DNA of 64,000 bases, from the sequence record OR352954; one strand, 5' to 3'. Source of the stretch: Escherichia phage AV124. Position numbers and translations under genes: made by a program. Numbering within the stretch: the stretch's first letter is position 1; each line of letters opens with the position of its first letter. Below the pieces are notes generated by a model. It did not search any database. It was not told the DNA's origin and saw nothing but the letters and a program-made list of their open reading frames with translations. Below, one piece after another: positions 1 through 64,000 of this stretch.

Positions 1-473
1 CCTTCTCATATGACCCTGAGACAGGTTTGTTTACTTGTATCAATCCTCTCGCTCGTCGTCATTTTGGTAAGGTTGCAGGCACAAAAAGGAAAGATGGGTA
101 TATACGCCTCGGTGTTAAGGTAAGCGGCAAGCTGAAAATGTTTCTCGCGCATAGGGTTGCCTGGGCTTTTTATCACGGTGTGTGGCCTGATGGCCTTATT
201 GACCATAAAGACTGGGACAGACAAAATAATAAAATAGACAATCTCAGGGTTGTTGACAAAAGCACAAATAATTATTATTATTCCCCTTGGAAAGGGAAGT
301 CACAGACAGGTTACAGGGGTGTTAGGATAGATAAAAGGAGAAATCCTCCCAGATATCAAGCTATTTTCTGCGACACTCATCTTGGGATGTTCTCTACAGC
401 AGAAGAGGCATATGCTTGCTATCAAAAGTATGTTATGAAGACACAGGAGATTATCGCAGATGCTGAAATATAA
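1..473 (+). CDS. HNH homing endonuclease with AP2-like C-terminal motif; 5' partial (start lies upstream of window)
   Basis: Reading frame open from window edge; 'HRVAWAFYHG...DHKDWDRQNNKIDNLR' HNH-type motif, 'GYRGV' AP2-like motif. Confidence 0.55.
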   Translation, partial: FSYDPETGLFTCINPLARRHFGKVAGTKRKDGYIRLGVKVSGKLKMFLAHRVAWAFYHGVWPDGLIDHKDWDRQNNKIDNLRVVDKSTNNYYYSPWKGKSQTGYRGVRIDKRRNPPRYQAIFCDTHLGMFSTAEEAYACYQKYVMKTQEIIADAEI

Positions 474-951
474 AGTTGGTGATTTGATTAAAGCTATTCA
501 AGATGGTGAAGTAAATGTTTTTGGTCATGGTTGTAATTGCTTTGTGACTATGGGTAGCGGGATCGCCCCGTTGATCAAAGAAGCATTCCCTAAGATGTAC
601 GCTGCCGACCTGAAAACTGAGAAGGGCGACAAGACCAAGCTGGGAACCTGTACAATGGCCTTTTTGAATGATGGGTCTCTCGTAGGATTTAATCTGTACT
701 CACAGTACGGTTATAATCGCCGCAAACAGGGTCTCAGGGACCTTGACTACAATGCCCTGTATGATTCAATGGTTGAAATGAAAAAGCTCTTACAGAGCTA
801 TACAGACGGCCCTATGGACACCTATCGAATCGGGTTCCCTAAACTAGGTGCTGGGCTTGCAGGGGGTGACTGGAATGTCATCGAAGCAATGATCAAATCA
901 ATCTTCTTTGATTGTGATGTAACTGTGTACATTCTGCCGGAGAAAAAGTGA
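460..951 (+). CDS. macro-domain (ADP-ribose binding/processing) protein
   Basis: 'GDLIKAIQDGEVNVFGHGCNCFVTMGSGIA' and 'IGFPKLGAGLAGG' resemble macro-domain Gly-rich loops (cf. YmdB/MacroD). Confidence 0.55.
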   Translation: MLKYKVGDLIKAIQDGEVNVFGHGCNCFVTMGSGIAPLIKEAFPKMYAADLKTEKGDKTKLGTCTMAFLNDGSLVGFNLYSQYGYNRRKQGLRDLDYNALYDSMVEMKKLLQSYTDGPMDTYRIGFPKLGAGLAGGDWNVIEAMIKSIFFDCDVTVYILPEKK

Positions 952-1120
952 TGACAGAAAAGAAAAACCTACACCCTGATACTGCATATGATCGTATTGT
1001 TGCGGCAATTCGTGCAATCGACCCGAAATTGGTAGACGCCCTTGACAGAAAGGATGCCCTCAACGATATTAATGATGCTTGCTATGAAGTTTTATGGCAA
1101 GATTGGATGGGGGATGATGA

Positions 1121-1330
1121 ATGATTGAACTTAAAGACGGCATGGTGGCCCACACCAAGAAGATCGACCTTCACGTTGGTAACACAGTGTTTACATACAA
1201 TGCACCACGAGGAAAGAGCTTTGTTGTTCTTCTACTTGGCGTAGAGAAGCCGGATGGTCAAGGAGAAGGTATTCAGATTGACGAATGGCTGAATAGTCGT
1301 GGCTGGAAGCTGGAGGGTCCTGATGAGTAA
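1121..1330 (+). CDS. hypothetical protein
   Basis: ORF track; start overlaps upstream gene. Confidence 0.3.
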   Translation: MIELKDGMVAHTKKIDLHVGNTVFTYNAPRGKSFVVLLLGVEKPDGQGEGIQIDEWLNSRGWKLEGPDE

Positions 1331-1541
1331 ATCGGTTTTTGTCATCTATGACACTGTTGACAAATGCCTCTGGAACCACAAAGCCAAGATTGGGTGGATT
1401 AGTTCCGGCGCGGCGAAGAACGCCTGGAATCTTGCCCACGCAACCTGGAGTGGGAAGCAGTATTTTGATGACCAGCAAAGATATGTAGTTCTTGAGCTTT
1501 CTGGCGGACACGTTAGTAAATTATTTGAGGAGAATAAATGA
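1323..1541 (+). CDS. hypothetical protein
   Basis: ORF with ATG at 1323 overlapping upstream stop (ATGAGTAA); translationally coupled small early gene. Confidence 0.3.
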   Translation: MSKSVFVIYDTVDKCLWNHKAKIGWISSGAAKNAWNLAHATWSGKQYFDDQQRYVVLELSGGHVSKLFEENK

Positions 1542-1894
1542 CCATGAATGAATCTGTAGATTCTGCAACCACCCCAATGATCGGTGGTAAGATTTACGCT
1601 GGCGTTATCATCAACGCCCGTCCGTTTGTGGAGGTATGGCCCCGTTGTATTTGTGGTTATCTGGCTGGCAAGGATCATCACAACCGAGGGTTTGATAATG
1701 GCCCTATTCGTACCTCCACGGTGCAAAGCCTGCTGCTGGAGAATGGTAAGCTATTCGCCATCACACTGAATAGCGCTTATCGCCTAGAATCTGTAGATCT
1801 GGCAGCTTTTCTTAATTGTCCTGGGTGGTTCGATGACCTTGATAATTTGATCACTCAGGCTGTAGCTCCTAAAAAGGGGGTGTCCATTGACTAA
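1538..1894 (+). CDS. hypothetical protein
   Basis: ORF track, 118 aa, start overlaps upstream stop. Confidence 0.4.
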   Translation: MTMNESVDSATTPMIGGKIYAGVIINARPFVEVWPRCICGYLAGKDHHNRGFDNGPIRTSTVQSLLLENGKLFAITLNSAYRLESVDLAAFLNCPGWFDDLDNLITQAVAPKKGVSID

Positions 1895-2930
1895 ACCAAT
1901 TAAATACCCAAGCACCGCACAGTTCCGTCAGGTTATCCGCACCATGCATGATAAACTGACGTTCGACGGTCTTGATGAAGAAGGCAATATCAAGCGTAAG
2001 GTTTTGCCACCGGACGCATACTTGATCCCGTACATTGGTACGGTTAAGCTCCACGGCACAAATGGTAGCGTGGTATTCCACTCTGAGGATGAAGTTGTCT
2101 TCCAGTCCAAAGAGCGTGTCGTTACTGTAGGTGACGATAACAATGGCTTCGCGGCTTTCATGTCTCGAAAAGACACCTCAGAGCTGCTTTCCCAGGTTAA
2201 ATACCTGTGTGAAGTCAATGAAGTTGAGTTCCAGTTCCCGGTTGAAATTGCTGGTGAATGGGCTGGTCGCGGCATTCAGAAAGGTGTTGCCATCACTGAA
2301 GTAGAGCCATTCTTTGCTATCTTCCGTGTGGCTGTAGGCCGGGATGAGGCGACGGATACCCTCAACTGGCTACCACCAACGTTCCAGTTTGGAATGGGAT
2401 TGCCGGATGCTCGTATCTACAGTATCCTTGACTTCGGTTACTGGATGGCTAATATCCCATTCAATGAGCCAGAACTTGTCCAGAATGACTTGGCAGAACT
2501 GACTCGTGAAGTGGAAAACAAATGCCCGGCAGGTAAGTTCTTTGGCGTAGAAGGTATCGGTGAAGGCATTGTCTGGTCTCCAAAAGATCCTGAGCTTTCT
2601 AAAATCTCTGGTCTGTGGTTTAAAGTCAAGGGTGATAAACATTCTGTATCCAAAGTTAAGACCCTGGCAGCGATCGACCCAGAACGCCTCGCAAGTATGC
2701 GTGAGTTCGTTGAGTACGCTGTGACGGAAGCACGTCTTGAGCAGGGTGTTAGCGAAGTCGGTCTTGACCAGACTAAGATTGGTGAATTCATTGGATGGAT
2801 TAACCGAGACATCAACAAGGAAGAGGGTGATGTTCTGGAAGCCAGCTCCATGACCATGAAAGATGTTGGTAAGTTTATCAGCAACAAAGCTCGTGCATGG
2901 TACATGACTCGTCTGAGTGAGGAGGGCTAA
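1887..2930 (+). CDS. ATP-dependent RNA ligase, Rnl2-like
   Basis: Nucleotidyltransferase motif I 'VKLHGTN' (cf. T4 Rnl2 KIHGTN), 'EGIVWSP' and 'FKVKG' downstream motifs; N-terminus 'KPIKYPS'; TTG start after GGGGG SD. Confidence 0.7.
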   Translation: MTKPIKYPSTAQFRQVIRTMHDKLTFDGLDEEGNIKRKVLPPDAYLIPYIGTVKLHGTNGSVVFHSEDEVVFQSKERVVTVGDDNNGFAAFMSRKDTSELLSQVKYLCEVNEVEFQFPVEIAGEWAGRGIQKGVAITEVEPFFAIFRVAVGRDEATDTLNWLPPTFQFGMGLPDARIYSILDFGYWMANIPFNEPELVQNDLAELTREVENKCPAGKFFGVEGIGEGIVWSPKDPELSKISGLWFKVKGDKHSVSKVKTLAAIDPERLASMREFVEYAVTEARLEQGVSEVGLDQTKIGEFIGWINRDINKEEGDVLEASSMTMKDVGKFISNKARAWYMTRLSEEG

Positions 2931-3112
2931 TGGCCCTCATTGTAGCCACAACGCGGTCTGTTGAAAAAAGACCTGGACATTCTTTCACCGAGTGTGATAC
3001 CTTGATTTTCGAAGATGAAGAACAGGGAAAAAAGTTTGTTAAAGATAACAAACAGTTTGTCTATAATGTCCAAAAAGCGAGGGTCATTAAAAATGGTGAG
3101 ACCAGAACCTAA
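2930..3112 (+). CDS. hypothetical protein
   Basis: ORF track, 60 aa, ATG overlaps ligase stop. Confidence 0.25.
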   Translation: MALIVATTRSVEKRPGHSFTECDTLIFEDEEQGKKFVKDNKQFVYNVQKARVIKNGETRT

Positions 3113-3278
3113 GTTTAAAGTCGGGCAGACAGTCAAAGATACCTGGAGCGGCAAGGTTGGCCCTATTTCCACCATGTACTTTTCAGAAGGAGACCAGTAC
3201 AACAAGGCAGAATGGGCATATTCTATAGACCATATCGGGTGGTTATTCCATCCAGAGTCTGACTTGGAGTCGGTGTAA
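3093..3278 (+). CDS. hypothetical protein
   Basis: ATG at 3093 in frame of track ORF 3015..3278. Confidence 0.25.
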   Translation: MVRPEPKFKVGQTVKDTWSGKVGPISTMYFSEGDQYNKAEWAYSIDHIGWLFHPESDLESV

Positions 3279-3697
3279 TGGGTCTTCGTGAATACTTAGC
3301 AGTCAAATTAAAACATGCAAAGGGGCAATCTATGGTTAAAGTGAATGGTAATACCATCACGATCAACGGGAATACCGTCGTTAATGGTGACATCATTGGT
3401 GGAGACTTGAGTATTTCTGCAAATGGGGATAAAATCCTCATCAACGGAAAAGAGGTCTATACCACTTCTGATAAAAACATTACCGTAGTCATCCACGGAA
3501 ATACAGGAAGCATAAACACCACATCTGGTGGTGTGAAGGTGTATGGCACAGCAGGTAATGTTAAGACTGTTTCTGGTGATGTCCGTATCGAAACAGGGTC
3601 ACTTGCAGATGTGACTACCGTCTCAGGAGATGTTATAGCAGAAACCATTGAAGGTAATGTGAAAACAGTTTCAGGAGATGTTTCTCACCGTCGTTGA
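3278..3697 (+). CDS. beta-solenoid repeat protein (DUF4097/bactofilin-like repeats)
   Basis: Tandem degenerate repeats 'VKTVSGDV' / 'GNTITINGNTVVNGD'; alternative start ATG 3332 with AAGGGG SD. Confidence 0.4.
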   Translation: MGLREYLAVKLKHAKGQSMVKVNGNTITINGNTVVNGDIIGGDLSISANGDKILINGKEVYTTSDKNITVVIHGNTGSINTTSGGVKVYGTAGNVKTVSGDVRIETGSLADVTTVSGDVIAETIEGNVKTVSGDVSHRR

Positions 3698-3739
3698 TAT
3701 ACAGCCCCATTATGGGGCTTTTTAATTTGGAGTGTAAAT

Positions 3740-4270
3740 TTGAAATTGAAAAATATGATTTTGGCAACCGCCTGTATCCTTTCTCTGACTACCACACCTG
3801 TCTTAGCCAAAGAAAGTGTAAAGAAGCCCAAAGTTATCCATCTTTGTAAGAAGGATGACACAGCGGTAAACATTTTAGCCTGCAACATGTACAAAGAAGC
3901 TCGTGGAGAGAGTGATTCCGGGTTAATGTCGATCGCATTCGTAACTTTGAATCGTAAGGATAACGATAAGTACCCTGGAACAGTAAAGAAGATCGTCTAC
4001 CAGCCCGGACAATTCTCCTGGACATCTTCAGGAACAACGTTTAAAGTCTATGAAAAGGATCGCTGGGAGAAGGCACAAGAGTTTGCAAAAGTTCTGATCA
4101 AGATTCATAAACAAAACAGGGTCGTCTACGATGCTCTGGACATAACACATGGAGCAACCCACTACCATTCACGAAAAGTAAAACCCTACTGGACAAAGGC
4201 CATGCTACGCACAGTCAGGATCGATAACCATATCTATTATAAAGAGAAAGAAGATTCTCAGGGGGCATGA
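3740..4270 (+). CDS. secreted SleB-like cell wall hydrolase (signal peptide)
   Basis: N-terminal 'MKLKNMILATACILSLTTTPVLA' signal peptide; 'YKEARGESDSG...VTLNRKD...IVYQPGQFSW' resembles Hydrolase_2/SleB catalytic domain. Confidence 0.55.
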   Translation: MKLKNMILATACILSLTTTPVLAKESVKKPKVIHLCKKDDTAVNILACNMYKEARGESDSGLMSIAFVTLNRKDNDKYPGTVKKIVYQPGQFSWTSSGTTFKVYEKDRWEKAQEFAKVLIKIHKQNRVVYDALDITHGATHYHSRKVKPYWTKAMLRTVRIDNHIYYKEKEDSQGA

Positions 4271-4274
4271 ACTC

Positions 4275-4430
4275 ATGAAGAAATTCTTAGCAATATTTGT
4301 TTGCATTACCCCTTTGTGTGTGATATTGTCACTGTCACAGCCCATATATTGGGAACAAATTTGTGGAGCATACGCAATAGGTATGGCTACAGCGGCCTTT
4401 AGACTAAATACAAACAACTGCAAAAAGTAG
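4275..4430 (+). CDS. small membrane protein (51 aa)
   Basis: ATG 4275 overlapping hydrolase stop; hydrophobic N-terminus 'MKKFLAIFVCITPLCVILSL'. Confidence 0.3.
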   Translation: MKKFLAIFVCITPLCVILSLSQPIYWEQICGAYAIGMATAAFRLNTNNCKK

Positions 4431-4439
4431 GAGAAGTAG

Positions 4440-6431
4440 ATGATAATCGAGCGTAATGAGAAGAAGGTAGAAGTTAGTACCAACGTCAAACGCTATCAAG
4501 CTGGTATCGCGATCAATGCTGAAACTTTCAGTATCTTGATCGATGGTATTTATGAGGACAAGATCCTTGCTGCCTGTCGTGAACCCCTGTTCAATGCGGT
4601 AGATGCACACACAGAAGCCGGATGCCGGGACAAACCGATTATCATCCACTCCCCAACGGACTTGGAACCGTGGTATTCTGTCAAGGATGGTGGTATTGGG
4701 ATGGACTTTGACATGGTTACCCAGACCTTCATGATGCTGGGATCGTCCACTAAACGTGAATCCAACGATCTGATCGGTGCGAAAGGTATTGGTTCCAAGG
4801 CCCCGTTCACCGTTACGGACATGTTCAGTGTCATCTCTATCAAAGATGGTACTAAAACTGTGTACTCTGTTCATAAAGACCAAGGTATTCCTGAGGTTGT
4901 TCCTCTTCACGAGTCTAAAACCATAGAAGAAAATGGTGTTGAAATCAAATTCAACGTTGATCCGACAGAGACTGAGAAATACCGCCGTGCAATTATTAGT
5001 TGCCTGCGTTATGCTAAGTTCCCTTACGAGATCAATGACCCGTTTGTGACTTCATCTATTCGAGACCGTACCTACCCGGTGCAGTATACGTTCAAAGATG
5101 AAGAATCTGGTTGGATGCTGGAAATGTATTCGTCGGTATCTAACAACGCCGATAGCGTTGTGGTTATGGGACAACAGCCATACAAGTCAAAGTTTCTGAG
5201 CAATAACCCTGAATGGCCTTTAATGATGGTTTCCATTCCGATCGGGGATTGTGACGTAAACCCAGGACGTGAATGGACTATCGAGGGTAAGAATGACCGT
5301 GGATTCGAAGAGCGTCTTAAGGCATTTGTCCAGACTGCCCTTGATCGTCGTGGTGAAGAAATCTATCATGAACTCCGTAAGCTTTCAAATCTGGCTGATG
5401 TATTAGCTTATATGAAGCGGGTAGGTGGTTGGTTTGCCACTAAATATGGTGCAAAGTACATCGCAGAACTCTTCGCAGAGCACACTAACTCTTTGAATAT
5501 TAAAGAGTGCGTGACTTATAATGGTCATGGTGAAAAGCGGAGGATGGATAAGACATACTCTTACACAGACATGATGAACGGCTTCCACCTTGTCTACAAC
5601 GATATTAATAAACTTGTTCGTAGCCGTTGTAATCAGTTATTTGATGTAACAGGCAAGGCCGTCTATCTGACGGACAATCTTGGTGTGGCACAAATGTGTG
5701 ATAATCCATTCTTTGCGGGAATGGTCCATAAGCTGTCGGATTTGGAAAAGCGTCCAGCATCGAAATCGGATAAAAAGTATGGCGGATATAGCCTGTATGA
5801 ACCAGGGCATCCAGTATGGATCATTGAGCAGAGTGGAGCTATTAGGAAAACACGTATCTCCCGTGCGGAATTTGATGATATCAAATATGCCATGGTCTAT
5901 TCTGGTGGTCAGGCACGAGGGACTTGTGACCTTGGGTCTACGGCGTACCTTTCTAACCGTCATCAACCGGAGACCTTCTTGTCAGATCTTGGTATTGATG
6001 ATAAATTATACATCGTACCTTTAAACCGAGTGAGTTGGCTGGATGATGATGTTAGGATGATTACACAGGACGACCTTTATAAGGTTGCAAGTTCAAACCT
6101 GTTGGATTATCATCTTAGTCAGTTAACCAGACAGCGTGAGTATCGCTCTCTCTTGGACGACTTAAAGGGAATAGGTGTAGAGGTTGTCAAAGATCCTGAA
6201 TACAAGCAAAAGGTTAATATGGCTAACACTCTTTACAATATTAAAGGTTATTATAGTGCAGAAAGAACTGCGAAGAGAATCATCAATGGACGTATTCGTG
6301 TTGGGAAAAGTCTGATTAACAAGGTAAAAGAGCGTTACCCGTTGCTGAAACACGTCCCGATGCAACATTTTAACTCACCAGAGGTGGTTGAGTACCGTAA
6401 ATTTATTGATAGCAAAGGAGAAAATAAATGA
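4440..6431 (+). CDS. rIIA: rIIA-like protein (GHKL ATPase N-terminal domain)
   Basis: GHKL-type boxes 'FNAVDAH' and 'GIGMD...GAKGIGSKAPF'; 663 aa; immediately upstream of rIIB-like gene with ATGA overlap. Confidence 0.65.
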   Translation: MIIERNEKKVEVSTNVKRYQAGIAINAETFSILIDGIYEDKILAACREPLFNAVDAHTEAGCRDKPIIIHSPTDLEPWYSVKDGGIGMDFDMVTQTFMMLGSSTKRESNDLIGAKGIGSKAPFTVTDMFSVISIKDGTKTVYSVHKDQGIPEVVPLHESKTIEENGVEIKFNVDPTETEKYRRAIISCLRYAKFPYEINDPFVTSSIRDRTYPVQYTFKDEESGWMLEMYSSVSNNADSVVVMGQQPYKSKFLSNNPEWPLMMVSIPIGDCDVNPGREWTIEGKNDRGFEERLKAFVQTALDRRGEEIYHELRKLSNLADVLAYMKRVGGWFATKYGAKYIAELFAEHTNSLNIKECVTYNGHGEKRRMDKTYSYTDMMNGFHLVYNDINKLVRSRCNQLFDVTGKAVYLTDNLGVAQMCDNPFFAGMVHKLSDLEKRPASKSDKKYGGYSLYEPGHPVWIIEQSGAIRKTRISRAEFDDIKYAMVYSGGQARGTCDLGSTAYLSNRHQPETFLSDLGIDDKLYIVPLNRVSWLDDDVRMITQDDLYKVASSNLLDYHLSQLTRQREYRSLLDDLKGIGVEVVKDPEYKQKVNMANTLYNIKGYYSAERTAKRIINGRIRVGKSLINKVKERYPLLKHVPMQHFNSPEVVEYRKFIDSKGENK

Positions 6432-7663
6432 GCAATCTTTTTAAATCCCGTGCAGATGCTCGTGTTTGTGCTGCAAGTCGTGGTATGAAAGTTGTGGACC
6501 GTGGTGTATCTCCGGCGGTCCTGGCAGAGGGGCGTTGGATGGTTGTCCCCAAAGACAGTATTGGTGCTTCCCCGGAAAAGACGATTTCCTTCGATATGGA
6601 AACTTACCCTGCGCCAACTGCTTCTATGTTCTTTGCGAGTCGGGGAGAAGCCCGAGCATTCTCTAAGACTGTACAGAATGCGAAGATTATCGATCATGCA
6701 AAGACAACAGCAGGACATGACAAAGAGGAGGGGGTTGTCAAGGACCTTGGCAAGCGTGGTAAGCGCTGGGAAGTGGTGTTCGTAGTTTCTGATGTAGAAG
6801 TGAGCATTACTGTTCCTCAGCTTCCAGAACCTACACCTGTGCCTATTAAGATTTCGGTTGTTGATGACACGAAAGCTGATCCCATTGTCATCATGACACC
6901 AGGCAACGTTTCCATCACACTTCCCGATGGAACTATTCATACTCTGGGCAGTAACAGCGAAATCTTTAACGACGTTGGTATGTTACTGTTAAACAACAAG
7001 ATCGACGAAGCCGTAGCTCTTATTGAGGCGGGAATCGCTGCAAAAGCTGAGGTGGCAATCGATCTTGGACCGGATATGAAGCTACTCGACGGTGTTCTAT
7101 ACTGGCACGGCATCAAACAAGAAAGCGGTATTGCTCGCCGTATTGTTTCGGATATCGAGACCGGGAAGTTCGATAACCGTTATGTTGAGTTCATGCGTAA
7201 ACTGATGCTCAACCCTTCTTACAAATCGGTTGAAATGCTGTACGACTTCCTGGAGCATAACAAGTTTGAGATCCTGGAGAATGGCAACATCTTGGCCTAC
7301 AAGGGGCTTAAACGCACTGAGAATGGTCCTCGTGACTGGTTCACAGGCTTGGTCCCTAACTGGGCTAACACCACCGTCACGATGCCAAGAAACATGGTTG
7401 AAGATGACCCAACCAAAGCTTGTAGTCAAGGGCTGCACATCGCTTCCAAGGAATATGCCCGCGATTATGGCAATGTGGTTGAGGTTTCTGTTGACCCGGC
7501 AGACATTGTTAGCGTACCATATAACTACAATAACAAGAAATGCCGATGCTGCCGCTATGAAGTATTGACAGGAAAAGAAAAGCCAGCAGGTGCTCCTGAT
7601 GTTATTGTTGTGGGTGTAAGGGGTGCTATCCTGGACGAAATTTATCTCGATAAGGAGGATTAA
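6428..7663 (+). CDS. rIIB: rIIB-like protein
   Basis: Position directly after rIIA with start/stop overlap; C-terminal 'CSQGLHIASKEYARDYG...VDPADIVSVPYNYN' resembles rIIB family as I recall it. Confidence 0.55.
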   Translation: MSNLFKSRADARVCAASRGMKVVDRGVSPAVLAEGRWMVVPKDSIGASPEKTISFDMETYPAPTASMFFASRGEARAFSKTVQNAKIIDHAKTTAGHDKEEGVVKDLGKRGKRWEVVFVVSDVEVSITVPQLPEPTPVPIKISVVDDTKADPIVIMTPGNVSITLPDGTIHTLGSNSEIFNDVGMLLLNNKIDEAVALIEAGIAAKAEVAIDLGPDMKLLDGVLYWHGIKQESGIARRIVSDIETGKFDNRYVEFMRKLMLNPSYKSVEMLYDFLEHNKFEILENGNILAYKGLKRTENGPRDWFTGLVPNWANTTVTMPRNMVEDDPTKACSQGLHIASKEYARDYGNVVEVSVDPADIVSVPYNYNNKKCRCCRYEVLTGKEKPAGAPDVIVVGVRGAILDEIYLDKED

Positions 7664-8970
7664 TGTCTGATTTTGGAGTGGGAACGGAAGAGGCCTTAGG
7701 TGCTATCATTGAAGGCAAAAACGTTTTCATTACGGGGCCGGGGGGCAGTGGCAAGAGCCATCTGATCAAAACAATCCAATCCCTGTATCCAAGTTCAACA
7801 TTAACAGTGGCCCCGACAGGGGTCGCTTCACTTAATGTTGATGGAATGACAACTCATCGAGCTTTCGGGTTATCAATGGGGATAGCCACAGAAGATGATG
7901 GTAAGACAGTAAAAACTAAACCTAAAAAACTTTTAAAAAGCAAATCTCTTGAGCGTATCATTATTGATGAAATATCTATGGTCCGAGCCGACAAATTGTG
8001 GGAAATGGATCAGAAACTGCGTGTTGCGAGAAGGGAGCCTAAGAAAGCTTTCGGCGGTCTTCAGGTCATCATGTTTGGTGATTTCTTTCAGAACCCTCCC
8101 GTTCTGACAGAGTCTGAAGAAAACGCTTACTTTGAACTCCACAGCACAGAATTATCTTGTTTCTCAGACACTTGGGGAGAGATAAGTCCATACCCTGTGC
8201 TTCTTGACAAGATTTATCGTCAAAACAGCGTGCATTTTTCATCGCTATTGAATCATATGAGGAAAGGCGAGCGTATTGATGAAATAGTTAAATTCCTCAA
8301 CAATCAGTGCTATTCAAAGGGTGCAGCACTGAATGCGATTACCCTAACTTCAACTAATGCCGCAGCGGAGCGTATCAACAAAAAGCATTACGATCAGATA
8401 CCGGGTGAAGAGGTTATTTACAAAGCCTCCAAAACAGGAGATTTTGCCCAGCGTCCAGTTGCTGAGAGTCTACACCTCAAGGTAGGGACTCGTGTCATGA
8501 TCACCGTTAATGATCAGAATCCAGATGAAGACGGTCCTAAATTTGTCAACGGAACGAGGGGTATTATCAAGGCTCTCGGAAAATTTTCGGTAGATGTTGA
8601 GCTGGAAAATGGTAAGATCGTAGAGATCGAAAAGAATGTGTGGGAGAATGTAGAATACTTCCCAAGAAAGGTTATCAAGAATGGTAAGACTGAAGAGGAA
8701 TTGGAAAAGATTGTTGTTGGAACATACACAAACTTGCCCATTCGCCTTGGTTATGCAGTGACCATTCACAAAGCTCAAGGCTTGACTTTGCCAGAGGTTA
8801 ATATAGACTTTGGTTATGGAGCTTTTGCTCCTGGGATGGCCTATGTTGCCTTTAGCAGGGCCACTTCTACAAAAGGTTTAAGATTGTTGCGTCCGGTTAA
8901 AGAACGTGATATTATCGTAGACCAAAGAATTGTTAAATTCTACAAAGACACATTCCCAGGAAAATTTTAG
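7663..8970 (+). CDS. SF1B DNA helicase, Dda/RecD-like
   Basis: Walker A 'GPGGSGKS', 'IIIDEISM', 'VTIHKAQG', 'AYVAFSRA' motifs in Dda/RecD order. Confidence 0.75.
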   Translation: MSDFGVGTEEALGAIIEGKNVFITGPGGSGKSHLIKTIQSLYPSSTLTVAPTGVASLNVDGMTTHRAFGLSMGIATEDDGKTVKTKPKKLLKSKSLERIIIDEISMVRADKLWEMDQKLRVARREPKKAFGGLQVIMFGDFFQNPPVLTESEENAYFELHSTELSCFSDTWGEISPYPVLLDKIYRQNSVHFSSLLNHMRKGERIDEIVKFLNNQCYSKGAALNAITLTSTNAAAERINKKHYDQIPGEEVIYKASKTGDFAQRPVAESLHLKVGTRVMITVNDQNPDEDGPKFVNGTRGIIKALGKFSVDVELENGKIVEIEKNVWENVEYFPRKVIKNGKTEEELEKIVVGTYTNLPIRLGYAVTIHKAQGLTLPEVNIDFGYGAFAPGMAYVAFSRATSTKGLRLLRPVKERDIIVDQRIVKFYKDTFPGKF

Positions 8971-8979
8971 GAGAAAATA

Positions 8980-9438
8980 ATGGCATCATATTCTCGTCTG
9001 GAGCTGGTAGAAAAGTTCCGCAAAGAACTTGAAGTATGGAATCAATGGCAGGTTCCTCGCTCTGAAAAAGCTATGGACACTACCCACATCCAAATGGCCT
9101 CTCTTGACGAGATGATGTCTGCTTATGGGTATGTCCCTCGTCGTCTTTCGAACTTCCCAGAAGTTAAAGATGGTCGCTTTGGCTACCAGCTTGCATTCCC
9201 TCGATGTAAAAAGATTTGTCGCCCATTCTTTATCTCGTTACAGGATGCAGTTAGCATCCATAATGGCAATGGGTACAAGGGGAATCCATTCCGTAGGTTG
9301 GGGGATCGCATGAGTTTTGCTCTACAGAACCGTATTGTTGAGCAGGTGGCGGTTCAGAGGGATAAGTCTTTGGAAGGTGGTATCAAATCAACTAAGAAGT
9401 GGATTAAGTTCTATGAGGAGAACAAAAATGCAGGTTGA
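8980..9438 (+). CDS. hypothetical protein
   Basis: ORF track, 152 aa. Confidence 0.4.
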   Translation: MASYSRLELVEKFRKELEVWNQWQVPRSEKAMDTTHIQMASLDEMMSAYGYVPRRLSNFPEVKDGRFGYQLAFPRCKKICRPFFISLQDAVSIHNGNGYKGNPFRRLGDRMSFALQNRIVEQVAVQRDKSLEGGIKSTKKWIKFYEENKNAG

Positions 9439-9610
9439 AGATTTTACCGACTTGAGTAAGGTAACAACAGAAAAGCTAATGAAACTCCGTGATATCGCTC
9501 AAGATTATCACGATGAGATGCAGCAAGCTGAACTGGAAGCGTGGGAAAGACTCCAAGATATAATTCATGAAATTGTCAAGAGGGCGAAGAATGTTCAAAC
9601 GTCTAATTAA
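9428..9610 (+). CDS. hypothetical protein
   Basis: ATG 9428 (MQVEDF...) in track ORF frame; coiled-coil-like. Confidence 0.3.
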   Translation: MQVEDFTDLSKVTTEKLMKLRDIAQDYHDEMQQAELEAWERLQDIIHEIVKRAKNVQTSN

Positions 9611-9905
9611 CTGGCTCTTTGCCAAAGAGGATGACACCACAGAAAATGAAGTTCGGGTATTCGACTTCACAGAGCAAGGGCCTGGTCATGACATCACTAT
9701 GCGAGTAATCAATGATGGTGAATATGCAGAGGCAGTGGTTGCCCTGAAACTTGCGGATCTGCCGCCTGCGGTTGGTGACTTCATTGTCGTAGTTTTAGAT
9801 GGTGTCCACAATACTTTTGTGGTAGAAACAGTGGAAGGCGTGAGCCTGACAGTTACTAAATTGACCCTGACTCGTTATGAAGGTGCAGAAGATGAAACAT
9901 CGTGA
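9591..9905 (+). CDS. hypothetical protein
   Basis: ATG 9591 inside track ORF 9567..9905. Confidence 0.3.
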   Translation: MFKRLINWLFAKEDDTTENEVRVFDFTEQGPGHDITMRVINDGEYAEAVVALKLADLPPAVGDFIVVVLDGVHNTFVVETVEGVSLTVTKLTLTRYEGAEDETS

Positions 9906-10374
9906 AAATATTTGTAAGCTTATTGATGATTTGAAGCGCATCGCAAGACAAGCAACACCAGGTAAGTGGTGGATAGATTCACATGGCCATGCTATGGTTG
10001 CATTTTCAACGGAAGATGCTGGCATGGAAACAGTGTTTGTGACAGACGGGAATATGGGTCCGGTTGTGCGCCATGAGAACACAGGTAATCTCTCGGCTTG
10101 GCGCAATGATATGGATGCAACATACATTGCGACTGCCTGCCCTCAGAATGTGCTGGCAGTTCTGGAATATCTAAGTTCTGGTGCTAACGCGTGGAATACC
10201 ATAAGCACTTATATGGAAACTCGCCTGCATGGTGATGCAGCCGCTTTACGTAATGATGTAAGCCGGAAGTTGTTTGATGACGGTTGTCATAGTGCAGCAA
10301 TCCATGCAATTCAGTTTATCGAGGCACTGATTGACCAGAATATTGAATTAAAGGCCGAACTGGAGTCTAAATGA
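9892..10374 (+). CDS. hypothetical protein (Ead/Ea22-like motifs)
   Basis: 'ATPGKWW' and 'CPQNVLAVLEYL' resemble motifs common in small lambdoid early proteins. Confidence 0.3.
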   Translation: MKHRENICKLIDDLKRIARQATPGKWWIDSHGHAMVAFSTEDAGMETVFVTDGNMGPVVRHENTGNLSAWRNDMDATYIATACPQNVLAVLEYLSSGANAWNTISTYMETRLHGDAAALRNDVSRKLFDDGCHSAAIHAIQFIEALIDQNIELKAELESK

Positions 10375-10607
10375 TAAAAGATTGTTTTGGGAATGAGGCG
10401 AGAGTTGGCGACAAGATCGCCTTCTCTCAAGGCAATGCTGGAGCAAAAAAGTGGGAATTCGGGGAGATTACCCGGATAACCGATAAGTGCATATATTTTC
10501 ATGGTCGCGCCGGGGGAATGTTCCGTGACTGGCGTGATGATACCGAGCTTCGCCGTGGAGAAGGCGCGTTCGTAATTAATTTAGAAGCGAGAGGACTTAA
10601 TGAGTAA
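10371..10607 (+). CDS. hypothetical protein
   Basis: ORF track. Confidence 0.35.
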   Translation: MIKDCFGNEARVGDKIAFSQGNAGAKKWEFGEITRITDKCIYFHGRAGGMFRDWRDDTELRRGEGAFVINLEARGLNE

Positions 10608-10884
10608 AGCCGCACTTCCTGTAGAGATCGAATTCAGTTATGACCACCCTACTGCTGGTGTCGTCACCGTCGAAGCACTTTATTCTGTGATGGAAGGCGA
10701 CCGTAACAGTCGTGAAAGCGATGTAGATTACAACGGTTTCCAGGATCTGGAGTATTATGCTGTATTCTCTGGAGATAAACAGATCTACGTTGACATTCCA
10801 GATGATGTCCTATACCATCATTTACGCGAGTATATCCGCAATCTTGAAATTGTAGGTTGCTTCCAGGAAGAGGAGGATTTTTAA
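10600..10884 (+). CDS. hypothetical protein
   Basis: ORF track. Confidence 0.35.
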   Translation: MSKAALPVEIEFSYDHPTAGVVTVEALYSVMEGDRNSRESDVDYNGFQDLEYYAVFSGDKQIYVDIPDDVLYHHLREYIRNLEIVGCFQEEEDF

Positions 10885-11102
10885 TGAAACACGAAGTTAA
10901 AGTCGTTGAATTCGAATTCGGTAAACACAGAGGTCCAGACTATGTGGCTAAAGTGTTGGCAGAACATCTTGATGAAGGATATACTATCGTAGGGCAATCT
11001 GAAAGTGCTAGATATCTGACCTACACTCTAGTTAAAATTATCCCAATTTCCATGACGGGTACGGTAACAAATGCCGATCACCAAGGGGTCAGTTTCCACT
11101 AA
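10884..11102 (+). CDS. hypothetical protein
   Basis: ATG 10884 (MKHEVKV...) within track ORF 10857..11102. Confidence 0.3.
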   Translation: MKHEVKVVEFEFGKHRGPDYVAKVLAEHLDEGYTIVGQSESARYLTYTLVKIIPISMTGTVTNADHQGVSFH

Positions 11103-11112
11103 GGGAGGCCGT

Positions 11113-11805
11113 TTGAAGAAGAAAGTGATCATTCTTTATGATTACACTTCGGTCATGGCGCGTCCTTGGTTAGAGGCTGGCTATGAAGTTTGGACTTTTG
11201 ATGGTCAACATTCACCAGGAGTCACCCGCGAGGGTGACCTTGTTAAAGTCGGGATGTGGTTCTTCCACGACAAGACCGTTCAACAAGCTCAAGAGATCAA
11301 AGAAATGGTTGGTGACAATGTTCACATCGTCTTTGGTTTCCCGGAATGTACTCACCTGACCAATGCGGGTTCACGTCATTGGGCTAAGAAAAGAGCAGCA
11401 AACCCTAACTTCCAGAAGGAAGCAATGGAACTTTGCCTATTGGTAGAGAAGGTTGGAGATTTATATAATGTTCCGTGGGCCTTTGAAAACCCTGTCGGTG
11501 TTCTTTCTTCAATGTATCGAAAACCTGATTACATGTTTGATCCTAAGGATTACGGCGGGTATCTCCCAGCCAATGATATACACCCACTATATCCGCACGT
11601 ATACCCTCCTCAGGACGCGTATAACAAGAAGACGTGTATTTGGATGGGTAATGGCGCAAAACAGCCTGACAAGCTTCCTGTGAAGGAATTGTACAAGGAC
11701 AATCCGGGCTGGAAGAAGTGTGGTGGCAAATCCACCAAGACTAAAAATATTCGTAGTTGTACACCTCGCGGTTTTGCGGAGGCGTTTTACCAGAAAAATA
11801 AATGA
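11113..11805 (+). CDS. compact C5-cytosine methyltransferase-fold protein (no obvious target-recognition domain)
   Basis: 'FGFPECTHLTNAG' (cf. motif IV GGPPCQ..S.AG), 'ENPVG' (motif VI ENV), C-terminal 'TPRGFAEAF'; TTG start 11113 after AAGGGAGG. Confidence 0.4.
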   Translation: MKKKVIILYDYTSVMARPWLEAGYEVWTFDGQHSPGVTREGDLVKVGMWFFHDKTVQQAQEIKEMVGDNVHIVFGFPECTHLTNAGSRHWAKKRAANPNFQKEAMELCLLVEKVGDLYNVPWAFENPVGVLSSMYRKPDYMFDPKDYGGYLPANDIHPLYPHVYPPQDAYNKKTCIWMGNGAKQPDKLPVKELYKDNPGWKKCGGKSTKTKNIRSCTPRGFAEAFYQKNK

Positions 11806-13877
11806 GAGGGATAATGGGAAATGGACCGGATTGGGCGGCGTATCGCAAAGGCGGCAATGAAAACCCAAGAGCAGGTTTTGGAAGTAATCGCGGAGGCAAG
11901 TTGAGTTATAGTAACAATCGAGTAGAAGAGACCCTGGAATCAGTGCTGTCTGGCACCCGCATCATGGCTGTTCCCGAAATGAGTCTCTCTCTTGAAGCAG
12001 CACAGTATTTTAAGATCCGTTCTGCGGTATCCCCGGCGGATGGTATCACCCCGGTAGCAACATACTTGCCATATTATGATAAGTATGGGAAACTGACAGG
12101 ATTCAAGAAACGTGACTGGACGCTACAAAAGGAGAAGACGGGACACTTTTCAACTGTTGGCGCTGTGAAGGCATCATCTCAGTTCTTCGGGCAGCATGAA
12201 GCCTCTATGGGTGTTGGTCGTAAACAGATCAATATCGTAGAAGGTGAAGGTGACGTATGCGCAGCATGGCAGGCAGCGTATGAGATGGTCAAGGCTATGT
12301 CTACCAGCCCAAAAGCCAGTAAAGGCGTTAAGGACTGGGCCGATAGCATCCTAAAAGGTATCCGTCATATCCAGAACGACGAAGACATTGGCGGTCTTCC
12401 GACACTACCTTATGTCGGATTAAACTGTGGTACTGCAAACGCTGTTGATACTTTCGCAAACAACGAAAAGTTCATTCGCAGTTATGAGAAGGTAGTCTTA
12501 GGTTTTGATAACGATGAAGCAACAGCGTTAGAAAAAGAAAAGAAAATAAAGAAAGGTAAAGAAGCAACCGACGATGTAGCCAGCTTCCTGCTGTCAGAAA
12601 ACATTTACGTTGTGCGATATCCCAACGAGCGTAATGACCCGGATGGCTTTAAAGACATTCGTGACATGTTTGATGCTGGTAAGATACGTGAACTTTACGC
12701 AATGTTCACCAAAGCAGACGATCGCTATGTTCCTGATAAATTGATCGGTCTTAAGGATATCACCATTGAAAACCTTCGTAAGAAGAAAAAAGATGGTGTT
12801 CCATTACCGGGTATGCCGGGGCTTTACAACCTTACCAGAGGCCCTCGTACTGGTGAGCTTTGGACATTGACCGGGCCGTCTGGTGGTGGTAAGTCTACAA
12901 TCTCTCGTAAGATTGAATACGCAATCATTGATTATCTTCGTGATATGTCAATTCCCCGCCTCGATGGCTGGACCGAGAGTGAGAAAGTAGCTATCATCCG
13001 GCTGGAAGAGGATGAAGAAGAGTCTGTAAACAGCTTGTATGCTGAAGAGCTGAAGGTGGACCCTAAGGCATTTGTTGCTGACCCGGAGCAGTTCTTAACC
13101 GAAGAGCAACACCTTGAAATTCACCAACGCTGGATTAGGGAAGATAAGATTAAGATCTTCGATCACTTTGGTTCTATCCCGACAGACCAGCTTATTCAGA
13201 AACTTAAGCAGATGGTGTTCCTTGATGGTTGTAAATGGATCATCCTCGATCACCTGTCGATGGTAATCTCTGGTCTTAAGTCCGACAACGAACGTCGAGA
13301 CCTTGATAACATCATGACCGAGCTGGCGGCTTTCTGTAAGAAGTACGATGTTTTCATCTTATCAATCAGTCACATGAAGCGTAAAGAACTTCAGCTTCCG
13401 AAAGATAAAGATGGGAATCTATTACCGTTCTGGTATCCGGTCCGTAAAGAAGACCTGCGCGGTTCTGCGGCCCTTGAACAACTCTCATGGGTGGTTCTGG
13501 GTGTTGAACCAGAAGAGCTTCCTGACCGCTCCCGTGGACGTGTACGTATCGTGGTGCTGAAGAACCGCCCACACAAAAAACTGGGTATCGCTGATACAAT
13601 GGTTATGGATGACAACGGGCAGTTCTCCGATGCTTCCGGCTGGGAATGGGAAGATGGGATGTTCAAGCTTAATGGTGAAGTTATGCTTCGTCCTCAGAGT
13701 CTGATCCATCAACTCTCTCTGGAAACTCCGGTTGGAAAGGTAAATGTTCCGGCACCTGAGTATAAGCCAACCATCGATCTTGATAGGACACCAGTCCCTA
13801 CTCTTGATCCTGACGATGATACGCCTTTCGCCCCGATAGGATTGCAATACGCAAAACATGCAATTTATGTAATTTAA
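11802..13877 (+). CDS. primase-helicase, T7 gp4-like (TOPRIM + DnaB-like helicase)
   Basis: TOPRIM 'NIVEGEGDVCAAW', 'VVLGFDNDEA'; helicase Walker A 'GPSGGGKST', 'IILDHLSM'. Confidence 0.8.
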   Translation: MRGIMGNGPDWAAYRKGGNENPRAGFGSNRGGKLSYSNNRVEETLESVLSGTRIMAVPEMSLSLEAAQYFKIRSAVSPADGITPVATYLPYYDKYGKLTGFKKRDWTLQKEKTGHFSTVGAVKASSQFFGQHEASMGVGRKQINIVEGEGDVCAAWQAAYEMVKAMSTSPKASKGVKDWADSILKGIRHIQNDEDIGGLPTLPYVGLNCGTANAVDTFANNEKFIRSYEKVVLGFDNDEATALEKEKKIKKGKEATDDVASFLLSENIYVVRYPNERNDPDGFKDIRDMFDAGKIRELYAMFTKADDRYVPDKLIGLKDITIENLRKKKKDGVPLPGMPGLYNLTRGPRTGELWTLTGPSGGGKSTISRKIEYAIIDYLRDMSIPRLDGWTESEKVAIIRLEEDEEESVNSLYAEELKVDPKAFVADPEQFLTEEQHLEIHQRWIREDKIKIFDHFGSIPTDQLIQKLKQMVFLDGCKWIILDHLSMVISGLKSDNERRDLDNIMTELAAFCKKYDVFILSISHMKRKELQLPKDKDGNLLPFWYPVRKEDLRGSAALEQLSWVVLGVEPEELPDRSRGRVRIVVLKNRPHKKLGIADTMVMDDNGQFSDASGWEWEDGMFKLNGEVMLRPQSLIHQLSLETPVGKVNVPAPEYKPTIDLDRTPVPTLDPDDDTPFAPIGLQYAKHAIYVI

Positions 13878-13933
13878 TACCAACTGAGAGGTGGGCGACG
13901 GTACAGTCTAGCCCACTTTGAATAGGAGGAATC

Positions 13934-16306
13934 ATTAAAGGTCTGTTTATACTGGATAACGAGGCCGATGGCCTGTTAGACGAAGTAACTAAGTACCATT
14001 GTACTTTGCTGAAAGAATTCGGAGTCAACAACTGGAACCTGTTTTTAGACCCCGCACACCCTGAATATGAAAGCGCTGTAGCCTTTGCCAGGAGCAAGAA
14101 GGATGCTAATCTTACAATTCGTTCATACGACGAGCTGGAAAGCTTCCTGAAGACTTGTAGAGCCATTGCGTGTCACAACCTGTTTGGTTATGACCTGCGC
14201 CTGTGGAAGAAGTTATCGGGCATTGAATATGATATGTTCAAAGACCCGAAGTGCATGGGGACGATTGGGGATACACAGGTAAATCTCTACGACACCCTCT
14301 CTATGAGCCGTGTGCTTTATCCTGACCGTCCATTACCTAACGGTTGCCCTGACTCTGTTCTTAACCCGGTAACCGGGAAGCGAGACCGTGTAGGTCCTCA
14401 TGGCCTGTTGGCCTGGGGCTACCGCGTAGCAAACAAGAAAGTTCAGATCGATGACTGGCGTAACCAACCCTTGTGGGAATACGTTAATCGTGTCTGGGAA
14501 GACGTTTTAATCAACGAGTTAGTATGGCAATCCCTGATCGATGAATCTACAGGTGCTCGCTGGCCTGATGACAAGCAGTTCATGTACAAAGATAAACCGG
14601 AAGGGATGCGGCAGATCAACTGGAAGAACGCGCTACGCCGCCGTATGTTGACTGATTACCTGATGATTGAGCAAGAAATTCAGGGTGTTCCATTCAATAA
14701 GCATGAAGCTGAAAAGCTGAGAGACCGTATTGATGTAATGATGAAAGAGATTGAGGAAGAAGTAGAACCTCAACTCCCGCTCAAAGAGATGACGAAGTCT
14801 CAACAGCCAAAATTCCCTGCTAATCCTTTTGATGGTGCAGGAAGAATTTCCCATCACGGGTGGAATTGGTTAGAATACAAGCTGGGATATCCAGTTAATC
14901 GTGAAGCGCTGGAATTCAAAGGTCCACCGAAGACGGCGTTTAAAGGTAACGGTGATGTAAGTGCAGCAGGGGAAAGATACTGTATCCAGAATGGTGTTGA
15001 AGACCCGGCAGCGATGCCAGACTTCATTAGAAGCCAGATAAAGAAAGAGAATACCCTTGTCCCATTGCCACCAGACCTAATGGAAAAGGCAATTGCCGAT
15101 CTTCGTGCTGGAAAGATGCCAGACCTGATGGTTCCGATGAAGATCTCGAACCAGGACGACATCAAGAAGTACCTGATCCGCGATGCGGGATGGAAACCAA
15201 CGCTCTGGCGTGTTAAAGATGTGACGAAAGACCAGTTCAAAAAGACCCGCGATGATGCGGAGGTTGATGGTCTGGTGCGTAAGTACATCGAAGAACTTGG
15301 AGAGTCCGAGTATAAATCTCTGATTCTTGAGCACTTAAATAATAGTGACGCAAAGTTCAATATCTCGGAAAACAAGTTCGACCATCGTCATGGTTCTGAT
15401 CGTGTTTACGAGGAGGTCTTCAAGAAGTTCCGACGCAAAGCTCGTCAACTGCCGACTTCACCACAGTTGAAGGATAACTTTGGCAAGCTGTGTCCTAACC
15501 TTGAAGTTATCGATGTTCACTTGGCTAAACAGATTGTTAAGTGGCTGTCATTACGTAACCGTCGTTCTGTTCTCGACCCTATTGACGAGGATAAAAACGA
15601 TACAGGGCTGTTGAATCATCCTCGCCTGGCGATTGATGGAAAACTTCCAGCTCGTTTCTCTGGTATCACTAACACCGGGCGTTGTAAGCACACCATTTGT
15701 GCAAACATGCCTAAGCCAGATCCTAAGGTGTTGTTGGGTAAAGAGATGCGTGGTCTCTGGGGTGTGACCGATGAATATTACCAGGTCGGTATCGATGGTT
15801 CTAACCTCGAAGGTATGATCGCGGCATGGGGTGCATATCAGTTCGATGGTGGTGAATACCTCCGTATCATGGAAAGTGGAGATGCCCACGCACGAAACGC
15901 CGAGGCATACACCAAAGCTTCTGGTACTCTGGTAACGCGTAACGGTGGTAAAGGGGTAACCTACGGCATCATGTATGGTGCTCAGGCAGCTAAGATTGCA
16001 GCAATGCTTCACATTTCCCTTGACAAGGCACAGGCGGTAATCGATGCTTTCTGGGATAGTAACTTTGGTTTGAAAGGTCGTAAGGAATGGCTTGAAAACT
16101 TCTGGGAAGCAACGGGTAAACGTTATATCCCTGGTCTCGATGGTCGTAAGATTTGGACCCGTTCTAAGCACTCTCTTCTGAATGCTTTCCAGCAAAACGG
16201 TGGTGCATCTCTATTCGATCTGGTTGGTATCCTGCTTCACTGGGAACTGATCAAACGTGGCTGGTATGATGATGACGTTCGTCGCCTGATTTACTACCAT
16301 AAATAA
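13934..16306 (+). CDS. DNA polymerase, family A, T7 gene 5-like; N-terminal segment (3'-5' exo + motifs A and B), ends just before motif C
   Basis: Exo I 'FILDNEADGLLDEVTKYHC' (cf. T7 'IVSDIEANALLESVTKFHC'), 'GPHGLLAWGYR', motif A 'GIDGSNLEG', motif B 'KGVTYGIMYGAQ'; no ATG/GTG/TTG between upstream TGA (13919) and Exo I, so start set at ATT 13934 after AGGAGG. Confidence 0.75.
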   Translation: MKGLFILDNEADGLLDEVTKYHCTLLKEFGVNNWNLFLDPAHPEYESAVAFARSKKDANLTIRSYDELESFLKTCRAIACHNLFGYDLRLWKKLSGIEYDMFKDPKCMGTIGDTQVNLYDTLSMSRVLYPDRPLPNGCPDSVLNPVTGKRDRVGPHGLLAWGYRVANKKVQIDDWRNQPLWEYVNRVWEDVLINELVWQSLIDESTGARWPDDKQFMYKDKPEGMRQINWKNALRRRMLTDYLMIEQEIQGVPFNKHEAEKLRDRIDVMMKEIEEEVEPQLPLKEMTKSQQPKFPANPFDGAGRISHHGWNWLEYKLGYPVNREALEFKGPPKTAFKGNGDVSAAGERYCIQNGVEDPAAMPDFIRSQIKKENTLVPLPPDLMEKAIADLRAGKMPDLMVPMKISNQDDIKKYLIRDAGWKPTLWRVKDVTKDQFKKTRDDAEVDGLVRKYIEELGESEYKSLILEHLNNSDAKFNISENKFDHRHGSDRVYEEVFKKFRRKARQLPTSPQLKDNFGKLCPNLEVIDVHLAKQIVKWLSLRNRRSVLDPIDEDKNDTGLLNHPRLAIDGKLPARFSGITNTGRCKHTICANMPKPDPKVLLGKEMRGLWGVTDEYYQVGIDGSNLEGMIAAWGAYQFDGGEYLRIMESGDAHARNAEAYTKASGTLVTRNGGKGVTYGIMYGAQAAKIAAMLHISLDKAQAVIDAFWDSNFGLKGRKEWLENFWEATGKRYIPGLDGRKIWTRSKHSLLNAFQQNGGASLFDLVGILLHWELIKRGWYDDDVRRLIYYHK

Positions 16307-17275
16307 CATTGTGGCTTTGTGAGGTAACTCACATCGAATAACTCCTTTAATTGCTGGGAGGCTAAGGTTGATATTCACTCGATAATAGAGTAAAATACAA
16401 CTATGTTAATCAGCAGCGAAGAGGATCAATGAAAAGTGTAAACTACCACGGATATGTGGTTTACGAAGACGGAACCATTATCGGAAGGCGCGGGAAACCG
16501 ATGCAAAAGGTAGATAATGGGAGGGGCTACCTAATTGTAAGTCTCTACCTTAATAAAAGAACAACGACAAAAGCTGTGCATGTTTTAGTGGCTGAGTGTT
16601 TCGTTCCCAACCCGGATAACCTCCCAGAGGTTGACCACAAGGATGGTGATAAGACCAACAACCACTACACCAACCTCCGCTGGGTAACAAGAGGTAAGAA
16701 CATAGAACATTGCTACACGTTGGAAGGTAGAAGTGCAACAGGTATTGCCAATGCAAACAGTAAGTTGTCAGAGGGAGAAGTGGAGAAAATCTGCTACCTC
16801 TTGCAGGAAGGCTTTAGTCAAGCTGCCATCCGAGACATGGGCTACCCATACGGAACAGTTAGGGCCATCAAGCAGAGACGACAATGGCTGCATATATCAT
16901 CTTCGTATCATTGGTCTTAACGTTCAGAGGCCAGCCGAAAGGCGTAGACGAGCGAGTGCCGTCGAAATGGGGAGCATCCTGAAAAGGATGGTGATATGGT
17001 CCGATCCTACGTGAAAACGTATGGCAACACGTAATGGTGTGGGCGAGATTAACGACCTCGCTAAACTTTTGGATGAATACCAGCTCCAGGTTCCTAAGAA
17101 ATACCTGAAGAAGTGGGAGTTCGACACCCTGGAAGAGGCAACAGCTTTCGTCAAAGAATGGGAAGCAAAAGGCCGGGTATTTGACGGACATGAATGGAGA
17201 AAGGCCGTCAAAGATGACAACGGTGATAAAGTCAAGGATGCGGAAGGCAATACAGTCTACGAAGGTATTTTCGGG
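16301..17275 (+). mobile_element. insertion interrupting the DNA polymerase gene; candidate group I intron carrying an HNH endonuclease ORF (alternative: gene-splitting homing cassette)
   Basis: Polymerase frame stops at 16304-16306 where motif C is expected; conserved C-terminus resumes downstream; possible P1 pairing CCAU(16297-16300)/GUGG(16311-16314); in-frame G-terminated 3' site at 17275. Confidence 0.3.
16429..16920 (+). CDS. HNH homing endonuclease
   Basis: 'VHVLVAECFV...VDHKDGDKTNNHYTNLRWVTRGKN' HNH_3-type motif; C-terminal HTH-like segment. Confidence 0.75.
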   Translation: MKSVNYHGYVVYEDGTIIGRRGKPMQKVDNGRGYLIVSLYLNKRTTTKAVHVLVAECFVPNPDNLPEVDHKDGDKTNNHYTNLRWVTRGKNIEHCYTLEGRSATGIANANSKLSEGEVEKICYLLQEGFSQAAIRDMGYPYGTVRAIKQRRQWLHISSSYHWS

Positions 17276-17419
17276 GACGATGGTAAAATCCACATCCAGT
17301 ATTGCCCTGTTGGTGAAATGGTCGTAAGATGTGTAGAGAAGGCCGCTCGTATCATGGGCAGTCCTGTACATATCACAGGGGCATATCTTACGGGCGCCAA
17401 TTGGGCGCAATGTCATTGA
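17021..17419 (+). CDS. DNA polymerase C-terminal segment (motif C region to C-terminal His)
   Basis: 'IQYCPVGEMVVRCVEKAARIM...ANWAQCH*' matches T7 DNAP C-terminus '...IQVGC..EEIAQVV...NWAICH*'; first ~85 codons lack polymerase similarity. Confidence 0.6.
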   Translation: MATRNGVGEINDLAKLLDEYQLQVPKKYLKKWEFDTLEEATAFVKEWEAKGRVFDGHEWRKAVKDDNGDKVKDAEGNTVYEGIFGDDGKIHIQYCPVGEMVVRCVEKAARIMGSPVHITGAYLTGANWAQCH

Positions 17420-17437
17420 TATATAAGGATATTTTAT

Positions 17438-18073
17438 ATGGAATTATGGAAAGACATCCCCTCTACGGAGGGGAGATACCAAGTAAGTAATTATGGAAGA
17501 ATAAAAAGGCAACGGTATTCTCGCATAAACAGCAATCAAGCAGCAAGTTGGGAGCAAGTATATGAAACAAAGATATTAAAGCCTTCAAAGGACACACACG
17601 GTTACCTACAAGCTTGTTACCTTGTGGAAGGAGAGAGGACTATAGCCCTGGTCCATAGGCTTGTTGCAGAAGCCTTCCTTGCACCGCCAAGTCAAGAGTT
17701 GATAGATGAATGTATGAAGGCTGGTCACAAAGTGGTTCTTGTCAACCACAAGGATGGAAACCCACTTAACAACCATGTTGACAACCTTGAGTGGTGTACT
17801 CCTTCTTACAACAATGAGTATAGTCCCCAAGATTATTCAAATAGGTCTGGGGATAACTGTAAACATGCGGTTCTTAAAGAATCTGATGTTGACAAAATAC
17901 TGGAACTACGTGGTAAAATGAGTCAGCAGGCCATCGCGGATATGTTCGATGTGAAACAGATCACTATCAGCAACATTTTCACCGGAAGGTCTTGGTCTTC
18001 TTATACCGGAATACCTCGCAAAGAGCGTAACAAAGGAAAACGTGCAGCTAAGACCAAACTGTTATCACAATAG
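17438..18073 (+). CDS. HNH homing endonuclease (NUMOD4-like N-terminus)
   Basis: 'WKDIP..EGRYQVSNYGRIK' then 'VHRLVAEAFL...VNHKDGNPLNNHVDNLEW'. Confidence 0.7.
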   Translation: MELWKDIPSTEGRYQVSNYGRIKRQRYSRINSNQAASWEQVYETKILKPSKDTHGYLQACYLVEGERTIALVHRLVAEAFLAPPSQELIDECMKAGHKVVLVNHKDGNPLNNHVDNLEWCTPSYNNEYSPQDYSNRSGDNCKHAVLKESDVDKILELRGKMSQQAIADMFDVKQITISNIFTGRSWSSYTGIPRKERNKGKRAAKTKLLSQ

Positions 18074-18081
18074 GAGATACC

Positions 18082-18309
18082 ATGTTTCCGAACAAACCTA
18101 AAGAAGCCACCCATTATTTTATGTATCCAGGGCATCCTACTCCGGGTGGTAATTGGGCATACTATGTCAGCTTTTTCAGGAAAGTTGCAGGTGAGTGGAT
18201 GGTGTACACTACCGATACCGACAATGAGTACCCAGGCTGGACATTAGCTTCTCGACGCTATAAGAATAAAAGCTTAGAGACTATGATTGAATATTTGCAA
18301 GAAATTTAA
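18082..18309 (+). CDS. hypothetical protein
   Basis: ORF track, 75 aa. Confidence 0.35.
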   Translation: MFPNKPKEATHYFMYPGHPTPGGNWAYYVSFFRKVAGEWMVYTTDTDNEYPGWTLASRRYKNKSLETMIEYLQEI

Positions 18310-18318
18310 AAAATAGTG

Positions 18319-18347
18319 TTGACACCCGTTTCGAATAGCATTAAAGT
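18319..18347 (+). promoter_or_regulatory. sigma70-like promoter candidate
   Basis: TTGACA (18319-18324), 17-nt spacer, TAAAGT (18342-18347), A/T-rich upstream. Confidence 0.35.
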
Positions 18348-18405
18348 GTATCACATGAAGACGAGAGATCTCGCTTCAAAACAACCTCACAAACAGGAGA
18401 ACGAA

Positions 18406-20436
18406 ATGACCGCAAAATATGAAACCGTACCTTATGCTGACTTCGTAAAAGCTCTGAAAGCTCAGTTCGCTGTCATGCAAGCGCTGGGTGCGCTTTACAC
18501 GGTCGATGTACCGAAAGATGAACTGTACGACCTGTACCTTGATTCTTTCCCGGAAGGCACCAACCTGATGTATAAAGAGCGCCGTGAATACGACTGCAAC
18601 TGCTGCAAGAGCTACATCCGTACTCTGGGCCGCGTAGTTGCTATTCACAACGGCAAGCTGGTATCTATTTGGGACGTTAAAGTTGGTGGTTATTACCAAG
18701 TAGTTGCCGATGCGATGAAAGCGCGTGTTGAAAGCTCCGAGATCCGCGATCGCTTCTTCCACTTCGAAGGCCGCGTTGGTACTGAGAGCAACGTAGTTCT
18801 CCTGGAAAATGGGAAAACCAAAACCTGGACCCACTTCCATCAGGCCCTGCCTCGCGAACTGGTTAAACGTGGTGAAGATATCCCTTCTGCCCTGGGTGAG
18901 TACCGTGACAACGCAACTGTGCTGGCACGTTCTCTGAAAGATATCGATATGGACTCTGCCGAAACGGTAATGGACCTGATCAACCAAGGCTCTCTGTACC
19001 GTGGTGATGAGAAAAAGCACATTGTTGCTGCCTTTATTAAGGCGAAACGTGCATACGACAAAACGCCGGAAGACCAGCGAATGAACTTCTGCTGGAAACA
19101 AAGTGAAACGCTGGGTAGACTGGGTCGCTTCCGTAATGATGTCATCGGAACACTGATGAGCGATCTGGCAGAAGGTGTTGATCTTGAAGCCGCAGTGAAG
19201 TCCTTTGAAGACAAAGTCTCAGGGACCAACTACAAACGTACTACTGCTCTGGTAACTCCGGGCATGATCAAGGCAGCACAAGAGAAAGTTGAAGCCCTCG
19301 GCTTGACTGAATCTCTGGCACGTCGCTTTGCGGTGACCTCTGACCTGACGATCAACAACGTGTTGTTTGCTGACCGTTCTGCAAAGGCCCAAATGAACGT
19401 ATTCGAGCAACTGGCAGCGTCAACCAAAAACGCGCCTAAGTCACTGTCGAAAGTGGAAGAGATCAGCATTGAGGATTTCATCAACAACGTTCTACCGAAA
19501 GCGGACACTATCGAAGCGCTGGTTGAAGGTCGTCTGACACCGAACCTGATGAGCTTGGTTGCCCCGGCAAACGCAGGTGCTCCTAACCTGTTCAAATGGG
19601 ATAACGGCTTCTCCTGGTCGTATAATGGCGAAGTAACTGACTCCATCAAGGAGCGTGTGAAAGCCGCTGGCGGCAGCGTGACTGGTGACCTGCGTGTTTC
19701 GTTGTCTTGGTACAACAGTGATGACCTCGACCTGCACGTATTCGAGCCTGGTGGCGGTCAAATTTACTTCGGTAACAAACGTGGTCGCTCAACGGGTACG
19801 CTGGATGTGGATATGAATGCCTATGGCAAGTCAGACGCACACCATCCGGTTGAGAACGTTACGTGGGAAAATGAGCGTAATATCACGGAAGGTGTTTACA
19901 AGGTTGTTGTTAACAACTATAATAAGCGCATGACTGATCGCGTTGGCTTCGAAGTCCAGATGGAATACAAAGGCCAAGTGTTCAACTTCGCATACCCGCA
20001 AGCTTTGGGTAATAGCAAGAGCCAGACCGTTGTAACATTTAAGTATTCTCGTGCGAAAGGTGTTGAAATTGTAGACAGCATCGGGCATACTAAGCAATCT
20101 AAAGAAGTGTGGGGCGTCTCTACCGAGACCTTCCAGAAAGTTTCTCTGGTGCTAAATTCTCCTAACTTCTGGGATGGTCAGACCAAAGGTAACAAACACT
20201 ACTTCTTTATGCTGGAAGGTTGCATTAACCCTGACGATACTCGTGGCTTCTACAATGAGTATCTGCGTGACGAGCTGCATGAGCATCGTAAAGTGTTCGA
20301 AGTGTTGGGTTCCAAGCTCAAAGCTGAACACTCCGCTGATCAACTGAGCGGCCTGGGCTTCTCGTCTACCCAGCGTAATGAGTTGGTTGTGAAGGTGACT
20401 GGTTCTTTCAACCGCACCCTGAAGATTAAGTTCTAA
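18406..20436 (+). CDS. large hypothetical protein (676 aa), unknown family; E. coli-optimal codon usage
   Basis: ATG 18406 after AGGAGA SD; strong CTG/CGT/GGT/AAA codon bias unlike neighbouring phage genes; no P-loop or recognisable catalytic motif found. Confidence 0.6.
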   Translation: MTAKYETVPYADFVKALKAQFAVMQALGALYTVDVPKDELYDLYLDSFPEGTNLMYKERREYDCNCCKSYIRTLGRVVAIHNGKLVSIWDVKVGGYYQVVADAMKARVESSEIRDRFFHFEGRVGTESNVVLLENGKTKTWTHFHQALPRELVKRGEDIPSALGEYRDNATVLARSLKDIDMDSAETVMDLINQGSLYRGDEKKHIVAAFIKAKRAYDKTPEDQRMNFCWKQSETLGRLGRFRNDVIGTLMSDLAEGVDLEAAVKSFEDKVSGTNYKRTTALVTPGMIKAAQEKVEALGLTESLARRFAVTSDLTINNVLFADRSAKAQMNVFEQLAASTKNAPKSLSKVEEISIEDFINNVLPKADTIEALVEGRLTPNLMSLVAPANAGAPNLFKWDNGFSWSYNGEVTDSIKERVKAAGGSVTGDLRVSLSWYNSDDLDLHVFEPGGGQIYFGNKRGRSTGTLDVDMNAYGKSDAHHPVENVTWENERNITEGVYKVVVNNYNKRMTDRVGFEVQMEYKGQVFNFAYPQALGNSKSQTVVTFKYSRAKGVEIVDSIGHTKQSKEVWGVSTETFQKVSLVLNSPNFWDGQTKGNKHYFFMLEGCINPDDTRGFYNEYLRDELHEHRKVFEVLGSKLKAEHSADQLSGLGFSSTQRNELVVKVTGSFNRTLKIKF

Positions 20437-20442
20437 TTAAAC

Positions 20443-20458
20443 AGCCCCTTCGGGGGCT
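20443..20458 (+). terminator. stem-loop (AGCCCC-TTCG-GGGGCT) after 676-aa gene; weak U-tract
   Basis: Perfect 6-bp stem with TTCG tetraloop 7 nt after stop. Confidence 0.3.
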
Positions 20459-20486
20459 AATATTGAAATCATAGAGGAGATAAAAG

Positions 20487-20882
20487 ATGACCACTACTAA
20501 CCTGTTCGAAGTTGCCACCCGTAAAAAACTGCGTTTTGCAAGTCCGAAAGGTCTACTGACCACAGAAGATCTGTGGGATCTGCCGATGACTGGTAATACC
20601 AGCCTAGATACGGTTTCCAAACTGGCTAACCGTGATGTGAAAGCATCTGCTGAAGAAAGTTTCGTTGTCGAGGCCAGTGCTGTAAATGGCGAAGCAAACC
20701 TGAAGCTGGATATCCTGAAGTACATCATCTCGGTGCGTAAAGCGGAGATCGCGGATCGCCAGGCAGCGAAAGAGAAGGTTGAGCGTAAGCGTAAACTTCT
20801 GGACCTGCTGGCAGAGAAGGATAACGAGAAAGATGCAGCGATGACTCGTGAAGAAATCCTGAAAGAGCTGGAATCTCTGTAA
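20487..20882 (+). CDS. hypothetical protein (131 aa, C-terminal charged coiled-coil-like region)
   Basis: ORF track; GAGGAG SD upstream; same host-like codon usage as upstream gene. Confidence 0.5.
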   Translation: MTTTNLFEVATRKKLRFASPKGLLTTEDLWDLPMTGNTSLDTVSKLANRDVKASAEESFVVEASAVNGEANLKLDILKYIISVRKAEIADRQAAKEKVERKRKLLDLLAEKDNEKDAAMTREEILKELESL

Positions 20883-20892
20883 TCTGCCCGCC

Positions 20893-20913
20893 AAGGCCCT
20901 TCGGGGCCTTTTT
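20893..20913 (+). terminator. intrinsic terminator
   Basis: AAGGCCC-TTCG-GGGCCTT hairpin followed by TTTTT. Confidence 0.6.
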
Positions 20914-20927
20914 GCATTGGAGAAAAA

Positions 20928-21287
20928 ATGAAAGTAACTGGCAAACAAACTGTTGTACAGAACGTGGAAGTAGATATCTCTGATGAAGAGATCATGAATA
21001 TTGTCAAGGCACAAACACCAGACTACCTCGCAGATGTCCTCACCAAAGAACTGCTGAGGAACTTCATCTATAGCTTGCCAGCAGATTTTACTGGTGAGCG
21101 GGCCGTGTGGGAAACACGTAAAAGAGGATATGAACCGTTTCTTGTACTTGTCCATGTAGACGCTTGGTGGGACTACCACAACAATGTTGGTGTGGATGAA
21201 GAAGTCAGACCGCTCACCGAAGAAGAAACGGCAAAATATAATATGATTTGCGGTTTGCGGGACTACATTAAGCATCTGCAAAAATAA
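20928..21287 (+). CDS. hypothetical protein
   Basis: ORF track, 119 aa. Confidence 0.45.
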   Translation: MKVTGKQTVVQNVEVDISDEEIMNIVKAQTPDYLADVLTKELLRNFIYSLPADFTGERAVWETRKRGYEPFLVLVHVDAWWDYHNNVGVDEEVRPLTEEETAKYNMICGLRDYIKHLQK

Positions 21288-21355
21288 TTCAAAAGCCTCT
21301 TGACTTCATGGTTGAGGGGCTTTATTGTTATGGAAGCTAAATAACCTGGGGGGTG

Positions 21356-21523
21356 TATGTTAGAGGCAATCAATTATTTCTTTTTAGTTCTGGCAGCAGT
21401 GGCCTGTGTTTCTTGTGCCTTCGGTGCTGTCTTTTCAAAAGATGAAACACACCGTACGGTGTACGTGCTTTGTGCAGTCATCAACGCCGCTTTTACGGTG
21501 CATCTCTGGAGTATCGCCCTATG
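21356..21523 (+). CDS. small membrane protein (55 aa)
   Basis: ATG 21356, hydrophobic 'FFLVLAAVACVSCAFGAVF'; below the 60-aa track cutoff. Confidence 0.3.
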
Positions 21524-21715
21524 AAGCTTTCACATTTTATTTATGCTGTGTTAGGCCTTATGGCCCTGACCATGCTGACAACGTTGGGGCTTTCATTTAC
21601 AGCAGGTCATGAGCAACAAACAAAAGAAATTTTGGGCGCAGGTTTCGGTATGTTCATGCTTGAATTCTTCCTGCTTCTTTTGGGAGGCGTGATTGTGGAT
21701 ACTTCCGGCTGGTAA
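21520..21715 (+). CDS. small membrane protein (65 aa)
   Basis: ATG 21520 overlapping upstream stop; two hydrophobic segments. Confidence 0.35.
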
Positions 21716-21725
21716 GGAGAAATAA

Positions 21726-21932
21726 ATGCGTGGATTTATGCCTTTGGTGAAACCTTTAGTAATCGTTGGAATAATTGTGGTAGTGGCGCTTTTTATTGTT
21801 GACACAGCAGATACCGTCACTCATAATTGTAAGCCTAACGGTGAGCAACGCCTTGCAAACAGTGCGGATGGCATTGTCGTTGAGAACAAACTGATCTGCG
21901 ACGGTGGTCGCGTGAAGTGGTCTCGCTACTAA
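21726..21932 (+). CDS. small membrane-anchored protein
   Basis: ORF track; 'LVKPLVIVGIIVVVALFIV' TM segment. Confidence 0.35.
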   Translation: MRGFMPLVKPLVIVGIIVVVALFIVDTADTVTHNCKPNGEQRLANSADGIVVENKLICDGGRVKWSRY

Positions 21933-21967
21933 ATCCTGACTAAATAATCTCAAGAGGAGAAAAACAA

Positions 21968-23056
21968 ATGACGATTACTCGCGGCCTTATCTTCGGGAAG
22001 TTTGCACCCCTGACCAACGGGCATATTGAATTCATTCGCCAGGCGGCTTCGCAGGTTAGTGCTCTGTACCTGTTCCTGTCATATGATCAGAAATTCGTTG
22101 ATGCACAACCAGAATGGATTCGTCCAAAGCTGGGGCTTGCTGATCGTTATCGTGACCTGCTGGATGTTATTGCCGATGAGGGACTTGACAACGTGAAGGT
22201 AGACTACGTTGATGAGTCGAATATCCCAGGATACCCTGAAGGCAGTGCTGCCTATGCAAAACTGATCCGTGAAAAGCAACCGTTCGTTAAGTACGATTTT
22301 GCTTTCTCTTCTGAGCCGGAGTATGAGTCTTACTTCAGTGAGTTCTTCCCTGAAGCGAAGCATGTAGTTATCGACGCAGAACGTAAAGCTGTTCCTATCT
22401 CAGCCACGATGATCCGTAATGATCCGTACAACAACTTCTACAACCTAGCGTGGCCTGCACGTAAGCGCTTCATGAAGAAGGTTGCCATCATTGGTGTTGA
22501 GAGTACGGGCAAGACAACCCTGACAAAACATCTGGCGCATACCTTCGGTGCTGGTTGGATTCCTGAGATCGGACGGCTTATCTGTGAGCGTGAATATCAC
22601 TCCAGTGAGTTCGCAATGTCTCGTGAAGACTACCTGCGTATCGCTATGGAGCACCGCCTGAAGGAGATGGAGTTGGCTGGTTGGGGTGATCGTGGGGTTA
22701 TGTTCTCTGACACCACAAACCTGATCACACACTTCTCTGGTGTTTGTGCTGATAAGATCGACTACGCAGACCTGTTGTTCCGGACACTAAGCCGTGAAGA
22801 GAGCTACAACTTCTATGACCTGTTCCTGCTCCTCACACCAGAGGTTCCGTGGGTTGCTGATCCTCTTCGCTTGCAGGATACACCAGAGAAACGTAAAGAA
22901 ACCCATTCTTTGCTTGACACAATGATCAGAGCATCTTACGATACAAGCAAGGTGGTGGTTATCTCCGGCAGTGATTACGAAGAGCGTACTCAGAGAGCTG
23001 AAGAAGCTGTCCGTAAATTGCTGAATATCAAAGGAGAACAAGATGGATCAAACTAA
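21968..23056 (+). CDS. nadR: bifunctional NMN adenylyltransferase / ribosylnicotinamide kinase, NadR-like (no N-terminal HTH domain)
   Basis: NMNAT motif 'GLIFGKFAPLTNGHIEFI' (cf. NadR 'FGKF.PLH.GH'); kinase P-loop 'VAIIGVESTGKTTL'. Confidence 0.8.
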   Translation: MTITRGLIFGKFAPLTNGHIEFIRQAASQVSALYLFLSYDQKFVDAQPEWIRPKLGLADRYRDLLDVIADEGLDNVKVDYVDESNIPGYPEGSAAYAKLIREKQPFVKYDFAFSSEPEYESYFSEFFPEAKHVVIDAERKAVPISATMIRNDPYNNFYNLAWPARKRFMKKVAIIGVESTGKTTLTKHLAHTFGAGWIPEIGRLICEREYHSSEFAMSREDYLRIAMEHRLKEMELAGWGDRGVMFSDTTNLITHFSGVCADKIDYADLLFRTLSREESYNFYDLFLLLTPEVPWVADPLRLQDTPEKRKETHSLLDTMIRASYDTSKVVVISGSDYEERTQRAEEAVRKLLNIKGEQDGSN

Positions 23057-23468
23057 TCTGGCAATTCTTCAGTTCTTGAAAGAGGATTTGGAGAGAACCG
23101 AGGCATGGACTTTCCACTATGTTATTGAGGAGGCCTTAGACCTCAGTCCGATGGTGGTGGACATCTCCCTCACGCAACTGGAGCAGGGTAAGATGATCAC
23201 TCGCTGCCTGTGTGGTTGCAATGGCATTATGATTGCCCCTGGTGGGTATGAGGTGCTTCCAAAGCCTGAAAAGAAAGAGCAGATTCTGGTCTGGAAAACA
23301 GCACAAGGAGATGTTGTCAGGTTGACTCATATGGCAGATGATCATCTCCGTAACGCGATGGTATGGCTTCTGGAGCAGCCCTATTTGAGCGAAGAATACG
23401 AAGGTGTTGGTATAACGACATGGCTCAAGGAGATGTCAATTGAACTGCACAGGAGATTTTCACTATAA
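23043..23468 (+). CDS. hypothetical protein (possible winged-helix N-terminus)
   Basis: ORF track, 141 aa. Confidence 0.35.
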   Translation: MDQTNLAILQFLKEDLERTEAWTFHYVIEEALDLSPMVVDISLTQLEQGKMITRCLCGCNGIMIAPGGYEVLPKPEKKEQILVWKTAQGDVVRLTHMADDHLRNAMVWLLEQPYLSEEYEGVGITTWLKEMSIELHRRFSL

Positions 23469-23662
23469 TGGCGATCAAAGTAATCTCCGAAGGTACTCCG
23501 TTTACGGCAACGTGTAAGAGTTGCAGGTCTGTGGTTGAATACAATTACACGGATACCTATGTATATTCCTACACTGTTGCTCGTGGAATGCGGGTAGGTC
23601 ATGGTGCGTACCGCTGCATCACCTGTCCTGTGTGCTCATCAAGGATCAGGCATAATGGCTAA
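23468..23662 (+). CDS. small zinc-ribbon protein
   Basis: 'CKSCRS' ... 'CITCPVC' Cys pairs. Confidence 0.35.
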   Translation: MAIKVISEGTPFTATCKSCRSVVEYNYTDTYVYSYTVARGMRVGHGAYRCITCPVCSSRIRHNG

Positions 23663-24008
23663 GGTGCTCAACTTCTACCACATTGGTAAAGTGATCCCTG
23701 AAAATGCCGAATACATGGGGCGAGCAATGCCCCATCTAGGCCTGAAGCAATCTAAATTCGCTAACCCATATAAGTTGTCGAAGGATGAGCCTCGTGGAGC
23801 CACCATTGAGCGCTATCGCGTGTGGTTGTGGCAACAGATCCGTTCTGGGAAAATTACTATTCAAGATCTTCTTGACTTGGATGGTAAAGACCTTGTATGC
23901 TTCTGTAAACAGCCGAACAAAGAGGTGGCATGTCATTGTGATGTGATACTTGCGGCAATCGAATGGGCAAAACAGAGGAAGACAAATGGCAATTCATGCA
24001 AAAAGTAA
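23655..24008 (+). CDS. DUF4326-family protein
   Basis: 'YMGRAMP...SKFANPYKL...IERYRVWL...LDGKDLVCFCK...CHCDVIL' matches my recollection of the DUF4326 pattern. Confidence 0.5.
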   Translation: MAKVLNFYHIGKVIPENAEYMGRAMPHLGLKQSKFANPYKLSKDEPRGATIERYRVWLWQQIRSGKITIQDLLDLDGKDLVCFCKQPNKEVACHCDVILAAIEWAKQRKTNGNSCKK

Positions 24009-24222
24009 TGGTCTGCTGATCGGCGGTAAGATCATCGAGGAGACACTGACAGGCTGGGTTTTCCAGGCAATGGATAACAAAGGTACTAATTTTGTGTTCA
24101 AGTCAGATGAGAAGAACCAAGTTTTTGACGGACCGAATGCTGTTGACGAAGCAATGGCTTGGCAAACTAAAGTCCGGGCAGAAATGAAAAATAAAAAGAG
24201 AAAGGGGCGCAAAAATGGCTAA
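23986..24222 (+). CDS. hypothetical protein
   Basis: ATG 23986 with GAGGA SD inside track ORF 23950..24222. Confidence 0.3.
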   Translation: MAIHAKSNGLLIGGKIIEETLTGWVFQAMDNKGTNFVFKSDEKNQVFDGPNAVDEAMAWQTKVRAEMKNKKRKGRKNG

Positions 24223-24475
24223 AGATACATGGGAAGTATTTCAGGATGACGACGAAATAAAGGTCATTGTCTCAGGCTCTCTTGAGGTAGGTGCCGGGTG
24301 GCGATCTTACAGCGACGTGTGTTCAGAGATTAATAACCTTGATGATGCAAAACTCATTGCCGCAGCACCTGAATTGCTTGACGCGGTTCTGGATCTGAAG
24401 TATAAGTTATACGGTAACGGCGCAGCAAGTCCTAAAATCGAGGCACTGTTGAAACGCTTGGAGAGAATTACATGA
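24215..24475 (+). CDS. hypothetical protein
   Basis: ORF track; 'LIAAAPELLDAV' motif common in small phage early proteins. Confidence 0.35.
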   Translation: MAKDTWEVFQDDDEIKVIVSGSLEVGAGWRSYSDVCSEINNLDDAKLIAAAPELLDAVLDLKYKLYGNGAASPKIEALLKRLERIT

Positions 24476-24702
24476 ACAAATACTACTTCGCCTTCGGAAT
24501 GAACCAAGAAACGAAGGATGGTATGTCTCTCGGTAATTACTACGTCTGCATCGAAGCCAAACACCATTACGATGCCAGATTTGAGATGTTCGATGCTCGT
24601 GGCAGTTCTTGGTCTTTTTGCTACACAGAAGAAGAATTTGCTGGACAACCAGAAAAATATGGATTAAAGTCTATTTCGTTAGACGAAGTTCGTATCCGAT
24701 AA
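24472..24702 (+). CDS. hypothetical protein
   Basis: ORF track, 76 aa. Confidence 0.35.
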   Translation: MNKYYFAFGMNQETKDGMSLGNYYVCIEAKHHYDARFEMFDARGSSWSFCYTEEEFAGQPEKYGLKSISLDEVRIR

Positions 24703-24722
24703 ACAATAGGAGAAAAGATTAC

Positions 24723-25424
24723 ATGATGAATCTATACGTAAAAACAACCTGGACAGACTTCTATGGTTGGACAAAACTCGAATACCTTTGGCTTCTAATC
24801 TGTTCTGCATCCATTGCAACGGTCTCTATCGTTACAGGTGGTACGGTGGTGGAGTTTATTTCCTCCGTCACAGGCATCGTCGGTGCGATTCTGGTTGCGA
24901 AAGGTAAACTTTCCAGCTACTATTGGGGCTTCATTGCCACGGTTCTGTATGCATATATCTCTTTCACGTACAAGTTGTACGGTGAGACGATTATGTACAC
25001 CCTGTTGTTCACCCCCATGCAGGTCATTGGCGGGGTGATCTGGGCGCGTAAGTTAACCGTCTCTGCGGATGGTGAGCGTGCGGATGTCATAAAGAAATAT
25101 CTGACCACAAAACAGCGCTGGATTGTTGGTATCGGGACATTGGTGACGATCGGATTATACGCCGAGTTCGTTAGCCTATTGAAAGGAAGTATGCCGGGTC
25201 TAGATTCTGCGACAGCAATCCTGTCAGTTCTAGCAACCTACCTGATGATGGTTCGTTATGCAGAACAATGGCTGATTTGGCTACTGGTGAACACTGTTGC
25301 AATTGTTATGTGGGTACAAGCTACGATTCATCATCAAGGAGCTGGTTCTGCAATTTTGGCTATGTGGGTCACATTCTGGCTCAACTCTCTTTATGGTTGG
25401 TATAAGTGGAGAAAGAATGGCTAG
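24723..25424 (+). CDS. pnuC: nicotinamide riboside transporter PnuC-like
   Basis: ATG 24723 after AGGAG; polytopic membrane protein ~233 aa with PnuC-like C-terminal 'WLNSLYGWYKW'. Confidence 0.7.
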   Translation: MMNLYVKTTWTDFYGWTKLEYLWLLICSASIATVSIVTGGTVVEFISSVTGIVGAILVAKGKLSSYYWGFIATVLYAYISFTYKLYGETIMYTLLFTPMQVIGGVIWARKLTVSADGERADVIKKYLTTKQRWIVGIGTLVTIGLYAEFVSLLKGSMPGLDSATAILSVLATYLMMVRYAEQWLIWLLVNTVAIVMWVQATIHHQGAGSAILAMWVTFWLNSLYGWYKWRKNG

Positions 25425-25538
25425 AAAACTAGTGTACGGGGTGGGCGAGTGATTCAACGCTTTACGGAAGTTCTAGACGGTATACTGGAAGACATTTCAA
25501 ATTTACGTGAAACAACCAATTTTGGAGGGGGGTAATAT

Positions 25539-25910
25539 ATGATTGGATTTTGGGAATGGTTGACCATGCACAACAACTGGGTTCCTGGCGTTATCATGTA
25601 TGCAATGATGTTGCTATGGGCTTTGGTCATCGCTTTCCGTAGTACGTGGAAAGGGTATGTTGTTGCAATCGTCTTGATGGCTGGTGTTGGTGGTACACTG
25701 TTTAACTTCCTCAGCACATACCTTGACGGTTATGGAATGTATCAGCGCCATTATACTACTTGCGCAAAGCCAGAGGCTGTGGTATCATTCTATGTGTTTG
25801 ATGCAAAGAAAGAGCGCTGTTATAAACCTGTTGTTGGATTTGCACCTGTTGATGATAATCAGGTAAAGACTCTGACACCGAAACAAATGGAGACTGGAGA
25901 ATGGCTTTAA
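25539..25910 (+). CDS. membrane protein, unknown function
   Basis: ORF track; 2-3 hydrophobic helices. Confidence 0.4.
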   Translation: MIGFWEWLTMHNNWVPGVIMYAMMLLWALVIAFRSTWKGYVVAIVLMAGVGGTLFNFLSTYLDGYGMYQRHYTTCAKPEAVVSFYVFDAKKERCYKPVVGFAPVDDNQVKTLTPKQMETGEWL

Positions 25911-26185
25911 CTCGTGAAGAACGCACAGGTGCCAAGTTTGTCGAGATGTATGAAGCAAGCTTAGGGGACAATCCTAATCTGGAAGAACAGTTAGTTCTCT
26001 CATATTTCAAGAAAAATGTAGAGGACCTGCCCGTGGACTTGTCTGATCCAACAAGTTTCCACAAAGCATTCCGGCAGGTTGACATCTGCCGTAAAGGTTA
26101 TCAAGACATGGTGATTTGGTCCCTGATGTCTGGTGGAGAATTAAATACAATCTGGAAAGTTTTGGAGGAATTTTATGCTAATTGA
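25901..26185 (+). CDS. hypothetical protein
   Basis: ORF track. Confidence 0.35.
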   Translation: MALTREERTGAKFVEMYEASLGDNPNLEEQLVLSYFKKNVEDLPVDLSDPTSFHKAFRQVDICRKGYQDMVIWSLMSGGELNTIWKVLEEFYAN

Positions 26186-26477
26186 TGAACTTGGTGTTAG
26201 TGGCCTTGTCCCAGATGCTTGGGCAGAGGCATATGGTAAGCCACAAGCTGATCCTCATTCTGTTTTCGCAGAGCTGCTTGGTGTAACACGACAACAAGCG
26301 AAGGTAATCAATTATGAGTATATGTACTCTGAAGAGGCCAAGCATGTTCGGGCGATCAAACTGTGGCATCTGGCGGGAAAAGAAACTCGGTATGTTTACC
26401 GGAAGCTTGCTAACCTCTTGTTGGAGAATGGGGTTATTGTTCCTCCACTGAGAGAAATTCTTGAAGAGATGGATTGA
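26175..26477 (+). CDS. hypothetical protein
   Basis: ORF track. Confidence 0.35.
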   Translation: MLIDELGVSGLVPDAWAEAYGKPQADPHSVFAELLGVTRQQAKVINYEYMYSEEAKHVRAIKLWHLAGKETRYVYRKLANLLLENGVIVPPLREILEEMD

Positions 26478-26478
26478 A

Positions 26479-26883
26479 ATGACTAAAATCCGAAAATTTT
26501 TCAAATGGTTATTGGGGTTATTCAGTACAACAACGGTCGTATCTATAGGGAAAGGAAACAGCACTTTTGTTAGCCAAACAACCAAGGTGACCACAATATC
26601 TTCTGAAGAGCTTAATGAGATGCTCAACAAAGCCTTTCGTCAAGCAAGACAAAATAGTGAGCGTAGATTGAAAATGTCACCCCCAACGCCACCTTCACCG
26701 CCTAAAAGACGTGTGGTCGTGGAGGATGGCGGTTATCGCCGGAGAAATGATGATGCGGCGATCATCAATACAACCACGATTAGTGATACGTATACCCATC
26801 ATACGCCAAGTCACTCGTCAAGTAGTCATGACTCGTATTCCTCCTGTGATTCGAGTTCATCATTTTCAGGTAGTTGTGATTAA
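26479..26883 (+). CDS. hypothetical membrane-anchored protein with Ser/His-rich low-complexity C-terminus
   Basis: ATG 26479; 'FFKWLLGLFSTTTVV' TM; C-terminal 'HHTPSHSSSSHDSYSSCDSSSSFSGSCD'. Confidence 0.35.
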   Translation: MTKIRKFFKWLLGLFSTTTVVSIGKGNSTFVSQTTKVTTISSEELNEMLNKAFRQARQNSERRLKMSPPTPPSPPKRRVVVEDGGYRRRNDDAAIINTTTISDTYTHHTPSHSSSSHDSYSSCDSSSSFSGSCD

Positions 26884-26892
26884 GGAGATAAA

Positions 26893-27114
26893 ATGAAAAT
26901 TGGTTTCTTAGGTCTTTTGGCGTTGGTATTTATCACGCTTAAACTGTGCGGCGTGATCGCCTGGTCTTGGTGGCTTGTTCTACTGCCGCTCTACTTCGGG
27001 TTGGCACTTGTTGTTAGTTTCGGGGTGGTTTTTGTTCTCGGAGCTTTCGGTGTATTCGCTGCTTCTGCGCTTATTGAAAAACTCAAATTCTGGAATAAAA
27101 AATCTGGAAAATAA
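26893..27114 (+). CDS. small two-helix membrane protein
   Basis: ORF track; mostly hydrophobic 73 aa. Confidence 0.35.
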   Translation: MKIGFLGLLALVFITLKLCGVIAWSWWLVLLPLYFGLALVVSFGVVFVLGAFGVFAASALIEKLKFWNKKSGK

Positions 27115-27170
27115 TTATTGACATAACGAGTGTAAAGGGGTAAGATACCCCTTCACTCATAAATGGAGGA

Positions 27171-27512
27171 TTGATGACTGAAGAAGTAACCCCTACCAAC
27201 GAAGCACGATTCCTTGGACTAGACCCCAATCAGTTCGGAACTGTGGTCTTCCTCTCAAGTGCCAGCGTTCAGATGGCTGACCATATCAATTCTGAACCCG
27301 TCAGAAAAGAAATGGAACGTTTAATCAGTGAAGGCAAACACGAAACTATCGAAACGGCGTTGGCCTGGGTTCGTGGTCAGCGTAATGCTGTGATGCAACT
27401 GAGCGGAGCTTCAACCTTCGCGCAAAACCTTTTGGCGCAAGTTGAAGATATGTTGGTTGATCAACTTCTTGCTGTACCAGTTACACAAGCCGTTGAAGAA
27501 AAATCTGAGTAA
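27171..27512 (+). CDS. hypothetical protein
   Basis: ORF track, 113 aa. Confidence 0.4.
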   Translation: MMTEEVTPTNEARFLGLDPNQFGTVVFLSSASVQMADHINSEPVRKEMERLISEGKHETIETALAWVRGQRNAVMQLSGASTFAQNLLAQVEDMLVDQLLAVPVTQAVEEKSE

Positions 27513-27525
27513 TAAAGGAGAGAAG

Positions 27526-28713
27526 ATGAGCGTAGTAAACGAATACAAAGACCCAATGTCCGGCAAAGTAAACCACTTCGCAAAAGGCAGCATCAAATTC
27601 ATCAGCATCAAACCCGTGAAGAATGCTGATCAAGATGGTATTAAGCGTACCCACATCCCTGCACGTAACGGTCAACCTGCTAAGGTGATTGAAGCCACCC
27701 ACACTATCAGCTTTTTAATGCAGGAAGTTGATGCGGATAATAACGTGGTAGACCCACAGAGCCAAGGCGATTGGATTGGTATGGGTGAGAAGAAACTTCA
27801 CGCCAGCCACACGGATAAGGTTCAGGTCAAGTTTGATTCCGGTTATAAAGATATTCTAGCTGGCATGGTTGTATCTTTCCCGCTGAAAGTCTCTAAGAAT
27901 GGGGATAAAACCTATATCAACGGCACTTTAAGCGGTAAGACATTCAACATTCTGGATGAAAGCAAAGCGGGCCAAGCTGCCCCTCGTCAACAGCAGTCTT
28001 CTGCCCAGGCAGCACAGTCGGGCGGTGGTGTTAAGATCTATGGTGAGATTACCGAAATCGTAGGTAATCTGGCGACTGTTAATGACGAGAAGAACGGCCC
28101 CGGCGGTGTAGTTCTTTCCGATGAACAACTGGCACAGGTATCTGTTGGTGGACGAATGACTGCCTTTGTGGATATGTCTAACGGTAACATCCTGAATGGA
28201 TTCAAAGCTTACGGCCCCGCAGGTCAGAACAACGGCGGTTCTGGTGGTAAAAAGAGTGGTGGGTACGACCAATTTGGTGTTGAAACAGGGCACGCCATTA
28301 ACGGTCTGAAAGAGTTGATGGGTGCTGGTTATAAAGTGAAGGATGAGCTGGAGACAGCTAAAGCCATTCACCGTGCCACATTGGATATGAAAGCGTTCGT
28401 TGCGGAGCGTACTGGTAAGCCAGTCGATTCTAACCCGGTTGGTGCAAGTGCAGGCAACGCAATTCTGGTTGCATGTAGCCGTTTCAATGCTAAGTCAGAT
28501 GTTTCTGAAGCAACGATTCTGAACGCAGCCAAAGATGTGTATACAAAGCTCTCTGAGCCGCTTTATACGTTCATTAGTGAAAGTGCCAAGGGTGCCGATC
28601 AAACTCCGTCACAGCCCGTCCAGGAGCGTTTAACGACACCTCCTGCCCAAGAGGCGCCCGCTATGGATTTTGATGAGCCACCGATGGACTGGGACGAAGA
28701 AATACCGTTTTGA
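27526..28713 (+). CDS. single-stranded DNA-binding protein-like, with E. coli SSB-type acidic C-terminal tip
   Basis: C-terminus 'EPPMDWDEEIPF*' (cf. E. coli SSB '...EPPMDFDDDIPF'); Gly/Gln-rich linker 'GPAGQNNGGSGGKKSGG'; ATG 27526. Confidence 0.55.
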   Translation: MSVVNEYKDPMSGKVNHFAKGSIKFISIKPVKNADQDGIKRTHIPARNGQPAKVIEATHTISFLMQEVDADNNVVDPQSQGDWIGMGEKKLHASHTDKVQVKFDSGYKDILAGMVVSFPLKVSKNGDKTYINGTLSGKTFNILDESKAGQAAPRQQQSSAQAAQSGGGVKIYGEITEIVGNLATVNDEKNGPGGVVLSDEQLAQVSVGGRMTAFVDMSNGNILNGFKAYGPAGQNNGGSGGKKSGGYDQFGVETGHAINGLKELMGAGYKVKDELETAKAIHRATLDMKAFVAERTGKPVDSNPVGASAGNAILVACSRFNAKSDVSEATILNAAKDVYTKLSEPLYTFISESAKGADQTPSQPVQERLTTPPAQEAPAMDFDEPPMDWDEEIPF

Positions 28714-29141
28714 TAATGAAAAGATGTTCTAATTGTGGGGCTGAAAAGCCCCTTGAACAATTTCAGATCAGGAGGGCTTCTAAGGATGGATATACCGCAT
28801 CGTGCAAGATTTGTCTTAAGGAACGCGACCGAATCAGGGACCAAGATCCTGAACGTAAAGCAATGAAAGAACGATACGTTAAAGGTATCGGAAGAGAAGC
28901 GGCAGCACGAGCAAAGCGGAAGTATATCGAGAAGAATCCGAAGAAGAGATCTGTGCATATAAAAACAGGTAATGCGATCCGTGACGGCAAGATATTTAAA
29001 CAGCCTTGTGAAGTTTGCGGAAGTGAAAATGTACAAGCTCATCATTGTGATTACGATAAACCTTTAGAGGTTATGTGGCTATGTCCTATTCATCATGAAG
29101 AGTGGCACAGGCAATACGGCGAGGCAAAGAACGCTATATAA
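28710..29141 (+). CDS. HNH endonuclease (Cys-rich, zinc-binding type)
   Basis: 'CSNCG...CKIC' and 'CEVCGSENVQAHHCDYDKPLEVMWLCPIHHEEWH'. Confidence 0.65.
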   Translation: MIMKRCSNCGAEKPLEQFQIRRASKDGYTASCKICLKERDRIRDQDPERKAMKERYVKGIGREAAARAKRKYIEKNPKKRSVHIKTGNAIRDGKIFKQPCEVCGSENVQAHHCDYDKPLEVMWLCPIHHEEWHRQYGEAKNAI

Positions 29142-29147
29142 AAGAAA

Positions 29148-29172
29148 AGGCTCCCAAATGGGAGCCTTTTTT
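29148..29172. terminator. bidirectional intrinsic terminator between convergent gene blocks
   Basis: AAGGCTCCC-AAAT-GGGAGCCTT hairpin flanked by A-run on one side and T-run on the other. Confidence 0.6.
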
Positions 29173-29173
29173 A

Positions 29174-30934
29174 TTACGGTCTTTGATAGACAGCTACATC
29201 ATAGACAGTCCCTCTTCCACAATAGGTTACTTGTAGAATTGTAACTGAATTTGCAGTAGTGCTGATCGTACCACCATTTATGATTTTATAAGATGCATCA
29301 AGGGTGACGGCATGTCCGCCAGTTGCATCCTGGAACAGATAGATCGTGGCAGTAAAAGCACTACCAAGATTTGCCCAAGGCCCGATAGTTAAAGTATTTG
29401 TCACATCTACGTTGTAGATGTTATTCATCTTCGTCAGATCAGAGCCTGTCCCTCCTGGTGTCCAAGTTGTTCCTGCGGAAGGTGTGGTAACAGAACCAGG
29501 GGTTGTTCCTACAAAATTCGCAGTGACCTTAGGAGCCGTTGCTTCACCCGTAATAACGAGGGATGCACCTTTTAGAGACCCGTATGCCTCTATTGTGGTG
29601 GTTGCCAGAACGGAGTTAGGGTTAATGTCCTTCCCGTTGACATCAACAGAAACGCCCGTTAGAGTACCAAGTACGTTAAGATTGTTTACAGTTGTTGTGC
29701 CTGTCCCACCATTATTAAGGTTGGCGTTTCCAGTAACTGTAAGGTTGGTGCTTACCGTAGCTGCCCCAGTAACTGCAAGCAGGCCCGTGATGGAGAGGTT
29801 TCCTGCAACAGAGCTAGCACTACCGGCTGTAAATCCCCCAGTTAATGTGCTGTTTCCATCGACTGTTAATGAACTTACTACGCCTAAATTCTGAATAGAG
29901 GCACTTCCGAGAGTTGTTACACCGTTTACAGTTAGATCAGACCCTATCTCGGCTGTTGTCGTTGTGGCAATAGAGTTGGGGAGAATGTCTAAGCCATCAA
30001 CACCGACATTGACACCGGACAACGAACCCGTTACTCTTACGTTTTCAAGTTCTGTCGTTCCGGTTACCTTAAGTCTTGGTTCCGTAGAGGCCTTGGAAGA
30101 GTTCCCTCGGATATACACATAGTCGAAGGTGTTATTACCGACACCAGTTAATGACATTGTGGTGTTATCTGCACTAGCTGTCCCATTCACAATAACTGCG
30201 GAAGTCAGATTATTGGTTTGAACAGAGTTCGGAGATATGATAGTCTTCAGATAGTTAGAGGCAGCGGTGTAGTCAAAAGAAAGAGTGGCAGTTTGTCCAG
30301 ATAACGAAATTTTCTGGAATTTACCAAGCACACCAGAGGCATCAAGCGTCCCACCAAATTGGGATGTCCCAGAAACAACCAATGTGTTAAGGGTTGAAGC
30401 ACCAACCACCGTAAGAGCAGCATAACTTGGAGAAGACCCAGCAAGAGAATTGATCGCTGCTGCGACAGCCAAGTTGACAAATGCAGTTGTCGCTATTGCA
30501 CCACTATTACTTCCCTGAGCAGGGGTAGGCGCTGTCGGAGAACCGACAAATGCAGGGGTATTAAGAGGTGCAAATTTTTCAGAAACTACAACGGAGTCAT
30601 TATAAACTTTCCAAGCGGTGCTTGTGGACGGATCGGCAGGTAAAGTGATAGGTGTAGATGGTGACGCTCCTGGGGCATACCACCAGAAAGTCCCTGCTGA
30701 ATTGGTGAAGGAATACAGTTGATTAAAAACTGTCGCCTGTGTACCAGCCACCCAAGGTTGTGGTGGTGTTTTAAAATACACATTGTCAAGAAGCGCTTTA
30801 CGTAATGTTGGAATCGTGCTACCATCTTCTACAATAACAGTGTCGATCGCCGATCCGTTGACCACCTTATGGAGACGCTCAGAATCCTCGATAACCTGAT
30901 CCACAGCCTGTTCAAATTGTGTTGTATCAGCCAT
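29174..30934 (-). CDS. tail fibre protein (long, repeat-rich)
   Basis: 586 aa, Thr/Ser/Gly/Asn/Val-rich beta-repeat composition typical of fibre shafts; last gene of late block. Confidence 0.55.
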   Translation of the reverse strand: MADTTQFEQAVDQVIEDSERLHKVVNGSAIDTVIVEDGSTIPTLRKALLDNVYFKTPPQPWVAGTQATVFNQLYSFTNSAGTFWWYAPGASPSTPITLPADPSTSTAWKVYNDSVVVSEKFAPLNTPAFVGSPTAPTPAQGSNSGAIATTAFVNLAVAAAINSLAGSSPSYAALTVVGASTLNTLVVSGTSQFGGTLDASGVLGKFQKISLSGQTATLSFDYTAASNYLKTIISPNSVQTNNLTSAVIVNGTASADNTTMSLTGVGNNTFDYVYIRGNSSKASTEPRLKVTGTTELENVRVTGSLSGVNVGVDGLDILPNSIATTTTAEIGSDLTVNGVTTLGSASIQNLGVVSSLTVDGNSTLTGGFTAGSASSVAGNLSITGLLAVTGAATVSTNLTVTGNANLNNGGTGTTTVNNLNVLGTLTGVSVDVNGKDINPNSVLATTTIEAYGSLKGASLVITGEATAPKVTANFVGTTPGSVTTPSAGTTWTPGGTGSDLTKMNNIYNVDVTNTLTIGPWANLGSAFTATIYLFQDATGGHAVTLDASYKIINGGTISTTANSVTILQVTYCGRGTVYDVAVYQRP

Positions 30935-30945
30935 TTAAGGTCTCC

Positions 30946-31221
30946 TTATTTAATTTCTTGTTTATCTTCATCTTCCGCTGCCTTTATAGCTAAACCCCAG
31001 CGAAGTGAGATTAGCTTGCTTATAAGTTGTGGAGCTGCTACAGTAGGTGCATATACCCACATGTACCATTCTGTAAGGGTTCCTTTAAATCCCCAGTACA
31101 GGAAAACAGCCGTCATGGATGCCAGACCTATATTGCTCCAAAACTTGGTATGTGAGGCCTTATCAGGGTCTATAGGGGACCTGACTAAGTCCTTTAGGAA
31201 CTTCATTATTCGAGTTGGCAT
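30946..31221 (-). CDS. small membrane protein (holin-like?)
   Basis: ATG 31221 (MPTRIMKF...) within track ORF; hydrophobic 'IGLASMTAVFLYWGF'. Confidence 0.3.
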   Translation of the reverse strand: MPTRIMKFLKDLVRSPIDPDKASHTKFWSNIGLASMTAVFLYWGFKGTLTEWYMWVYAPTVAAPQLISKLISLRWGLAIKAAEDEDKQEIK

Positions 31222-31234
31222 TTTACCTCGGGGA

Positions 31235-31708
31235 TCAATGAGTGAAGAATGGTAATGCCCTGGCAATCACCAACAGGCTTATGACAGTTGCAGTTTTTAT
31301 CCATTCCTTTATCGTCGTGTCTTTAAAATTTGCACAAAGTATGATAATTTCCATCCAAGTTTGGTAGGAAGAATTTATTACAAAATCAAAGAGTCCGGGG
31401 ATTATTAACGGAAACTGCATGGATATTATCTGGCAGAAGAGAATTGGCACTGCTACAGAGAGTGTTAGCTTTTTCTTCCATCCCGATAATATACACGCAG
31501 CACCAAAGATAAAAGAGATATCTAGGAACCAACATAGATTAAGGTAAAGAGATAGATCGAAAAACTGGGTGTTTGAAGAAAACCACCATAGGAGGGTATT
31601 CTCAAGAAAGATATGGACCATGCCAAAAACAGACATGATCCTTATACCTTTGTCAGAATGAAACAACAAAATAATAAAGCACAGAAAATAGAATACTGAG
31701 CTTATCAT
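31235..31708 (-). CDS. polytopic membrane protein in an AT-rich segment
   Basis: 157 aa with at least 4 hydrophobic helices; local GC visibly lower than flanks. Confidence 0.4.
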   Translation of the reverse strand: MISSVFYFLCFIILLFHSDKGIRIMSVFGMVHIFLENTLLWWFSSNTQFFDLSLYLNLCWFLDISFIFGAACILSGWKKKLTLSVAVPILFCQIISMQFPLIIPGLFDFVINSSYQTWMEIIILCANFKDTTIKEWIKTATVISLLVIARALPFFTH

Positions 31709-32019
31709 TTTGCGGATCTTTCCATTAACATCTGGAATTGCTTGGTGAGGTCTGTTCTTAAATCACCAACATCTCCCTTGATGTCCCTTCTAAGATCGGA
31801 AACATCATCCCTAATCGCTTTTAGCTTTTTATCTAAGATATCATCCAGCTTTTCTTTAGTGACCATTTCGGCCCTTATACGGATGATATCTTTGTCAAGC
31901 TCATCAAGGCGCTCTTGAGTCTTTTTGTAATCCGAGTACGTTATTCTTAGGACTCCGATCAGGACAAAGGTAATAACCCCCCAGACCGCCTTCAGGATAG
32001 CAAACAGGTCAATAGACAT
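31705..32019 (-). CDS. membrane-anchored coiled-coil protein (i-spanin-like architecture)
   Basis: N-terminal TM 'LFAILKAVWGVITFVLIGVL' then charged heptad-like region. Confidence 0.35.
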   Translation of the reverse strand: MSIDLFAILKAVWGVITFVLIGVLRITYSDYKKTQERLDELDKDIIRIRAEMVTKEKLDDILDKKLKAIRDDVSDLRRDIKGDVGDLRTDLTKQFQMLMERSAK

Positions 32020-32028
32020 AGTGCCCCC

Positions 32029-32508
32029 TTAGGCTGTCTGCGGAAGCTCTGGTTGAGGGTCTCCCTTGGTCCATCCTCTGAGATCGATGATATATTTCTT
32101 CATTGTCTCAACCTTATCTTCTTCACCCAGTGCAGCGTAAGTTGATAGCAGTATCGCGGCCCTTTGGAAAAGTCCTTGTTTCTTATTTTCAAAGATTCTG
32201 TCTTCCATCCACTCCACTTTTTCGAACTCTTCACCGTTAAAGATATGAGTTCTATTAGAGAAATCACTTGGGAGAGAATCTACAAGACGAAAGTAACAAT
32301 CTTCCGGGAAGAATTTGGTCGGGTCCGTATCTGCCATATAGACCTGACCGTTAGAATCGTATTGAATATATAGGCCTTTTTGTTTTTCTTTTAATTGAGA
32401 TACAAAATCGTACCAATCTTGACCGTTCTCATCTTTTAGATATAAGGCGCCAGGAACCGCAACCTTTTCTGGAGAATATCTAACCCATTTCATATCAGTT
32501 ATTTTCAT
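32029..32508 (-). CDS. putative tail fibre assembly protein
   Basis: Start overlaps stop of upstream fibre gene (TAATG); position and size typical of Tfa chaperones. Confidence 0.35.
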   Translation of the reverse strand: MKITDMKWVRYSPEKVAVPGALYLKDENGQDWYDFVSQLKEKQKGLYIQYDSNGQVYMADTDPTKFFPEDCYFRLVDSLPSDFSNRTHIFNGEEFEKVEWMEDRIFENKKQGLFQRAAILLSTYAALGEEDKVETMKKYIIDLRGWTKGDPQPELPQTA

Positions 32509-33554
32509 TAAAGCCCCACTGTATACCAAATGCCATCAAGAGCTTTCTGTAAAAATCTGAACCTTATCTCATCAATGTCGTGAAGATAAACATCTCCGCT
32601 GGCGTTCGCATCAATCAGGCCAGTCAATACAGAGCCGTCAGGTCCACGCGCGAAACGTCCACCTGGACCATAATTCTCAAAATCAACGTTGACTTTGTTT
32701 TGTTCTCCACTCCAACGAATGTCAGAAACCCCAATACTGATATGAAGATCACCATTGGCATTTGCAGCGGTACTATTTACTGCACGAACAATGGATCTTC
32801 CACCAACGGTTGCGTTGTTGGAGTTTACTACGAGGTTTTGTAACGTAGCTGTACCACTAACACCAAGACTGGTTGTCTGAATATTACCACCATTATTAAT
32901 GGTTGTCGATGCTAAGGTTCCTGTAGTCATCGTACCTGTGGCTGTAATATTACCCTGGACCCTTAACAGCGCAGTGTTTGTACCAGTTGCATTAAGCTCC
33001 ATCATGTTGAATGGTGAAACTGTAGCAGAGTTGTTTACAGGAACAAAGCGGAACCTCATGATATCAACATTAGATTGTCCAGCTACACCCGGATTATCAC
33101 CAATTACAAAATCCAAATAGGTTTGGTCAGTACCTAAGGTGGTTGTGATGTGTGCAGTATCGCTTGCATCAGATGGGAAGGTAATACGCGGAACAGTCAA
33201 AGGACCTGTCATCGTGTCACCTTCAACATTCACATAACGATTATCCCCTTCAGCTTTACTATAGACCTCTAGATTAGTACGAGCTGTGGCCTTATTCTCC
33301 ACATCACTTAAGTTCTGGTCTTTTCTTAAATAATCGGCTGCCATACCAGGAATTTGCTCAGTGGAAATGTAAGACATCCACCAAGTCATCATGTTAAGAA
33401 CATAGTTAAGTTCTTCACAAGCGGGTTTCTCACCCAAATCCCAACCCTTATCCCAAAGATCAGCGATAGGGGAGATTTTATTTGCAGTATGAGCATTAGG
33501 TAACACGACGTCACTTTCAGCCCATATCTGAAGAGGAATAGTAGGAATTGCCAT
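32508..33554 (-). CDS. tail fibre protein
   Basis: 'GDNRYVNVEGDTMTGPL' motif typical of phage tail fibres; repetitive Thr/Asn/Gly shaft. Confidence 0.6.
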   Translation of the reverse strand: MAIPTIPLQIWAESDVVLPNAHTANKISPIADLWDKGWDLGEKPACEELNYVLNMMTWWMSYISTEQIPGMAADYLRKDQNLSDVENKATARTNLEVYSKAEGDNRYVNVEGDTMTGPLTVPRITFPSDASDTAHITTTLGTDQTYLDFVIGDNPGVAGQSNVDIMRFRFVPVNNSATVSPFNMMELNATGTNTALLRVQGNITATGTMTTGTLASTTINNGGNIQTTSLGVSGTATLQNLVVNSNNATVGGRSIVRAVNSTAANANGDLHISIGVSDIRWSGEQNKVNVDFENYGPGGRFARGPDGSVLTGLIDANASGDVYLHDIDEIRFRFLQKALDGIWYTVGL

Positions 33555-33563
33555 GATTCTCCC

Positions 33564-34193
33564 TTATAATAGTGTGTTCTCTTCTTCGGAGGTATAGATA
33601 AGACTGGATAGGCCACCAGGCCCTGTTCGCGATGTGCTTACAGACCCAAAACCAATTGCATAGGAATCGTTTTTAAACCCAAAAGGTAGCCCTTCTGATT
33701 TTACCAGTCGAAGGTACGTAGGCATAGGGAGCATATCTTTTATTTCTTGTATAGCTGTTTCTATCTCGAAACAGCTATTAAAGATATTGATATCAAAACG
33801 ATAATTATCACCTTTGTAAGTGGTAAAATTCTCGGCTCCGAAGAGTTGCTTCAGCGTCCCAATTACCTCAGGCCTGGTCCCGTGTTTAGCTGTGCTTGAG
33901 AGCAGGATTGTGATAATGGCACGATAATTCATATCACTCAAGCCATTTCTGTCAATTCCCACTTGAGCACCAATCTCATCCAAGTTGACTCCTCCGGCAT
34001 TCTGGAGGAGACGCCCTTCTGCAAGATTGACCATCATCTCATCTACAGCCTTCATTCGTTCCAGATACACGGATAAAAATTTTACAAGGTTTTCTTTTTC
34101 CCGTAAAAAGTCCCCCGGCAGGTAGTCAATACCGTCCGAAACGAAATCATCCAATGGATGGATGTGGTTGACATCTTTTATCGTATCTGCCAT
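33564..34193 (-). CDS. baseplate protein (gpI/XkdU-like position)
   Basis: Position between baseplate J-like gene and tail fibre. Confidence 0.35.
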   Translation of the reverse strand: MADTIKDVNHIHPLDDFVSDGIDYLPGDFLREKENLVKFLSVYLERMKAVDEMMVNLAEGRLLQNAGGVNLDEIGAQVGIDRNGLSDMNYRAIITILLSSTAKHGTRPEVIGTLKQLFGAENFTTYKGDNYRFDINIFNSCFEIETAIQEIKDMLPMPTYLRLVKSEGLPFGFKNDSYAIGFGSVSTSRTGPGGLSSLIYTSEEENTLL

Positions 34194-34201
34194 AATCCCT
34201 C

Positions 34202-35695
34202 TTAGATTATCTGTAGGAATGTAATATTATCAGTGTCGATAGAGAATACCTCATCCATCCCTGCAACAACATCAGAGGTTGTATAGGAAGTATCAGGATC
34301 TCCGACGTTCTTGACATCCACATAAAGTTGTGTAAATCTACCAGCAGAGATAGAAGAACCTACAGCAGATACAAGCTGGATGTTGTATAAAGTGTCAGCA
34401 ATGTTAAGCGGGTCAATAACACCTTTGAGGGCGGACTTTATAGTATCCTGTTCAGTGGTTGAGAGGACCTTTCCTTTATAACGGACACGGATAGCCAAAT
34501 CCCGTGCCTGTGCTTTACTGTGATAAATTCGTTCTGTCTGATTATCCTCAGTAGGGACATCATAAAAAACATTACCATAGGTAGCGTTAGACAAAGCAAT
34601 TGAATTATAAAGTGCCTTGCTAATATCTTCAGTAGACCCACCATACACCACGGTCTCAAACTTGTACGGTGGTATTCCATTCTGGTCTGTAGTCCCTGTG
34701 TTATTTGAGAAGATTTTAACCTTACTTACACCACTCACCCCAAGGACAGCACTCACCACCGCAGGTCTGGTCGCAGCCGCACTCGATGCTGTTGTGTTAG
34801 AAGCCCTGACCTTGTATTCGGTGTCGGTCTCAACATCTGTACCCTCTGTGAAGGCATTCATGTTGTTAAGGCTGATGAACCCACCCGGTGTTGGGGAAAT
34901 CGAGGTTACGGTGTTTTTCTCTCTCGACAGTTCACCTGCCTCAACAGCAACAACATCCATTGTGATTGTACGTTCACCAACAATTGGTGATGTCCTGAAA
35001 TCAACACGGCTATTAAGGCCGATCATTTCAAGATTAGTATCATACCCAATGTACAATGCCCCGTTTTGAGAGTCAATGATGATCCTATCATTATTAAGCT
35101 CGGAGGTATTGTTGACAATAAAGCTCTTGACAGAGGCCATGAAAGTGTTAAGCTGAGAGCTATTAGGTGTTTTATTGGTCAACTGAAGAGTTGTTTGACT
35201 TGTGGTTCCGGTGTTTTGATTATTGATCTGGAAACTATAAGTACCTACAACCCAGTCCTTATTGAGAATTTTTTGTGCCAGTATGTTACCTGCAAGGGTG
35301 GTGTCGTCATTTAATACAAATGTACCACTATCAAGTGTGTATGTGTTTTGGGCATATACCATGTTGTAAGGGACAGTATTATTAACTGTCATCTCAACAG
35401 ATCCTGAACTTTTTGTCTTCCCTCGACGATAAACACCTCTTCGGGAAAGCAGCTCATCAAGATAAATCCCCTCAGCCCCTGCAAGGGTCTGAGCCGAATA
35501 AACTGACGCTGCCAGAAGGATAATCTGATATTCCCTTTCGTTGAAAATTGTTGTCAACTTGTCAGCAATTGTGTTAGTTTGCGTGTTGAAATTTTCACCA
35601 AAAGTTCTAATGAGGGTCTGTTTTGTGTCTGCGATAAGGTCATCAAGAGAGGGGATAGTGAAACCGTAATCGCTCAATCCATATTGAGTTGCCAA
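34202..35695 (-). CDS. baseplate wedge protein, gpJ/gp6-like
   Basis: 497 aa; position and size consistent with Baseplate_J family. Confidence 0.45.
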   Translation of the reverse strand: MATQYGLSDYGFTIPSLDDLIADTKQTLIRTFGENFNTQTNTIADKLTTIFNEREYQIILLAASVYSAQTLAGAEGIYLDELLSRRGVYRRGKTKSSGSVEMTVNNTVPYNMVYAQNTYTLDSGTFVLNDDTTLAGNILAQKILNKDWVVGTYSFQINNQNTGTTSQTTLQLTNKTPNSSQLNTFMASVKSFIVNNTSELNNDRIIIDSQNGALYIGYDTNLEMIGLNSRVDFRTSPIVGERTITMDVVAVEAGELSREKNTVTSISPTPGGFISLNNMNAFTEGTDVETDTEYKVRASNTTASSAAATRPAVVSAVLGVSGVSKVKIFSNNTGTTDQNGIPPYKFETVVYGGSTEDISKALYNSIALSNATYGNVFYDVPTEDNQTERIYHSKAQARDLAIRVRYKGKVLSTTEQDTIKSALKGVIDPLNIADTLYNIQLVSAVGSSISAGRFTQLYVDVKNVGDPDTSYTTSDVVAGMDEVFSIDTDNITFLQII

Positions 35696-35787
35696 TTCGT
35701 CCTCCTTTCAGGACCATGATTCTTTTGTATATTTTACCATACGCGGCAGTGTTTTGCAAATAAAGGGGAAGAAGCTACAAATGAAAA

Positions 35788-35807
35788 AACCACCCCGAAG
35801 GGTGGTT
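35788..35807 (-). terminator. intrinsic terminator (minus strand)
   Basis: AACCACCC-CGAA-GGGTGGTT hairpin overlapping stop of upstream gene, followed on minus strand by TTTTTT. Confidence 0.5.
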
Positions 35808-36639
35808 AGTTGCCGGACAAAGAGTCTTCCAAGGCTGAAAGGCGCTTGTCAAGATCCTCCTGCACCGCTATTGTTGCTCTAAGTATCCAGAATAAAAGCT
35901 CTTCTTTTCTGAAAGCGTACTCCTCGCCTGCTGGGTTATCACCATTAGCTTCCCACTTATCATAGCAAAATGCTGAGTATTTCGTCCAATCAAGACCATA
36001 CTTAAGCATAATCTTGATAGCATCTTGTACAGTAGGTCCCGAATGGAGTCTAGCTAAACCTTTTTCAGAAGAGTATTTTGCCAACCATTGCCAGACAGAG
36101 TCTAGTTTTCCAATCTCATAGAACGCTTTTACTTCTGCGGTTGAAATTTGGCGAAGGTTGGTTTTCTTTTTCTTATTGGAAGTAGAAATCACACTATTCA
36201 CAGCATAAACTTGATTCCAACGAAGAGCTGTAGTACCGTTTGAAATAAAGTTATCCCGCTTAGGGTAAAATGCTGCTAATGATGTAGATATCTGGACACC
36301 ATAAGATCTTTGCACTGGGCTTATAGATATTGTATCTGCATATGTCCCAACTTCGTTTCCAGAGGTGGCAAAATAATACCCATTAGATAGATTTTGCCAC
36401 TTGTTTGAAAGACTGTCCAGAACTTGCTGGACAGTTGATCCTGAATGTGTCCCGACCAAAGAGGCCCCTGAGACATCCATGATATCACCTTTCTTTAAGA
36501 TTCCAATATCAGAAATGAACTTACTAATAGTGGTTTTTTCTGTATCAACAGATGACTGGATGATTAGCTCATCAGTATCTGATACCAACACCTTATCAGA
36601 AAGATTTCTTATCTTAATGACTGGCAAATCAATTGACAT
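35806..36639 (-). CDS. tail fibre with shared N-terminal anchor motif and C-terminal intramolecular-chaperone-like domain
   Basis: ATG 36639 (MSIDLPVIKIRNL...) after SD; N-terminus paralogous to four other tail proteins; C-terminus resembles S74-type chaperone domains. Confidence 0.45.
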   Translation of the reverse strand: MSIDLPVIKIRNLSDKVLVSDTDELIIQSSVDTEKTTISKFISDIGILKKGDIMDVSGASLVGTHSGSTVQQVLDSLSNKWQNLSNGYYFATSGNEVGTYADTISISPVQRSYGVQISTSLAAFYPKRDNFISNGTTALRWNQVYAVNSVISTSNKKKKTNLRQISTAEVKAFYEIGKLDSVWQWLAKYSSEKGLARLHSGPTVQDAIKIMLKYGLDWTKYSAFCYDKWEANGDNPAGEEYAFRKEELLFWILRATIAVQEDLDKRLSALEDSLSGN

Positions 36640-36700
36640 ATTAACCTCGTTTTTAAGTCCCTCGTGACACGAAACGGATTTCTTTAAAGCCCCGTAACCG

Positions 36701-37501
36701 TTAGGCTGCAATCTTGCCAATCCGCTCCATCAGATATGCAAAAATCACATCCTGGGCACTAGTCCCGTAGGAATACAGACCAGGTATCACTATTGCATCT
36801 GACAGTACAGACGTCAGAGGTGAAACAGACCCATCTCCTGCTCCGCCCAAATTCATTTTTTGAGACGTGGTGTATTCAGGTATCGTATAGCCAGTCACCT
36901 GTCTGGTTGTTACCGCAGACTGGTCAGACCTTTGGTATGCAATAGCGTAAGCCCCTGTATTTTTGTTAGAACACATAACCACGGCGCAAAACAGACCAGC
37001 CCCCATATTTGATGGAGTGAAAGGGACATCTGGCTGTGTGCCACCATTAAAAAACACAGGGAAACTACCAGATGAAGTTGTGCGAATACCAACCCCATGA
37101 GGTGTTGTTTCTTGGGTTGCGATGGCTATCCTATCTGTCGGGGCTGATGATAATGCACCTGAAGGCAACTGGTAGATGAAGGCGAACGTATTGATGTTTG
37201 CGTCCATAACCACTTCGGTATCACCAGCCATACCGGATGCACCGGAGAAATTAATCCCCTGCAAAACAGGCCCATTCAGCTTTGTGGATGGCTCGAGGCC
37301 TGACTGGGAATTGAATTTTCCACCATCTACCCGGTTTGCGAGTGCGGAAACTTTTTGCCCGATCCCTAGTTTGATAAAATCAACCGTTGCAGGCGACCAT
37401 ATAGTGGGGTTTAAATTTGCCAGTGCTATTTCCGCAGCTGTCAAAGAATAAACGGGAAGCAATGGGTTATTTAACCCTGTGTCAGTGTAAAGAAGGCGCA
37501 T
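36701..37501 (-). CDS. tail-associated protein (putative fibre/adhesin)
   Basis: 266 aa Gly/Ser/Thr-rich; within tailspike cluster. Confidence 0.35.
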   Translation of the reverse strand: MRLLYTDTGLNNPLLPVYSLTAAEIALANLNPTIWSPATVDFIKLGIGQKVSALANRVDGGKFNSQSGLEPSTKLNGPVLQGINFSGASGMAGDTEVVMDANINTFAFIYQLPSGALSSAPTDRIAIATQETTPHGVGIRTTSSGSFPVFFNGGTQPDVPFTPSNMGAGLFCAVVMCSNKNTGAYAIAYQRSDQSAVTTRQVTGYTIPEYTTSQKMNLGGAGDGSVSPLTSVLSDAIVIPGLYSYGTSAQDVIFAYLMERIGKIAA

Positions 37502-37513
37502 TTTTTTTTATCC

Positions 37514-40036
37514 TCAGAAAACGTTGATTCGAAAAGCCGGTAACCAGTCGTAGAGGGTTACAGATGTATCGTATACCCACGCGATTCCGGCAGAAGATCT
37601 TACACACCCTCGTGCGCCCAAGGTCTTACCAGAAGGTTTGACAGTCGCACCGCTTTGAAGAGGATTTTCTACTGTCGCATAGGAAACCCGTCCAAAACGG
37701 CCAGTAGGAGCAGATGCTAGGTTAATCAGCACGCCCTTTCCGTCCGAGCTGATCGCTATGCTAGAAATGGCAGGGGGTGACGCCGATTCATCTGTGTAGT
37801 TAAAACCGTAATTTGCCAGGCCATCAATACTAATATTGGTCGTGTCTATCACCAGGTTGGTATACGAAGGGATGTTTATTTGTATTTGCGTGGGGGAGTT
37901 CCATACAAAACCATTCGGAACCATACCATACCAGCCGCTCGTAAACCACTCCTGGATAATTGCTCTTGCCACAGCCGCTCCACGTTTATTTTGTGCAGCA
38001 CAGGTGAGGTGCAAACCGTCCGTAATAAAATCGTACTGATACAAGGTATTTACGCAACGGAACTGCTCACGGCCATGTAGGTTGTTTACTGACATCCTTA
38101 CACGCTGGCCTGTAAACGCACCATGCCCGTCATTGACATACCCCAGCTGGGTGATGGCGATGATCGGCGGTTCGTTTTGACCAGTCCTTGCCATGATGTC
38201 ACTGATGACTTGCCTCTGGTACTGCTTCATCCTAGACTCATACATCCCTTCCCGCAACCCAGACCAGTCCTCGTCTGACTCTCCTTGCATCCAGTCAACG
38301 CAGAGAACAATCGGCAGCCAGCCACGCGCTTTACAGGCCGTCACGCAGTCTTCGATTGAATCCAGCATGTATTGGTACACGGCATTACCGCGTTTTTGGT
38401 ACTCGTATGCCTGCCCGGATTGGGCACACACGATTGATAGTGTGCGCGGCATGATTCCGGTAGCTGCAGCCATATCGCGAATGAAGGTGTTTGCCAAGCC
38501 AGATGCTGCAGTCTCCTTATCAGTGCCGCTTACTGCCTCAACCAGTGGCACCAGAGTAGTGCTGCGTGCCCCCGTTCTCCTGACCCCGCCAGATAGCATA
38601 AACGCGTTATCAGGATAAACTGGCGTCGACGCGATAATGGTTTGATCCGCATCTGGGCAATAGCCGCGTGCATTAGACTGCCCGGCAGTTACAAAAATGA
38701 AGCATACCGGAACATCTTCTGAATACGGGTAAGCCGTAGACCCTGACAAATGGAGTCCATACTCAGGGAGGATAGTCATATCATCGCCGCCACCCCCTCC
38801 ACTCTCCTGGTTAACAAGAACCAAGCCGCTATCGGAGTAGATCCAGTGATGGCCGCCAACCGTGTAAGCCTCAACGATCTGGTTTGTCGTGGCGTCAACG
38901 ATCATGCGCCACACCTTTTCACCGCCGATAAATTGCGGCACTGCCCCCTCAGTTCCGAGCGCATATAACTCAGCCTCTTGCGGCGTGAGCACTTCATAAT
39001 ATTTTCCGTCAGGACCAATTTGTATTAACCGCCCAGCGGCGTTTAAAAAAGGAGCCACTCTTTTTGTCTCCGGGTCATAACCCGCCAGGGCCACACTGTT
39101 TGATGATATCTGGTATGCGTAGTCGTCACGAGCTATCAACCTATCTGTCGGATTAAGAACCCCTGAATTATTCACATACTCATTTGCTAGGGTTGAGTCT
39201 GAAGAATTTCTAACCCAACAATGTGCCCCATTTGGGATATTACCTGCCGCAACCTCATTCTGGGCTACCGCCAGCGATTCATATCCCCGGATGGTATTTA
39301 TAATGGCCCCTGTTCCTGGAACAGCCGCGACTTCTTGAGCAACCCCTGCATTATTCTTGTACACTTTGAACGCTACAGAGCTACCACTTCCCTGAGGCAC
39401 TTGGAAATATTGTCCATCCGTAGTTGCAGCAAGACCTTCACTAACAGATGCGTATAAGTTTCCCAGCTCAGAGGCCTGCAATGCATATGCTTGTGCCTCA
39501 TCTCTCGCATCTTCTGCTTGGTCTTTTGCCTCAACTGCTTCGTTTTTGATTTCTGTTACTTCATCGAGCAGACTCAAACCACCAACAGTTACCCATGCAG
39601 ATGCTGAAACACCACCTGTTGTAGACGGGGTGGATTTTTCGGGTACTGTCTTGGGGAATGTCCCTCCCCATGTGTAACATTGCGCTCCTGCAATATGCCA
39701 AATAGCATCGTTGGCATAGGTTAATGTTGCACCATCTTCGAAAGAACCTTCTACCAAAGTTAGCCCAAGATCATGAAGTGCTCTTCTCCATAATTCTCTC
39801 TCATTTGCACGGGCAGTGTCAAGACTTTGTTGGACATGTGTCCCATCAGAGGTCCCTATAAGGGAGGCACCGCCATCCGCCGCCAAATCCCCTTTGTTAG
39901 CCAAGTCTAAGTCGGAGATAACCTGGGAGACAGTGGCCTTTTTGGTCTTATCTGGTTGTTCTACAACAAGGTAGTCGTCTCCGACCACTTGGGTTGCGGA
40001 GGGTAACTCCGCAATTTTAATTGTATCAAAGGCCAT
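37514..40036 (-). CDS. tailspike with SGNH/sialate-O-acetylesterase-like domain
   Basis: ATG 40036 (MAFDTIKIAELP...) after GGAGGG SD; anchor motif 'IAELPSATQVVGDDYLVVEQPDKTKKATVSQV'; 'FVTAGQSNARG' and 'DGLHLT' esterase blocks. Confidence 0.55.
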   Translation of the reverse strand: MAFDTIKIAELPSATQVVGDDYLVVEQPDKTKKATVSQVISDLDLANKGDLAADGGASLIGTSDGTHVQQSLDTARANERELWRRALHDLGLTLVEGSFEDGATLTYANDAIWHIAGAQCYTWGGTFPKTVPEKSTPSTTGGVSASAWVTVGGLSLLDEVTEIKNEAVEAKDQAEDARDEAQAYALQASELGNLYASVSEGLAATTDGQYFQVPQGSGSSVAFKVYKNNAGVAQEVAAVPGTGAIINTIRGYESLAVAQNEVAAGNIPNGAHCWVRNSSDSTLANEYVNNSGVLNPTDRLIARDDYAYQISSNSVALAGYDPETKRVAPFLNAAGRLIQIGPDGKYYEVLTPQEAELYALGTEGAVPQFIGGEKVWRMIVDATTNQIVEAYTVGGHHWIYSDSGLVLVNQESGGGGGDDMTILPEYGLHLSGSTAYPYSEDVPVCFIFVTAGQSNARGYCPDADQTIIASTPVYPDNAFMLSGGVRRTGARSTTLVPLVEAVSGTDKETAASGLANTFIRDMAAATGIMPRTLSIVCAQSGQAYEYQKRGNAVYQYMLDSIEDCVTACKARGWLPIVLCVDWMQGESDEDWSGLREGMYESRMKQYQRQVISDIMARTGQNEPPIIAITQLGYVNDGHGAFTGQRVRMSVNNLHGREQFRCVNTLYQYDFITDGLHLTCAAQNKRGAAVARAIIQEWFTSGWYGMVPNGFVWNSPTQIQINIPSYTNLVIDTTNISIDGLANYGFNYTDESASPPAISSIAISSDGKGVLINLASAPTGRFGRVSYATVENPLQSGATVKPSGKTLGARGCVRSSAGIAWVYDTSVTLYDWLPAFRINVF

Positions 40037-40234
40037 TTTTTGCCCTCCAAGAAGTTTATTTAGAATAGTCAATGATGACTGTCATATAATTGTTAAAGCT
40101 TTACATGGCAGGGGTGGGCTATCATACCCGCAACGGTAGGCTGTTCTTCCCTAACCGTTGCAGGCCGTAGTTAGTGTGAATTGTTGCGTATGTCATTATT
40201 GTGGTCTATTTATACAAACAATAATATTCATAAA

Positions 40235-41914
40235 TTACATAGATGGAAGTAGTGAAACGTTCACCGATCTAGCCAAACCATCTACGCTGGTAAGCAATAC
40301 TGTAATTTCCCCATCTGTTGCTGATATAGACAAAGCAACCTTGACCCCTGTGCCAGAAAGGCCAATCCTTCCAGAGTTTGCGACAATTCCGCTGGTGATG
40401 ATATCAAGATAGAAGTTGTTTTCGTGCCTTACACCTATAGGTATTTTTATATAATCACTCTGCGCAGTACTACCAATCCTACACTCAATCAATATGGCTC
40501 TGGTGATATACGTATCATATATGCCTTGCAAAATATTAGTTTTAGTGAATGATAATGTTGCGCCAGCAGATGCGGCAAGGATTCCTGAAGAAAGTGGCCC
40601 TATTATACGTCTACCATTGACTACCTGATTCATCCCCACGTTTACATCGTCATTAATCCCAAGACATCCAGTAATAGACTTCCTTACCGTCGAGGCTTTT
40701 TGATTAATGGCAGATGTCACAAATCCAGTCATATCCGAGCCTGAAATAAGAAGTGTTCCACCTCCAGCCCCAAGTATTGACACGTTGAAAGATGGCGATG
40801 TTGTCCCGCCGTCTCCGCTATCGTTTGCACCCTTCCCGGTTCTTACGTTTCCAATTTGTAACTTGCCATTATCAATGATGATGAAGTTAGCAGAGTAATC
40901 ACTTCCCTCTGGCTGGCTTGCGCCGCATCGCCTTACGTCAGCGCCGGTTACAATCCATTGTGCATCTTTGCCAGCCACTACACCGCCACGCCCAGCGCGG
41001 TCGCACAATTCGCCAATAATTGTATTTTCTACGGACTCATAAGCATAATAGTTGTCTGTGGCATTCCATTCGTTTCTGCATGAATCAAAGTTGTTGTTAT
41101 TTGATCCACCAGTCAAGGCAACGCCGCGATTGTTTGCGTTAATCACGCAAGCAACAAGGTTGGAATCAATCAGGTTTCTCACACCGTCACCGCACCCAGA
41201 CACAGAACAACGGGTGGCAAACAACGTCCCGGTGTAACCAGACCAACCAAGACCAACCGTAAAGTTGTATATGCCGCAACCTTCAAATCGCGTGCCGTTA
41301 AATTGCTCTGAAGAATTGGTGGAATAGAGCAGATAAGTAGTTCTATCTCTACCGTTAAAAACAATATCCCTGAAAACGTGCCTTTTGTTGGAGTAAAACG
41401 GGAACGTTTTTCCTGTAGCCACTTCAATCACAACGCCGCAATCGTCAAATGCACTGTCTGTCAATGGGTTGTATGGCCTAAAGCAACCCTCACCAATCAT
41501 AAAGAAACCAGAAGGTAGTGTGGCAGGGGAGTTCCCAAAGATGTAGCGACCTTTTACCCTAGGCAGGCATAGTGTCATTACTCCGTCAGAAATAGCATCC
41601 TTTAACGCATAGTCACAATCAACCTTAGCCCCGGTTGTTGAAAGAAGGGTTGCACGGTCAGTATCGTTCAAATAGCTAAAAATTGACTTTTGCGTTATTT
41701 CATCAAGTGGCGCTTTGCCTTTGTATACTTTACCAGAACCATCCGGCTGCGCCAAAGCCGCCAGCGTTGACTGCCCAACAACATCTCCAAGATAATTTAA
41801 AACTTGAAATAAAGTTGCCTTCTTTGTATCGTCGGGTTGATCGACCACGATCAGATCGTCTTCTGTTAGAGTGTCCGCGCTTGGCAACTCTGAAATTTTA
41901 ACACTCTGTAGCAT
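40235..41914 (-). CDS. tailspike, right-handed beta-helix type (putative depolymerase)
   Basis: ATG 41914 (MLQSVKISELPSAD...); anchor motif; Gly/Asn/Ser/Thr-rich beta-helix-like body. Confidence 0.5.
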   Translation of the reverse strand: MLQSVKISELPSADTLTEDDLIVVDQPDDTKKATLFQVLNYLGDVVGQSTLAALAQPDGSGKVYKGKAPLDEITQKSIFSYLNDTDRATLLSTTGAKVDCDYALKDAISDGVMTLCLPRVKGRYIFGNSPATLPSGFFMIGEGCFRPYNPLTDSAFDDCGVVIEVATGKTFPFYSNKRHVFRDIVFNGRDRTTYLLYSTNSSEQFNGTRFEGCGIYNFTVGLGWSGYTGTLFATRCSVSGCGDGVRNLIDSNLVACVINANNRGVALTGGSNNNNFDSCRNEWNATDNYYAYESVENTIIGELCDRAGRGGVVAGKDAQWIVTGADVRRCGASQPEGSDYSANFIIIDNGKLQIGNVRTGKGANDSGDGGTTSPSFNVSILGAGGGTLLISGSDMTGFVTSAINQKASTVRKSITGCLGINDDVNVGMNQVVNGRRIIGPLSSGILAASAGATLSFTKTNILQGIYDTYITRAILIECRIGSTAQSDYIKIPIGVRHENNFYLDIITSGIVANSGRIGLSGTGVKVALSISATDGEITVLLTSVDGLARSVNVSLLPSM

Positions 41915-41976
41915 CTTATATTTACCCCTCTTCTTAACATTAGTACATTTTACCACAAAGTTCAAAGATTTAAAAG

Positions 41977-41996
41977 AAGGGACCTTACGGTCCCTT
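41977..41996 (-). terminator. intrinsic terminator (minus strand)
   Basis: AAGGGACC-TTAC-GGTCCCTT hairpin after stop of 547-aa gene, T-rich tract follows on minus strand. Confidence 0.5.
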
Positions 41997-42001
41997 GCTA
42001 A

Positions 42002-43645
42002 TCATGTTCCAAATCCAACAATTCTATATTTCAAGGATGAGTTGTTGGTTGTGATGGAGACAACAACACCACCATCGGTTGTCCCATCTACTGTGGACAA
42101 AGTAAAGAGTCTTGAACCACCTGTCGTAGAACCAGTTCCTGGTGTCTGGTCATGATTACCGATAACCGTATAAGTGACCACCCCTTCCCGGTTAGTAGCA
42201 ATCAGTTCAACAGCCTGCGCCCAACTTGTTTGAGCAGAGGTCCAAACATCGATAAAAATTTTCTTGGTTGTCCGGTTCGGTATGGTGATAAGTTGAGTAT
42301 CTCCGGCGGCATAAAGCCCTTTAGTCCTAGTGTGATATTCGATCCATTGTAGATTATAACCCGGACTGGAAGTTGTCGGTTCTTGAGAGGTGTAGGACCA
42401 TCTTGTTACTTCCCCGACTTGGCTAACATGCTCAATTTTTCTTGAAAACTTATCTCTCAGCACGAAACTATAAGACCTCACACCATTGCTTTGGAGGTCT
42501 ACGTCAGCCTCTTTAGGATTTGGGTAGCTCCCTGTACCACCTACTTCGAACAGATCTTTTTTGCCAGCATCTGGCGCAATCCATCCATTTTTATCCATGT
42601 TGGCAAAGAATTCCTCAAATGCAAGCCAATACGATTCTTGATGCCCCAGAAGGTTGGGGTGAACAGTTTGCCCACTGTTAAACAATGAGCTAATGCCATA
42701 CTTGGCAAGGGCATCGAACCAATATTTTTCGACATCGATAAGAACACAACCCATTTCTACAGCAATCTGGCGAATAGCATCGTTTCCTCGCAAGAAACGA
42801 TGGCCCACCGTAATGGTCACACCATTCCATACTAAATCTACATTTGACTCGGCAGCGGAAGGGATGATACTATCATCAGAAACGGGGGCCGGGGAAGGGG
42901 AAGGCCATACTTGGGCGACACCCGGAGGCATACTCCAAGAATAAATGGGGATATTAGGATGTGGGGTGGTAGTAAGAATAACGTCACCACCTGCATCCCT
43001 AACATTTCTGATTGCAGCTCTTAATCTTTGCTTAAACCCATTCTCGTTGAAAGTCTGACCTGCGTTGTAGTTTGCTGTGGGAAAATCATTCATCCCATAC
43101 ACGAATAAGGCAATATCTGGATATGTCCCAGTAGCAACAACAGCAGGCCATTGGTCAACCAAAAAATTATTGATCGTTGACCCGTTTACAGACCTATTTA
43201 CAAAGGATAGTGGATATATCCCACCTTTATTAATGGATTTGTTAAAGAATTCAAAGAATTTAGCCACAGGAGCTTGGGTGGCAGGATCTGGTAATGTTGC
43301 ACCATTCCCCACAGAAGACCCAAATCCGTACAGTAGAAACTGCGTCTGCCCAGAGGCACCATGACGATAGGCGGTTAGTTTGTTAATAAGTTGGGGAAAG
43401 AGTGCCTGTGAATTCCCCGAAGCAGCCCTAATGGATTCCTCAACTGTTTTACCTGTGGCTGTCCCTATAAGGCTCGCACCATCATCATCAGCAAACATAG
43501 TTTCTCTGGATATATCCATATCAGAAACTAGTTGACTTAAGGTTGTCTTTTTCGTAGCATCTACTTGCTCCACAACAAGCAGGTCAGTCCCTGCAAGTGT
43601 AGAGGATGGAGGAAGTTCCGAGATCCTTGTGGTTGGTATTGACAT
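42002..43645 (-). CDS. tailspike with SGNH/GDSL-hydrolase-like domain
   Basis: Anchor motif 'ISELPPSSTLAGTDLLVVEQVDATKKTTLSQL'; 'YGFGSSVGNG' (block I) and 'YGMNDF' (block III). Confidence 0.5.
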   Translation of the reverse strand: MSIPTTRISELPPSSTLAGTDLLVVEQVDATKKTTLSQLVSDMDISRETMFADDDGASLIGTATGKTVEESIRAASGNSQALFPQLINKLTAYRHGASGQTQFLLYGFGSSVGNGATLPDPATQAPVAKFFEFFNKSINKGGIYPLSFVNRSVNGSTINNFLVDQWPAVVATGTYPDIALFVYGMNDFPTANYNAGQTFNENGFKQRLRAAIRNVRDAGGDVILTTTPHPNIPIYSWSMPPGVAQVWPSPSPAPVSDDSIIPSAAESNVDLVWNGVTITVGHRFLRGNDAIRQIAVEMGCVLIDVEKYWFDALAKYGISSLFNSGQTVHPNLLGHQESYWLAFEEFFANMDKNGWIAPDAGKKDLFEVGGTGSYPNPKEADVDLQSNGVRSYSFVLRDKFSRKIEHVSQVGEVTRWSYTSQEPTTSSPGYNLQWIEYHTRTKGLYAAGDTQLITIPNRTTKKIFIDVWTSAQTSWAQAVELIATNREGVVTYTVIGNHDQTPGTGSTTGGSRLFTLSTVDGTTDGGVVVSITTNNSSLKYRIVGFGT

Positions 43646-43657
43646 TTTTTCTCCCGA

Positions 43658-44272
43658 TTATTTAATAGTATTAATTGTGTTGTCTTCTGGCGTAACAATA
43701 GGCGTACTTTTACGAGTTAGTAATGATCCGGGGGTCACCGGATTTTCCATATCGCCTGCCCAAGTATTCCACCAAGTTGCATCACCAGTCTTAGGTAATC
43801 TAAAGTTGATAAGGTAGTATAACTTATTTCCCCAAGGTATCCAACCCTCATCCCCGCAAAGAGTTGTTGTTTCAGGCACCGGCGTCGGGTAGTAGTAATC
43901 ATCACCGCCTACGAAGGCTATTCTTACAATCTCCTGCTCTTTTGTTAAGACTTCAAAGAAGGCAGAATAGCTTCTTGTTGTATGGTCCATTACAGACTGG
44001 AAATCTGCAATTTCTAAAACATCTGGTTCAAGACGGGTTATTTCCTTTATCTTATTATCAAGGACCGTCTTCATAACCTTTTTGCTTATGTAGGTTCTAT
44101 AGGGAAATCCAAAGGTCTCATCAAAATACCAATCCCCTGCCCACACATTAAACCTTAGCCATAAGCGCTGTCGTAGACTTACTTGATTGGAGTCTATCAA
44201 CTGAAGACCTGTAGAAACATCAAGGTCTCCTGTTACCGGGTCCATTAAGAAGTCAGAATAAAGTGTCGCCAT
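43658..44272 (-). CDS. baseplate protein (XkdS/gp25-like position)
   Basis: 204 aa; position within baseplate/fibre cluster. Confidence 0.3.
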   Translation of the reverse strand: MATLYSDFLMDPVTGDLDVSTGLQLIDSNQVSLRQRLWLRFNVWAGDWYFDETFGFPYRTYISKKVMKTVLDNKIKEITRLEPDVLEIADFQSVMDHTTRSYSAFFEVLTKEQEIVRIAFVGGDDYYYPTPVPETTTLCGDEGWIPWGNKLYYLINFRLPKTGDATWWNTWAGDMENPVTPGSLLTRKSTPIVTPEDNTINTIK

Positions 44273-44283
44273 TGCTCCTCACC

Positions 44284-45519
44284 TTAAAGTTGGTCTGGGA
44301 ATGCGTTATTCTCAGAAATGATATTAGAAATTCCATCTACAATTGCGGTAGACGCCCTTTTAACGCCTATTCCAAGACCATTTTTTACAGTTACCGATCC
44401 TGTTACTGTTCCCTTGGCATTATCCAGCCAAGCACAACCCGCCTGATTGGCAATGGTCCCGGCGGTATTACCAAGACGCATATTCCCATCCATTACAACA
44501 GGTCCGTACTCAGTATCTCCATGAATATCACATGTTCCTGACTCTATAACAACCATACCGCCAGACACATTATGGTTAAAAGTCCCACCATTGAGTATCA
44601 TTGTGGTTGTTTCATGATTAGATGCCCCTTGAGCAGATTGTCCTGGAGCATCTCCATTATAGCTACCATCACAACCATTGAGTATCATGAGGCCAGCGCC
44701 TCCAGTTGGGGCATGTTGTCCAAAACCATCGTTACTTATACGATAAGCCTTTACATTGGTACATTCTATTCTTTCATTTCTTCCTGTACCACCAACGCCT
44801 CCATTAGCACAGTATTCAACCACAGAGTCATACACCGTTAGAAAACCTGTACCAGCAGGTTGAGTTGATAAGCCGCAGGATATCCCATTAATCATACAAT
44901 ATCTTGAGACTACATCCCTTACCGTAAGTAACCCGAAACCAACCGTACCGACACCGAAGTTTCTTCTTGAAACCTCTATTTGATGGGTATTCGGGTCTGA
45001 ATCATCAGGAAGCCTGACGTATATTGTCGAACCACTATAGCCGTATTGTCCTAAACCTGGAGTTGTTGGGGTGGTAGTATTCTGGACAAGCTTAAGATAA
45101 AAATCATCTTTGTCGGCTATTGTCTCTGTCATCGTGGTAACAACCACTTGCATTACAGATGTGTAATTTATAACCTTAGAATAAATGTTTCCAGAGAGTA
45201 CCCATCCTGAAGTATGCATTTCAGAACCATATATGTGCCAAGGTTCATTGTCAATACCCTCCAAGAAAACATTCATGGAAGTATCAAAAATAACTTCCTG
45301 GCGTAAAGGGTTTGTTTCTGGTGCAGCAATTTTTATGACATAGTCAGGAAGCCCAGCGCAGAGACCTAGTGCGAGGGACAAGGAGTTGACAGGATTGTTT
45401 AATGATCCTGTTCCTGCTGCGGAACCTCTCACAGTATCAACATAAAGAGGGTTTGGTGGGTATGTCCTAAGGACCCCCGGCGTGGGAACTCCTGTTCTCC
45501 AAGTTTGGGTAACACTCAT
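44284..45519 (-). CDS. beta-helix tail protein (tailspike-like, no anchor motif)
   Basis: Gly/Thr/Asn-rich repeats 'NGG.GG.G' typical of pectin-lyase fold. Confidence 0.4.
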   Translation of the reverse strand: MSVTQTWRTGVPTPGVLRTYPPNPLYVDTVRGSAAGTGSLNNPVNSLSLALGLCAGLPDYVIKIAAPETNPLRQEVIFDTSMNVFLEGIDNEPWHIYGSEMHTSGWVLSGNIYSKVINYTSVMQVVVTTMTETIADKDDFYLKLVQNTTTPTTPGLGQYGYSGSTIYVRLPDDSDPNTHQIEVSRRNFGVGTVGFGLLTVRDVVSRYCMINGISCGLSTQPAGTGFLTVYDSVVEYCANGGVGGTGRNERIECTNVKAYRISNDGFGQHAPTGGAGLMILNGCDGSYNGDAPGQSAQGASNHETTTMILNGGTFNHNVSGGMVVIESGTCDIHGDTEYGPVVMDGNMRLGNTAGTIANQAGCAWLDNAKGTVTGSVTVKNGLGIGVKRASTAIVDGISNIISENNAFPDQL

Positions 45520-45520
45520 C

Positions 45521-46273
45521 TTATGCCACCTTTGTCAATCTTACTGCCAGAAGAACAATAGCTGTTGCAACGGTATCGTTAGCTGATGTACCATTTCTAC
45601 CGACACGGACAGTGGTATGTCTTGTTGGGTCAACAGTTAGATCTTGCAATATCTGTGATTCAACCGCAATATACGGTGTTGCATTTGCCACGGGAATTAC
45701 TGCTCCGCCTGCTGGCGCTTGGTTGAATGATTCCCCTGCTGACCAACTGTTGATCAAACCTGAAAAGCTTACTGAACCAGAATTAGATACCATATTTGAC
45801 CAGATCAAGGAGATTCTCATCTTTGTCCAATGGGACGGGAGGTCTATCATCTTTGATACGGAAGCATCTACACCGTGATTAAACTGCCAGCCCCCAAGAC
45901 GTTGTGCGACAGCTCCGTAAGTTGCTGTTCCAATAACGAGATCGAAATCTTTCGCAGGAATGACTATGGAAGTTACAGCATTTTCAGGATCTGCGGTAAT
46001 TGCGTCAACGGATGTTTGAAGTTCTGTAAATTGTTGTTTTGTTGGTAGCTGGCTAGCTGTCTGTTCTGCGCTATCTGCTGCTTGGACGGCTTCATCTTTG
46101 GCAGCAACCGCCTCATCCTTGATGTCAGTAATGTCTTGAATAATTCCAATATCATTCATTGCCTTATCAAATGTAGCTTTCTTAGTTCCACCTGCCTGCT
46201 CAAATATGATAAGGTCGTTACCAGAAACGCTATCTGCATCAGGAAGCTCTGGAATACGGATTGTAAGACTCAT
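45521..46273 (-). CDS. short tail fibre with shared N-terminal anchor motif
   Basis: 'IPELPDADSVSGNDLIIFEQAGGTKKATF' anchor; 'EAVAAKDEAVQAAD' helical segment. Confidence 0.45.
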   Translation of the reverse strand: MSLTIRIPELPDADSVSGNDLIIFEQAGGTKKATFDKAMNDIGIIQDITDIKDEAVAAKDEAVQAADSAEQTASQLPTKQQFTELQTSVDAITADPENAVTSIVIPAKDFDLVIGTATYGAVAQRLGGWQFNHGVDASVSKMIDLPSHWTKMRISLIWSNMVSNSGSVSFSGLINSWSAGESFNQAPAGGAVIPVANATPYIAVESQILQDLTVDPTRHTTVRVGRNGTSANDTVATAIVLLAVRLTKVA

Positions 46274-46285
46274 TATGTTTTCCTT

Positions 46286-46987
46286 TTATTGGTTTGGGGC
46301 ATCAGTATTGTTCTGACCACCATCATCTGTCCAAGTATAGTGATGTGTATGGCGAATAAAATAATCATAAAAATCATTCATGTTGACACCACGCGCAGTA
46401 ATAATATTGCCATCAGGGGTAACTTGAGCGCCATTCATCTTAATCGTACCACCAGATTCTGCTGTCAGGTTTGCCGCTCCATTATCGAATTTGAAATTCC
46501 CAGATTGGTCAACCACTAATTTACCTACTGGCGTCTCCAGTGTGAAATCACCAGCAGGCGTCATTGAGAAATGCACCTTGTCGTTCCAAAGTTCAACATT
46601 GTCTGGATCTATGGTCATGGCATTCCCATCGCTGTGAACACCAATTATTGCCCACCCTGGGAACATATTATGAGTTGTCTGGTCATTATTATCATTCTCA
46701 TTTCTTTCTGAGAAGCTTAGACCCACAATATCACCAGGCTTCACAGGAAGCGTTAGGCGGGCTTTTCCTCCATTACCTGAAGGCATTGATAGAGGAACAT
46801 CAAAAACAGAACCATAGGCATCCACGGTGCCATCTGGGAAGTTTGTACTTGCAAGGGGTTGAACTGTTGCAGATGGGATGCTATAGTCTACATCAACTAC
46901 CTTTGCCCTTAGCCCTGTGTGAATATCTCTGGCCTGTTTCGCAAACCATTGATTAAGGGCTGCATCCATACGAGTTATTGCTGCCAT
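46286..46987 (-). CDS. baseplate central spike-like protein (His-rich apex)
   Basis: ATG 46987 overlapping upstream stop; C-terminal 'FIRHTHHYTWTDDGG' His cluster reminiscent of spike-tip metal sites. Confidence 0.35.
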   Translation of the reverse strand: MAAITRMDAALNQWFAKQARDIHTGLRAKVVDVDYSIPSATVQPLASTNFPDGTVDAYGSVFDVPLSMPSGNGGKARLTLPVKPGDIVGLSFSERNENDNNDQTTHNMFPGWAIIGVHSDGNAMTIDPDNVELWNDKVHFSMTPAGDFTLETPVGKLVVDQSGNFKFDNGAANLTAESGGTIKMNGAQVTPDGNIITARGVNMNDFYDYFIRHTHHYTWTDDGGQNNTDAPNQ

Positions 46988-47976
46988 TAGCCCTCCACAA
47001 TTCCACCACGGGTTTCTGCAAGTCCTAACTCTGTGATCCAATCCCCACCTTCGAGCTGGCCTTTGTGAGTTAAGTATACAACCTTGTAAAAACCTGTATA
47101 TTTCTGGCTCTTTAAAAATACCGTTGATTCTGGTATGATAGCGCCATTCATTTCTGTTACCACCACCAACCCAGCGTCTTCTTTTATCTCTGCGGAAGTA
47201 GGTTCATGAGGCTTAGAGGATTTTCTCTTAGACTTCGCCTTTTTTTCCTGTCTCCTCTTTGCAGGCTCGGGGTTCTGTGGCGTTGGAGAATCATGCATAC
47301 CAGATTCAGCGCTGATCTCAAAAACTGCCCTTTGAAATCTTTTCCCTTGCGTTGTCCAGTATACAGCCCCATCTTGAACACTGAAAGTAGACCCTGTATT
47401 CTTGGCTAATCTCTCCAGGTTATTTGCGGCGAGACCCGTAAAGGACATAGAGTGCTGAAGCGTCTGGTCTCCAAACTTGACGATTTTACCAACAGGGAGC
47501 TTCATATCAGAAGCGAGATCACTAATTACCGTATCTATTGGCGTACCTTTCTTATAAGAGCGGGAGGTCTTTGCCGTTTTAATGTTTACTGTCGCATCAC
47601 CGAGGATCATCTTTGTCTGACGGGTATTGCCGTCCCACTTATCCTGAACAAACTCTACGGTCCCAGAAAAGATAGTCTGATTCTCACCATCAAACCCGGC
47701 CTCAAGAACGATAGCAATGGACTCTCGTTGGTTAGCATCGAGGTAGCTCACCGTCTCATCGGAGAGGTTGTAGATGGTAACATACCCTTTATTAGGCTCC
47801 TTCGAGTTGTCTTTTTTGACCTCGAACTCGATGTTTGCGGCACCAGTTTCATTACTGATATAATACGCATCTTTGGCGTTCTGATTAGTGTAATCTGAGA
47901 TATTGGTAGGCTTTTCACCAACATACACTGGTTTGCCTATCGTTAGCTTATAGGTTCTTGTTCTGTAAGCAGGCAT
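46987..47976 (-). CDS. baseplate hub/assembly protein
   Basis: Position after tape measure cluster; Lys-rich internal segment. Confidence 0.3.
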   Translation of the reverse strand: MPAYRTRTYKLTIGKPVYVGEKPTNISDYTNQNAKDAYYISNETGAANIEFEVKKDNSKEPNKGYVTIYNLSDETVSYLDANQRESIAIVLEAGFDGENQTIFSGTVEFVQDKWDGNTRQTKMILGDATVNIKTAKTSRSYKKGTPIDTVISDLASDMKLPVGKIVKFGDQTLQHSMSFTGLAANNLERLAKNTGSTFSVQDGAVYWTTQGKRFQRAVFEISAESGMHDSPTPQNPEPAKRRQEKKAKSKRKSSKPHEPTSAEIKEDAGLVVVTEMNGAIIPESTVFLKSQKYTGFYKVVYLTHKGQLEGGDWITELGLAETRGGIVEG

Positions 47977-47979
47977 TGT

Positions 47980-48333
47980 TTACTCCTCAGCGGTCGTTAC
48001 CTCATCATCAGGAGACGAGTAAAGTAGTTGCAAGTCTGACAAAAATCCAATATTGTATCTCCCTACACGTTTAGTTGATTGAGTAAAAGAAAATACTCTC
48101 AACTGACCATCGGGAATATTGTCAAGATATTTGAAAGGCGCGAATATATCGAAAATTGTAGTTAATTTGAAAGATATTGTAGGTTCAGAACCAACATCCC
48201 CGAAATAGACAAGCCAAGACTCATCTCTTTCGTTCCATTGAAAACGCATTTCATAAGTTTGGCTATCTAGAACCACACGCATTGTCTGATCAGCAAAGCC
48301 GTCTATGTCCCAAGAAAATGTGATCGCCGCCAT
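47980..48333 (-). CDS. tail/baseplate protein, unknown
   Basis: ORF track, 117 aa. Confidence 0.3.
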   Translation of the reverse strand: MAAITFSWDIDGFADQTMRVVLDSQTYEMRFQWNERDESWLVYFGDVGSEPTISFKLTTIFDIFAPFKYLDNIPDGQLRVFSFTQSTKRVGRYNIGFLSDLQLLYSSPDDEVTTAEE

Positions 48334-49205
48334 TAGTTACCTACCGCTTTATTATAGTCGATGATATTACCATTTTGGTCCTTGAGCTTGCCATCCGGCG
48401 TCAACGTACCAACCACCTGGTCTTGCTTGGTATAATCGCCGATACCCATCTCATCTGCAACCTTTTGCCAACCATCTTGATTAGGACCAGCAAACTTAGT
48501 TCTCCTTGCAGTGACTTCTACTTCGTCATCTGTAGCCGAAGACTGAACAGAACCTTTCTGCTTTGTTTTCCCACCAGATTTTTTAGGGTCGGTATATACC
48601 GTGGCTAAGGCTGTCTTCCCAAGGGTAAAAGTACGGAACTCTGTAAACTCAAGTTGGAACACCAAAGCCGCCCCATCAGAATTGCTACGACTTGCTTCCA
48701 AGGAAGTCAAGATATAGTTTTCAATGATACGATCTTCCGTTACAAGCGTAACGATTTGGCGATCAGTGATGAGCCTTTCTAAAACCTCTAAGGCCTTTTC
48801 AGGACGTCGTGATTCGACAGGATTGTTAGGGTCGGTATCTTTGTCGATATAGTTGTTTTCGATCATATATAGTGGTGAGCTGTTTATTCTCGCACTAAAA
48901 GAGAATTTACCATCCTCTATTACGCCGTGATCACTGTATTTGACCTTATTCTCTACTGCGTAGGAGGTTTTGTCAACAGTTCTTGTATACGTATGGTCTT
49001 CAACAACATCAAATAAGATCGCAATATTATCCGTATAGTTTTTATTTTTTAATTCTACATTCCTTCCGCCATTATTAAGGCCGCTAGCAAACAACGTATA
49101 TTGAACTTCACTACTGGCATTCTGAGCCGTAGAGATCTTTTGCTCAACGTTTGCTGTAGCCTTACCTTGTTGCGGTTTGGACTGGTTGCTTGCTACAACT
49201 GCCAT
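48333..49205 (-). CDS. tail protein distal to tape measure (baseplate hub/DNA-circulation position)
   Basis: 290 aa immediately after TMP gene. Confidence 0.35.
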   Translation of the reverse strand: MAVVASNQSKPQQGKATANVEQKISTAQNASSEVQYTLFASGLNNGGRNVELKNKNYTDNIAILFDVVEDHTYTRTVDKTSYAVENKVKYSDHGVIEDGKFSFSARINSSPLYMIENNYIDKDTDPNNPVESRRPEKALEVLERLITDRQIVTLVTEDRIIENYILTSLEASRSNSDGAALVFQLEFTEFRTFTLGKTALATVYTDPKKSGGKTKQKGSVQSSATDDEVEVTARRTKFAGPNQDGWQKVADEMGIGDYTKQDQVVGTLTPDGKLKDQNGNIIDYNKAVGN

Positions 49206-49265
49206 AAAACCTCCTCAATAAGCTTGTTATGATTTTATCATAAATCTTCAAATAAAACAACGAAA

Positions 49266-49283
49266 AAGGGGCCGAAGCCCCTT
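49266..49283 (-). terminator. intrinsic terminator after tape measure gene (minus strand)
   Basis: AAGGGGC-CGAA-GCCCCTT hairpin then TTTTCGTTGTTTTATTT on minus strand. Confidence 0.55.
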
Positions 49284-49286
49284 GTG

Positions 49287-51698
49287 TTAATCTGGGACAC
49301 CAAGGATTAAATTGATGTTGCCCATATTCGATGCTTCGATCTGTTGGTCAATCATATCCTTCAGCTCTCCGGCATCCAGTTTGATAGTTATCTCACCAGA
49401 GACAGGCTCTGTCGGAATAACCATAGGCGGGGCAGCAGAAGACTTACCATTCGCCCCAGGCATCTGATTGTTCAGATAATCTAGGGTTGCCTTATCAGGC
49501 CCCCAGAGGTTAGAGAACCAGCTTCCTGTTTTTCCACTGACAATGCTATCATGCACATTGGAGAACACTTTACCACGCTCTTCGTTGAAGTCGCTGTACG
49601 GATTATATCTGTCGTTAAGTTCAGATCCTAAAGTGAACAGGGACAGCAGTCCACCTAAGGAACCTGCCCCTTTAAAGAACTTACCTACACGAGAGAATCT
49701 ACCACCCTTAGCAGGGCCAGCTCCGCCACCACCTTCGCCACCTTTAGGCGTAGCTCCATCACCTTTACCAAAAACAGCACCAATACTCTTGATCGCCCCA
49801 GCAAGGCCTGCGATCTTAGCGAGGATGTTGAACACCCTGACCAGAGATGTTGCAAAGAATATAGCACCTATTCCCCAGCCTACCCAGTTCCATGTCTTAG
49901 AAATATCTTCCCCATTCTTTCTGAATATGGGAATATATCTTTCTAAGATCGCATTAACCATCGTAAAGGCATTATACAGAGCATAAGGTATCTTCATAAA
50001 CCCGTCTATGAATCCTGCGACAAACTGCCCCACAGCTGCGGCGAGTGGACCATTAGAGTCCAAGATCTTGGCAAGGTTATTAAATGTCTCTGTCATCTTA
50101 TCACCAAAACCAGATTCGAAGATCTTGTTCTGGAAGTTCATCCAAGTCTGGGTAAGGCGTTGCATAGCAACCCGGTTACCTTGTAAAGCTTTCTGTAGTG
50201 CTCCACCCTTGTTAGCAGCTTCAGCATAGTATTTAGCAACGAACGGAAGCACTTTAGCAGCCTTCAGCTCACCCTTCTGCATCATATCCATCAATTTAGT
50301 AACGTCGATGGTGGAGTCGTTAAAAGCTTCTTGCGATGCCTTTATGAACACCTGTAATGATCCGGGGATACCTTCAGCAAGCTGTTGCTTAAGTTCTTCA
50401 GCCATGATCTGGCCTTTACCCATCATCTGTTGAATAGCTGTAATACCGCGTTGGTATTTTACAGGGTCAACCTGAAGGGCAGTTGCATACTCAGAGAATG
50501 ACTTGAAGAGTTGGTCGTTTTGTGATTTAGTAAGCACACCGTTTGCTGCGATAGACATTTGTGTGTAACCCTGGGCCGCTACCTTAAGGTCGAGACCTAA
50601 ACGATACGCCTGGTTTCTCACAAATTCAATACGCTTACCAGCCTCTGCGGAGTCATCGGATACCATCAGCATTGTTGCTTCCATACCCTGGAAGAACTGA
50701 CCCGTTTTCAGAACACTTGCAGCGGCATTAAACGCCCCGTATGCTGCTGTAACGCTGATCAATGTGCTACGTAAAGTTCTCAGACCATCATTCAGGGAAA
50801 GAGTATTAGCGCTGGCCTTACGAAGTCCAGTTTCCATAGAGGCAAGTTCTGCACGGAAATTTGATGCCTTCATGTTCCCGCTCTTCATATAGCGGTTGAC
50901 TAAAGAATCATACCCCGGCATCTTTCTTGCATATTTGTCACCATACTTGGCACGAAGACGAACGTTGGCGTTAGAGATTGTGCTGATCTTCGCTTCACGC
51001 GCTCTTGCTCTTCTCCCTGCCTCGCGCTCTTCATCGCGAATCATTTTCTCTCTGGCTTTATTGTCAGCCTTGTCCTGTTTTACTTGTTCTCGGCGTATTC
51101 TCGCATGGCCACGTTCCATTGCCTTGCGTTGCTGTTCAGCAACTTTCGGGTCATAAGCCGTAGCATTTGCATTGAGAATCGGAGATCCCCAGCCCTGAGA
51201 ACCTTTATTTTTTAGACTCTCTTCATATGCTGCCATGCGAGCGGCAGCGATAGAAGGATTCGTACCATACGTACCATTCTTAGCCGCAAGCTTTTCTTGT
51301 TGACGCAGTTGAGCCTTTAAAGCATTATAGTTTGCCTGAGATTCTGGAGACCGTCCAGCCGTTAATCTCGATACGGCTGCTTTTCTCCTGGCTTTTTCTA
51401 TCTTATCAATGGCCTCTCTTGCACGAGCTTCCTTTTTAGCCATCGCGATGTTATGTGCGGTAGTTTTTGCTGCTTCAGCTCGTTCTACTTGATTGAGACG
51501 CTTGTTTACCATCCTTGCTTGCATGGCAGAACGTTTAAGAGCAGCAGCGGGATCGGCTTTAGCAGAAGAAAAAGCTTTCCCGGTCTTTTCCCATTCGGAG
51601 CGAATTTGCTTTACAGCCTTCAAGGCGCGTCCAAAGGACGTTTTGTCAACGTCCCATGTGACCTTGTTGACTGTAGAAGTCACTATAATATTTGCCAT
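49287..51698 (-). CDS. tail tape measure protein
   Basis: 803 aa; N-terminal Ala/Lys/Arg/Glu coiled coil, central hydrophobic block, Gly-rich segment; follows frameshifted chaperone. Confidence 0.8.
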   Translation of the reverse strand: MANIIVTSTVNKVTWDVDKTSFGRALKAVKQIRSEWEKTGKAFSSAKADPAAALKRSAMQARMVNKRLNQVERAEAAKTTAHNIAMAKKEARAREAIDKIEKARRKAAVSRLTAGRSPESQANYNALKAQLRQQEKLAAKNGTYGTNPSIAAARMAAYEESLKNKGSQGWGSPILNANATAYDPKVAEQQRKAMERGHARIRREQVKQDKADNKAREKMIRDEEREAGRRARAREAKISTISNANVRLRAKYGDKYARKMPGYDSLVNRYMKSGNMKASNFRAELASMETGLRKASANTLSLNDGLRTLRSTLISVTAAYGAFNAAASVLKTGQFFQGMEATMLMVSDDSAEAGKRIEFVRNQAYRLGLDLKVAAQGYTQMSIAANGVLTKSQNDQLFKSFSEYATALQVDPVKYQRGITAIQQMMGKGQIMAEELKQQLAEGIPGSLQVFIKASQEAFNDSTIDVTKLMDMMQKGELKAAKVLPFVAKYYAEAANKGGALQKALQGNRVAMQRLTQTWMNFQNKIFESGFGDKMTETFNNLAKILDSNGPLAAAVGQFVAGFIDGFMKIPYALYNAFTMVNAILERYIPIFRKNGEDISKTWNWVGWGIGAIFFATSLVRVFNILAKIAGLAGAIKSIGAVFGKGDGATPKGGEGGGGAGPAKGGRFSRVGKFFKGAGSLGGLLSLFTLGSELNDRYNPYSDFNEERGKVFSNVHDSIVSGKTGSWFSNLWGPDKATLDYLNNQMPGANGKSSAAPPMVIPTEPVSGEITIKLDAGELKDMIDQQIEASNMGNINLILGVPD

Positions 51699-51710
51699 AA
51701 TTTCCTCAAT

Positions 51711-51743
51711 AAAAAAGCCAGGCTCCTGAAAAGGAACCTGGCT
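51711..51743 (-). terminator. stem-loop plus U-run immediately upstream of tape measure start (attenuator/terminator candidate)
   Basis: AGCCAGG...CCTGGCT 7-bp stem, then TTTTTATT, GAGGAA SD, ATG on minus strand. Confidence 0.3.
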
Positions 51744-51748
51744 TGAGA

Positions 51749-52135
51749 TTAACCTCTTCTGCCTTTGCTTCGGGGTTTAGCTGCTTCGGCGTCTGCTCTC
51801 GATTTCTCTTCTTTCTCATTAACATCGTTGATGAAATCTTCGACATCGAGATATTCGTTTAGCTTAAGCAAATATTCCATATCGGCAGACTCAAGGGAGA
51901 TATAAGATTCTCCCTTAAAGTTCTTCAGAGCACGGCACCAGAGATAGTCGAACCACGTCAGGGAACTATTTTTTCTTGCATAATCAATAGCTCTTTGGAC
52001 GACTTTAGAAATTTTGGACGGTGTTATTCCGCTGCCACTTCCGTCGGTTCCTGATCCACCGTCGCTACTTGGTGAACCATCCCGAAGTTGCCCAGAAGTC
52101 CCTGAAGGTCTGCGAAACCGTCTTTCGTGAAAAAA
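51749..52135 (-). other. -1 frame extension of the tail assembly chaperone (gpGT-like fusion via programmed frameshift)
   Basis: Slippery heptamer T_TTT_TTC (complement of 52129-52135) in 0 frame; -1 frame open with no start codon for ~125 codons to TAA at 51749-51751 (checked codon by codon). Confidence 0.5.
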
Positions 52136-52503
52136 CAGCCGTAGTTAATCTTCAGAACCTCCGCTACCAATTTGATCAGATCCAACATCTTGTCCTGGAA
52201 GATTGTATCAATATCAATCTTGCCAGCCATTCCGTTCACAGACACATCTTCAAGGATGAGGTCGAATAATTTTTCGATATCATCTTGCTCCATCTGCTCA
52301 AACAGGTATAGAATTGCGGTAGGTAGTGCTTCAGAGAGGTTAGACCCTCCGGTAAACAATGCACCACTAATAGTAGCCATTGGAACTGCGATATAACGAC
52401 CAATCTTAGGAAGGTTTTTCATAACCTTGGACGGAGACCAGTGTGTGATTACAAAGTTCTTACCAGCCAGATCGATTTCTGTGGTAGGTCTAAAATTCAT
52501 CAT
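52024..52503 (-). CDS. tail assembly chaperone (gpG-like, 0-frame product)
   Basis: ATG 52503 (MMNFRPTT...) after AGGAG; sits between tube and tape measure genes. Confidence 0.55.
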   Translation of the reverse strand: MMNFRPTTEIDLAGKNFVITHWSPSKVMKNLPKIGRYIAVPMATISGALFTGGSNLSEALPTAILYLFEQMEQDDIEKLFDLILEDVSVNGMAGKIDIDTIFQDKMLDLIKLVAEVLKINYGCFFTKDGFADLQGLLGNFGMVHQVATVDQEPTEVAAE

Positions 52504-52584
52504 GTGTACGCTCCTGCGTCTTTTAAAGTGTGGATATCCATGCGTGTTTGAAAAGGCCACATCCTTGTGGCACACGAAACGCTA

Positions 52585-53058
52585 TTAGATGATACCTGCA
52601 AGGCCAGCCAGACCGAAGCCTGTAGCGTACAGAGTATCTGGGCTTAACCATGCGTCCAGGATTCCGATTTCCCAGTCCATTTGGCCTACTTCAGTACCGT
52701 AGGTCAGGTCAGGCTGTTTCTGAATCCAACCAACTGTGCTCAGACCCATACCCTGGGAGCCTTCAAGAAGGACAGGGAAGAAAATCAGACCAGTGATGGA
52801 AGCTTGTTTCTGCCAGTTAGCCAAGTACCCGTTCCATACCGAAGTGTTCTGTAGAGAGACAGTCAGGACACCAGATTGGTTACGAGACAGCGCTGCTGAC
52901 AGTTCACCATCAACCCCCATGTGGGGGATGATGTTATCTTCGTTGCGAGCAACGACGATCTTGGTATCCGCTGCGAACCCAGTGACGCGCTGAGTCATCA
53001 TATAGAGACGCGCTTTCTGTGGGTCGTAGGCATACGGGGTTAAAATTCTTGTATCCAT
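52585..53058 (-). CDS. tail tube protein
   Basis: 157 aa, directly downstream of sheath-size gene and upstream of chaperone/TMP. Confidence 0.5.
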   Translation of the reverse strand: MDTRILTPYAYDPQKARLYMMTQRVTGFAADTKIVVARNEDNIIPHMGVDGELSAALSRNQSGVLTVSLQNTSVWNGYLANWQKQASITGLIFFPVLLEGSQGMGLSTVGWIQKQPDLTYGTEVGQMDWEIGILDAWLSPDTLYATGFGLAGLAGII

Positions 53059-53061
53059 TTA

Positions 53062-54558
53062 TTACACTCCTGCTGTTACTTGTCCGCTGGAAGAAGTAGA
53101 CCCGGTTTTGTCTAGCAGAACAGAGATGCGAATCTTGACGAAATGCAAGGAACTGTTGTAGACTAACTCTACCTTAACATTGTTAAGGGTACGAGATGCA
53201 AGGTCGTTAGATGGGATGCTTGCACGAAGCGGAATTGTTACAACCGGATCGTAGAACACCTTGTTGACGGAATCATATCCGGTCAAAATAGACCCATTAG
53301 TGATACCGACGTTCAGAGGACTGTTCATCAGGACTGCTTTTAGGTTCGGCATATCATCATCGCTCATCTTCATGGAAAGGCCAAGATTAGAACGGCGAGA
53401 CATATATGCGAAGATACTCTCTTCACTTCTGAATTTCAGCCAGTGTCCGAAACGAACTACGTCAACATACTGACCGGAAGCACACTTACCTTCCCAGAAT
53501 GCACCAACACCATTAATCATACGATAGAAGTTCAGGTTCTGTCCCCAAATTGTTGGGCGATCGGAAGAACTGAGTGTTGGAGCAACTACGCCAGGCATTG
53601 TCTTCAGGTGAATAGAATCACCATATGAAGGATCATTAGAAGCCATAGCCCCTATGATTCCTCCTTCGGAGAATGCACTATCCGCAAGAGGGTCGTACAT
53701 ACCAATACTGGTATCATATTGGAGAGCTTTTAGCTGATTAGCGATAGAATTGCCATCAACAACCAAGGATAGTTGGTCAGCTGTTGAATATACATGCAGC
53801 TTATAATTAGCAGATGCATAAGCGGCTGCACCAAGAATCGCAGATGCAATATGTTGCTCTGTACTCAGGAAATACCAGTTGTTATTTGCGGTTTCAATCT
53901 CCGGGAGAATTCCGCTAACTGTTTCCGTAGAGGTATTTGTAAGTGTACAATTACCATAATCGATACCGATGCTGAATGGCTCGCCGATAACATCAGAAGA
54001 TGTTGCCATAATGCCCTGGTCAGATTCGGTTGTAACCACCTCGTCATTGTTAGTCGCCAGCAGAGAGCCGTCGCCTTTCGGGGTGATTGTTACAACACCA
54101 GCGGTAGCTACTGCACCGACAATTACGTTAAGCGTGGTATCAGAGTTGATTGCAGATGCTAGGGCTGTTGCAATACTGTCTGGCGTAGATGCGGCAGTAA
54201 CAGGAATAACGATGCTTTTAGTATATGCGCCTGCTGCAACGTTGAAACTTACCGGGTTATTAGGATCTACGTTTGTCTGCCCTGTGAAATTGATAACTGT
54301 TGATTCCCATGCTTGTCTTCCGATCATAAGCGCTTGGGGGCGGAAAGTCCCAGCAAAGGCTTTTGTCGCAAAAGTATACGCAGGGGAACCTACAGCGAAA
54401 CCATCCGCAGCGAGTTCATCCAGATCTGTATATGTACGTACTCGTTCTGGGAAAACGTTGTGAATTGCGATAAATAGAGGGGTTTCAAACCCTACGGTGT
54501 CGATTGGTTGTGTCCCGAGAACAACCGTTACGTCAACAACCTTATCATTATAAGCCAT
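53062..54558 (-). CDS. tail sheath protein
   Basis: 498 aa; sheath-tube-chaperone-TMP order typical of contractile tails. Confidence 0.5.
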   Translation of the reverse strand: MAYNDKVVDVTVVLGTQPIDTVGFETPLFIAIHNVFPERVRTYTDLDELAADGFAVGSPAYTFATKAFAGTFRPQALMIGRQAWESTVINFTGQTNVDPNNPVSFNVAAGAYTKSIVIPVTAASTPDSIATALASAINSDTTLNVIVGAVATAGVVTITPKGDGSLLATNNDEVVTTESDQGIMATSSDVIGEPFSIGIDYGNCTLTNTSTETVSGILPEIETANNNWYFLSTEQHIASAILGAAAYASANYKLHVYSTADQLSLVVDGNSIANQLKALQYDTSIGMYDPLADSAFSEGGIIGAMASNDPSYGDSIHLKTMPGVVAPTLSSSDRPTIWGQNLNFYRMINGVGAFWEGKCASGQYVDVVRFGHWLKFRSEESIFAYMSRRSNLGLSMKMSDDDMPNLKAVLMNSPLNVGITNGSILTGYDSVNKVFYDPVVTIPLRASIPSNDLASRTLNNVKVELVYNSSLHFVKIRISVLLDKTGSTSSSGQVTAGV

Positions 54559-54590
54559 TGATTTCCTCTTCTTCTATTTCTTTCATAAAG

Positions 54591-55136
54591 TTATTGTTGA
54601 TCATCTGGAGCCGGATAGTAATAAACCATCTCTGCATTCACCCTTTCGATATCCTCGAAGGCCCCTGTATCTGTCACGCCAACGCAGACGTTAAACGTGA
54701 TAAGTACAGTTGCACGGTTTTCGAAGGTTTGCATGTTCAACGGAACTCTCTGGCGCGATACCGTTGAGGAAGAAGAATATGCAAATGGGGAATTGGTTGG
54801 AAAATACTTGTCGCAGATGTAGGGGAGGCTCAAGGCCTGTAGAATCCGAGTTAATGCATTTGATGCTTTTCCTCGAAATGCTGTCAGGTTGTAAACCACC
54901 TCGTAGTTGTGAGTTATTACAGCGTTACCGCTCTCATCTACCCACTCGTTCGCAGCCCAGTCCATCTGGTCAGCGGTAACTTGGTTGAGCATGATGAACT
55001 CACCCTCTACCTTGGATATGACGTCTCCGTCCCCGTCAATTATTTTTCTCCCCGTGACTTCTTTGCAAAATCTGGCGAGCGTAACTGCGAGGGCGTCAAA
55101 AATATCATCGGAGTTTGTTACGAAGTCTGCCATCAT
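54591..55136 (-). CDS. neck/tail terminator protein
   Basis: Small late gene between head and sheath genes, overlapping neighbours. Confidence 0.3.
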   Translation of the reverse strand: MMADFVTNSDDIFDALAVTLARFCKEVTGRKIIDGDGDVISKVEGEFIMLNQVTADQMDWAANEWVDESGNAVITHNYEVVYNLTAFRGKASNALTRILQALSLPYICDKYFPTNSPFAYSSSSTVSRQRVPLNMQTFENRATVLITFNVCVGVTDTGAFEDIERVNAEMVYYYPAPDDQQ

Positions 55137-55570
55137 AGGCCTCCTTCTGTCCCCGCAGGCGTAGAGATCACATACGCTCTGTAACGGCTCACCCCTGTCG
55201 TCTGATACGGATCAGACTTGATAACAGTAAACCATTCCATTTCCCCACGGGAATTCATGAGCTGGATTTGATCTGCTAGCAGGAAAGAACCTTCGACAGG
55301 ACCTTTAAGAAGAGTTGACGAATATACAGTGAATGAATCATACTGTCTGCCGCCAGCCTCGGTCAACTGAGAAGTGTAGTCTCTTGCTGCCTTGCCTGTC
55401 AGAGGCTGAACAACGCATTCCAAGACATCAAACTCTTCATACTGAATAGCGATCTCTTGGTTTTCGAATGGATTGTCTGGGTCTGGCTGGGAAAAAGTAC
55501 GATGTCTTCCGATGAAGGTCTTTCTCGGAATCAGCTTATTCCTGCCTATTAGTCTGTAGCCTGGTGTCAT
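55133..55570 (-). CDS. head-tail adaptor/neck protein
   Basis: ORF track, start-stop overlap with neighbours. Confidence 0.3.
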   Translation of the reverse strand: MTPGYRLIGRNKLIPRKTFIGRHRTFSQPDPDNPFENQEIAIQYEEFDVLECVVQPLTGKAARDYTSQLTEAGGRQYDSFTVYSSTLLKGPVEGSFLLADQIQLMNSRGEMEWFTVIKSDPYQTTGVSRYRAYVISTPAGTEGGL

Positions 55571-56040
55571 TTAGTCCCCTTCCCAGTGGAAATCTTATAG
55601 GTTGCAGATGACTTCAGGTCGCCGTAGTGGAACATGGCCTCTTTAAATCCTTTGACATCAGCCCACGCATCAGATACGATGTTATTAGGGAACAGACCAC
55701 CTTCGATGACATATCTAATCTTGTCTGCACCTGCTTGACCGATTTGTTTCAGGACTGGAGTCGGGTCTTGTGCTCCCGCAGCCAATTGACCAAAGAGGTC
55801 GATCTGAAATTTTTTAAGTTCTTTCTGGAAAAGAACACCCGCGCTGGTCATGAAAGTACGAGCCGGGAGGTTATTCCAACCCTCTTGATGAATCGCTGCA
55901 AGAGTTGCAGTATTCAGGCCGGAATAGTGAGGATCGTCGAAAAAGCCGTAGCTTACCTGACGATAATCCAGCTTCTTAACCACATTAAAGAAGTTCATCA
56001 GCTGGCTAAGATCTTGCGTACTTGTGAAATTTGGTCTCAT
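55567..56040 (-). CDS. head completion/neck protein
   Basis: ORF track. Confidence 0.3.
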   Translation of the reverse strand: MRPNFTSTQDLSQLMNFFNVVKKLDYRQVSYGFFDDPHYSGLNTATLAAIHQEGWNNLPARTFMTSAGVLFQKELKKFQIDLFGQLAAGAQDPTPVLKQIGQAGADKIRYVIEGGLFPNNIVSDAWADVKGFKEAMFHYGDLKSSATYKISTGKGTK

Positions 56041-56105
56041 GACTGCATCCGTTTAGGTATTTTACCACATTATCTTAGCAAAATCAATGATAAAGGTTTG
56101 GATAA

Positions 56106-56624
56106 TTAGTAAGGCCAACGGCGAGGGTATCGACGAGGAATTCCGGGTACTCCAGTCTGTGGAATTATGCCACCCACATCGAAAGGTCCACGGGAGTTTC
56201 TGTCGTATTTAACACGGTTGAACTCGTCTTCACGAACGCCCCCAACGATAACAAGGCCTCTGACCGCACTTAAGCAATCATTGACATAGTCAGGGTTTTC
56301 AAGCAGCCAGTCGAGGAAGTCTTTCCAATTCTGGTAAGGAGAACCACCTTTAATCTGGATAGTTTCATCACCAATCTTTTCAAGGCGATCCGTGATTGAT
56401 GCCTCTCCTGTGTTCACTTCCTGAAGAATCAACCAACGTACCACGTCAACAAGGGTATTGTAAATAACGTAGTAAACGGTGCATGGCGTGTTATCATCAC
56501 TGGGGTAATTAGCCTTTGATTTCTCTATTGCCAAAAAGGCAAGGATAATCTCGTCGGGTAAGACTTCCGGGGAAATGGACCCAAGGAGCAGGCGGATATA
56601 AGCAACAATTTCTTGGTCTGTCAT
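56106..56624 (-). CDS. head-tail connector protein
   Basis: ORF track, 172 aa. Confidence 0.3.
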   Translation of the reverse strand: MTDQEIVAYIRLLLGSISPEVLPDEIILAFLAIEKSKANYPSDDNTPCTVYYVIYNTLVDVVRWLILQEVNTGEASITDRLEKIGDETIQIKGGSPYQNWKDFLDWLLENPDYVNDCLSAVRGLVIVGGVREDEFNRVKYDRNSRGPFDVGGIIPQTGVPGIPRRYPRRWPY

Positions 56625-56656
56625 TTTCGCTCCTTCAAGCTCTTCTATTTATCAAT

Positions 56657-56722
56657 ATCTTATCATAGAACGTCGATTTTGTCATCAAAAACACTTGACA
56701 TCGTGGAACAGGGTGCTATTCT
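56657..56722. promoter_or_regulatory. divergent promoter candidates
   Basis: Plus strand: TTGACA (56695-56700), 16-nt spacer, TGcTATTCT extended -10 (56714-56722). Minus strand: ATGACA (56685-56680), 17-nt spacer, TAAGAT (56662-56657). Confidence 0.35.
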
Positions 56723-56748
56723 CAAAGAAAATTATTGAGGAGAATCCC

Positions 56749-57147
56749 ATGAAAGCAGTAATAGCCGGTGTTATCACAGCCATCGTTGTCTCGGGTGGAC
56801 TTATCTACTTTATGAAAACCAACCCCAATATGAACAAATTCGACGATGTTTCTTCAAGCTGGTTGTCGGCTGAAGAAAAAACAGAGGCCATTCATCGGAT
56901 TGCTGGGATGAAATGCGATACAGAATTCAGAAAGGCATTCATTCCCGGCACTCTGACGACGCAGACAGGTATGTTAGATGAGATGGAAGAACAAGAAGAT
57001 AGTTTCCAAGTAATGAGAAATATGGGGATAGTGAACGGTACTGTTCTTGCAACAGGAACTTACATCTGTAAATATTATAAGGATGGCCGACAACCTTATC
57101 TTCAGGTATCTTTGAAACCGGAGGCGAGACCGCTACTAAAAAAATAA
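56749..57147 (+). CDS. membrane-anchored protein encoded opposite to the structural operon (moron)
   Basis: ATG 56749 after GAGGAG SD; N-terminal TM 'AVIAGVITAIVVSGGLIYF'; own promoter and terminator. Confidence 0.5.
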   Translation: MKAVIAGVITAIVVSGGLIYFMKTNPNMNKFDDVSSSWLSAEEKTEAIHRIAGMKCDTEFRKAFIPGTLTTQTGMLDEMEEQEDSFQVMRNMGIVNGTVLATGTYICKYYKDGRQPYLQVSLKPEARPLLKK

Positions 57148-57163
57148 GGCCCCGGAGGGCCTT
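57147..57163. terminator. bidirectional terminator
   Basis: AGGCCC-CGGA-GGGCCT hairpin between convergent stops; T-run on minus side, TTATATT on plus side. Confidence 0.5.
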
Positions 57164-57167
57164 TATA

Positions 57168-57464
57168 TTACGCCATAATGCCAGCAGCCTTCAGCTTGGA
57201 AAGAAGGGCATTAAAGTCGGTAACCAGTCCAGCTACGTCAGTCGCCACCGTGTTGGCCTGTGTTTCTGCCATTTTAACACCGCCAACCACAGAAGTGGTT
57301 GCAGCCACGGGAGCAAAAGTGGTAGGCTTGCCAGTAATGTCGGCCCATGCCACAGCTCCACCGCCTGCGACAGCGATTACATCAGCGAAGGAAATAACTC
57401 CGCCAGTTGCAAGGTCAATCAGTTTTGTACCGTAGACCAGTCCAGCTACACCAGATGTTGCCAT
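57168..57464 (-). CDS. virion protein paralogous to N-terminus of the collagen-like protein
   Basis: 'MATSGVAGLVYGTKLIDLATGG' resembles '[23 protein letters not shown]' of upstream gene. Confidence 0.4.
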   Translation of the reverse strand: MATSGVAGLVYGTKLIDLATGGVISFADVIAVAGGGAVAWADITGKPTTFAPVAATTSVVGGVKMAETQANTVATDVAGLVTDFNALLSKLKAAGIMA

Positions 57465-57476
57465 TTTTCAATCTCC

Positions 57477-58616
57477 TTAGATTGCGGGTAATTGTGTTGC
57501 AGATTCAGGTACAACCTGTTCTGCGATTAACAAAATAGTTGAAGGGATGAATGTTGATCCAACAGCGGAAATCAAACACTGAGTCCCGTTTGTCGCCATA
57601 TTGCCATTAACATCCACGCTGAACATATTGAGTAAGTTAATTGTATCCTGTTGAGATGTACCTTGTACACGAGCTGCCGTTAGTCTGTTACCGACTGAAG
57701 GTGGGAAATTTAATTCTATCGCACGGTTACTTGAACTACTCGACCAAGTTCCAATCAAATTCAGCTTAAAGTAAACGCTAAAGTTTGAGTTGTATACAAT
57801 CATCTTATCGACGGTGGTATTGAAGAGCGGAGATAAACTACCGGAATGGGGTATATTCTTCAGAAGAGTGATAAGATTTGTTTCTGGACCTATCGTTACA
57901 TCTGTAAGATTTGTCCAAGTAACTTCCACCTTTCTTCTTATACGAGATTCCGCAGGGGTTCCTGGCTCACCATCATCACCTTTTGGTCCCTCTGGACCCT
58001 GAGGTCCAGATGGGCCTTGTGGACCAGCAGGCCCTGTAGGCCCGACCGGGCCTGTAGCACCTTGTGCTGCCATTAATGCCCAGTGTGTGGCAGAAGCCGG
58101 GTCTCCAGTAGGAGGCACTCCAGTTGACGTCAGTGTGTTGAAATACAATGCCCCGTTGTAAACAGCAGCATCGTTCTCAACATATGTTGTCGTTGAGGAA
58201 TAGTTACCTTTAAACTCTAGACCCGTAGCCCCAGAAGGTCCCGTAGGTCCCTGTGGCCCCGTTGGGCCTTGAGGCCCTTGAGGGCCAGTTGGTCCTGCTG
58301 GTCCTTCTTCACCTTGAGGCCCTTCCGGGCCTTGAACTCCACGAGGTCCCTGCGGGCCTTGGGTTCCAGGTATTCCTTGGATTCCCTGAGGACCTGTAGC
58401 CCCATCCTGCACATTTATAATCGTTTTTACAGCATCTTGGTCAGCTGCTTTTAATATCTCTTTACCAATATCAGACGCATCGGTGATAGATTCAACAGTA
58501 ATCTCACCTGACCCGCCATTCATGATATCATCAAAATCGATCTTATTACCAGTCTTCTGACTAACAAGTGTTCTTCCATAAACAACACCAGCTACGCCAG
58601 CCGAAGCTATTGACAT
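57477..58616 (-). CDS. collagen-like repeat virion protein (head or tail fibre)
   Basis: Two Gly-X-Y tracts '[19 protein letters not shown]...' and '[34 protein letters not shown]'. Confidence 0.6.
57957..58403 (-). repeat. coding Gly-X-Y (collagen triple-helix type) tandem repeats
   Basis: Periodic GGNCCN nonamers on plus strand; corresponds to aa ~72-132 and ~186-220 of the 379-aa protein. Confidence 0.7.
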
Positions 58617-58632
58617 ACTCTACCTCTCAGGC

Positions 58633-59166
58633 TTAAGCTGTCAGCGCTGCCTCAAGATCAGCCAACATGTTTTCGAAGGTCTTGGTCTTCGACAGAGTAA
58701 CACCTTTGTTTGCTGCGAATTCAGCAAGTTTATCTTTGCTGCCTTTTTTATCCGCATCATCTCGTAAAGCAGAGGCTTCCGCAATAATTGCTTTCACATC
58801 GGGGTTTACTTGCTCATTGGCTTTTGCATTATCTTCTATAACCTGTGCAACCACGGTTTCTTCAACCTTTTGTTTAGCCACTGACGACTTAACATCAGAA
58901 GGTGGTGTAATCTCACCATTAAAGAATACGATAAAGTTGCCCATTCTCAGGGTGGAGGCCTTAGTATCTACAGGAAGACCTGACAGGTCTGCAAGTTCCT
59001 GGAAGAACTCCATGAAAGAACGAAAAGCCTTCATTTGCTTACCAAGGGCGAATCCATTTAGGGGTAAGCGGCTTGAAGCACTAATGTTCAATTCGGGAAT
59101 GTATGCACCAAAGAACTTGAAAAGCTCTACCTTGTTCGGGAAAATGCGATAATTTTGATTTGCCAT
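58633..59166 (-). CDS. hypothetical virion protein
   Basis: ATG 59166 (MANQNYRIF...) after AAGGAG; downstream of capsid terminator. Confidence 0.4.
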   Translation of the reverse strand: MANQNYRIFPNKVELFKFFGAYIPELNISASSRLPLNGFALGKQMKAFRSFMEFFQELADLSGLPVDTKASTLRMGNFIVFFNGEITPPSDVKSSVAKQKVEETVVAQVIEDNAKANEQVNPDVKAIIAEASALRDDADKKGSKDKLAEFAANKGVTLSKTKTFENMLADLEAALTA

Positions 59167-59229
59167 AGAATCTCCTTTGATCCTCATAAACCTCTTGACA
59201 TATAAGATCACTATGCTAATCTTAAAATG

Positions 59230-59260
59230 AAAAAAGGGAGAGGTGATTAACACCTCCCCC
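59230..59260 (-). terminator. intrinsic terminator after major capsid gene (minus strand)
   Basis: 10-bp stem (one mismatch) GGGGGAGGTG/CACCTCTCCC with TTAAT loop, then TTTTTT on minus strand. Confidence 0.55.
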
Positions 59261-59284
59261 TCTTAGAGGTAGCTTTAAGCTATA

Positions 59285-60298
59285 TTACGCGAAAGTACCA
59301 GTCAGTTTAACAACCAGCTCTGGGCGGCAGTTAACTGTCAGGAAGGAAGTTTCAGACTCTACCTTCTCTTCACGCAGGTAAGCAGAAGATTTGTACCACA
59401 GGTACAGTTCTTGTGCCGGAGTATTCGCTTCACGAACATCATCTGCTGGCGCATAGTGGATCTGGAACATGTTGTCGATACCGCGCGGCAGCATGTAAGC
59501 TTCACCGTCCGGGATGTAACCGGAGATATCTTCGATGTACAGAACGTTTTTGTGAACGAAGGAACGGTTGTTAGCGTTTTCCTGACCTTCACCAAGACGA
59601 CGACGCAGCGGCTCTTGAGTAGAGCTGTAGTATTGGTATGCGTTCATGATCAGCGGGTGAGCGATGAAAGCAGAGAACCATTTACGAGAAGCCAGGACTA
59701 CGATGTCGTAGTTGTTTCCGTTGTCACCAGCGTTGTCGATGATGAATGCACGACCATCGTTTTCGAGCAGGTCAGACGGGTCAACTGCAACGTCAGTGAA
59801 ATCTACGTTAACAACTTCCTGGGTAACACCCCATTCGGTGAAGTAGTTATACTGAGCGGTCGGGTCCTGCGGTGCCCAAGATTTACCCATGATTGCCTGA
59901 AGCATTGCTTTTTCTTTAAGCTGTTCATGAGAAATACGGATACGACGAACAACACGTTCAACTACGTCCTGTACAGATTTAGGAGCATCCGCAGTGAAAT
60001 ATTTACGGAAGTTCTGTACGTCTGCCGGAGTGATCTGACGATCCAGCGGGAAGAACGGGATGTTGAAGTTTTTCAGTTGGGCCTTTTCAGTACCAACGTA
60101 GTTACGTTCACCCTGACGACGACGAGCTGGGAAGTCGGTTACAACTTCGTCAACACGCTCGATCTGGGCGATAGTAGAGACACCGTGATAAGCCTCGAAA
60201 AGGTTCATGTTGGTGATCATACGGTACTGACGAGGTACGATTTCCAGAGTTGCGCCTAGATCGACGATCTGGAAATCATTAGTGCGTACTACTGCCAT
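59285..60298 (-). CDS. major capsid protein (lambda gpE-like family suspected)
   Basis: 337 aa; follows scaffold and decoration genes; followed by strong terminator; pattern resembles Phage_cap_E proteins. Confidence 0.6.
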   Translation of the reverse strand: MAVVRTNDFQIVDLGATLEIVPRQYRMITNMNLFEAYHGVSTIAQIERVDEVVTDFPARRRQGERNYVGTEKAQLKNFNIPFFPLDRQITPADVQNFRKYFTADAPKSVQDVVERVVRRIRISHEQLKEKAMLQAIMGKSWAPQDPTAQYNYFTEWGVTQEVVNVDFTDVAVDPSDLLENDGRAFIIDNAGDNGNNYDIVVLASRKWFSAFIAHPLIMNAYQYYSSTQEPLRRRLGEGQENANNRSFVHKNVLYIEDISGYIPDGEAYMLPRGIDNMFQIHYAPADDVREANTPAQELYLWYKSSAYLREEKVESETSFLTVNCRPELVVKLTGTFA

Positions 60299-60318
60299 TA
60301 TTTTCTCCTTGGTGTAGA

Positions 60319-60738
60319 TTAGATAGACGTTACTGGGATCTCAACGGAGCCGTCGTAATATTTATCAGTGATCTTCAGACCTTTGGCCTCAAGAGCAGCG
60401 ATAGCAGCAGCGTTGATAGCAGTAGTACCGTCAGCAAAGAACAGTTTGGATTTGTTCAGGGTCAGACCACGAACAGCCACAACGAAGTTGTATTTAGTAC
60501 CAACAACAAACTCACGAGGAGCATCGTATGCAGGAACCAAATCGCGGTCGGTGATTACACCAAATGCGCTTGCAGCGTCGGAAGTTGCAGCCAGAGTACC
60601 ATCAGACTTGACGATCATCCCAGCCTTCAGCCCTGCGGAATAAGTGATTTCCATTTCCAGGAAGCTGTAGCCCTGATCAGAAGAATCAACTTTACCCAGG
60701 ACGATGTCAGAGTAGTACCCTTGAATCGGATTAGCCAT
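60319..60738 (-). CDS. head decoration protein (gpD-like)
   Basis: 139 aa immediately upstream of capsid gene; 'GTLAATSDAASAFGVI' resembles gpD-type core. Confidence 0.4.
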   Translation of the reverse strand: MANPIQGYYSDIVLGKVDSSDQGYSFLEMEITYSAGLKAGMIVKSDGTLAATSDAASAFGVITDRDLVPAYDAPREFVVGTKYNFVVAVRGLTLNKSKLFFADGTTAINAAAIAALEAKGLKITDKYYDGSVEIPVTSI

Positions 60739-60757
60739 TTATATTATCTCCTCGATA

Positions 60758-61753
60758 TTAGGCAGTTTTGCGAGCGCGAGCAGCTTCTAGAGCTTTCTGC
60801 ACGTTTGCTTTAAGAACGTCTTCGGCAGATTTAGCCAGGTCATCAGTCACAACCTCTTGGTTGATGCCATTTTCCTGAGTGCCGAACTCTTTCTTCACAG
60901 TTTCAACTTCTGTTTCCAGTTCGCTAATACGAGCTTGGGCTTTTTCCAGAAGAGCCACCACTGGGGCGTTAGCTTTTTCAATGATGAAGTCAGCAAGAGA
61001 TTCATGATCTTCTTCAGCGGCAAAAGTAAAACCTTTGGCTTTTGTAAGAGCATTTTTCTTTTCTGCTTCAACAGCAGCCTTGATAATCAGTTCTGCTTGG
61101 GCATTTTTTGCATTAGCTTCTTCAAGCTTTTTAACCAGGTCCAGGTACTCCTGGGATTTGGTTACATCAACAGTATCGGACACAGAGGTCTCCTTGTTTT
61201 CAATTGTATTTTGAACAGGTACGTCTGGTTTAGCAGCGTCCTTGATGACCTCAGTCTCCTGAGTGTCTTTGGCATCAAAAATGACACCGTGCTCTGCAAC
61301 ACCCTTCTCAAACATCTGTTGGAGTTTGATTAGTTCATATTGCTTCACAAGGTCCAGCTCTTCACCTGCATTTGCAGCTTTGGCGATAGAGATGGACTCC
61401 ATCTTCGATTCTAACCATTCTTGGTTATCATCATTCCAACGTTGCAGCCACTCATCATCAGGATTTTCAGCAGCAGCGTTTTCCAGTTCTGTTTCGAAGC
61501 CCAAAAGTTTGGCAAGGAGTTCAGCATCACTACTCCACATATCGAAGAAGCGACGAAGGAATTCTTCAAAGCTCATATCGACAGTAACTTGGCGAAGTGC
61601 CTTAACCACGTCTTTGGTAATCTGTTCAGGTGCAAGGTCAGACTTCATCAGAAGACTAACCGGACGCATATTTGCAGAATAACCTTGACTCTTGTGGCAG
61701 AGTGCGATACCCTTATCCTTAATAGTTTTGGCCTTGACTACGAGTGCGCTCAT
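60758..61753 (-). CDS. scaffolding protein
   Basis: 331 aa, Ala/Glu/Lys-rich predicted coiled coil; between portal-proximal gene and capsid. Confidence 0.5.
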   Translation of the reverse strand: MSALVVKAKTIKDKGIALCHKSQGYSANMRPVSLLMKSDLAPEQITKDVVKALRQVTVDMSFEEFLRRFFDMWSSDAELLAKLLGFETELENAAAENPDDEWLQRWNDDNQEWLESKMESISIAKAANAGEELDLVKQYELIKLQQMFEKGVAEHGVIFDAKDTQETEVIKDAAKPDVPVQNTIENKETSVSDTVDVTKSQEYLDLVKKLEEANAKNAQAELIIKAAVEAEKKNALTKAKGFTFAAEEDHESLADFIIEKANAPVVALLEKAQARISELETEVETVKKEFGTQENGINQEVVTDDLAKSAEDVLKANVQKALEAARARKTA

Positions 61754-62379
61754 TCGTTTTCCTCGGCAATCTCAATCCCGAAATCGAGTCCGGTGATTTC
61801 ACCAGTCTCCTTGTCTGTGTAGCCAGAGCATTGAATGCTCAGTCCACCGACAGCGTTGGCCTTTTTCAAGAGCCACAGTTCAGGATCATTGTATTTAACC
61901 TTAGCTACCCAGGTGCCAGCTTTAATGATTTGCTCGCTACCGATAACCACGACATCGAACTCTTCTTGAATCCAAGTCTTCTCGATGGTAAAGGCATCAG
62001 TCTCGACAATGTGGAACAGGTTCTCTTTAACAAGACCAGCCGCTCGCGCAGCATCGAAACTTTCCTTACCTTTGACGATTGTCTCTGGAGACATCCATTC
62101 ACCGTGGGCATCCCTAGTGTTTGGTTCATAAATGACTTCGTAAGAAATCATTTGTTCTCCAGCATCTTTGACAACAGATACAGGCTTGGCATTCTTTTGA
62201 ATTGCTGTCTTCTTCAGCCCTACATGGAGTACATCTTTAGATGCTTTCTCAATAGCGGCTTCAGGAGATAGGCCTGAATCAATCAGGCCATTTGCGAGAA
62301 CCAGTACCTTGCTCTTCTGAATGAGAGACAGATTCGATACTGATGCAGGAAGGTCAGCAATACTTGAGTATTTCATCAT
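61750..62379 (-). CDS. head morphogenesis protein (possible prohead protease)
   Basis: Position between portal and scaffold; no catalytic motif recognised. Confidence 0.3.
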   Translation of the reverse strand: MMKYSSIADLPASVSNLSLIQKSKVLVLANGLIDSGLSPEAAIEKASKDVLHVGLKKTAIQKNAKPVSVVKDAGEQMISYEVIYEPNTRDAHGEWMSPETIVKGKESFDAARAAGLVKENLFHIVETDAFTIEKTWIQEEFDVVVIGSEQIIKAGTWVAKVKYNDPELWLLKKANAVGGLSIQCSGYTDKETGEITGLDFGIEIAEENE

Positions 62380-62443
62380 TTTCCCCGTTGATAGTTATTT
62401 TAACACCGTTTATTTTCTTTTGCAAGTTATTTCAGTGAGTTGC

Positions 62444-63991
62444 TTAGTTATCCAAGTTAGAGACAGAATTATCTCTTACTTTAGACGTCCCATTACCAGA
62501 AGTACCTTGCTTCATTCCATCACCGGAGCGACTGGTATCTTCCCCAAGGATCTTGAGTAGTTCCTCTTGAGATGTGTTTTCAGGAATCTCTTCATCAAAC
62601 CCACCAACCTCAAGGATCTTATTGATAACTGTAGGTGTCTTCGGCAGATAACCAACAGCACCAATTCTCTGAACAAATTTGGAGAAGCTTTCCATATCAA
62701 CTTCCTGGATAGCTCCAGGCTTAAGTCTCGGCATGTCTTCATCAGACAAACGGATATTATTAAGAGCGAGTAGTTGAGGAATCAAGTTCTTGTTGAATGA
62801 TTCACAAATAATATCGATATCTCGTTGAACAAAATGCCCGTGGATTGTTTGTTTTGATTCCGACAGGTTGTAAGACCCTTGACCATCATTCCCTAAGTTG
62901 ATGAACCCCGCACCAAATCTGTCCAAGATCGCCTTCTTACGCTCTTGTATTAGATCCTTGGTACTATACTGTTTACCAACCCCATCGATTCCCTTAAGGG
63001 TCATCTTATACTGCTCACCGCCCTTATCATTCATATCTGAAGGTAAGATGAAGTAAGATTGTTCACCTGAGTGTGCGTTTGCAGCGTCAGCCATCAGACC
63101 ACGAACCATATCTGCTTCAGGTGATCTCGGGTCCATAGACGCCTTATTCAGAATTGAAGAAGGGATCTTTAATTCAATGATACCACCGAGGTCCTTAGAT
63201 GCCCCTATAACTTCAAGGTTTTCGATCAGGATTTTTTCACGGAATGCACGGTAACAACCAACAAGAGGTGATACACCTGTAGGGTTTGATTCTGTCCCAC
63301 CAAGAGACATTATCATCAACTTATTCACAGGGATGAATTTCTCATCCGCACTTCCTGACAGATTTGTGACGAGACTCATAGCCCCAGCAATCTGGTTCAT
63401 CCCGTTCTGAAAATTAGCAAAAGCCAGTGCGCTTTGATAAACACCCGTAATTGTCCTTCCATCATCGCTGAAGACAAAAGGTTTTGTACGAGAGAGGCTT
63501 GACTGAGGACGGAAAGCAATTTTGTCGATCGTCATATAGCCTGCGTACTTAGATGGCGCGGATTCTGTTCTGTAGACCTTTTCGAATACAGAGAAACCAT
63601 ACTCGTTAAATGTCGCAGCACTTCTCGCCACATCGCGAAGCGTCTGTTGGTTAGCAAGATTCTTCAGAGCATACTCGACGAAATCTGCCGCTTTTTTAGA
63701 CTCTTCACTATCTCGGTTGAAAAGAATTTTAAAATCATTGAAAGCCTTGGTGACAAAAACATATTTCGTATCCAGCGCTGTGGCAACAGTATGGTCTTGC
63801 TTCATGGAATCCACTGTTGCGAGGAACATAGGCCAGCGGAGTTCTTCAACCTTCATAATCTCAGATTCAGCACGAATCTGAGACAATGCTCCACTACCAA
63901 GTTCTCCAGTACGGACACGACTCACAGCAAGGTTTTCATTCCCTGCTTTTGCCACCGCATTCTTTCTTTTTCTGTTTCTGCGATTTGACAC
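62444..63991 (-). CDS. portal protein (putative)
   Basis: 515 aa; first gene of the visible late block, upstream of protease/scaffold/capsid. Confidence 0.5.
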   Translation of the reverse strand: MSNRRNRKRKNAVAKAGNENLAVSRVRTGELGSGALSQIRAESEIMKVEELRWPMFLATVDSMKQDHTVATALDTKYVFVTKAFNDFKILFNRDSEESKKAADFVEYALKNLANQQTLRDVARSAATFNEYGFSVFEKVYRTESAPSKYAGYMTIDKIAFRPQSSLSRTKPFVFSDDGRTITGVYQSALAFANFQNGMNQIAGAMSLVTNLSGSADEKFIPVNKLMIMSLGGTESNPTGVSPLVGCYRAFREKILIENLEVIGASKDLGGIIELKIPSSILNKASMDPRSPEADMVRGLMADAANAHSGEQSYFILPSDMNDKGGEQYKMTLKGIDGVGKQYSTKDLIQERKKAILDRFGAGFINLGNDGQGSYNLSESKQTIHGHFVQRDIDIICESFNKNLIPQLLALNNIRLSDEDMPRLKPGAIQEVDMESFSKFVQRIGAVGYLPKTPTVINKILEVGGFDEEIPENTSQEELLKILGEDTSRSGDGMKQGTSGNGTSKVRDNSVSNLDN

Positions 63992-64000
63992 GAGTCATCC

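Follow-up and report, generated by a model that had tools for sequence, protein, structure and literature searches.

In phage T4, tk.4 was the single gene found to be depleted on a host carrying DarTG2 (preprint 10.1101/2025.11.20.689424). T4 with a clean knockout of tk.4 is sensitive to DarTG2, and for this reason the gene received the new name adfM (anti-DarT factor Macrodomain) in 2025; that its product removes ADP-ribose (ADPr) enzymatically was inferred from genetics only (bioRxiv 10.1101/2025.11.20.689424). T4 combines AdfM with the NADAR protein AdfN, which is directed against DarTG1 (PMC11825919). The gp104 protein of phage PhiKZ, also named AdfM, removes T-ADPr from DNA in vitro and guards chimalliviruses against DarTG2 (PMC13309987).

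SCO6735 and BT1257 constitute a subclass of the ALC1-like macrodomains (Hlousek-Kasun et al., PMC9411070). According to the same work Gln85 of SCO6735 takes the structural place of the catalytic lysine (K80 in DarG, K84 in TARG1), and both Q85A and Q85E are inactive. SCO6735 cleaves thymidine-linked ADPr off DNA faster than DarG or TARG1 and rescues E. coli and S. coelicolor from DarT; its inactive mutant still inhibits DarT, by binding, and the lysines of its loop add to DNA binding. Protein ADPr is also a substrate, since both SCO6735 and TARG1 hydrolyse Glu-linked protein ADPr (PMC9411070).

Macro domains have been attributed to 41% of myoviruses by Iyer et al., and in a 2023 study macrodomains of Klebsiella phages were already labelled DarG-like by HHpred. 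Nothing on phage macrodomains as counter-defence is contained in the CmdTAC paper, the Migulavirinae/Thoeris preprint or the PaoP5 Dap2 paper. The gene described below lies near the left end of the window, by which we mean the whole stretch of 64,000 nucleotides that was analysed.

Genome context and distribution of the macrodomain gene

The first 6.5 kb of the window are 92-93% identical to genomes of the genus Mydovirus (Vequintavirinae), namely those of Klebsiella phages KP12, KNP2 and BIS47 and Proteus phage Mydo. To judge from this similarity the window comes from a Mydovirus-like member of the Vequintavirinae, a myovirus of the Klebsiella/Salmonella type. The features at its left end are the following.

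1..473 (ORF 27..473), plus strand: free-standing HNH homing-endonuclease gene, cut by the window edge (HNH_3, E=5e-15; PHROG 99, E=2e-35)
253..281, plus strand: sigma-70-like promoter match, TTGACA-17-TATTAT (11/12 positions), inside the HNH gene and about 180 nt 5' of the macrodomain start
445..449, plus strand: Shine-Dalgarno-like AGGAG read from the sequence, 10 nt 5' of the macrodomain ATG
460..951, plus strand: stand-alone macrodomain gene, ATG start, 163 aa plus stop (ORF call)

At its stop codon the macrodomain gene overlaps with the beginning of the small ORF that follows. The promoter-like site is a consensus match only and weak evidence of a promoter, as the scan returned 12 sites where 7.9 were expected from shuffled sequences.

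The macrodomain protein is 93% identical to its counterpart in the Seunavirus Salmonella phage GEC_vB_MG, and in the records of this phage and of the Mydovirus genomes the gene is labelled "putative phosphatase". Using tblastn, homologues were detected in 2,951 of 50,697 phage records (about 6%), the carriers including T4-like phages (tk.4, beside vs) as well as rV5-like, Felix O1-like, Vi01-like and Pakpunavirus phages; "phosphatase" is the usual label of these homologues and the name that most databases still give to the family. A census was made of 80 viral loci (L013-L092) with relatives, which fall into 38 lineages at 60% identity. The gene is thus a conserved, syntenic and already annotated, though mis-named, member of a common phage family.

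The ends of these proteins vary. In the window and in GEC_vB_MG the protein finishes with VTVYILPEKK at 163 aa, and the proteins of KNP2 (L009, 31584..32195) and Mydo (L005) are 40 residues longer, at 203 aa, with the tail "...EWEIPGYYPPDDGPLTSEQ...". Where the KNP2 protein extends, the window has a 58-aa ORF (948/951..1124) that is missing from KNP2, as seen when window 928..1124 was compared. A short E-x-E-I-P tail occurs in many members of the family.

The annotation of one related record, OY757067.1 (L004, Klebsiella phage vB_Kpn_K23PH08C2), appears to be shifted against its sequence: most CDSs are flagged as pseudo or partial, and there is no rIIA or Rnl2 label where the sequence has both genes. 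Its labels "Sir2", "DNA ligase" and "NADAR" in the macro-Rnl2-rIIA region were discarded, those genes being located elsewhere in related genomes, and the RefSeq annotation of KNP2 was used in its place.

Identification of the macrodomain

The initial annotation had proposed a macro-domain protein at 460-951, and this identity is borne out by every search more sensitive than Pfam. Against Pfam Macro (PF01661) itself the protein scores 21.5 bits (E=2.4e-4), just below the gathering cut-off of 22 bits, and the KNP2 orthologue, 93% identical, reaches 22.6 bits; the borderline score results from the divergence of the subclass from the Pfam seed. The match to PHROG 335 has an E-value of 3.8e-61, and a search with the single sequence retrieved the solved macrodomains of BT1257, Poa1p, M. 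tuberculosis DarG and TARG1. A family profile built from 31 sequences and run against the PDB ranked BT1257 first (1.6e-21), followed by SCO6735 (5E3B, 4e-17) and TARG1 (3.5e-15) and, lower, by Poa1p (4e-11) and DarG (1.8e-9). The AlphaFold2 model (pLDDT 94.4, pTM 0.89) displays the three-layer alpha/beta/alpha fold with glycine-rich ADP-ribose-binding loops. The product of 460..951 is therefore confirmed as a real stand-alone macrodomain, and by tblastn it is the only one encoded in the window.

Active-site residues and subclass

The active-site segments are given below.

526..537, plus strand: codons of H23-G24-C25-N26, substrate-binding/catalytic loop (gap-free HMM alignment to 5e3b)
691..705, plus strand: codons of N78-L79-Y80-S81-Q82, with Q82 at the position of SCO6735 Gln85 (alignments)
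706..747, plus strand: long "mobile loop" Y83..D96, 14 residues between Q82 and Y97 (alignments)
847..867, plus strand: codons of G130-A-G-L-A-G-G136, glycine-rich diphosphate-binding loop, followed by the invariant W138 (family alignment)

In the family alignment N26, G34, K60, G62, N78, Y80, Q82, Y97, P127, G130, G132, G136 and W138 are invariant, and H23 is nearly so. In the HMM alignment the protein and SCO6735 run without a gap through the critical regions; with the numbering checked and the 20-residue tag offset allowed for, H23 is paired with H24, G24 with V25, N26 with N27, S33 with K34 and Q82 with Q85. The mapping of catalytic residues that had been advised at the outset is thus available, with H23, N26 and Q82 falling on known active-site positions. 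The loop H23-G24-C25-N26 corresponds to H24-V25-C26-N27 of SCO6735, N26 being equivalent to N22 of T. aquaticus DarG and N23 of PhiKZ AdfM; roles for the equivalent loop residues have been described (PMC9411070, PMC13309987). The lysine of SCO6735 that is important for DNA activity (K34) is replaced by S33. The mobile loop is basic (R87, R88, K89, R93) and belongs to the length class of BT1257 and SCO6735.

The equivalence of the glutamine with the catalytic lysine relies on the HMM alignment to SCO6735 together with the published structure-based alignment (PMC9411070). A MAFFT alignment with DarG and TARG1 was misregistered past strand beta-5, where loop lengths are unequal, and was left unused for this purpose.

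Among the 80 viral relatives of the census, N26, N78 and Y80 are present in all, H23 in 74 and a glutamine at the position of Q82 in 76; W138 is invariant, and the glycine-loop positions G130, G132 and G136 and W138 are retained in 73-80. The loop that follows the catalytic glutamine is mostly 11 or 14 residues long. Such conservation is what one would expect if the enzyme is active and purifying selection acts on it.

BT1257 and SCO6735 are the nearest neighbours in both sequence and structure. On these alignments we assign the protein to the ALC1/TARG1-like class and, within it, to the BT1257/SCO6735 (Gln-type) subclass, of which it is very probably an active ADP-ribosyl hydrolase.

The adjacent HNH endonuclease gene

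The end of the HNH gene overlaps the start of the macrodomain gene by 14 nt. The presence of this neighbour, correctly reported by the initial annotation, had been taken as a sign of mobility. In Mydo and KNP2 the macrodomain gene directly follows a small "exonuclease" ORF and the HNH gene is absent from the site; in GEC_vB_MG and in the window the HNH gene sits exactly between these two genes. Mobility of the macrodomain gene on account of its HNH neighbour was rejected. The macrodomain gene is a stable, syntenic resident and the HNH gene an independent, variable element.

For the HNH allele of the window the 50,697 phage records contain no full-length, near-identical match; 11 of them match it in part, with a coverage of at most 46%, whereas more than 30 carry the adjoining macrodomain region at 90-95% identity. 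The matches to the HNH allele cover its 5' 94-211 nt only, at 79-94% identity, in HNH genes at various genome positions. This suggests a mosaic or recombinant homing endonuclease. Relative to KNP2, window 930-1121 and 1539-1885 are indels as well. The macrodomain gene thus has mosaic surroundings, in which the HNH gene is the mobile element.

Two further HNH ORFs lie at the DNA polymerase gene of the window. The DNA polymerase gene (13934..17419, plus strand) is apparently split by a free-standing HNH ORF (16429..16920), as residues 1-790 of the contiguous 905-aa polymerase of KNP2 match 13934..16300 (98%) and residues 781-905 match 17051..17416 (90%). A second, NUMOD4-HNH ORF (17438..18073) comes after the polymerase pieces.

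Neighbouring genes and the NAD+/ADPr toolkit

The macrodomain gene is followed by four small ORFs and by the gene for RNA ligase 2 (Rnl2, 1887..2930), beyond which a SleB-type cell-wall hydrolase, rIIA, rIIB, a Pif1-like helicase, a DnaB-like helicase and the DNA polymerase are encoded. One of the ORFs in this stretch, of 118 aa (1538..1894, plus strand), matches PHROG 16099 "methyltransferase" (E=1e-47) with no Pfam match, which leaves the label doubtful; it is present in GEC_vB_MG and absent from KNP2 through an indel. A 139-aa repeat protein encoded at 3278..3697 (plus strand) belongs to PHROG 3163, of unknown function; its model, of low confidence (pLDDT 59), is an all-beta repeat. In GEC_vB_MG the homologue carries the label "ADP-ribosyltransferase". 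Only sub-threshold Pfam matches, none of them to an ADP-ribosyltransferase (ART), and no PDB match were obtained, so that a local ART/macrodomain pair was rejected.

An NAD+ salvage module had been described as part of the same block as the macrodomain gene. Its genes do exist in the window, at the following positions, but lie 21-24 kb away.

21968..23056: NadR-like bifunctional enzyme, 21 kb from the macrodomain gene
23601..24008, plus strand: DUF4326 gene (Pfam E=4e-18), between the NadR-like gene and PnuC
24609..25424: PnuC

Iyer et al. placed DUF4326 in a rhodanese-phosphatase clade, in which fusions to Macro, NADAR or SLOG domains are frequent, and predicted that it takes ribose-linked phosphates off ADPr derivatives. 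The DUF4326 gene is accordingly a candidate additional part of the salvage module.

The whole genome of KNP2 encodes NadR, PnuC, NadV, a PRPP synthetase, a metallophosphoesterase, Rnl1, Sir2, a NADAR protein (Pfam 1.1e-34), the macrodomain and Rnl2. These genes are scattered over the genome, unclustered, with Sir2, NadV and Prs more than 60 kb from the macrodomain gene. No NADAR gene like T4 adfN was detected in the window by tblastn, a search that is insensitive for this purpose because the NADAR protein of KNP2 has no BLASTP similarity to T4 AdfN.

In the census NadV is found within 2 kb of the macrodomain gene in 7 of the 38 lineages and Prs within 10 kb in 8; by the same simple count, control genes adjoin it in 0-2 lineages. 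On one contig (L010 and L012 were examined) NAMPT, a Nuc_deoxyribosyltransferase-like gene, NADAR, a 62-aa ORF and Macro stand in a row, followed by SIR2, NMNAT and Prs. Linkage to Rnl2 is restricted to 3 of the 38 lineages.

Proposed role

We are inclined to regard the protein as an orphan antitoxin-like enzyme that strips DarT2-type ADPr from single-stranded phage DNA, which by analogy is its likeliest role and in our judgement a reasonably probable one. The anti-DarT2 role is proposed because SCO6735 neutralises DarT and because the homologous T4 AdfM protects against DarTG2. What the analysis shows directly is the gene, the fold and subclass of its product, the conservation of the active-site residues and the relationship to T4 AdfM. 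That the protein is enzymatically active is inferred, as are thymidine in DNA as its substrate and an anti-DarTG2 function in the phage of the window, these last two from homologues that are 24-36% identical. Of the interpretations first offered for this gene, the countering of DarT-like toxins thus finds support in homology.

As the counterpart of T4 Tk.4 (AdfM) in a Mydovirus-like phage, the protein would be a product of the non-structural genome arm. It would bind the ADPr that a DarT2-type toxin of the host has put on thymidine of single-stranded phage DNA, with N26, the glycine-rich loop G130-G136 and Q82 positioning the distal ribose and the diphosphate. The N-glycosidic bond would then be hydrolysed via an activated water, with no catalytic lysine, and replicable DNA would be restored. 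The basic loop (R87, R88, K89, R93) could help to hold the DNA. Direct inhibition of DarT by binding is also conceivable, as with the inactive mutant of SCO6735.

Several points speak against a DarT2 role: the identity to T4 AdfM is 36%, a serine (S33) occupies the position of K34, and PhiKZ AdfM is only 21% identical. In addition, if the protein behaves like other SCO6735-type enzymes, which act on protein-linked ADPr too, DNA need not be its sole or main substrate.

A wider reading, which we consider rather speculative, is that the phage proteins called AdfM belong to two mechanistic lineages, one Lys-type and derived from DarG (PhiKZ), the other Gln-type, SCO6735/BT1257-like and far commoner (T4 Tk.4, the window protein and thousands of myoviruses). 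Gln-type proteins could then be broad erasers of both DNA-thymidine and protein ADPr, freeing ADPr for the reconstitution of NAD+ by the phage. In about a quarter of the lineages Gln-type macrodomain genes lie in NadV/Prs/NADAR/Sir2 islands. If true, this reading would join the reversal of ADP-ribosylation and the replenishment of NAD+ in one counter-defence module.

It is rather unlikely that the protein is a general eraser of macromolecular ADP-ribosylation with no specificity for DarT2, acting on proteins or RNA modified by other ART toxins of the host or tuning ART marks made by the phage itself. The activity of SCO6735 and TARG1 on Glu-linked protein ADPr as well as dT-ADPr would suit such a function; moreover T4, which carries a homologue, encodes the ADP-ribosyltransferase Alt, and host ART defences that act on RNA exist, such as CmdTAC. 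Against it, neither guanosine-ADPr RNA nor 2'-OH ADPr RNA is a substrate of SCO6735, and the window yielded no ART gene; the ART label given to the GEC_vB_MG homologue of 3278..3697 has no support.

We judge equally improbable that the "phosphatase" label is right in substance and that the protein hydrolyses small ADPr derivatives in RNA-repair or NAD+ salvage housekeeping, the substrate being ADP-ribose-1''-phosphate (from RNA repair of the Tpt1/KptA type) or O-acetyl-ADP-ribose (from a phage Sir2). The protein is homologous to Poa1p and Rnl2 is encoded 0.9 kb away; the tendency of the family to adjoin NadV is real (7/38 lineages against 0-2 for controls) and could, together with the NAMPT-NADAR-Macro-SIR2 islands, point instead to the processing of NAD/ADPr metabolites. 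However, such clustering is equally expected of anti-defence islands, and BT1257 and SCO6735 are closer than Poa1p in sequence and structure, the family profile matching Poa1p at 4e-11 and BT1257 at 1e-21. No Tpt1/KptA was found in the annotation of KNP2 or in Pfam scans of window ORFs over about 110 aa, and nick sealing of the Rnl2 type leaves no 2'-phosphate. The rarity of the linkage to Rnl2 and the distances of Sir2, NadV and Prs in KNP2 and of NadR and PnuC in the window also count against this function. Degradation or sequestration of a Thoeris signal (gcADPR or His-ADPR), the other suggestion of the initial annotation, is very unlikely: a ThsA macro domain binds His-ADPR and phage macro domains were predicted to target diffusible ADPr derivatives, but no positive evidence emerged and the ThsA macro domains are structurally distant, with no proximity of the window protein to them.

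The function of one member of the family, that of T4, was assigned in 2025, and the gene of the window is in itself ordinary. If the family were recognised as probable anti-DarT2 orphan antitoxins, thousands of "phosphatase" annotations would be corrected. It would also help to predict which therapeutic phages of Klebsiella, Salmonella, Proteus and Cronobacter can beat hosts that bear DarTG2.

Comparison with known systems

The window protein and T4 Tk.4 are 36% identical over 150 aa (E=2e-28), and 460-900 is the sole significant match of Tk.4 in the window. Both belong to PHROG 335, consist of a single macrodomain of about 155-163 aa and have in common the motifs H-x-C-N-C (H-G-C-N-C), F-N-L-Y-[ST]-Q and G-A-G-x-x-x-G-x-W; N26, N78, Y80 and Q82 remain invariant when T4 is included in the alignment. 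They differ in the basic loop after Q82, which is 6 residues longer in the window protein, as in BT1257 and SCO6735, and in their neighbourhoods, since the gene order is exonuclease-like ORF, HNH, macro, small ORFs and Rnl2 in the window and tk.1-3, tk.4 and vs in T4. Like T4, the Mydovirus lineage has a NADAR gene besides the macrodomain gene. Of the two, T4 Tk.4 is the one for which protection against DarTG2 has been shown.

The cellular proteins SCO6735 (PDB 5E3B, Streptomyces coelicolor) and BT1257 (2AFC/2FG1, Bacteroides) are 24-27% identical to the window protein and are DNA-damage-induced, whereas the latter is phage-encoded. Human TARG1/OARD1 (4J5R) uses a Lys84/Asp125 dyad that is absent from the window protein, and the substrate of yeast Poa1p (6LFQ-6LFU) is ADP-ribose-1''-phosphate.

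In DarG (T. aquaticus, 5M31/5M3E; M. tuberculosis, 5M3I) the catalytic residue is Lys80, where the window protein has Gln82. DarG has about 330-340 aa against 163 aa here, the window protein being a macro domain only, without the C-terminal DarT-binding domain. When 5,027 defence-system models were searched, the window protein and T4 Tk.4 matched the DarG profile only, and weakly (6.6e-11 and 1.3e-9, respectively). The NCBIfam model of DarG (NF048014) gave 36.8 bits, far below its cut-off of 250, with a match confined to the N-terminal macro part of the model. No darT lies beside the macrodomain gene, whose neighbours are the HNH gene, small ORFs and Rnl2, nor was a DarT gene seen beside the macrodomain gene of two relatives on long contigs. 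Lacking the catalytic lysine, the C-terminal DarT-binding domain and an adjacent darT, the window protein is orphan-antitoxin-like and stands outside the DarG family.

PhiKZ AdfM resembles the window protein in being a phage-encoded single macrodomain of PHROG 335 with the same proposed job. Nevertheless the two are only 21% identical (E=1e-3), and PhiKZ AdfM is Lys-type and DarG-like, with K78, a match to the DarG profile at 4.4e-39 (6.6e-11 for the window protein) and one to M. tuberculosis DarG at 9e-25. By sequence the window protein groups with T4 AdfM and SCO6735 and not with PhiKZ AdfM or DarG proper. The new point that arises from these alignments is that AdfM of the T4 type and the window protein are Gln-type proteins, like SCO6735, without the catalytic lysine of DarG, and the AdfM proteins of T4 and PhiKZ therefore probably use different chemistry.

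Follow-up and report, generated by a model that had tools for sequence, protein, structure and literature searches.

Mobile endonuclease genes of a Mydovirus phage: three free-standing cassettes and one encoded in a group I intron of the DNA polymerase gene

Four endonuclease genes and their surroundings

The DNA analysed here, a stretch of 64 kb from Escherichia phage AV124 that we call the window, comes from a myovirus of the Vequintavirinae/Mydovirus lineage, similar to the KB57-like phages of Klebsiella. The original prediction placed four HNH endonuclease genes in it, and open reading frames (ORFs) are indeed present at all four places (HNH1 to HNH4; Table 1), although the fourth gives no match to a Pfam HNH model. 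Its coordinates held for HNH2 and HNH3, whereas HNH1 continues past the left edge of the window, and HNH4 most likely starts at ATG 28716 and not at TTG 28710. HNH1 (3-473), HNH2 (16429-16920) and HNH3 (17438-18073) match the HNH_3 family of Pfam (PF13392; E=5.7e-15, 4.1e-10 and 1.4e-6, respectively), in each case over the gathering score, keep the motif HKD(G/W)(D/N)xxNNxxxNL, and match the solved structure of I-HmuI (1U3E; E=6.7e-7, 2.3e-9 and 4.3e-5). Moreover, HNH1 and HNH2 match PHROG families (phrog_99 at 4.6e-41 and phrog_59 at 8e-40), and HNH3 carries an additional NUMOD4 domain (E=6e-13). The 64-kb window contains no other HNH_3-like ORF, and ten other ORFs lying in or near poorly conserved stretches yielded no endonuclease domain.

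Among relatives with 92-98% identity to the window, each of the four genes is found in some genomes and missing from others. Exact empty sites for the cassettes occur in KB57, KP12, KpS8 and K54lambda1.1.1, and the HNH-free KB57 served as the reference for the cassette borders, where the identity between the window and its relatives breaks sharply. The 5′ end of HNH1 is cut by the window edge, with some 40 nt missing as judged from the homologue of KP12 (69-77% identical, at the same position), and at its 3′ end 14 nt are shared with the macro/phosphatase gene, which begins at ATG 460; KB57, K54_rec2 and K54lambda1.1.1 align with the window only from base 466. This cassette appears to have been packed into the intergenic gap before the macro/phosphatase gene. 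The HNH3 cassette (17416-18069) stands where KB57 has a 30-nt terminator hairpin after the polymerase gene, and would have taken the place of that terminator. Homologues of HNH3 are present in 14 records of related phages with 71-85% identity, and its best GenBank match is only 84% identical.

The window also shows empty sites for further cassettes of its relatives. One of them, within the motif B codons (GVTYG/IMYG) of the polymerase gene, corresponds to a second intron of about 715 nt with its own HNH gene, for which the group I intron model RF00028 gives 63.8 bits in SSE121 and 52.1 in phiTE; the last exon base at this site is C in the window and T in the intron-bearing alleles. Two other sites correspond to intergenic HNH genes.

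Table 1. Features of the endonuclease cassettes and of their sites in the window
Feature	Position	Strand	Basis
HNH1, free-standing HNH_3 endonuclease gene	1..473 (ORF 3-473)	+	Pfam, PHROG and 1U3E matches
Empty site of the 690-nt HNH gene of KP12 and K54_rec2, between rIIB and helicase gene	7667..7669	+	Genome comparison
Empty site of the ~510-nt HNH gene of K54_rec2 and K54lambda1.1.1, between primase/helicase and polymerase genes	13931..13939	+	Genome comparison
DNA polymerase (family A), exon 1, ending ...YYH with U16300	14006..16300	+	Pfam DNA_pol_A, KB57 alignment
Empty site of second polymerase intron	15967..15968	+	Inserts in KP12, K54_rec2, K54lambda1.1.1 and SSE121
Predicted group I self-splicing intron, 771 nt	16301..17071	+	KB57 junction, RF00028, covariation
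HNH2, intron-encoded I-HmuI-like HNH endonuclease, in P6 loop	16429..16920	+	Pfam, 1U3E, PHROG
DNA polymerase exon 2, DEYQ... to stop codon	17072..17419	+	Spliced translation against KB57
HNH3, free-standing NUMOD4, HNH_3 and helix-turn-helix endonuclease gene	17438..18073	+	Pfam, 1U3E, KB57 borders
HNH4, free-standing zinc-ribbon and beta-beta-alpha-metal (HNH/EndoVII-like) nuclease gene	28716..29141	+	PHROG, residues, model
GC-rich hairpin and T-run (GGCTCCC AAAT GGGAGCC TTTTTT)	29149..29172		Read from sequence

The intron of the DNA polymerase gene

The insert that carries HNH2 falls exactly between positions 12841 and 12842 of KB57 and splits the catalytic HDE motif of the polymerase between its His and Asp codons. 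Exon 1 is 98.8% identical to KB57 10417-12841, the 30 nt on either side of the exon junction are the same as in the unbroken sites of KB57 and K54lambda1.1.1, and splicing in silico restores the reading frame of an 880-aa polymerase, which is collinear with that of KB57 and identical to it at 871 of the 880 residues with no gaps. A U16300·G16311 pair, a terminal G17071 and a 4-bp P10 can be read from the sequence, and both this 5′ pair and G17071 coincide with the borders given by the intron-less KB57 allele. The P6 stem (AGGAUCAAUG/CAUUGGUCUU) has compensatory versions in CR9 and A5-4, and the Shine-Dalgarno sequence and ATG of HNH2 base-pair with the 3′ end of its ORF. A full-length match to RF00028 reaches 39.3 bits (E=6e-8), below the gathering score of 50, and a default Rfam scan of the whole window missed the intron; its homologues at the same site score 69.8 bits in KP12 (without the ORF), 56.7 in CR9 and 48.7 in phiTE. 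The helices comprise 49 pairs, 20 of them with compensatory changes, and are 99.7% paired, a percentage inflated by a helix set drawn by eye from the sequences also used for counting, with the ORF loops removed. None of 500 shuffles reached these values, and slid controls gave 34-48% paired positions with 0-2 compensatory pairs.

In the transcript, the intron would splice itself out at U16300/G17072 to give a single 880-aa polymerase. The original prediction took the polymerase to be in parts, a reading that gives way here to one gene interrupted by a group I intron: the split appears to be only apparent, because the insert has the structure of a group I intron and the right features at its splice sites, and the second piece has no ribosome-binding site. 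The polymerase is thus probably not truly split and should be made as one protein. It is highly improbable that a free-standing HNH2 has instead divided the gene into two ORFs (14006-16306 and 17021-17419) with products assembled after translation, as in the nrdA/mobE case of the Aeromonas phage Aeh1, where an HNH gene likewise separates the two ORFs that encode an essential enzyme. Both polymerase pieces are ORFs with their own stop and start codons, GenBank records of relatives give them as separate 'DNA polymerase' CDSs, and in the Rfam alignment the intron stops at G17023, which is 48 nt short of the assigned 3′ splice site and right at ATG 17021, a possible start for the C-terminal fragment. 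This in-frame ATG, however, has no Shine-Dalgarno sequence upstream of it, and the covarying fold takes in the whole insert, including the 48 nt past 17023, which occur in every intron-bearing allele and in no intron-less one; P9.2, beyond the 3′ end set by Rfam, adds three compensatory pairs. That the borders of the intron-less allele coincide with the U·G pair and with the final G argues in the same direction.

The closest known case also favours an intron. In the Pectobacterium phage vB_PatM_CB7 (Certrevirus, Vequintavirinae), the polymerase gene has two HNH-carrying group I introns, both of which splice according to RT-PCR and Sanger sequencing (PMC7344957), whereas the RNA retains a free-standing HNH gene that flanks the polymerase gene on one side. 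One HNH-containing insert (CB7_245) did not splice, a point in favour of a gene in pieces (PMC7344957). The intron of the window shares subfamily, gene and insertion site with the downstream intron of CB7, and outside the ORF its RNA is 90-94% identical to those of CB7 and phiTE, with CB7 at 90%; moreover, both in CB7 and in the window a further free-standing HNH gene adjoins the polymerase gene. The loop of the CB7 and phiTE introns holds a different HNH ORF, so that only 27% of the 771 nt match, and the upstream intron is missing from the window, where its site (15967) is empty. Splicing was observed in CB7, whereas that of the window intron is predicted from sequence.

HNH4 at the convergence point

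HNH4 is inserted between TTTTGATAA and AAGAAAAGG, just ahead of a bidirectional terminator where the genes of the two strands converge; its cassette (28711-29139) replaces 59 nt of KB57 and sits between the last rightward gene and this convergent terminator. The hairpin that follows is common to the converging gene blocks and is conserved in relatives whether or not they carry HNH4. The upstream neighbour (27442-28713) had been labelled as an SSB, a name that finds no backing in Pfam, where it has no match, nor in PHROG, where it belongs to family 4477 of unknown function. HNH4 itself fails every Pfam HNH model, only 3-4 of the 52 members of its family show sub-threshold HNH or HNH_2 matches, and no significant PDB match was obtained by sequence or fold. 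Its place in the HNH/EndoVII superfamily is indicated only by PHROG profiles (phrog_2340 'endonuclease', 6e-43; phrog_1035 'endonuclease VII', 5e-12; phrog_2255 'HNH', 4.5e-7), by the invariant residues of the family (CxxC...HH.DY...LC...H...H), by the beta-beta-alpha end of an AF2 model (pLDDT 96.6), and by 39 Foldseek matches in BFVD (E<=1e-3) to viral proteins that carry the name HNH or endonuclease VII.

These names, which also appear in the annotation of relatives ('endonuclease' or 'endonuclease VII'), raise another explanation, that part of the set, HNH4 in the first place, consists of accessory or domesticated nucleases and not of selfish elements, their patchiness reflecting ordinary gain and loss by recombination. 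Such nucleases could, for example, be resolvases of the endonuclease VII type, assist in packaging or serve to attack co-infecting phages, and interference of this last kind is raised as a possible role in a PLoS Biology paper. The region is mosaic in general, and in laboratory recombinants HNH4 arrived with a long divergent tract beside a swapped, selected tail-fibre gene, a gain that could be hitch-hiking rather than homing. Nevertheless, HNH4 is absent from many relatives otherwise 94-99% identical, and is therefore dispensable; it accompanies either allele of the gene upstream (one in NDO71, the other in Iguana and KNP2); and its ORF-sized insertion, which corresponds to a clean empty site in KP12 and to a decayed ORF remnant of about 25 nt in KpS8, follows the cycle of gain, decay and loss expected of a homing gene. 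On this balance we regard a non-selfish role as unlikely.

Mobility and likeness to known homing systems

The 771-nt intron is 100.0% identical in the Salmonella phages SSE121 and GEC_vB_MG and in the Klebsiella phage K45PH128C2, and 98.8% identical in the Cronobacter phage Csp-D17. In SSE121, exon identity is 86% in the 100 nt upstream of the intron, and downstream it falls from 94% to 70%. In this line, HNH4 is 100% identical in NDO71, although the 200-460 nt just upstream are only 54% identical. Such breaks at the borders, together with the absence of each HNH gene from some near-identical relatives, agree with what had been anticipated for mobile genes; conservation of all four at the same place in all relatives, which would have spoken against mobility, is clearly not what we find. 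K54lambda1.1.1 has the empty site of the intron, and the laboratory recombinants derived from it, K54_rec1-6, carry an identical copy whose flanks are unchanged over 333 nt upstream and 348 nt downstream; the source paper of these recombinants describes the gain of three endonuclease genes (PMC12654880). The intron thus appears to have carried along no more than some tens of exon bases when it moved, which runs against the suggestion that the flanking genes were recently mobilised.

A history of recurrent losses of ancestral genes, without recent transfer, would be an alternative, and traces of loss do exist: the HNH4 remnant of KpS8 is best read as one, HNH3 is partly deleted in Seu621 and VIK251, and in KP12 and VLCpiM5b the intron is present but lacks its ORF. 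As the whole account it is scarcely credible, and the comparisons already contradict it for the intron and HNH4: an intron fully identical across genera between exons of 86% identity cannot be ancestral, HNH4 shows the same contrast in NDO71, and phages in a published laboratory experiment acquired the intron (PMC12654880).

That HNH genes mark mosaicism holds in part, as the cassettes are mobile and bordered by identity breaks. Yet the window and KB57 differ by roughly a dozen discontinuities in 31 kb, of which only three are endonuclease cassettes (that of HNH1 having only its right border inside the window), and because of this the mosaicism is, as judged from the alignment, a general property of the early region and not a mark of the HNH genes.

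Three of the enzymes resemble I-HmuI and I-HmuII, HNH nicking endonucleases of group I introns in the polymerase genes of the Bacillus phages SPO1 and SP82 (PDB 1U3E). HNH2 is likewise encoded in an intron of a phage DNA polymerase gene, HNH1, HNH2 and HNH3 show the motif HKDG(D/N)xxNN...NL, and HNH3 has the same NUMOD4-HNH-HTH layout; in contrast, the alignment covers the catalytic half only, with low overall identity, and both the phage family and the polymerase lineage are different. The cleavage activity and target of each HNH enzyme are predicted from its gene, and the cut may be a nick, as by I-HmuI, or a double-strand break. The I-HmuI-like enzyme of the intron would nick or cut intron-less polymerase alleles in mixed infections, and repair from the intron-bearing genome would then copy the intron with only a few tens of exon bases.

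HNH1, HNH3 and HNH4 may spread by 'intron-less homing', cutting nearby sequences in genomes without them. As for the mob and seg genes of T4-like phages, we find ORF-sized inserts between conserved genes, sporadic in close relatives, with clean empty sites and marker divergence beside the insert, although seg genes are of the GIY-YIG type and mobE, an HNH gene, is unrelated in sequence to those of the window. Altogether, the four genes are very probably selfish homing-endonuclease cassettes of a Mydovirus phage, one of them borne by an intron; their mobility is real, and it makes them an ordinary kind of element in a phenomenon that is already well known.

Endonuclease genes in a KB57-like phage and their borders

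A megablast search with the segment 14000-21000 places the window among the Vequintavirinae, as about 30 phages of Klebsiella, Proteus and Raoultella, all of the genus Mydovirus (KB57, KpS8, Mydo, KNP2 and others), match at 92-98% identity, followed by Salmonella and Cronobacter Seunavirus at ~80-86%. The Mydovirus matches indicate that the window comprises the early/replication arm and part of the structural arm of a KB57-like myovirus. Open reading frames were found at all four positions where the original prediction had placed HNH endonuclease genes (see table), and three of them, HNH1 to HNH3, exceed the gathering threshold (24.8 bits) of the Pfam model HNH_3 (PF13392). These three proteins also match I-HmuI, an intron endonuclease of solved structure (PDB 1U3E), and keep the motif HKD(G/W)(D/N)xxNN...NL, with the catalytic His...Asn...Asn visible. 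The fourth, HNH4, has no Pfam HNH match.

Features of the AV124 window, with Pfam HNH_3 scores where a match was obtained
Feature	Position	Strand	Remarks
Early/replication arm	1 to ~29.1 kb	+	
Part of structural arm		−	
HNH1	3-473		HNH_3, E=5.7e-15, 55.1 bits; truncated by the window edge
Empty site	7668		between rIIB and helicase gene; relatives carry an HNH gene
Empty site	13931-13939		before polymerase gene; relatives carry an HNH gene
Polymerase exon 1	14006-16300		
Empty site	15967		second polymerase intron of relatives; within GVTYG/IMYG
Polymerase intron	16301-17071		771 nt
HNH2	16429-16920		within the intron; HNH_3, E=4.1e-10, 39.6 bits
Polymerase exon 2	17072-17419		
HNH3	17438-18073		HNH_3, E=1.4e-6, 28.3 bits; NUMOD4, 6e-13; weak HTH
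Gene upstream of HNH4	27442-28713		PHROG 4477
HNH4	28716-29141		start codon ATG at 28716; predicted nuclease

When the four proteins were compared by phmmer with every ORF in the 64 kb, only self-matches came back, and ten other ORFs lying within or close to weakly conserved parts of 1-29 kb showed no nuclease domain. Between 30 and 64 kb, the window has two large inserts that KB57 lacks, neither of them an endonuclease: one is a tail-fibre/depolymerase pair, the other a collagen-like fibre. The first (44284-46273, − strand) holds two extra genes, of 411 and 250 aa, whose sequence character resembles that of tail fibres or depolymerases, and is flanked by homologues of KB57_054 and KB57_055. 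The DNA around it (36.6-43.7 kb) likewise mostly lacks KB57 homology, and the region is probably a host-range cassette. The second (57477-58616, − strand) adjoins the head-fibre gene and encodes an extra protein of 379 aa in which collagen-like G-x-y repeats form long runs.

Comparison by blastn with KB57, a relative free of HNH genes, gave sharp borders. KB57 matches the window only from base 466 onward, which leaves HNH1 as an addition in the window, while the HNH3 cassette (17416-18069) stands in place of 30 nt forming the terminator hairpin behind the KB57 polymerase gene, and the HNH4 cassette (28711-29139) in place of 59 nt. As expected for homing genes, the cassettes occur sporadically at a given locus among close relatives and leave precise empty sites. 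The presence or absence of each gene across relatives and the breaks of identity at their borders thus speak for mobile cassettes, and the opposite pattern of four genes conserved at identical positions with no flanking mosaicism is not what we find.

HNH1 and HNH3 are not far more similar to their counterparts than the flanking DNA is, the best matches being only 69-84% identical. The counterparts of HNH1 are a KP12 gene at only 69-77% identity and partial matches to HNH genes of Seunavirus. Those of HNH3 lie at the same locus in related phages (71-85% identity, two short matches to unrelated phages excepted), the gene being partly deleted in Seu621 and VIK251. Beside HNH3, the polymerase gene shows 83-94% identity to the six relatives aligned over its final ~270 nt, with mostly silent differences and 4 amino-acid changes in 115 codons; no closer relative of this 3′ end was found, and matches from the Klebsiella group are 92-96% identical. 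The stretch 3′ of HNH1 (466-1886) diverges from all relatives, with 86-89% identity at 466-929 and 1122-1538 instead of the usual 94-98%, and with 930-1121 and 1539-1885 unalignable. The macro/phosphatase gene that follows HNH1 is about equally close to that of Salmonella phage SSE121 (86%) and to those of Klebsiella phages. About a dozen discontinuities relative to KB57 were counted in 31 kb, most of them unrelated to HNH genes, which argues against taking these genes as marks of mosaicism.

The polymerase insert as a probable group I intron

HNH2 lies within an insert located exactly between KB57 positions 12841 and 12842 (blastn), inside the intact 880-aa polymerase gene of this phage. Joining 14006-16300 to 17072-17419 gives a gapless protein of 880 aa, 871 of them identical to the KB57 polymerase, and the 30 nt on either side of the exon junction (predicted spliced sequence ...TACTACCAT/GATGAATAC...) are the same as in the uninterrupted sites of KB57 and K54lambda1.1.1. 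The insertion point separates the His and Asp residues of ...IYYH/DEYQ, which we take to be motif C of family-A polymerases, with the catalytic aspartate. The polymerase, originally described in parts, is very probably a single intron-interrupted gene.

A local 2.5-kb search with the Rfam model RF00028 (Intron_gpI) yielded a full-length match at 16291-17023 with 39.3 bits (E=6e-8), under the gathering threshold of 50, so that a scan of the whole window at that threshold gave no match, a false negative. Homologues at the same site score 69.8 (KP12), 56.7 (CR9), 48.7 (phiTE) and 42.9 bits (A5-4), and the lower value of the window copy is attributed to the 492-nt ORF in P6. The KP12 intron (~19431-19773 of the sequence L003) is ORF-less and only 343 nt long, and that of VLCpiM5b is likewise ORF-less. 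In GenBank, the region of the KP12 intron is annotated as two separate genes.

The predicted splice sites fit the allele that lacks the intron. The U·G wobble of P1 (U16300·G16311) is invariant in the seven sequences compared and coincides with the border set by KB57. At the other end, the Rfam alignment stops at G17023, and KB57 homology resumes only at 17072, leaving G17071 as the last base before it and as the terminal G at the 3′ splice site; the exon bases GAUG (17072-75) are able to pair with CAUU (16307-10), which would constitute P10. We aligned seven versions of the intron (window, Csp-D17, CR9, A5-4, FV3, KP12 and phiTE) with the ORF loop removed, and wrote out the helices P1, P2, P3, P7 (pseudoknot), P7.1, P7.2, P8, P9, P9.1 and P9.2. 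In this structure, hand-drawn by eye from the same seven sequences with their ORF loops cut out, the 49 pairs in 11 helices are formed in 99.7% of the cells, with two-sided changes in 20 of them. None of 500 shuffles reached the observed pairing and covariation, and slid controls, with partners shifted by 1-3 columns, gave 34-48% pairing and 0-2 compensatory pairs. The core helices P1 to P9, including the P3/P7 pseudoknot, are backed by compensatory changes. Moreover, P9.2 (17042-17062), past the end of the Rfam alignment, shows three compensatory pairs, which indicates that the 48 nt following 17023 form structured RNA instead of encoding protein.

Two other arrangements were considered. An intein is rejected because the polymerase frame meets a stop codon at 16304-16306, only two codons past the start of the insert. 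A truly split polymerase, of the type of Aeh1 NrdA/mobE, could be read from the in-frame ATG at 17021; the absence of a Shine-Dalgarno sequence before this codon and the full set of group I features leave it poorly supported. In favour of an intron, RT-PCR and sequencing in the related phage CB7 showed that the two introns of its polymerase gene splice, and that a free-standing HNH gene adjoining this gene on one side is not spliced out (PMC7344957). The flanks of the CB7 intron are 90% identical to the window intron, splicing having been shown for the CB7 homologues only.

The HNH2 gene sits in the P6 loop, and there the two ends of the ORF pair with each other, AGGA...AUG at the start with the 3′ end (AGGAUCAAUG with CAUUGGUCUU). 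In the resulting P6 stem, the Shine-Dalgarno and start codon (16416-16432) are paired with 16907-16918, with compensatory variants in CR9 and A5-4, which suggests that the folded intron holds back translation of HNH2. In the proposed mechanism, the polymerase gene would be transcribed together with the intron, which would then self-splice and restore the HDE motif, while HNH2 would be translated from the intron. By analogy with I-HmuI, HNH2 would nick or cut the intron-less alleles of co-infecting relatives near CAT/GAT, and repair would copy the intron into the cut allele. The same process would operate for HNH1, HNH3 and HNH4 from their intergenic positions.

Mobility across genera and the HNH4 family

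The whole 771-nt intron is 100.0% identical in the Salmonella phages SSE121 and GEC_vB_MG, the Klebsiella phage K45PH128C2 and K54_rec1-6, six laboratory recombinants of phage K54lambda1.1.1, and 98.8% identical in Cronobacter phage Csp-D17. The exons of the window and SSE121 share 86% identity in the 100 nt upstream, and 94, 87, 80 and 70% in the downstream bins. The element is therefore far more similar than its flanks, both for the intron (100% against 86%, SSE121) and for HNH4 (100% against 54%, NDO71). The same intron RNA carries a different ORF in phiTE, CB7 and rV5/FV3.

All six recombinants were reported to have gained three endonuclease genes (PMC12654880), which our comparison identifies as the rIIB-helicase HNH gene, the 771-nt intron and an HNH4-type gene; the last two are present in 6/6 of the published genomes. 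The parent K54lambda1.1.1 has an empty intron site, and the flanks of the intron in the recombinant are unchanged from the parent over 333 nt on the upstream side and 348 nt on the downstream side. For the intron, the exchanged tract spans tens of bases, and the suggestion that the genes flanking the HNH cassettes had been recently mobilised does not hold here, as the neighbouring genes were not exchanged. A history of loss only, in which the present distribution would arise from decay of cassettes such as the partly deleted HNH3 genes, is poorly supported beside these gains at an empty site. According to the original study, the coevolving phage G shared nothing of what the Mydovirus H recombinants had gained in sequence (PMC12654880). 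The intron of phage G (K45PH128C2, 4001-4771 of its sequence L008) is 100% identical to the K54_rec2 copy (19613-20385 of L004), which makes this phage, excluded as a source in that work, a possible donor by homing.

The window also offers empty sites of its own (see table). The one at 15967 falls within motif B of the polymerase, where the window and KB57 read GGC/ATC and the intron-bearing alleles GGT/ATC. This difference is in line with the U required at the 5′ splice site, and the empty allele is perhaps immune.

Regarding HNH4, neither a curated HNH nor an Endonuclease_7 model of Pfam matched the window protein. When 52 homologues were compared with Pfam, 3-4 gave HNH matches at E=0.06-0.4, and nothing else appeared beyond zinc-ribbon noise; a precomputed Pfam domain is absent in 105 of 107 database homologues, the other two carrying PF23250 and PF27269. 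Sequence searches of the PDB, with the single protein and with a family profile, gave no useful relative. The protein matches PHROG 2340 'endonuclease' (6e-43) and, more weakly, 'endonuclease VII' and 'HNH' PHROGs. The family keeps an N-terminal CxxC...CxxC and a C-terminal CxxC...HH.DY...LC...H...H, with C98, C101, H109, H110, D112, Y113, C123, H127 and H131 among the invariant residues. In the predicted model (pLDDT 96.6), strands 107-110 and 119-122 and helix 124-134 form a terminal strand-strand-helix; together with the invariant residues, this fits a beta-beta-alpha fold with a Cys/His zinc site and a catalytic His. Foldseek retrieved 39 viral models from BFVD at E<=1e-3, many of them named HNH or endonuclease VII, and nothing significant from the PDB (best E=0.2), with the Cap5, T5 SciA and PacI nucleases among the best-ranked. 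Altogether, we accept HNH4 as a predicted nuclease of the HNH/EndoVII (beta-beta-alpha-metal) superfamily.

NDO71 has an HNH4 gene 100% identical to that of the window, and identity is 99% for KNP2 and 98% for Iguana_ER37. The gene preceding HNH4, previously taken for an SSB, belongs to a PHROG of unknown function, and its 3′ part (28251-28600) comes as two alleles that share no more than ~54% identity, one common to the window, Iguana, KNP2, K54_rec2 and KP12, and the other to KB57, KpS8 and NDO71. Since NDO71 combines HNH4 with the other upstream allele, and KP12 the allele of the window without HNH4, the gene assorts independently of DNA 100-460 nt away. KP12 offers a clean empty site (TTTTGATAA/AAGAAAAGG), and in KpS8 (~2690-2735 of L018) no more than ~25 nt from the 3′ end of the ORF are left before the shared terminator, in what must be a deletion remnant. 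HNH4 may alternatively serve a domesticated role, to be weighed against its independent assortment and this empty site.

Two readings reach further than routine annotation. The intron would be amid a very recent sweep across genera, from Klebsiella Mydovirus to Salmonella and Cronobacter Seunavirus with their different hosts, having invaded an empty site in laboratory co-culture; and HNH4 would represent an uncharacterised family of homing nucleases, combining a zinc ribbon with a beta-beta-alpha nuclease, lacking a Pfam model and acting as free-standing homing genes. Taken jointly, we give them slightly less than an even chance.

Annotation and value of the locus

The observation of HNH genes at these junctions was correct, and the phenomenon is an ordinary one, already described in Vequintavirinae; current understanding is unchanged by these results. 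It is useful to correct the polymerase from a split gene to one very probably interrupted by an intron, with the intron identical across genera and the nuclease family without a Pfam model as side results. For dozens of GenBank relatives, as for the window phage, the records list two or three separate polymerase genes plus an 'HNH endonuclease', where there should be one intron-containing gene. The feature tables of two records (L008, OY978796.1; L019, OY979426.1) misfit their own sequences, with 'PhoH-like' and 'DprA-like' CDSs over the polymerase intron and tRNAs over replication genes, and their annotation appears shifted relative to the sequence.

The locus provides a natural series of the states of homing elements around one essential gene: occupied, empty, with an ORF-less intron, and as decayed remnants. 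With an intron identical across genera and its invasion seen in the laboratory, this group of phages is a convenient one for measuring homing and short conversion tracts.

Follow-up and report, generated by a model that had tools for sequence, protein, structure and literature searches.

Genes and layout of the window

The 64-kb stretch of phage DNA analysed here (the window) carries early and middle genes in a + strand block at 1-29141 and a late structural operon on the - strand. ORF strands flip at a terminator hairpin, the sign of the GC skew reverses near 30 kb, and the two gene sets converge at this bidirectional terminator (29145-29170). In the + block lie the genes for RNA ligase and endolysin, the rIIA/rIIB pair, the genes for a Pif1-type helicase, a methyltransferase, a primase-helicase and a polymerase, and those for NAD salvage. 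In the lists below, E-values follow Pfam and PHROG matches, and identities refer to Klebsiella phage KB57 (NC_028659; genus Mydovirus) and Escherichia phage rV5 (Vequintavirus, the type of the Vequintavirinae).

1887-2930, +: RNA ligase (PF09414, 6.5e-8; KB57 98% aa)
3740-4270, +: endolysin, a cell-wall hydrolase (PF07486, 1.4e-19; KB57 94%, rV5 endolysin 53%)
4440-6431, +: rIIA (phrog_612, 4e-133; HATPase_c_3; KB57_001 95%, rV5 gp001 39%)
6428-7663, +: rIIB (phrog_609, 1.4e-63; KB57 99%, rV5 35%)
7663-8970, +: Pif1-family SF1B helicase (PF05970, 3e-29)
11071-11805, +: DNA methyltransferase (phrog_757, 9e-81)
11802-13877, +: T7 gp4-like primase-helicase (DnaB_C; phrog_239, 1.6e-163)
18406-20436, +: conserved 676-aa protein with a TerD-like beta-sandwich domain
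21968-23056, +: NadR-like NMN adenylyltransferase/ribosylnicotinamide kinase (CTP_transf_like and AAA_28; KB57_023 annotated alike)
24609-25424, +: PnuC nicotinamide mononucleotide transporter (PF04973, 5e-36)
29145-29170, no strand: bidirectional terminator hairpin (11-bp stem, A run on one side and T run on the other)

The sequence-only reading had described a mosaic of a T7 gene 4/5-like primase-helicase and polymerase, rIIA/rIIB, a Dda-like helicase, a lambda-like head and a tail with sheath, tube and baseplate. The T7-like replication proteins, the rII pair and the tail are indeed present. T7 gp4 accounts for all five PDB matches of the primase-helicase (best E = 7.5e-27), whose TOPRIM (primase) domain is seen at sub-threshold level only (E = 0.004-0.1). 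The best PDB match of the polymerase is T7 gp5 (8e-16, with Taq and Klenow at ~1e-6); no Pfam family matches its first 580 aa. The helicase has to be renamed, as it belongs to the Pif1 family by both Pfam and PDB (bacterial Pif1 proteins best, 6e-66); T4 Dda is absent from its PDB matches at E <= 0.01, and 'Dda-like' derives from a PHROG label (phrog_325) only. The name 'putative RNA polymerase', borne by the 676-aa protein in some relatives, found no support here.

In the late operon, the tail fibres are followed by the cluster of baseplate and tailspike genes, then by hub, tape measure, tube/sheath, and neck and head fibres, and last by the head genes in the order capsid, decoration, scaffold, protease, portal.

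33564-35695, -: baseplate proteins DUF2612 and Baseplate_J (PF11041, PF04865; KB57 99%, rV5 58-61%)
46286-47976, -: baseplate central spike and hub (PF18352; KB57_055/056 annotation; rV5 57-59%)
49287-51698, -: tape measure protein (PF20155, 5.5e-15)
52585-53058, -: tail tube (PF11681; rV5 gp52 80%)
53062-54558, -: tail sheath (phrog_205, 1.8e-110)
57168-57464, -: phi29-type head fibre, 98 aa (PF11133, 5e-11)
57477-58616, -: 379-aa head-fibre paralogue with collagen repeats and Sf6-type knob (PF01391; PF16532, 2e-29)
59285-60298, -: major capsid protein (PF03864, lambda gpE family, 5e-40)
60319-60738, -: head decoration protein (phrog_2680; no Pfam match)
60758-61753, -: scaffold candidate
61750-62379, -: XkdF-type protease (XkdF/S78_2; PF14550, 2.8e-14)
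62444-63991, -: Mu-type portal (PF06074)

The head module (59285-63991) is 94-100% identical to that of KB57. It is lambda-like in its capsid protein family and in the order portal, protease, scaffold candidate, decoration and capsid, but the portal is of the Mu type and the protease of the XkdF type. The two head fibres have a common N-terminus (41% identity over 44 aa). The gene for the 379-aa fibre is found neither in KB57 nor in the Mydovirus phage K45PH128C2 (OY978796), and its counterparts in VLCpiM5b and P8734 are only ~53% identical.

The interrupted DNA polymerase gene

The polymerase gene is interrupted within its catalytic motif C and followed by a second homing-endonuclease gene.

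14006-16300, +: DNA polymerase exon 1, codons 1-765, family A, T7 gp5-like (tblastn)
16301-17071, +: group I intron of 771 nt that separates the His codon of motif C (HDE) from the Asp codon
16429-16920, +: HNH homing-endonuclease ORF inside the intron (PF13392, 4e-10)
17072-17419, +: DNA polymerase exon 2, codons 766-880
17438-18073, +: free-standing HNH homing endonuclease just 3' of the polymerase (NUMOD4 and HNH_3), absent from KB57

Relative to the intron-less polymerase of KB57, the insertion is exact: exon 1 aligns with aa 1-765 at 99.2% identity (tblastn), 871 of the 880 residues of the spliced product are identical, and the exon junction IYYH/DEYQ aligns with the HDE motif of T7 gp5. 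The intron has a full group I core: its 5' splice site forms a U.G pair, its last nucleotide is G, and compensatory changes are seen in stems P2 and P3. Because of the inserted HNH ORF, which is preceded by a Shine-Dalgarno-like sequence, it scores 39.3 bits (E = 4.8e-8) against Rfam RF00028, under the gathering score of 50; its rV5 homologue, located at the same codon and lacking the ORF, scores 64.7 bits, above the threshold. We suggest that the intron would self-splice and restore the 880-aa polymerase.

Alternatively, the polymerase could be a truly split gene, whose 766-aa and 132-aa products associate without RNA splicing, as reported for Aeh1 NrdA. An in-frame ATG at 17021 indeed opens a 132-aa ORF spanning exon 2, non-splicing HNH insertions are on record (for example one in CB7, and Aeh1; PMC7344957), and the Rfam score of the intron lies below the gathering threshold. 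However, this ATG has no Shine-Dalgarno sequence upstream, and a split would part His from Asp-Glu, whereas splicing would restore HDE exactly. The complete core with its splice-site pair and terminal G, the P2/P3 covariation and the above-threshold rV5 intron also argue against a split gene, which we regard as unlikely. Splicing further agrees with the situation in the Pectobacterium phage CB7 (Vequintavirinae), for which RT-PCR has proven that HNH introns of the polymerase gene are spliced (PMC7344957). The CB7 introns likewise carry the HNH ORF in a peripheral loop and are inserted in a conserved catalytic motif, and a free-standing HNH gene follows the polymerase, arranged as at 17438-18073 (PMC7344957). 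Among Mydovirus isolates the number of polymerase introns varies, from none in KB57 and Seu621 to one in the window and two in K54_rec4.

Receptor-binding proteins and their exchanged modules

Between 29174 and 46273, seven to nine receptor-binding ORFs are clustered.

29174-30934, -: long tail-fibre protein, 586 aa (phrog_4549, 6e-209; KB57_041 98%)
32029-32529, -: assembly chaperone of the 348-aa tail fibre (KB57_045/046 annotation)
32508-33554, -: tail-fibre protein, 348 aa (phrog_4465, 3e-138; KB57_045/046 annotation; rV5 gp33 47%)
35806-36720, -: fibre with intramolecular chaperone (Peptidase_S74) domain and shared anchor (PF13884, 1.8e-7; phrog_23437)
36701-37501, -: 266-aa partner of the 852-aa tailspike, together a two-gene cassette (36701-40072)
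37514-40072, -: 852-aa chimeric tailspike with Mydovirus anchor, TSP1/gp66 N-terminal domain (PF18668, 5e-16) and SASA-type carbohydrate esterase (PF03629, 2e-13)
40235-41965, -: 576-aa chimeric tailspike with Mydovirus anchor and C-terminal module (phrog_6518)
42002-43645, -: 547-aa tailspike with GDSL/SGNH esterase domain (PF13472, 1.6e-11; phrog_18703, 6e-228)
44284-45519, -: 411-aa putative lectin-like distal receptor-binding protein (weak matches to Photorhabdus PLL beta-propeller lectins, 4e-5)
45521-46273, -: 250-aa anchor/adaptor protein with the shared N-terminal anchor

The number of receptor-binding proteins, called unusual from the sequence alone, is large taken by itself, yet usual in this genus: KB57 carries seven of these ORFs at the corresponding locus. 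Five of the proteins, beginning with the fibre at 35806-36720, have a common N-terminal anchor. This conserved segment of 40-90 aa would dock the tailspike modules on the baseplate, and the exchanged C-terminal modules, enzymatic or receptor-binding, are fused to it. The esterase activities, the place of each fibre in the virion and any host or K-type specificity are predictions at present.

Three tailspikes have exchanged C-terminal modules, one of them ~87% identical to a protein of a temperate Klebsiella phage and another 88% identical to a siphovirus tailspike. In the 852-aa spike, aa 13-323 match KB57_052 at 68% identity, and aa 257-852 are 86.6% identical to a tail gene of the temperate-type phage ST16-OXA48phi5.2, in which the adjoining tail gene is the counterpart of the 266-aa partner (89.8%). 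In the 576-aa spike, the N-terminus shares 53% identity with KB57_053, and aa 46-576 are 88% identical to aa 169-696 of the phage Snook tailspike, a module common to ~49-kb Klebsiella siphoviruses. The 547-aa spike has 84% nucleotide identity to the Mydovirus phage VLCpiM5b, and K45PH128C2 also carries the 250/411-aa pair, which KB57 lacks.

Such variation has precedents. Eleven classes of receptor-binding proteins, SGNH hydrolases among them, have been described in Mydovirus, together with receptor-binding domains common to Webervirus and Mydovirus (bioRxiv 10.64898/2026.05.12.724579). Swapping of these proteins in Mydovirus, probably with a prophage, has been reported (PMC12654880), and Klebsiella prophages carry esterase receptor-binding proteins (PMC13123978). 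The sharing of one anchor motif by several spikes is reminiscent of the branched multi-tailspike adsorption systems CBA120 TSP1-4, G7C gp63.1/gp66 and phi92. CBA120 TSP1/3/4 are indeed PDB matches of the 852-aa spike with its TSP1/gp66 domain, and the esterase (SGNH/SASA) modules resemble G7C gp63.1.

Placement in Mydovirus and origin of the gene mix

Roughly 45% of the genome of an rV5-like phage (Vequintavirinae) lies in the window. By megablast, more than 30 Mydovirus genomes match at 90-99% identity and cover 70-91% of each window third, and the matches are classified in Vequintavirinae, Mydovirus. Nucleotide identity to the Klebsiella phages KB57, BIS47, KpS8 and K45PH128C2 is 93-96% over 79-83% of the window, with collinear gene order. 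Core proteins are 94-100% identical to those of KB57 and, in unchanged order, 35-80% identical to those of rV5. About 17-21% of the window has no nucleotide alignment to any one relative, namely receptor-binding modules, small accessory ORFs, homing endonucleases and head fibre. Taken as a whole, we are highly confident that the window is best explained as DNA from a virulent Klebsiella myovirus in the genus Mydovirus, in which the mosaic mix is standard; the host is deduced from relatives only. Aligned fraction times identity is 74% for KB57 and 78% for K45PH128C2. The phage is probably a distinct species-level member of the genus, although assignment to genus and species by whole-genome similarity is here an extrapolation because 64 kb of a genome of ~145 kb are covered.

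Compared with its Mydovirus relatives (KB57, K45PH128C2, K54_rec1-6, BIS47, KpS8, Seu621 and Proteus phage Mydo), the window has the same receptor-binding locus architecture and shared anchor. It differs in the 266-aa partner and in how three tailspikes (852, 576 and 547 aa) are built in their C-terminal modules, in its one polymerase intron plus free-standing HNH gene, in the extra collagen/knob head fibre and in several small accessory ORFs. The sequence-only reading had taken the gene mix to suggest a lineage not well represented among classical model phages, which would imply a novel or poorly sampled one, and had named tight clustering in a well-characterised genus of the same content as the finding that would speak against it. 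Such clustering is what we observe, given collinearity and 93-96% identity to more than 30 Mydovirus genomes. An overall resemblance to T4, T7 or lambda is indeed lacking, and the 266-, 411- and 676-aa proteins have no Pfam or PHROG assignment. The rV5-like phages were never counted among the classical model phages (PMC8594841), so that a lineage outside those models was correctly recognised. Nevertheless, dozens of near-identical genomes are known, Mydovirus is an ICTV genus with six species, KB57 and rV5 share the gene order, and the Vequintavirinae have been called 'highly abundant', with a multi-fibre 'Swiss army knife' (PMC8594841). Novelty or poor sampling is thus extremely improbable.

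Equally improbable is the idea that T7-like, T4-like and lambda-like modules were joined recently by recombination, or falsely in assembly. Different model phages do supply the best solved-structure relatives of single proteins, but these resemblances are remote (E = 1e-16 to 1e-27) and of partial length, all junctions are collinear with independent complete genomes, and GC content is even (42-51%), with no island-like module. Among solved structures, T7 gp4 and gp5 come nearest to the primase-helicase and polymerase, and the HDE of motif C is kept, yet the window lacks a T7-type RNA polymerase, and the Autographiviridae are unrelated to its contractile tail and remaining genome. Moreover, rV5 has the same joined arrangement, with rIIA/rIIB, Pif1 helicase, methyltransferase, primase-helicase and T7-like polymerase in the same order and with the same tail-fibre/baseplate/tape-measure/tube/sheath block, and its phi92-like relatives share with it and the window a multivalent fibre apparatus. 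Since amino-acid identity is only 35-80%, this gene combination predates the subfamily. The rV5 fibre genes differ and are far longer, and in the 88 kb compared, out of 138 kb in rV5, the 676-aa protein, NadR, PnuC and RNA ligase have no homologue. The T7-polymerase, primase-helicase, PIF1-helicase, rII and multi-fibre features of rV5 were recorded both in its 2013 genome and proteome paper (PMC3606486) and in the notes of its GenBank record, which already cite similarities to T7, SIO1 and RB69/KVP40.

The gene mix and the many receptor-binding proteins are thus long-described standard content of the Mydovirus/rV5-like group. The resemblances to T7, T4 and lambda are distant, at family level, fixed subfamily-wide and inherited vertically, and do not reflect a recent chimera. 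Recent mosaicism is confined to tailspike C-terminal modules, homing-endonuclease elements and the head-fibre locus, and all three kinds of exchange site are already known variation in this group.

Placement in Mydovirus and age of the gene combination

The window comes from a new isolate of a well-characterised and abundant genus, and its gene combination is already known. We compared the three thirds of the window by megablast, each with about 50 700 phage records. Each third gave more than 100 matches, and the best of these, at least 30, were all phages of Klebsiella (with Proteus and Raoultella) at 90–99% identity over 70–91% of the third. The taxonomy, where the record gives it, is Caudoviricetes; Vequintavirinae; Mydovirus, a genus of six ICTV species in a subfamily of seven genera. 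The sequence-only reading had suspected a lineage not well represented among classical model phages. Taken literally this is right, but the implied novel or poorly sampled lineage is not supported in the face of so many near relatives.

The blastn blocks linking the window to KB57 (NC_028659), and those linking it to K45PH128C2 (OY978796), form a single collinear chain, with position 1 of KB57 at window position 4440. This collinearity makes an assembly artefact very unlikely. Computed on the 64-kb window, the product of aligned fraction and identity is 74% for KB57 (78.7% aligned, 94.0% identity) and 78% for K45PH128C2 (82.8%, 94.1%), the best single-genome value. The ICTV cut-offs for this measure of nucleotide similarity are at least 70% for the genus and at least 95% for the species. 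Both window values exceed the former and the better of them stays below the latter. AV124 is thus probably a separate species of Mydovirus, since its best single-genome product is only 78%. At the protein level, 38 of the 48 window proteins tested share 90% identity or more with KB57, and for most core proteins the figure is 94–100%. By analogy with these relatives, the host would be Klebsiella and the genome about 142–150 kb in length. GC content is even across the window (42–51%), the coding-strand switch near 30 kb coincides with a sign reversal of the GC skew, and the 64 kb hold no tRNA genes. Recent mosaicism is found where the window fails to align with its relatives, namely in small accessory ORFs, in homing endonucleases, at the head-fibre locus and in the distal parts of the tailspikes (36.6–46.3 kb).

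The feature table of OY978796.1 (the source of our K45PH128C2 stretches L003 and L008) is shifted by about 59 kb against its sequence; rIIA, for example, is annotated at 87716–89707 and the matching DNA lies near 28370. Because of this shift, product names under BLAST matches to OY-series records are misleading; for K45PH128C2 we used the DNA alone and set the feature table aside.

The sequence-only reading had also described a mosaic of T7-, T4- and lambda-like genes with a contractile tail, and had taken this mix as a telling sign. As a description it is largely right and needs two corrections, to the type of helicase and to the extent of the lambda resemblance. As a sign it carries no weight. 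The type phage of Vequintavirinae, rV5, has rIIA/rIIB, a PIF1-type helicase, a methyltransferase, primase-helicase and polymerase in the same order as the window, and also shares the block of tail fibre, baseplate, tape measure, tube and sheath genes, with 35–80% amino acid identity between the proteins. The rV5 GenBank record carries the notes ‘similar to phage T7 DNA polymerase’, ‘Roseophage SIO1 primase/helicase’, ‘RB69 rIIB’, ‘KVP40 rIIA’ and ‘Felix O1’. The rV5 paper of 2013 lists a GP4d-helicase protein, a PIF1 helicase and five tail-fibre-like proteins, and also covers the capsid, decoration and portal proteins, the tube and the sheath (PMC3606486). Since rV5 has the same order, and its record and paper already list these features, the combination is ancestral and vertically inherited within Vequintavirinae. 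A recent chimera would likewise set genes of several phage types side by side, and is rejected in view of the same arrangement in rV5 at such divergence. The resemblances to T7, T4 and lambda are remote, family-level ones and do not stem from recent exchange; likeness at this level should not count as recent mosaicism. The combination is textbook content of rV5-like phages and has little discovery value; its practical use lies in cleaner annotation. According to the BASEL study, these phages are a ‘highly abundant group’ and characteristically carry lateral tail fibres in several sets, as a ‘nanosized Swiss army knife’ (PMC8594841).

Replication genes and the polymerase intron

Features of the window discussed below

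4440–6431: rIIA
6428–7663: rIIB
7663–8970: helicase
11802–13877: primase-helicase, 691 aa
14006–16306 and 17021–17419: the two polymerase ORFs
16429–16920: HNH ORF, about 490 nt
17438–18073: free-standing NUMOD4/HNH endonuclease
18406–20436: 676-aa protein
21968–23056: NadR-like NMN adenylyltransferase/kinase
24609–25424: PnuC NMN transporter
29145–29170: hairpin
36701–46273, − strand: tailspike and putative receptor-binding genes
56695–57147, + strand: lone ORF, 150 aa
57168–58616: head-fibre locus
59285–60298: capsid protein

The adjacent, overlapping rIIA and rIIB ORFs were confirmed by PHROG (phrog_612, 4e-133; phrog_609, 1.4e-63), as was the T7 gene 4/5-like pair by structure matches, T7 gp4 and gp5 being the best in the PDB. 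All five PDB matches of the primase-helicase are T7 gp4 (E 7.5e-27 to 2.5e-22); Pfam detects a DnaB_C domain (6.8e-13) and, at aa 142–274, sub-threshold Toprim_2 (0.0038), Toprim_4 (0.05) and Toprim (0.11). The polymerase belongs to family A and is closer to T7 gp5 (8e-16 to 7e-17) than to Taq/Klenow (about 1e-6 to 5e-8); its N-terminal 580 residues gave nothing usable from Pfam at E ≤ 10. The helicase had been called Dda-like, an identity that comes from a PHROG label only. It is an SF1B helicase of the Pif1 family (PF05970, 3e-29), its best PDB matches are bacterial Pif1 proteins (6e-66), and T4 Dda is absent among them at E ≤ 0.01.

T7-like phages (Autographiviridae) have a single-subunit RNA polymerase and a podovirus tail, whereas the window has a contractile tail and no RNA polymerase family was found among its tested proteins. 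The label ‘putative DNA-directed RNA polymerase’ given to the 676-aa protein in Seu621 and BIS47 is unsupported: sequence and structure searches found only a TerD-like beta-sandwich domain in this protein, conserved counterparts of which occur in thousands of large virulent phages. The early/middle genes also include two for NAD salvage, the NadR-like and PnuC genes, which are conserved in Mydovirus and were not found in 88 kb of rV5.

The polymerase appears in the ORF list as two ORFs with an HNH ORF between them. Alignment with KB57, where the gene is uninterrupted, places the insertion precisely at 16301–17071 (771 nt), between the His and Asp codons of the catalytic motif C. In E-value mode, Rfam (RF00028) recognises a complete group I core at 16291–17023 (39.3 bits, E 4.8e-8). 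It scores below the gathering score of 50 because the HNH ORF sits in a peripheral loop; the whole-window Rfam scan at the gathering threshold gave no match, and the intron was seen only locally in E-value mode. As confirmation, rV5 has at the identical codon a 276-nt intron without an ORF that scores above the threshold (64.7 bits; 26786–27061 of L009, the rV5 DNA). The two introns are 77–81% identical, with compensatory changes in paired stems (P2, GUGAG/CUCAC in the window and AUAGA/UCUAU in rV5; P3, CUCC/GGAG and CCUC/GAGG, respectively). The 5′ splice site lies after U16300, whose partner in P1 is a G, and the last intron base is G17071. Joining the exons yields a protein of 880 aa, 871 of them identical to the intron-less KB57 polymerase; in an alignment with T7 gp5, the junction, IYYH followed by DEYQ, falls on the catalytic HDE of motif C. 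A polymerase made from split genes, without splicing, is unlikely in view of the group I core, the exact restoration of HDE and the lack of a Shine-Dalgarno sequence at the apparent exon-2 ATG; the HNH ORF has a Shine-Dalgarno-like AGAGGA upstream.

The Vequintavirinae phage CB7 has HNH-carrying polymerase introns followed by a free-standing HNH gene, and both of its polymerase introns (n = 2) splice, as seen by RT-PCR (PMC7344957). By analogy, we infer that the intron would also splice in AV124. An HNH-carrying polymerase intron is an already known kind of feature. The window, too, has a free-standing NUMOD4/HNH endonuclease immediately past the polymerase stop, which is not in KB57 and whose product shares 33% identity with the intron-encoded HNH protein. 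K54_rec4 has two polymerase introns, the second at codon 654/655 (about 16615–17328 of L001, its DNA); in KB57 and Seu621 the gene is free of introns. In several GenBank records, as in the output of ORF callers, the exons are entered as separate ‘DNA polymerase’ genes. Annotation should give such split ORFs as a single gene with an intron.

Head and tail structural genes

The capsid protein belongs to the lambda gpE family (PF03864, 5.3e-40). Directly upstream of its gene is the decoration gene (phrog_2680, ‘head decoration’), whose product had no Pfam match even at E ≤ 10. The order portal, protease, scaffold candidate, decoration, capsid mirrors lambda B-C-Nu3-D-E, but the portal is of the Mu type (PF06074) and the protease is XkdF/S78_2 (PF14550), not gpC (S49). 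The proposed lambda-like head thus holds for the capsid family and the gene order only. The contractile tail was correctly recognised, with sheath, tube, tape measure, Baseplate_J, DUF2612, hub and spike genes all in the window. The + and − gene blocks converge on a hairpin with a perfect 11-bp stem, bordered by a run of A and a run of T, which probably acts as an intrinsic terminator in both directions; in rV5, terminators are annotated for each strand at the corresponding place.

The head-fibre locus encodes a 98-aa phi29-type head fibre (PF11133) and then a 379-aa paralogue, which combines the N-terminus of the short fibre with two collagen Gly-X-Y tracts and an Sf6-type needle-knob (PF16532, 2e-29). 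The paralogue is missing from KB57, K45PH128C2 and most Mydovirus genomes, and versions about 53% identical occur only in two Mydovirus genomes. The exact protein was not found in public assemblies, and no close homologue was found there or in the phage collection. If displayed on the capsid, this collagen/knob fibre could serve as an extra reversible adhesin. The lone + strand ORF inside the − strand structural operon encodes a predicted membrane protein homologous to KB57_068, and its position is moron-like.

Tailspikes and exchange of receptor-binding modules

The number of receptor-binding proteins (RBPs), which had been thought unusual, is normal for the genus: the window has 7–9 RBP ORFs and KB57 has seven fibre/spike ORFs at the same locus. 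Eleven co-occurring Mydovirus RBP classes, SGNH-hydrolase RBPs included, have been described (bioRxiv 10.64898/2026.05.12.724579). The 304-, 852-, 576-, 547- and 250-aa proteins of the window share an N-terminal anchor of 40–90 residues (E 1e-6 to 6e-19; motif I-x-E-L-P...D-x-L-V-V-x-Q...T-K-K-x-T) and diverge downstream of it. The shared anchor, PF18668 and predicted esterase modules (SASA, GDSL) are also those of the branched tailspikes of the phi92/CBA120/G7C type, and CBA120 TSP1/3/4 are among the PDB matches of the apparatus.

The 852-aa spike is a composite. Its residues 13–323 are 68% identical to KB57_052 and include the TSP1/gp66 N-terminal domain PF18668, and residues 257–852 are 86.6% identical to a tail protein of ST16-OXA48phi5.2, a temperate-type Klebsiella phage; the C-terminal module is a predicted SASA-type carbohydrate esterase (PF03629). 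The adjoining 266-aa protein is 89.8% identical to the next gene product in ST16-OXA48phi5.2, which argues for exchange of a two-gene cassette (window 36701–40072, corresponding to 1594–4380 of L004, the ST16-OXA48phi5.2 DNA; 87–90% amino acid identity). The SASA module was apparently acquired together with its 266-aa partner from a temperate Klebsiella myovirus, and the match points to an exchange in which a virulent myovirus and a phage of the prophage type took part. The 576-aa spike (40235–41965) joins the Mydovirus anchor to a C-terminal part of 530 aa that is 88% identical to the tailspike of Snook, a 49-kb siphovirus (gene at 3085–5175 of L005, the Snook DNA); RCIP0019 and SF_KL25 show about 86% nucleotide identity to the same stretch. 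This is module sharing across morphotypes, here with Webervirus-like siphoviruses.

In the 547-aa spike, Pfam identifies a GDSL/SGNH domain with predicted esterase activity. The 250-aa protein consists of the shared anchor and a coiled region only, and is followed by the 411-aa protein (pair at 44284–46273), which shows weak similarity to the PLL beta-propeller lectins of Photorhabdus. The pair, present in K45PH128C2 and not in KB57, may represent an adaptor with a lectin-type RBP. Pfam returned nothing usable at E ≤ 10 for the 266-, 411- and 576-aa RBPs.

Receptor-binding domains about 90% identical are known to be shared between Webervirus and Mydovirus (bioRxiv 10.64898/2026.05.12.724579), a Mydovirus gained a spike, probably from a prophage, in experimental evolution (PMC12654880), and Klebsiella prophages encode active SGNH esterase RBPs (PMC13123978). 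The mobile parts of the window, namely the tailspike modules, the homing endonucleases with the intron and the accessory gene of the head-fibre locus, conform to patterns published for the group. It is conceivable, at somewhat short of an even chance, that AV124 represents a Mydovirus species not yet described, with adsorption and surface equipment that is new to the genus, comprising the SASA spike with its 266-aa partner, the siphovirus-shared module and the collagen/knob head fibre. The rV5-like phages are abundant and already in use for phage therapy against Klebsiella, and host range in therapy would hinge on the tailspike modules: two esterases, a siphovirus-type spike and a lectin-like protein.
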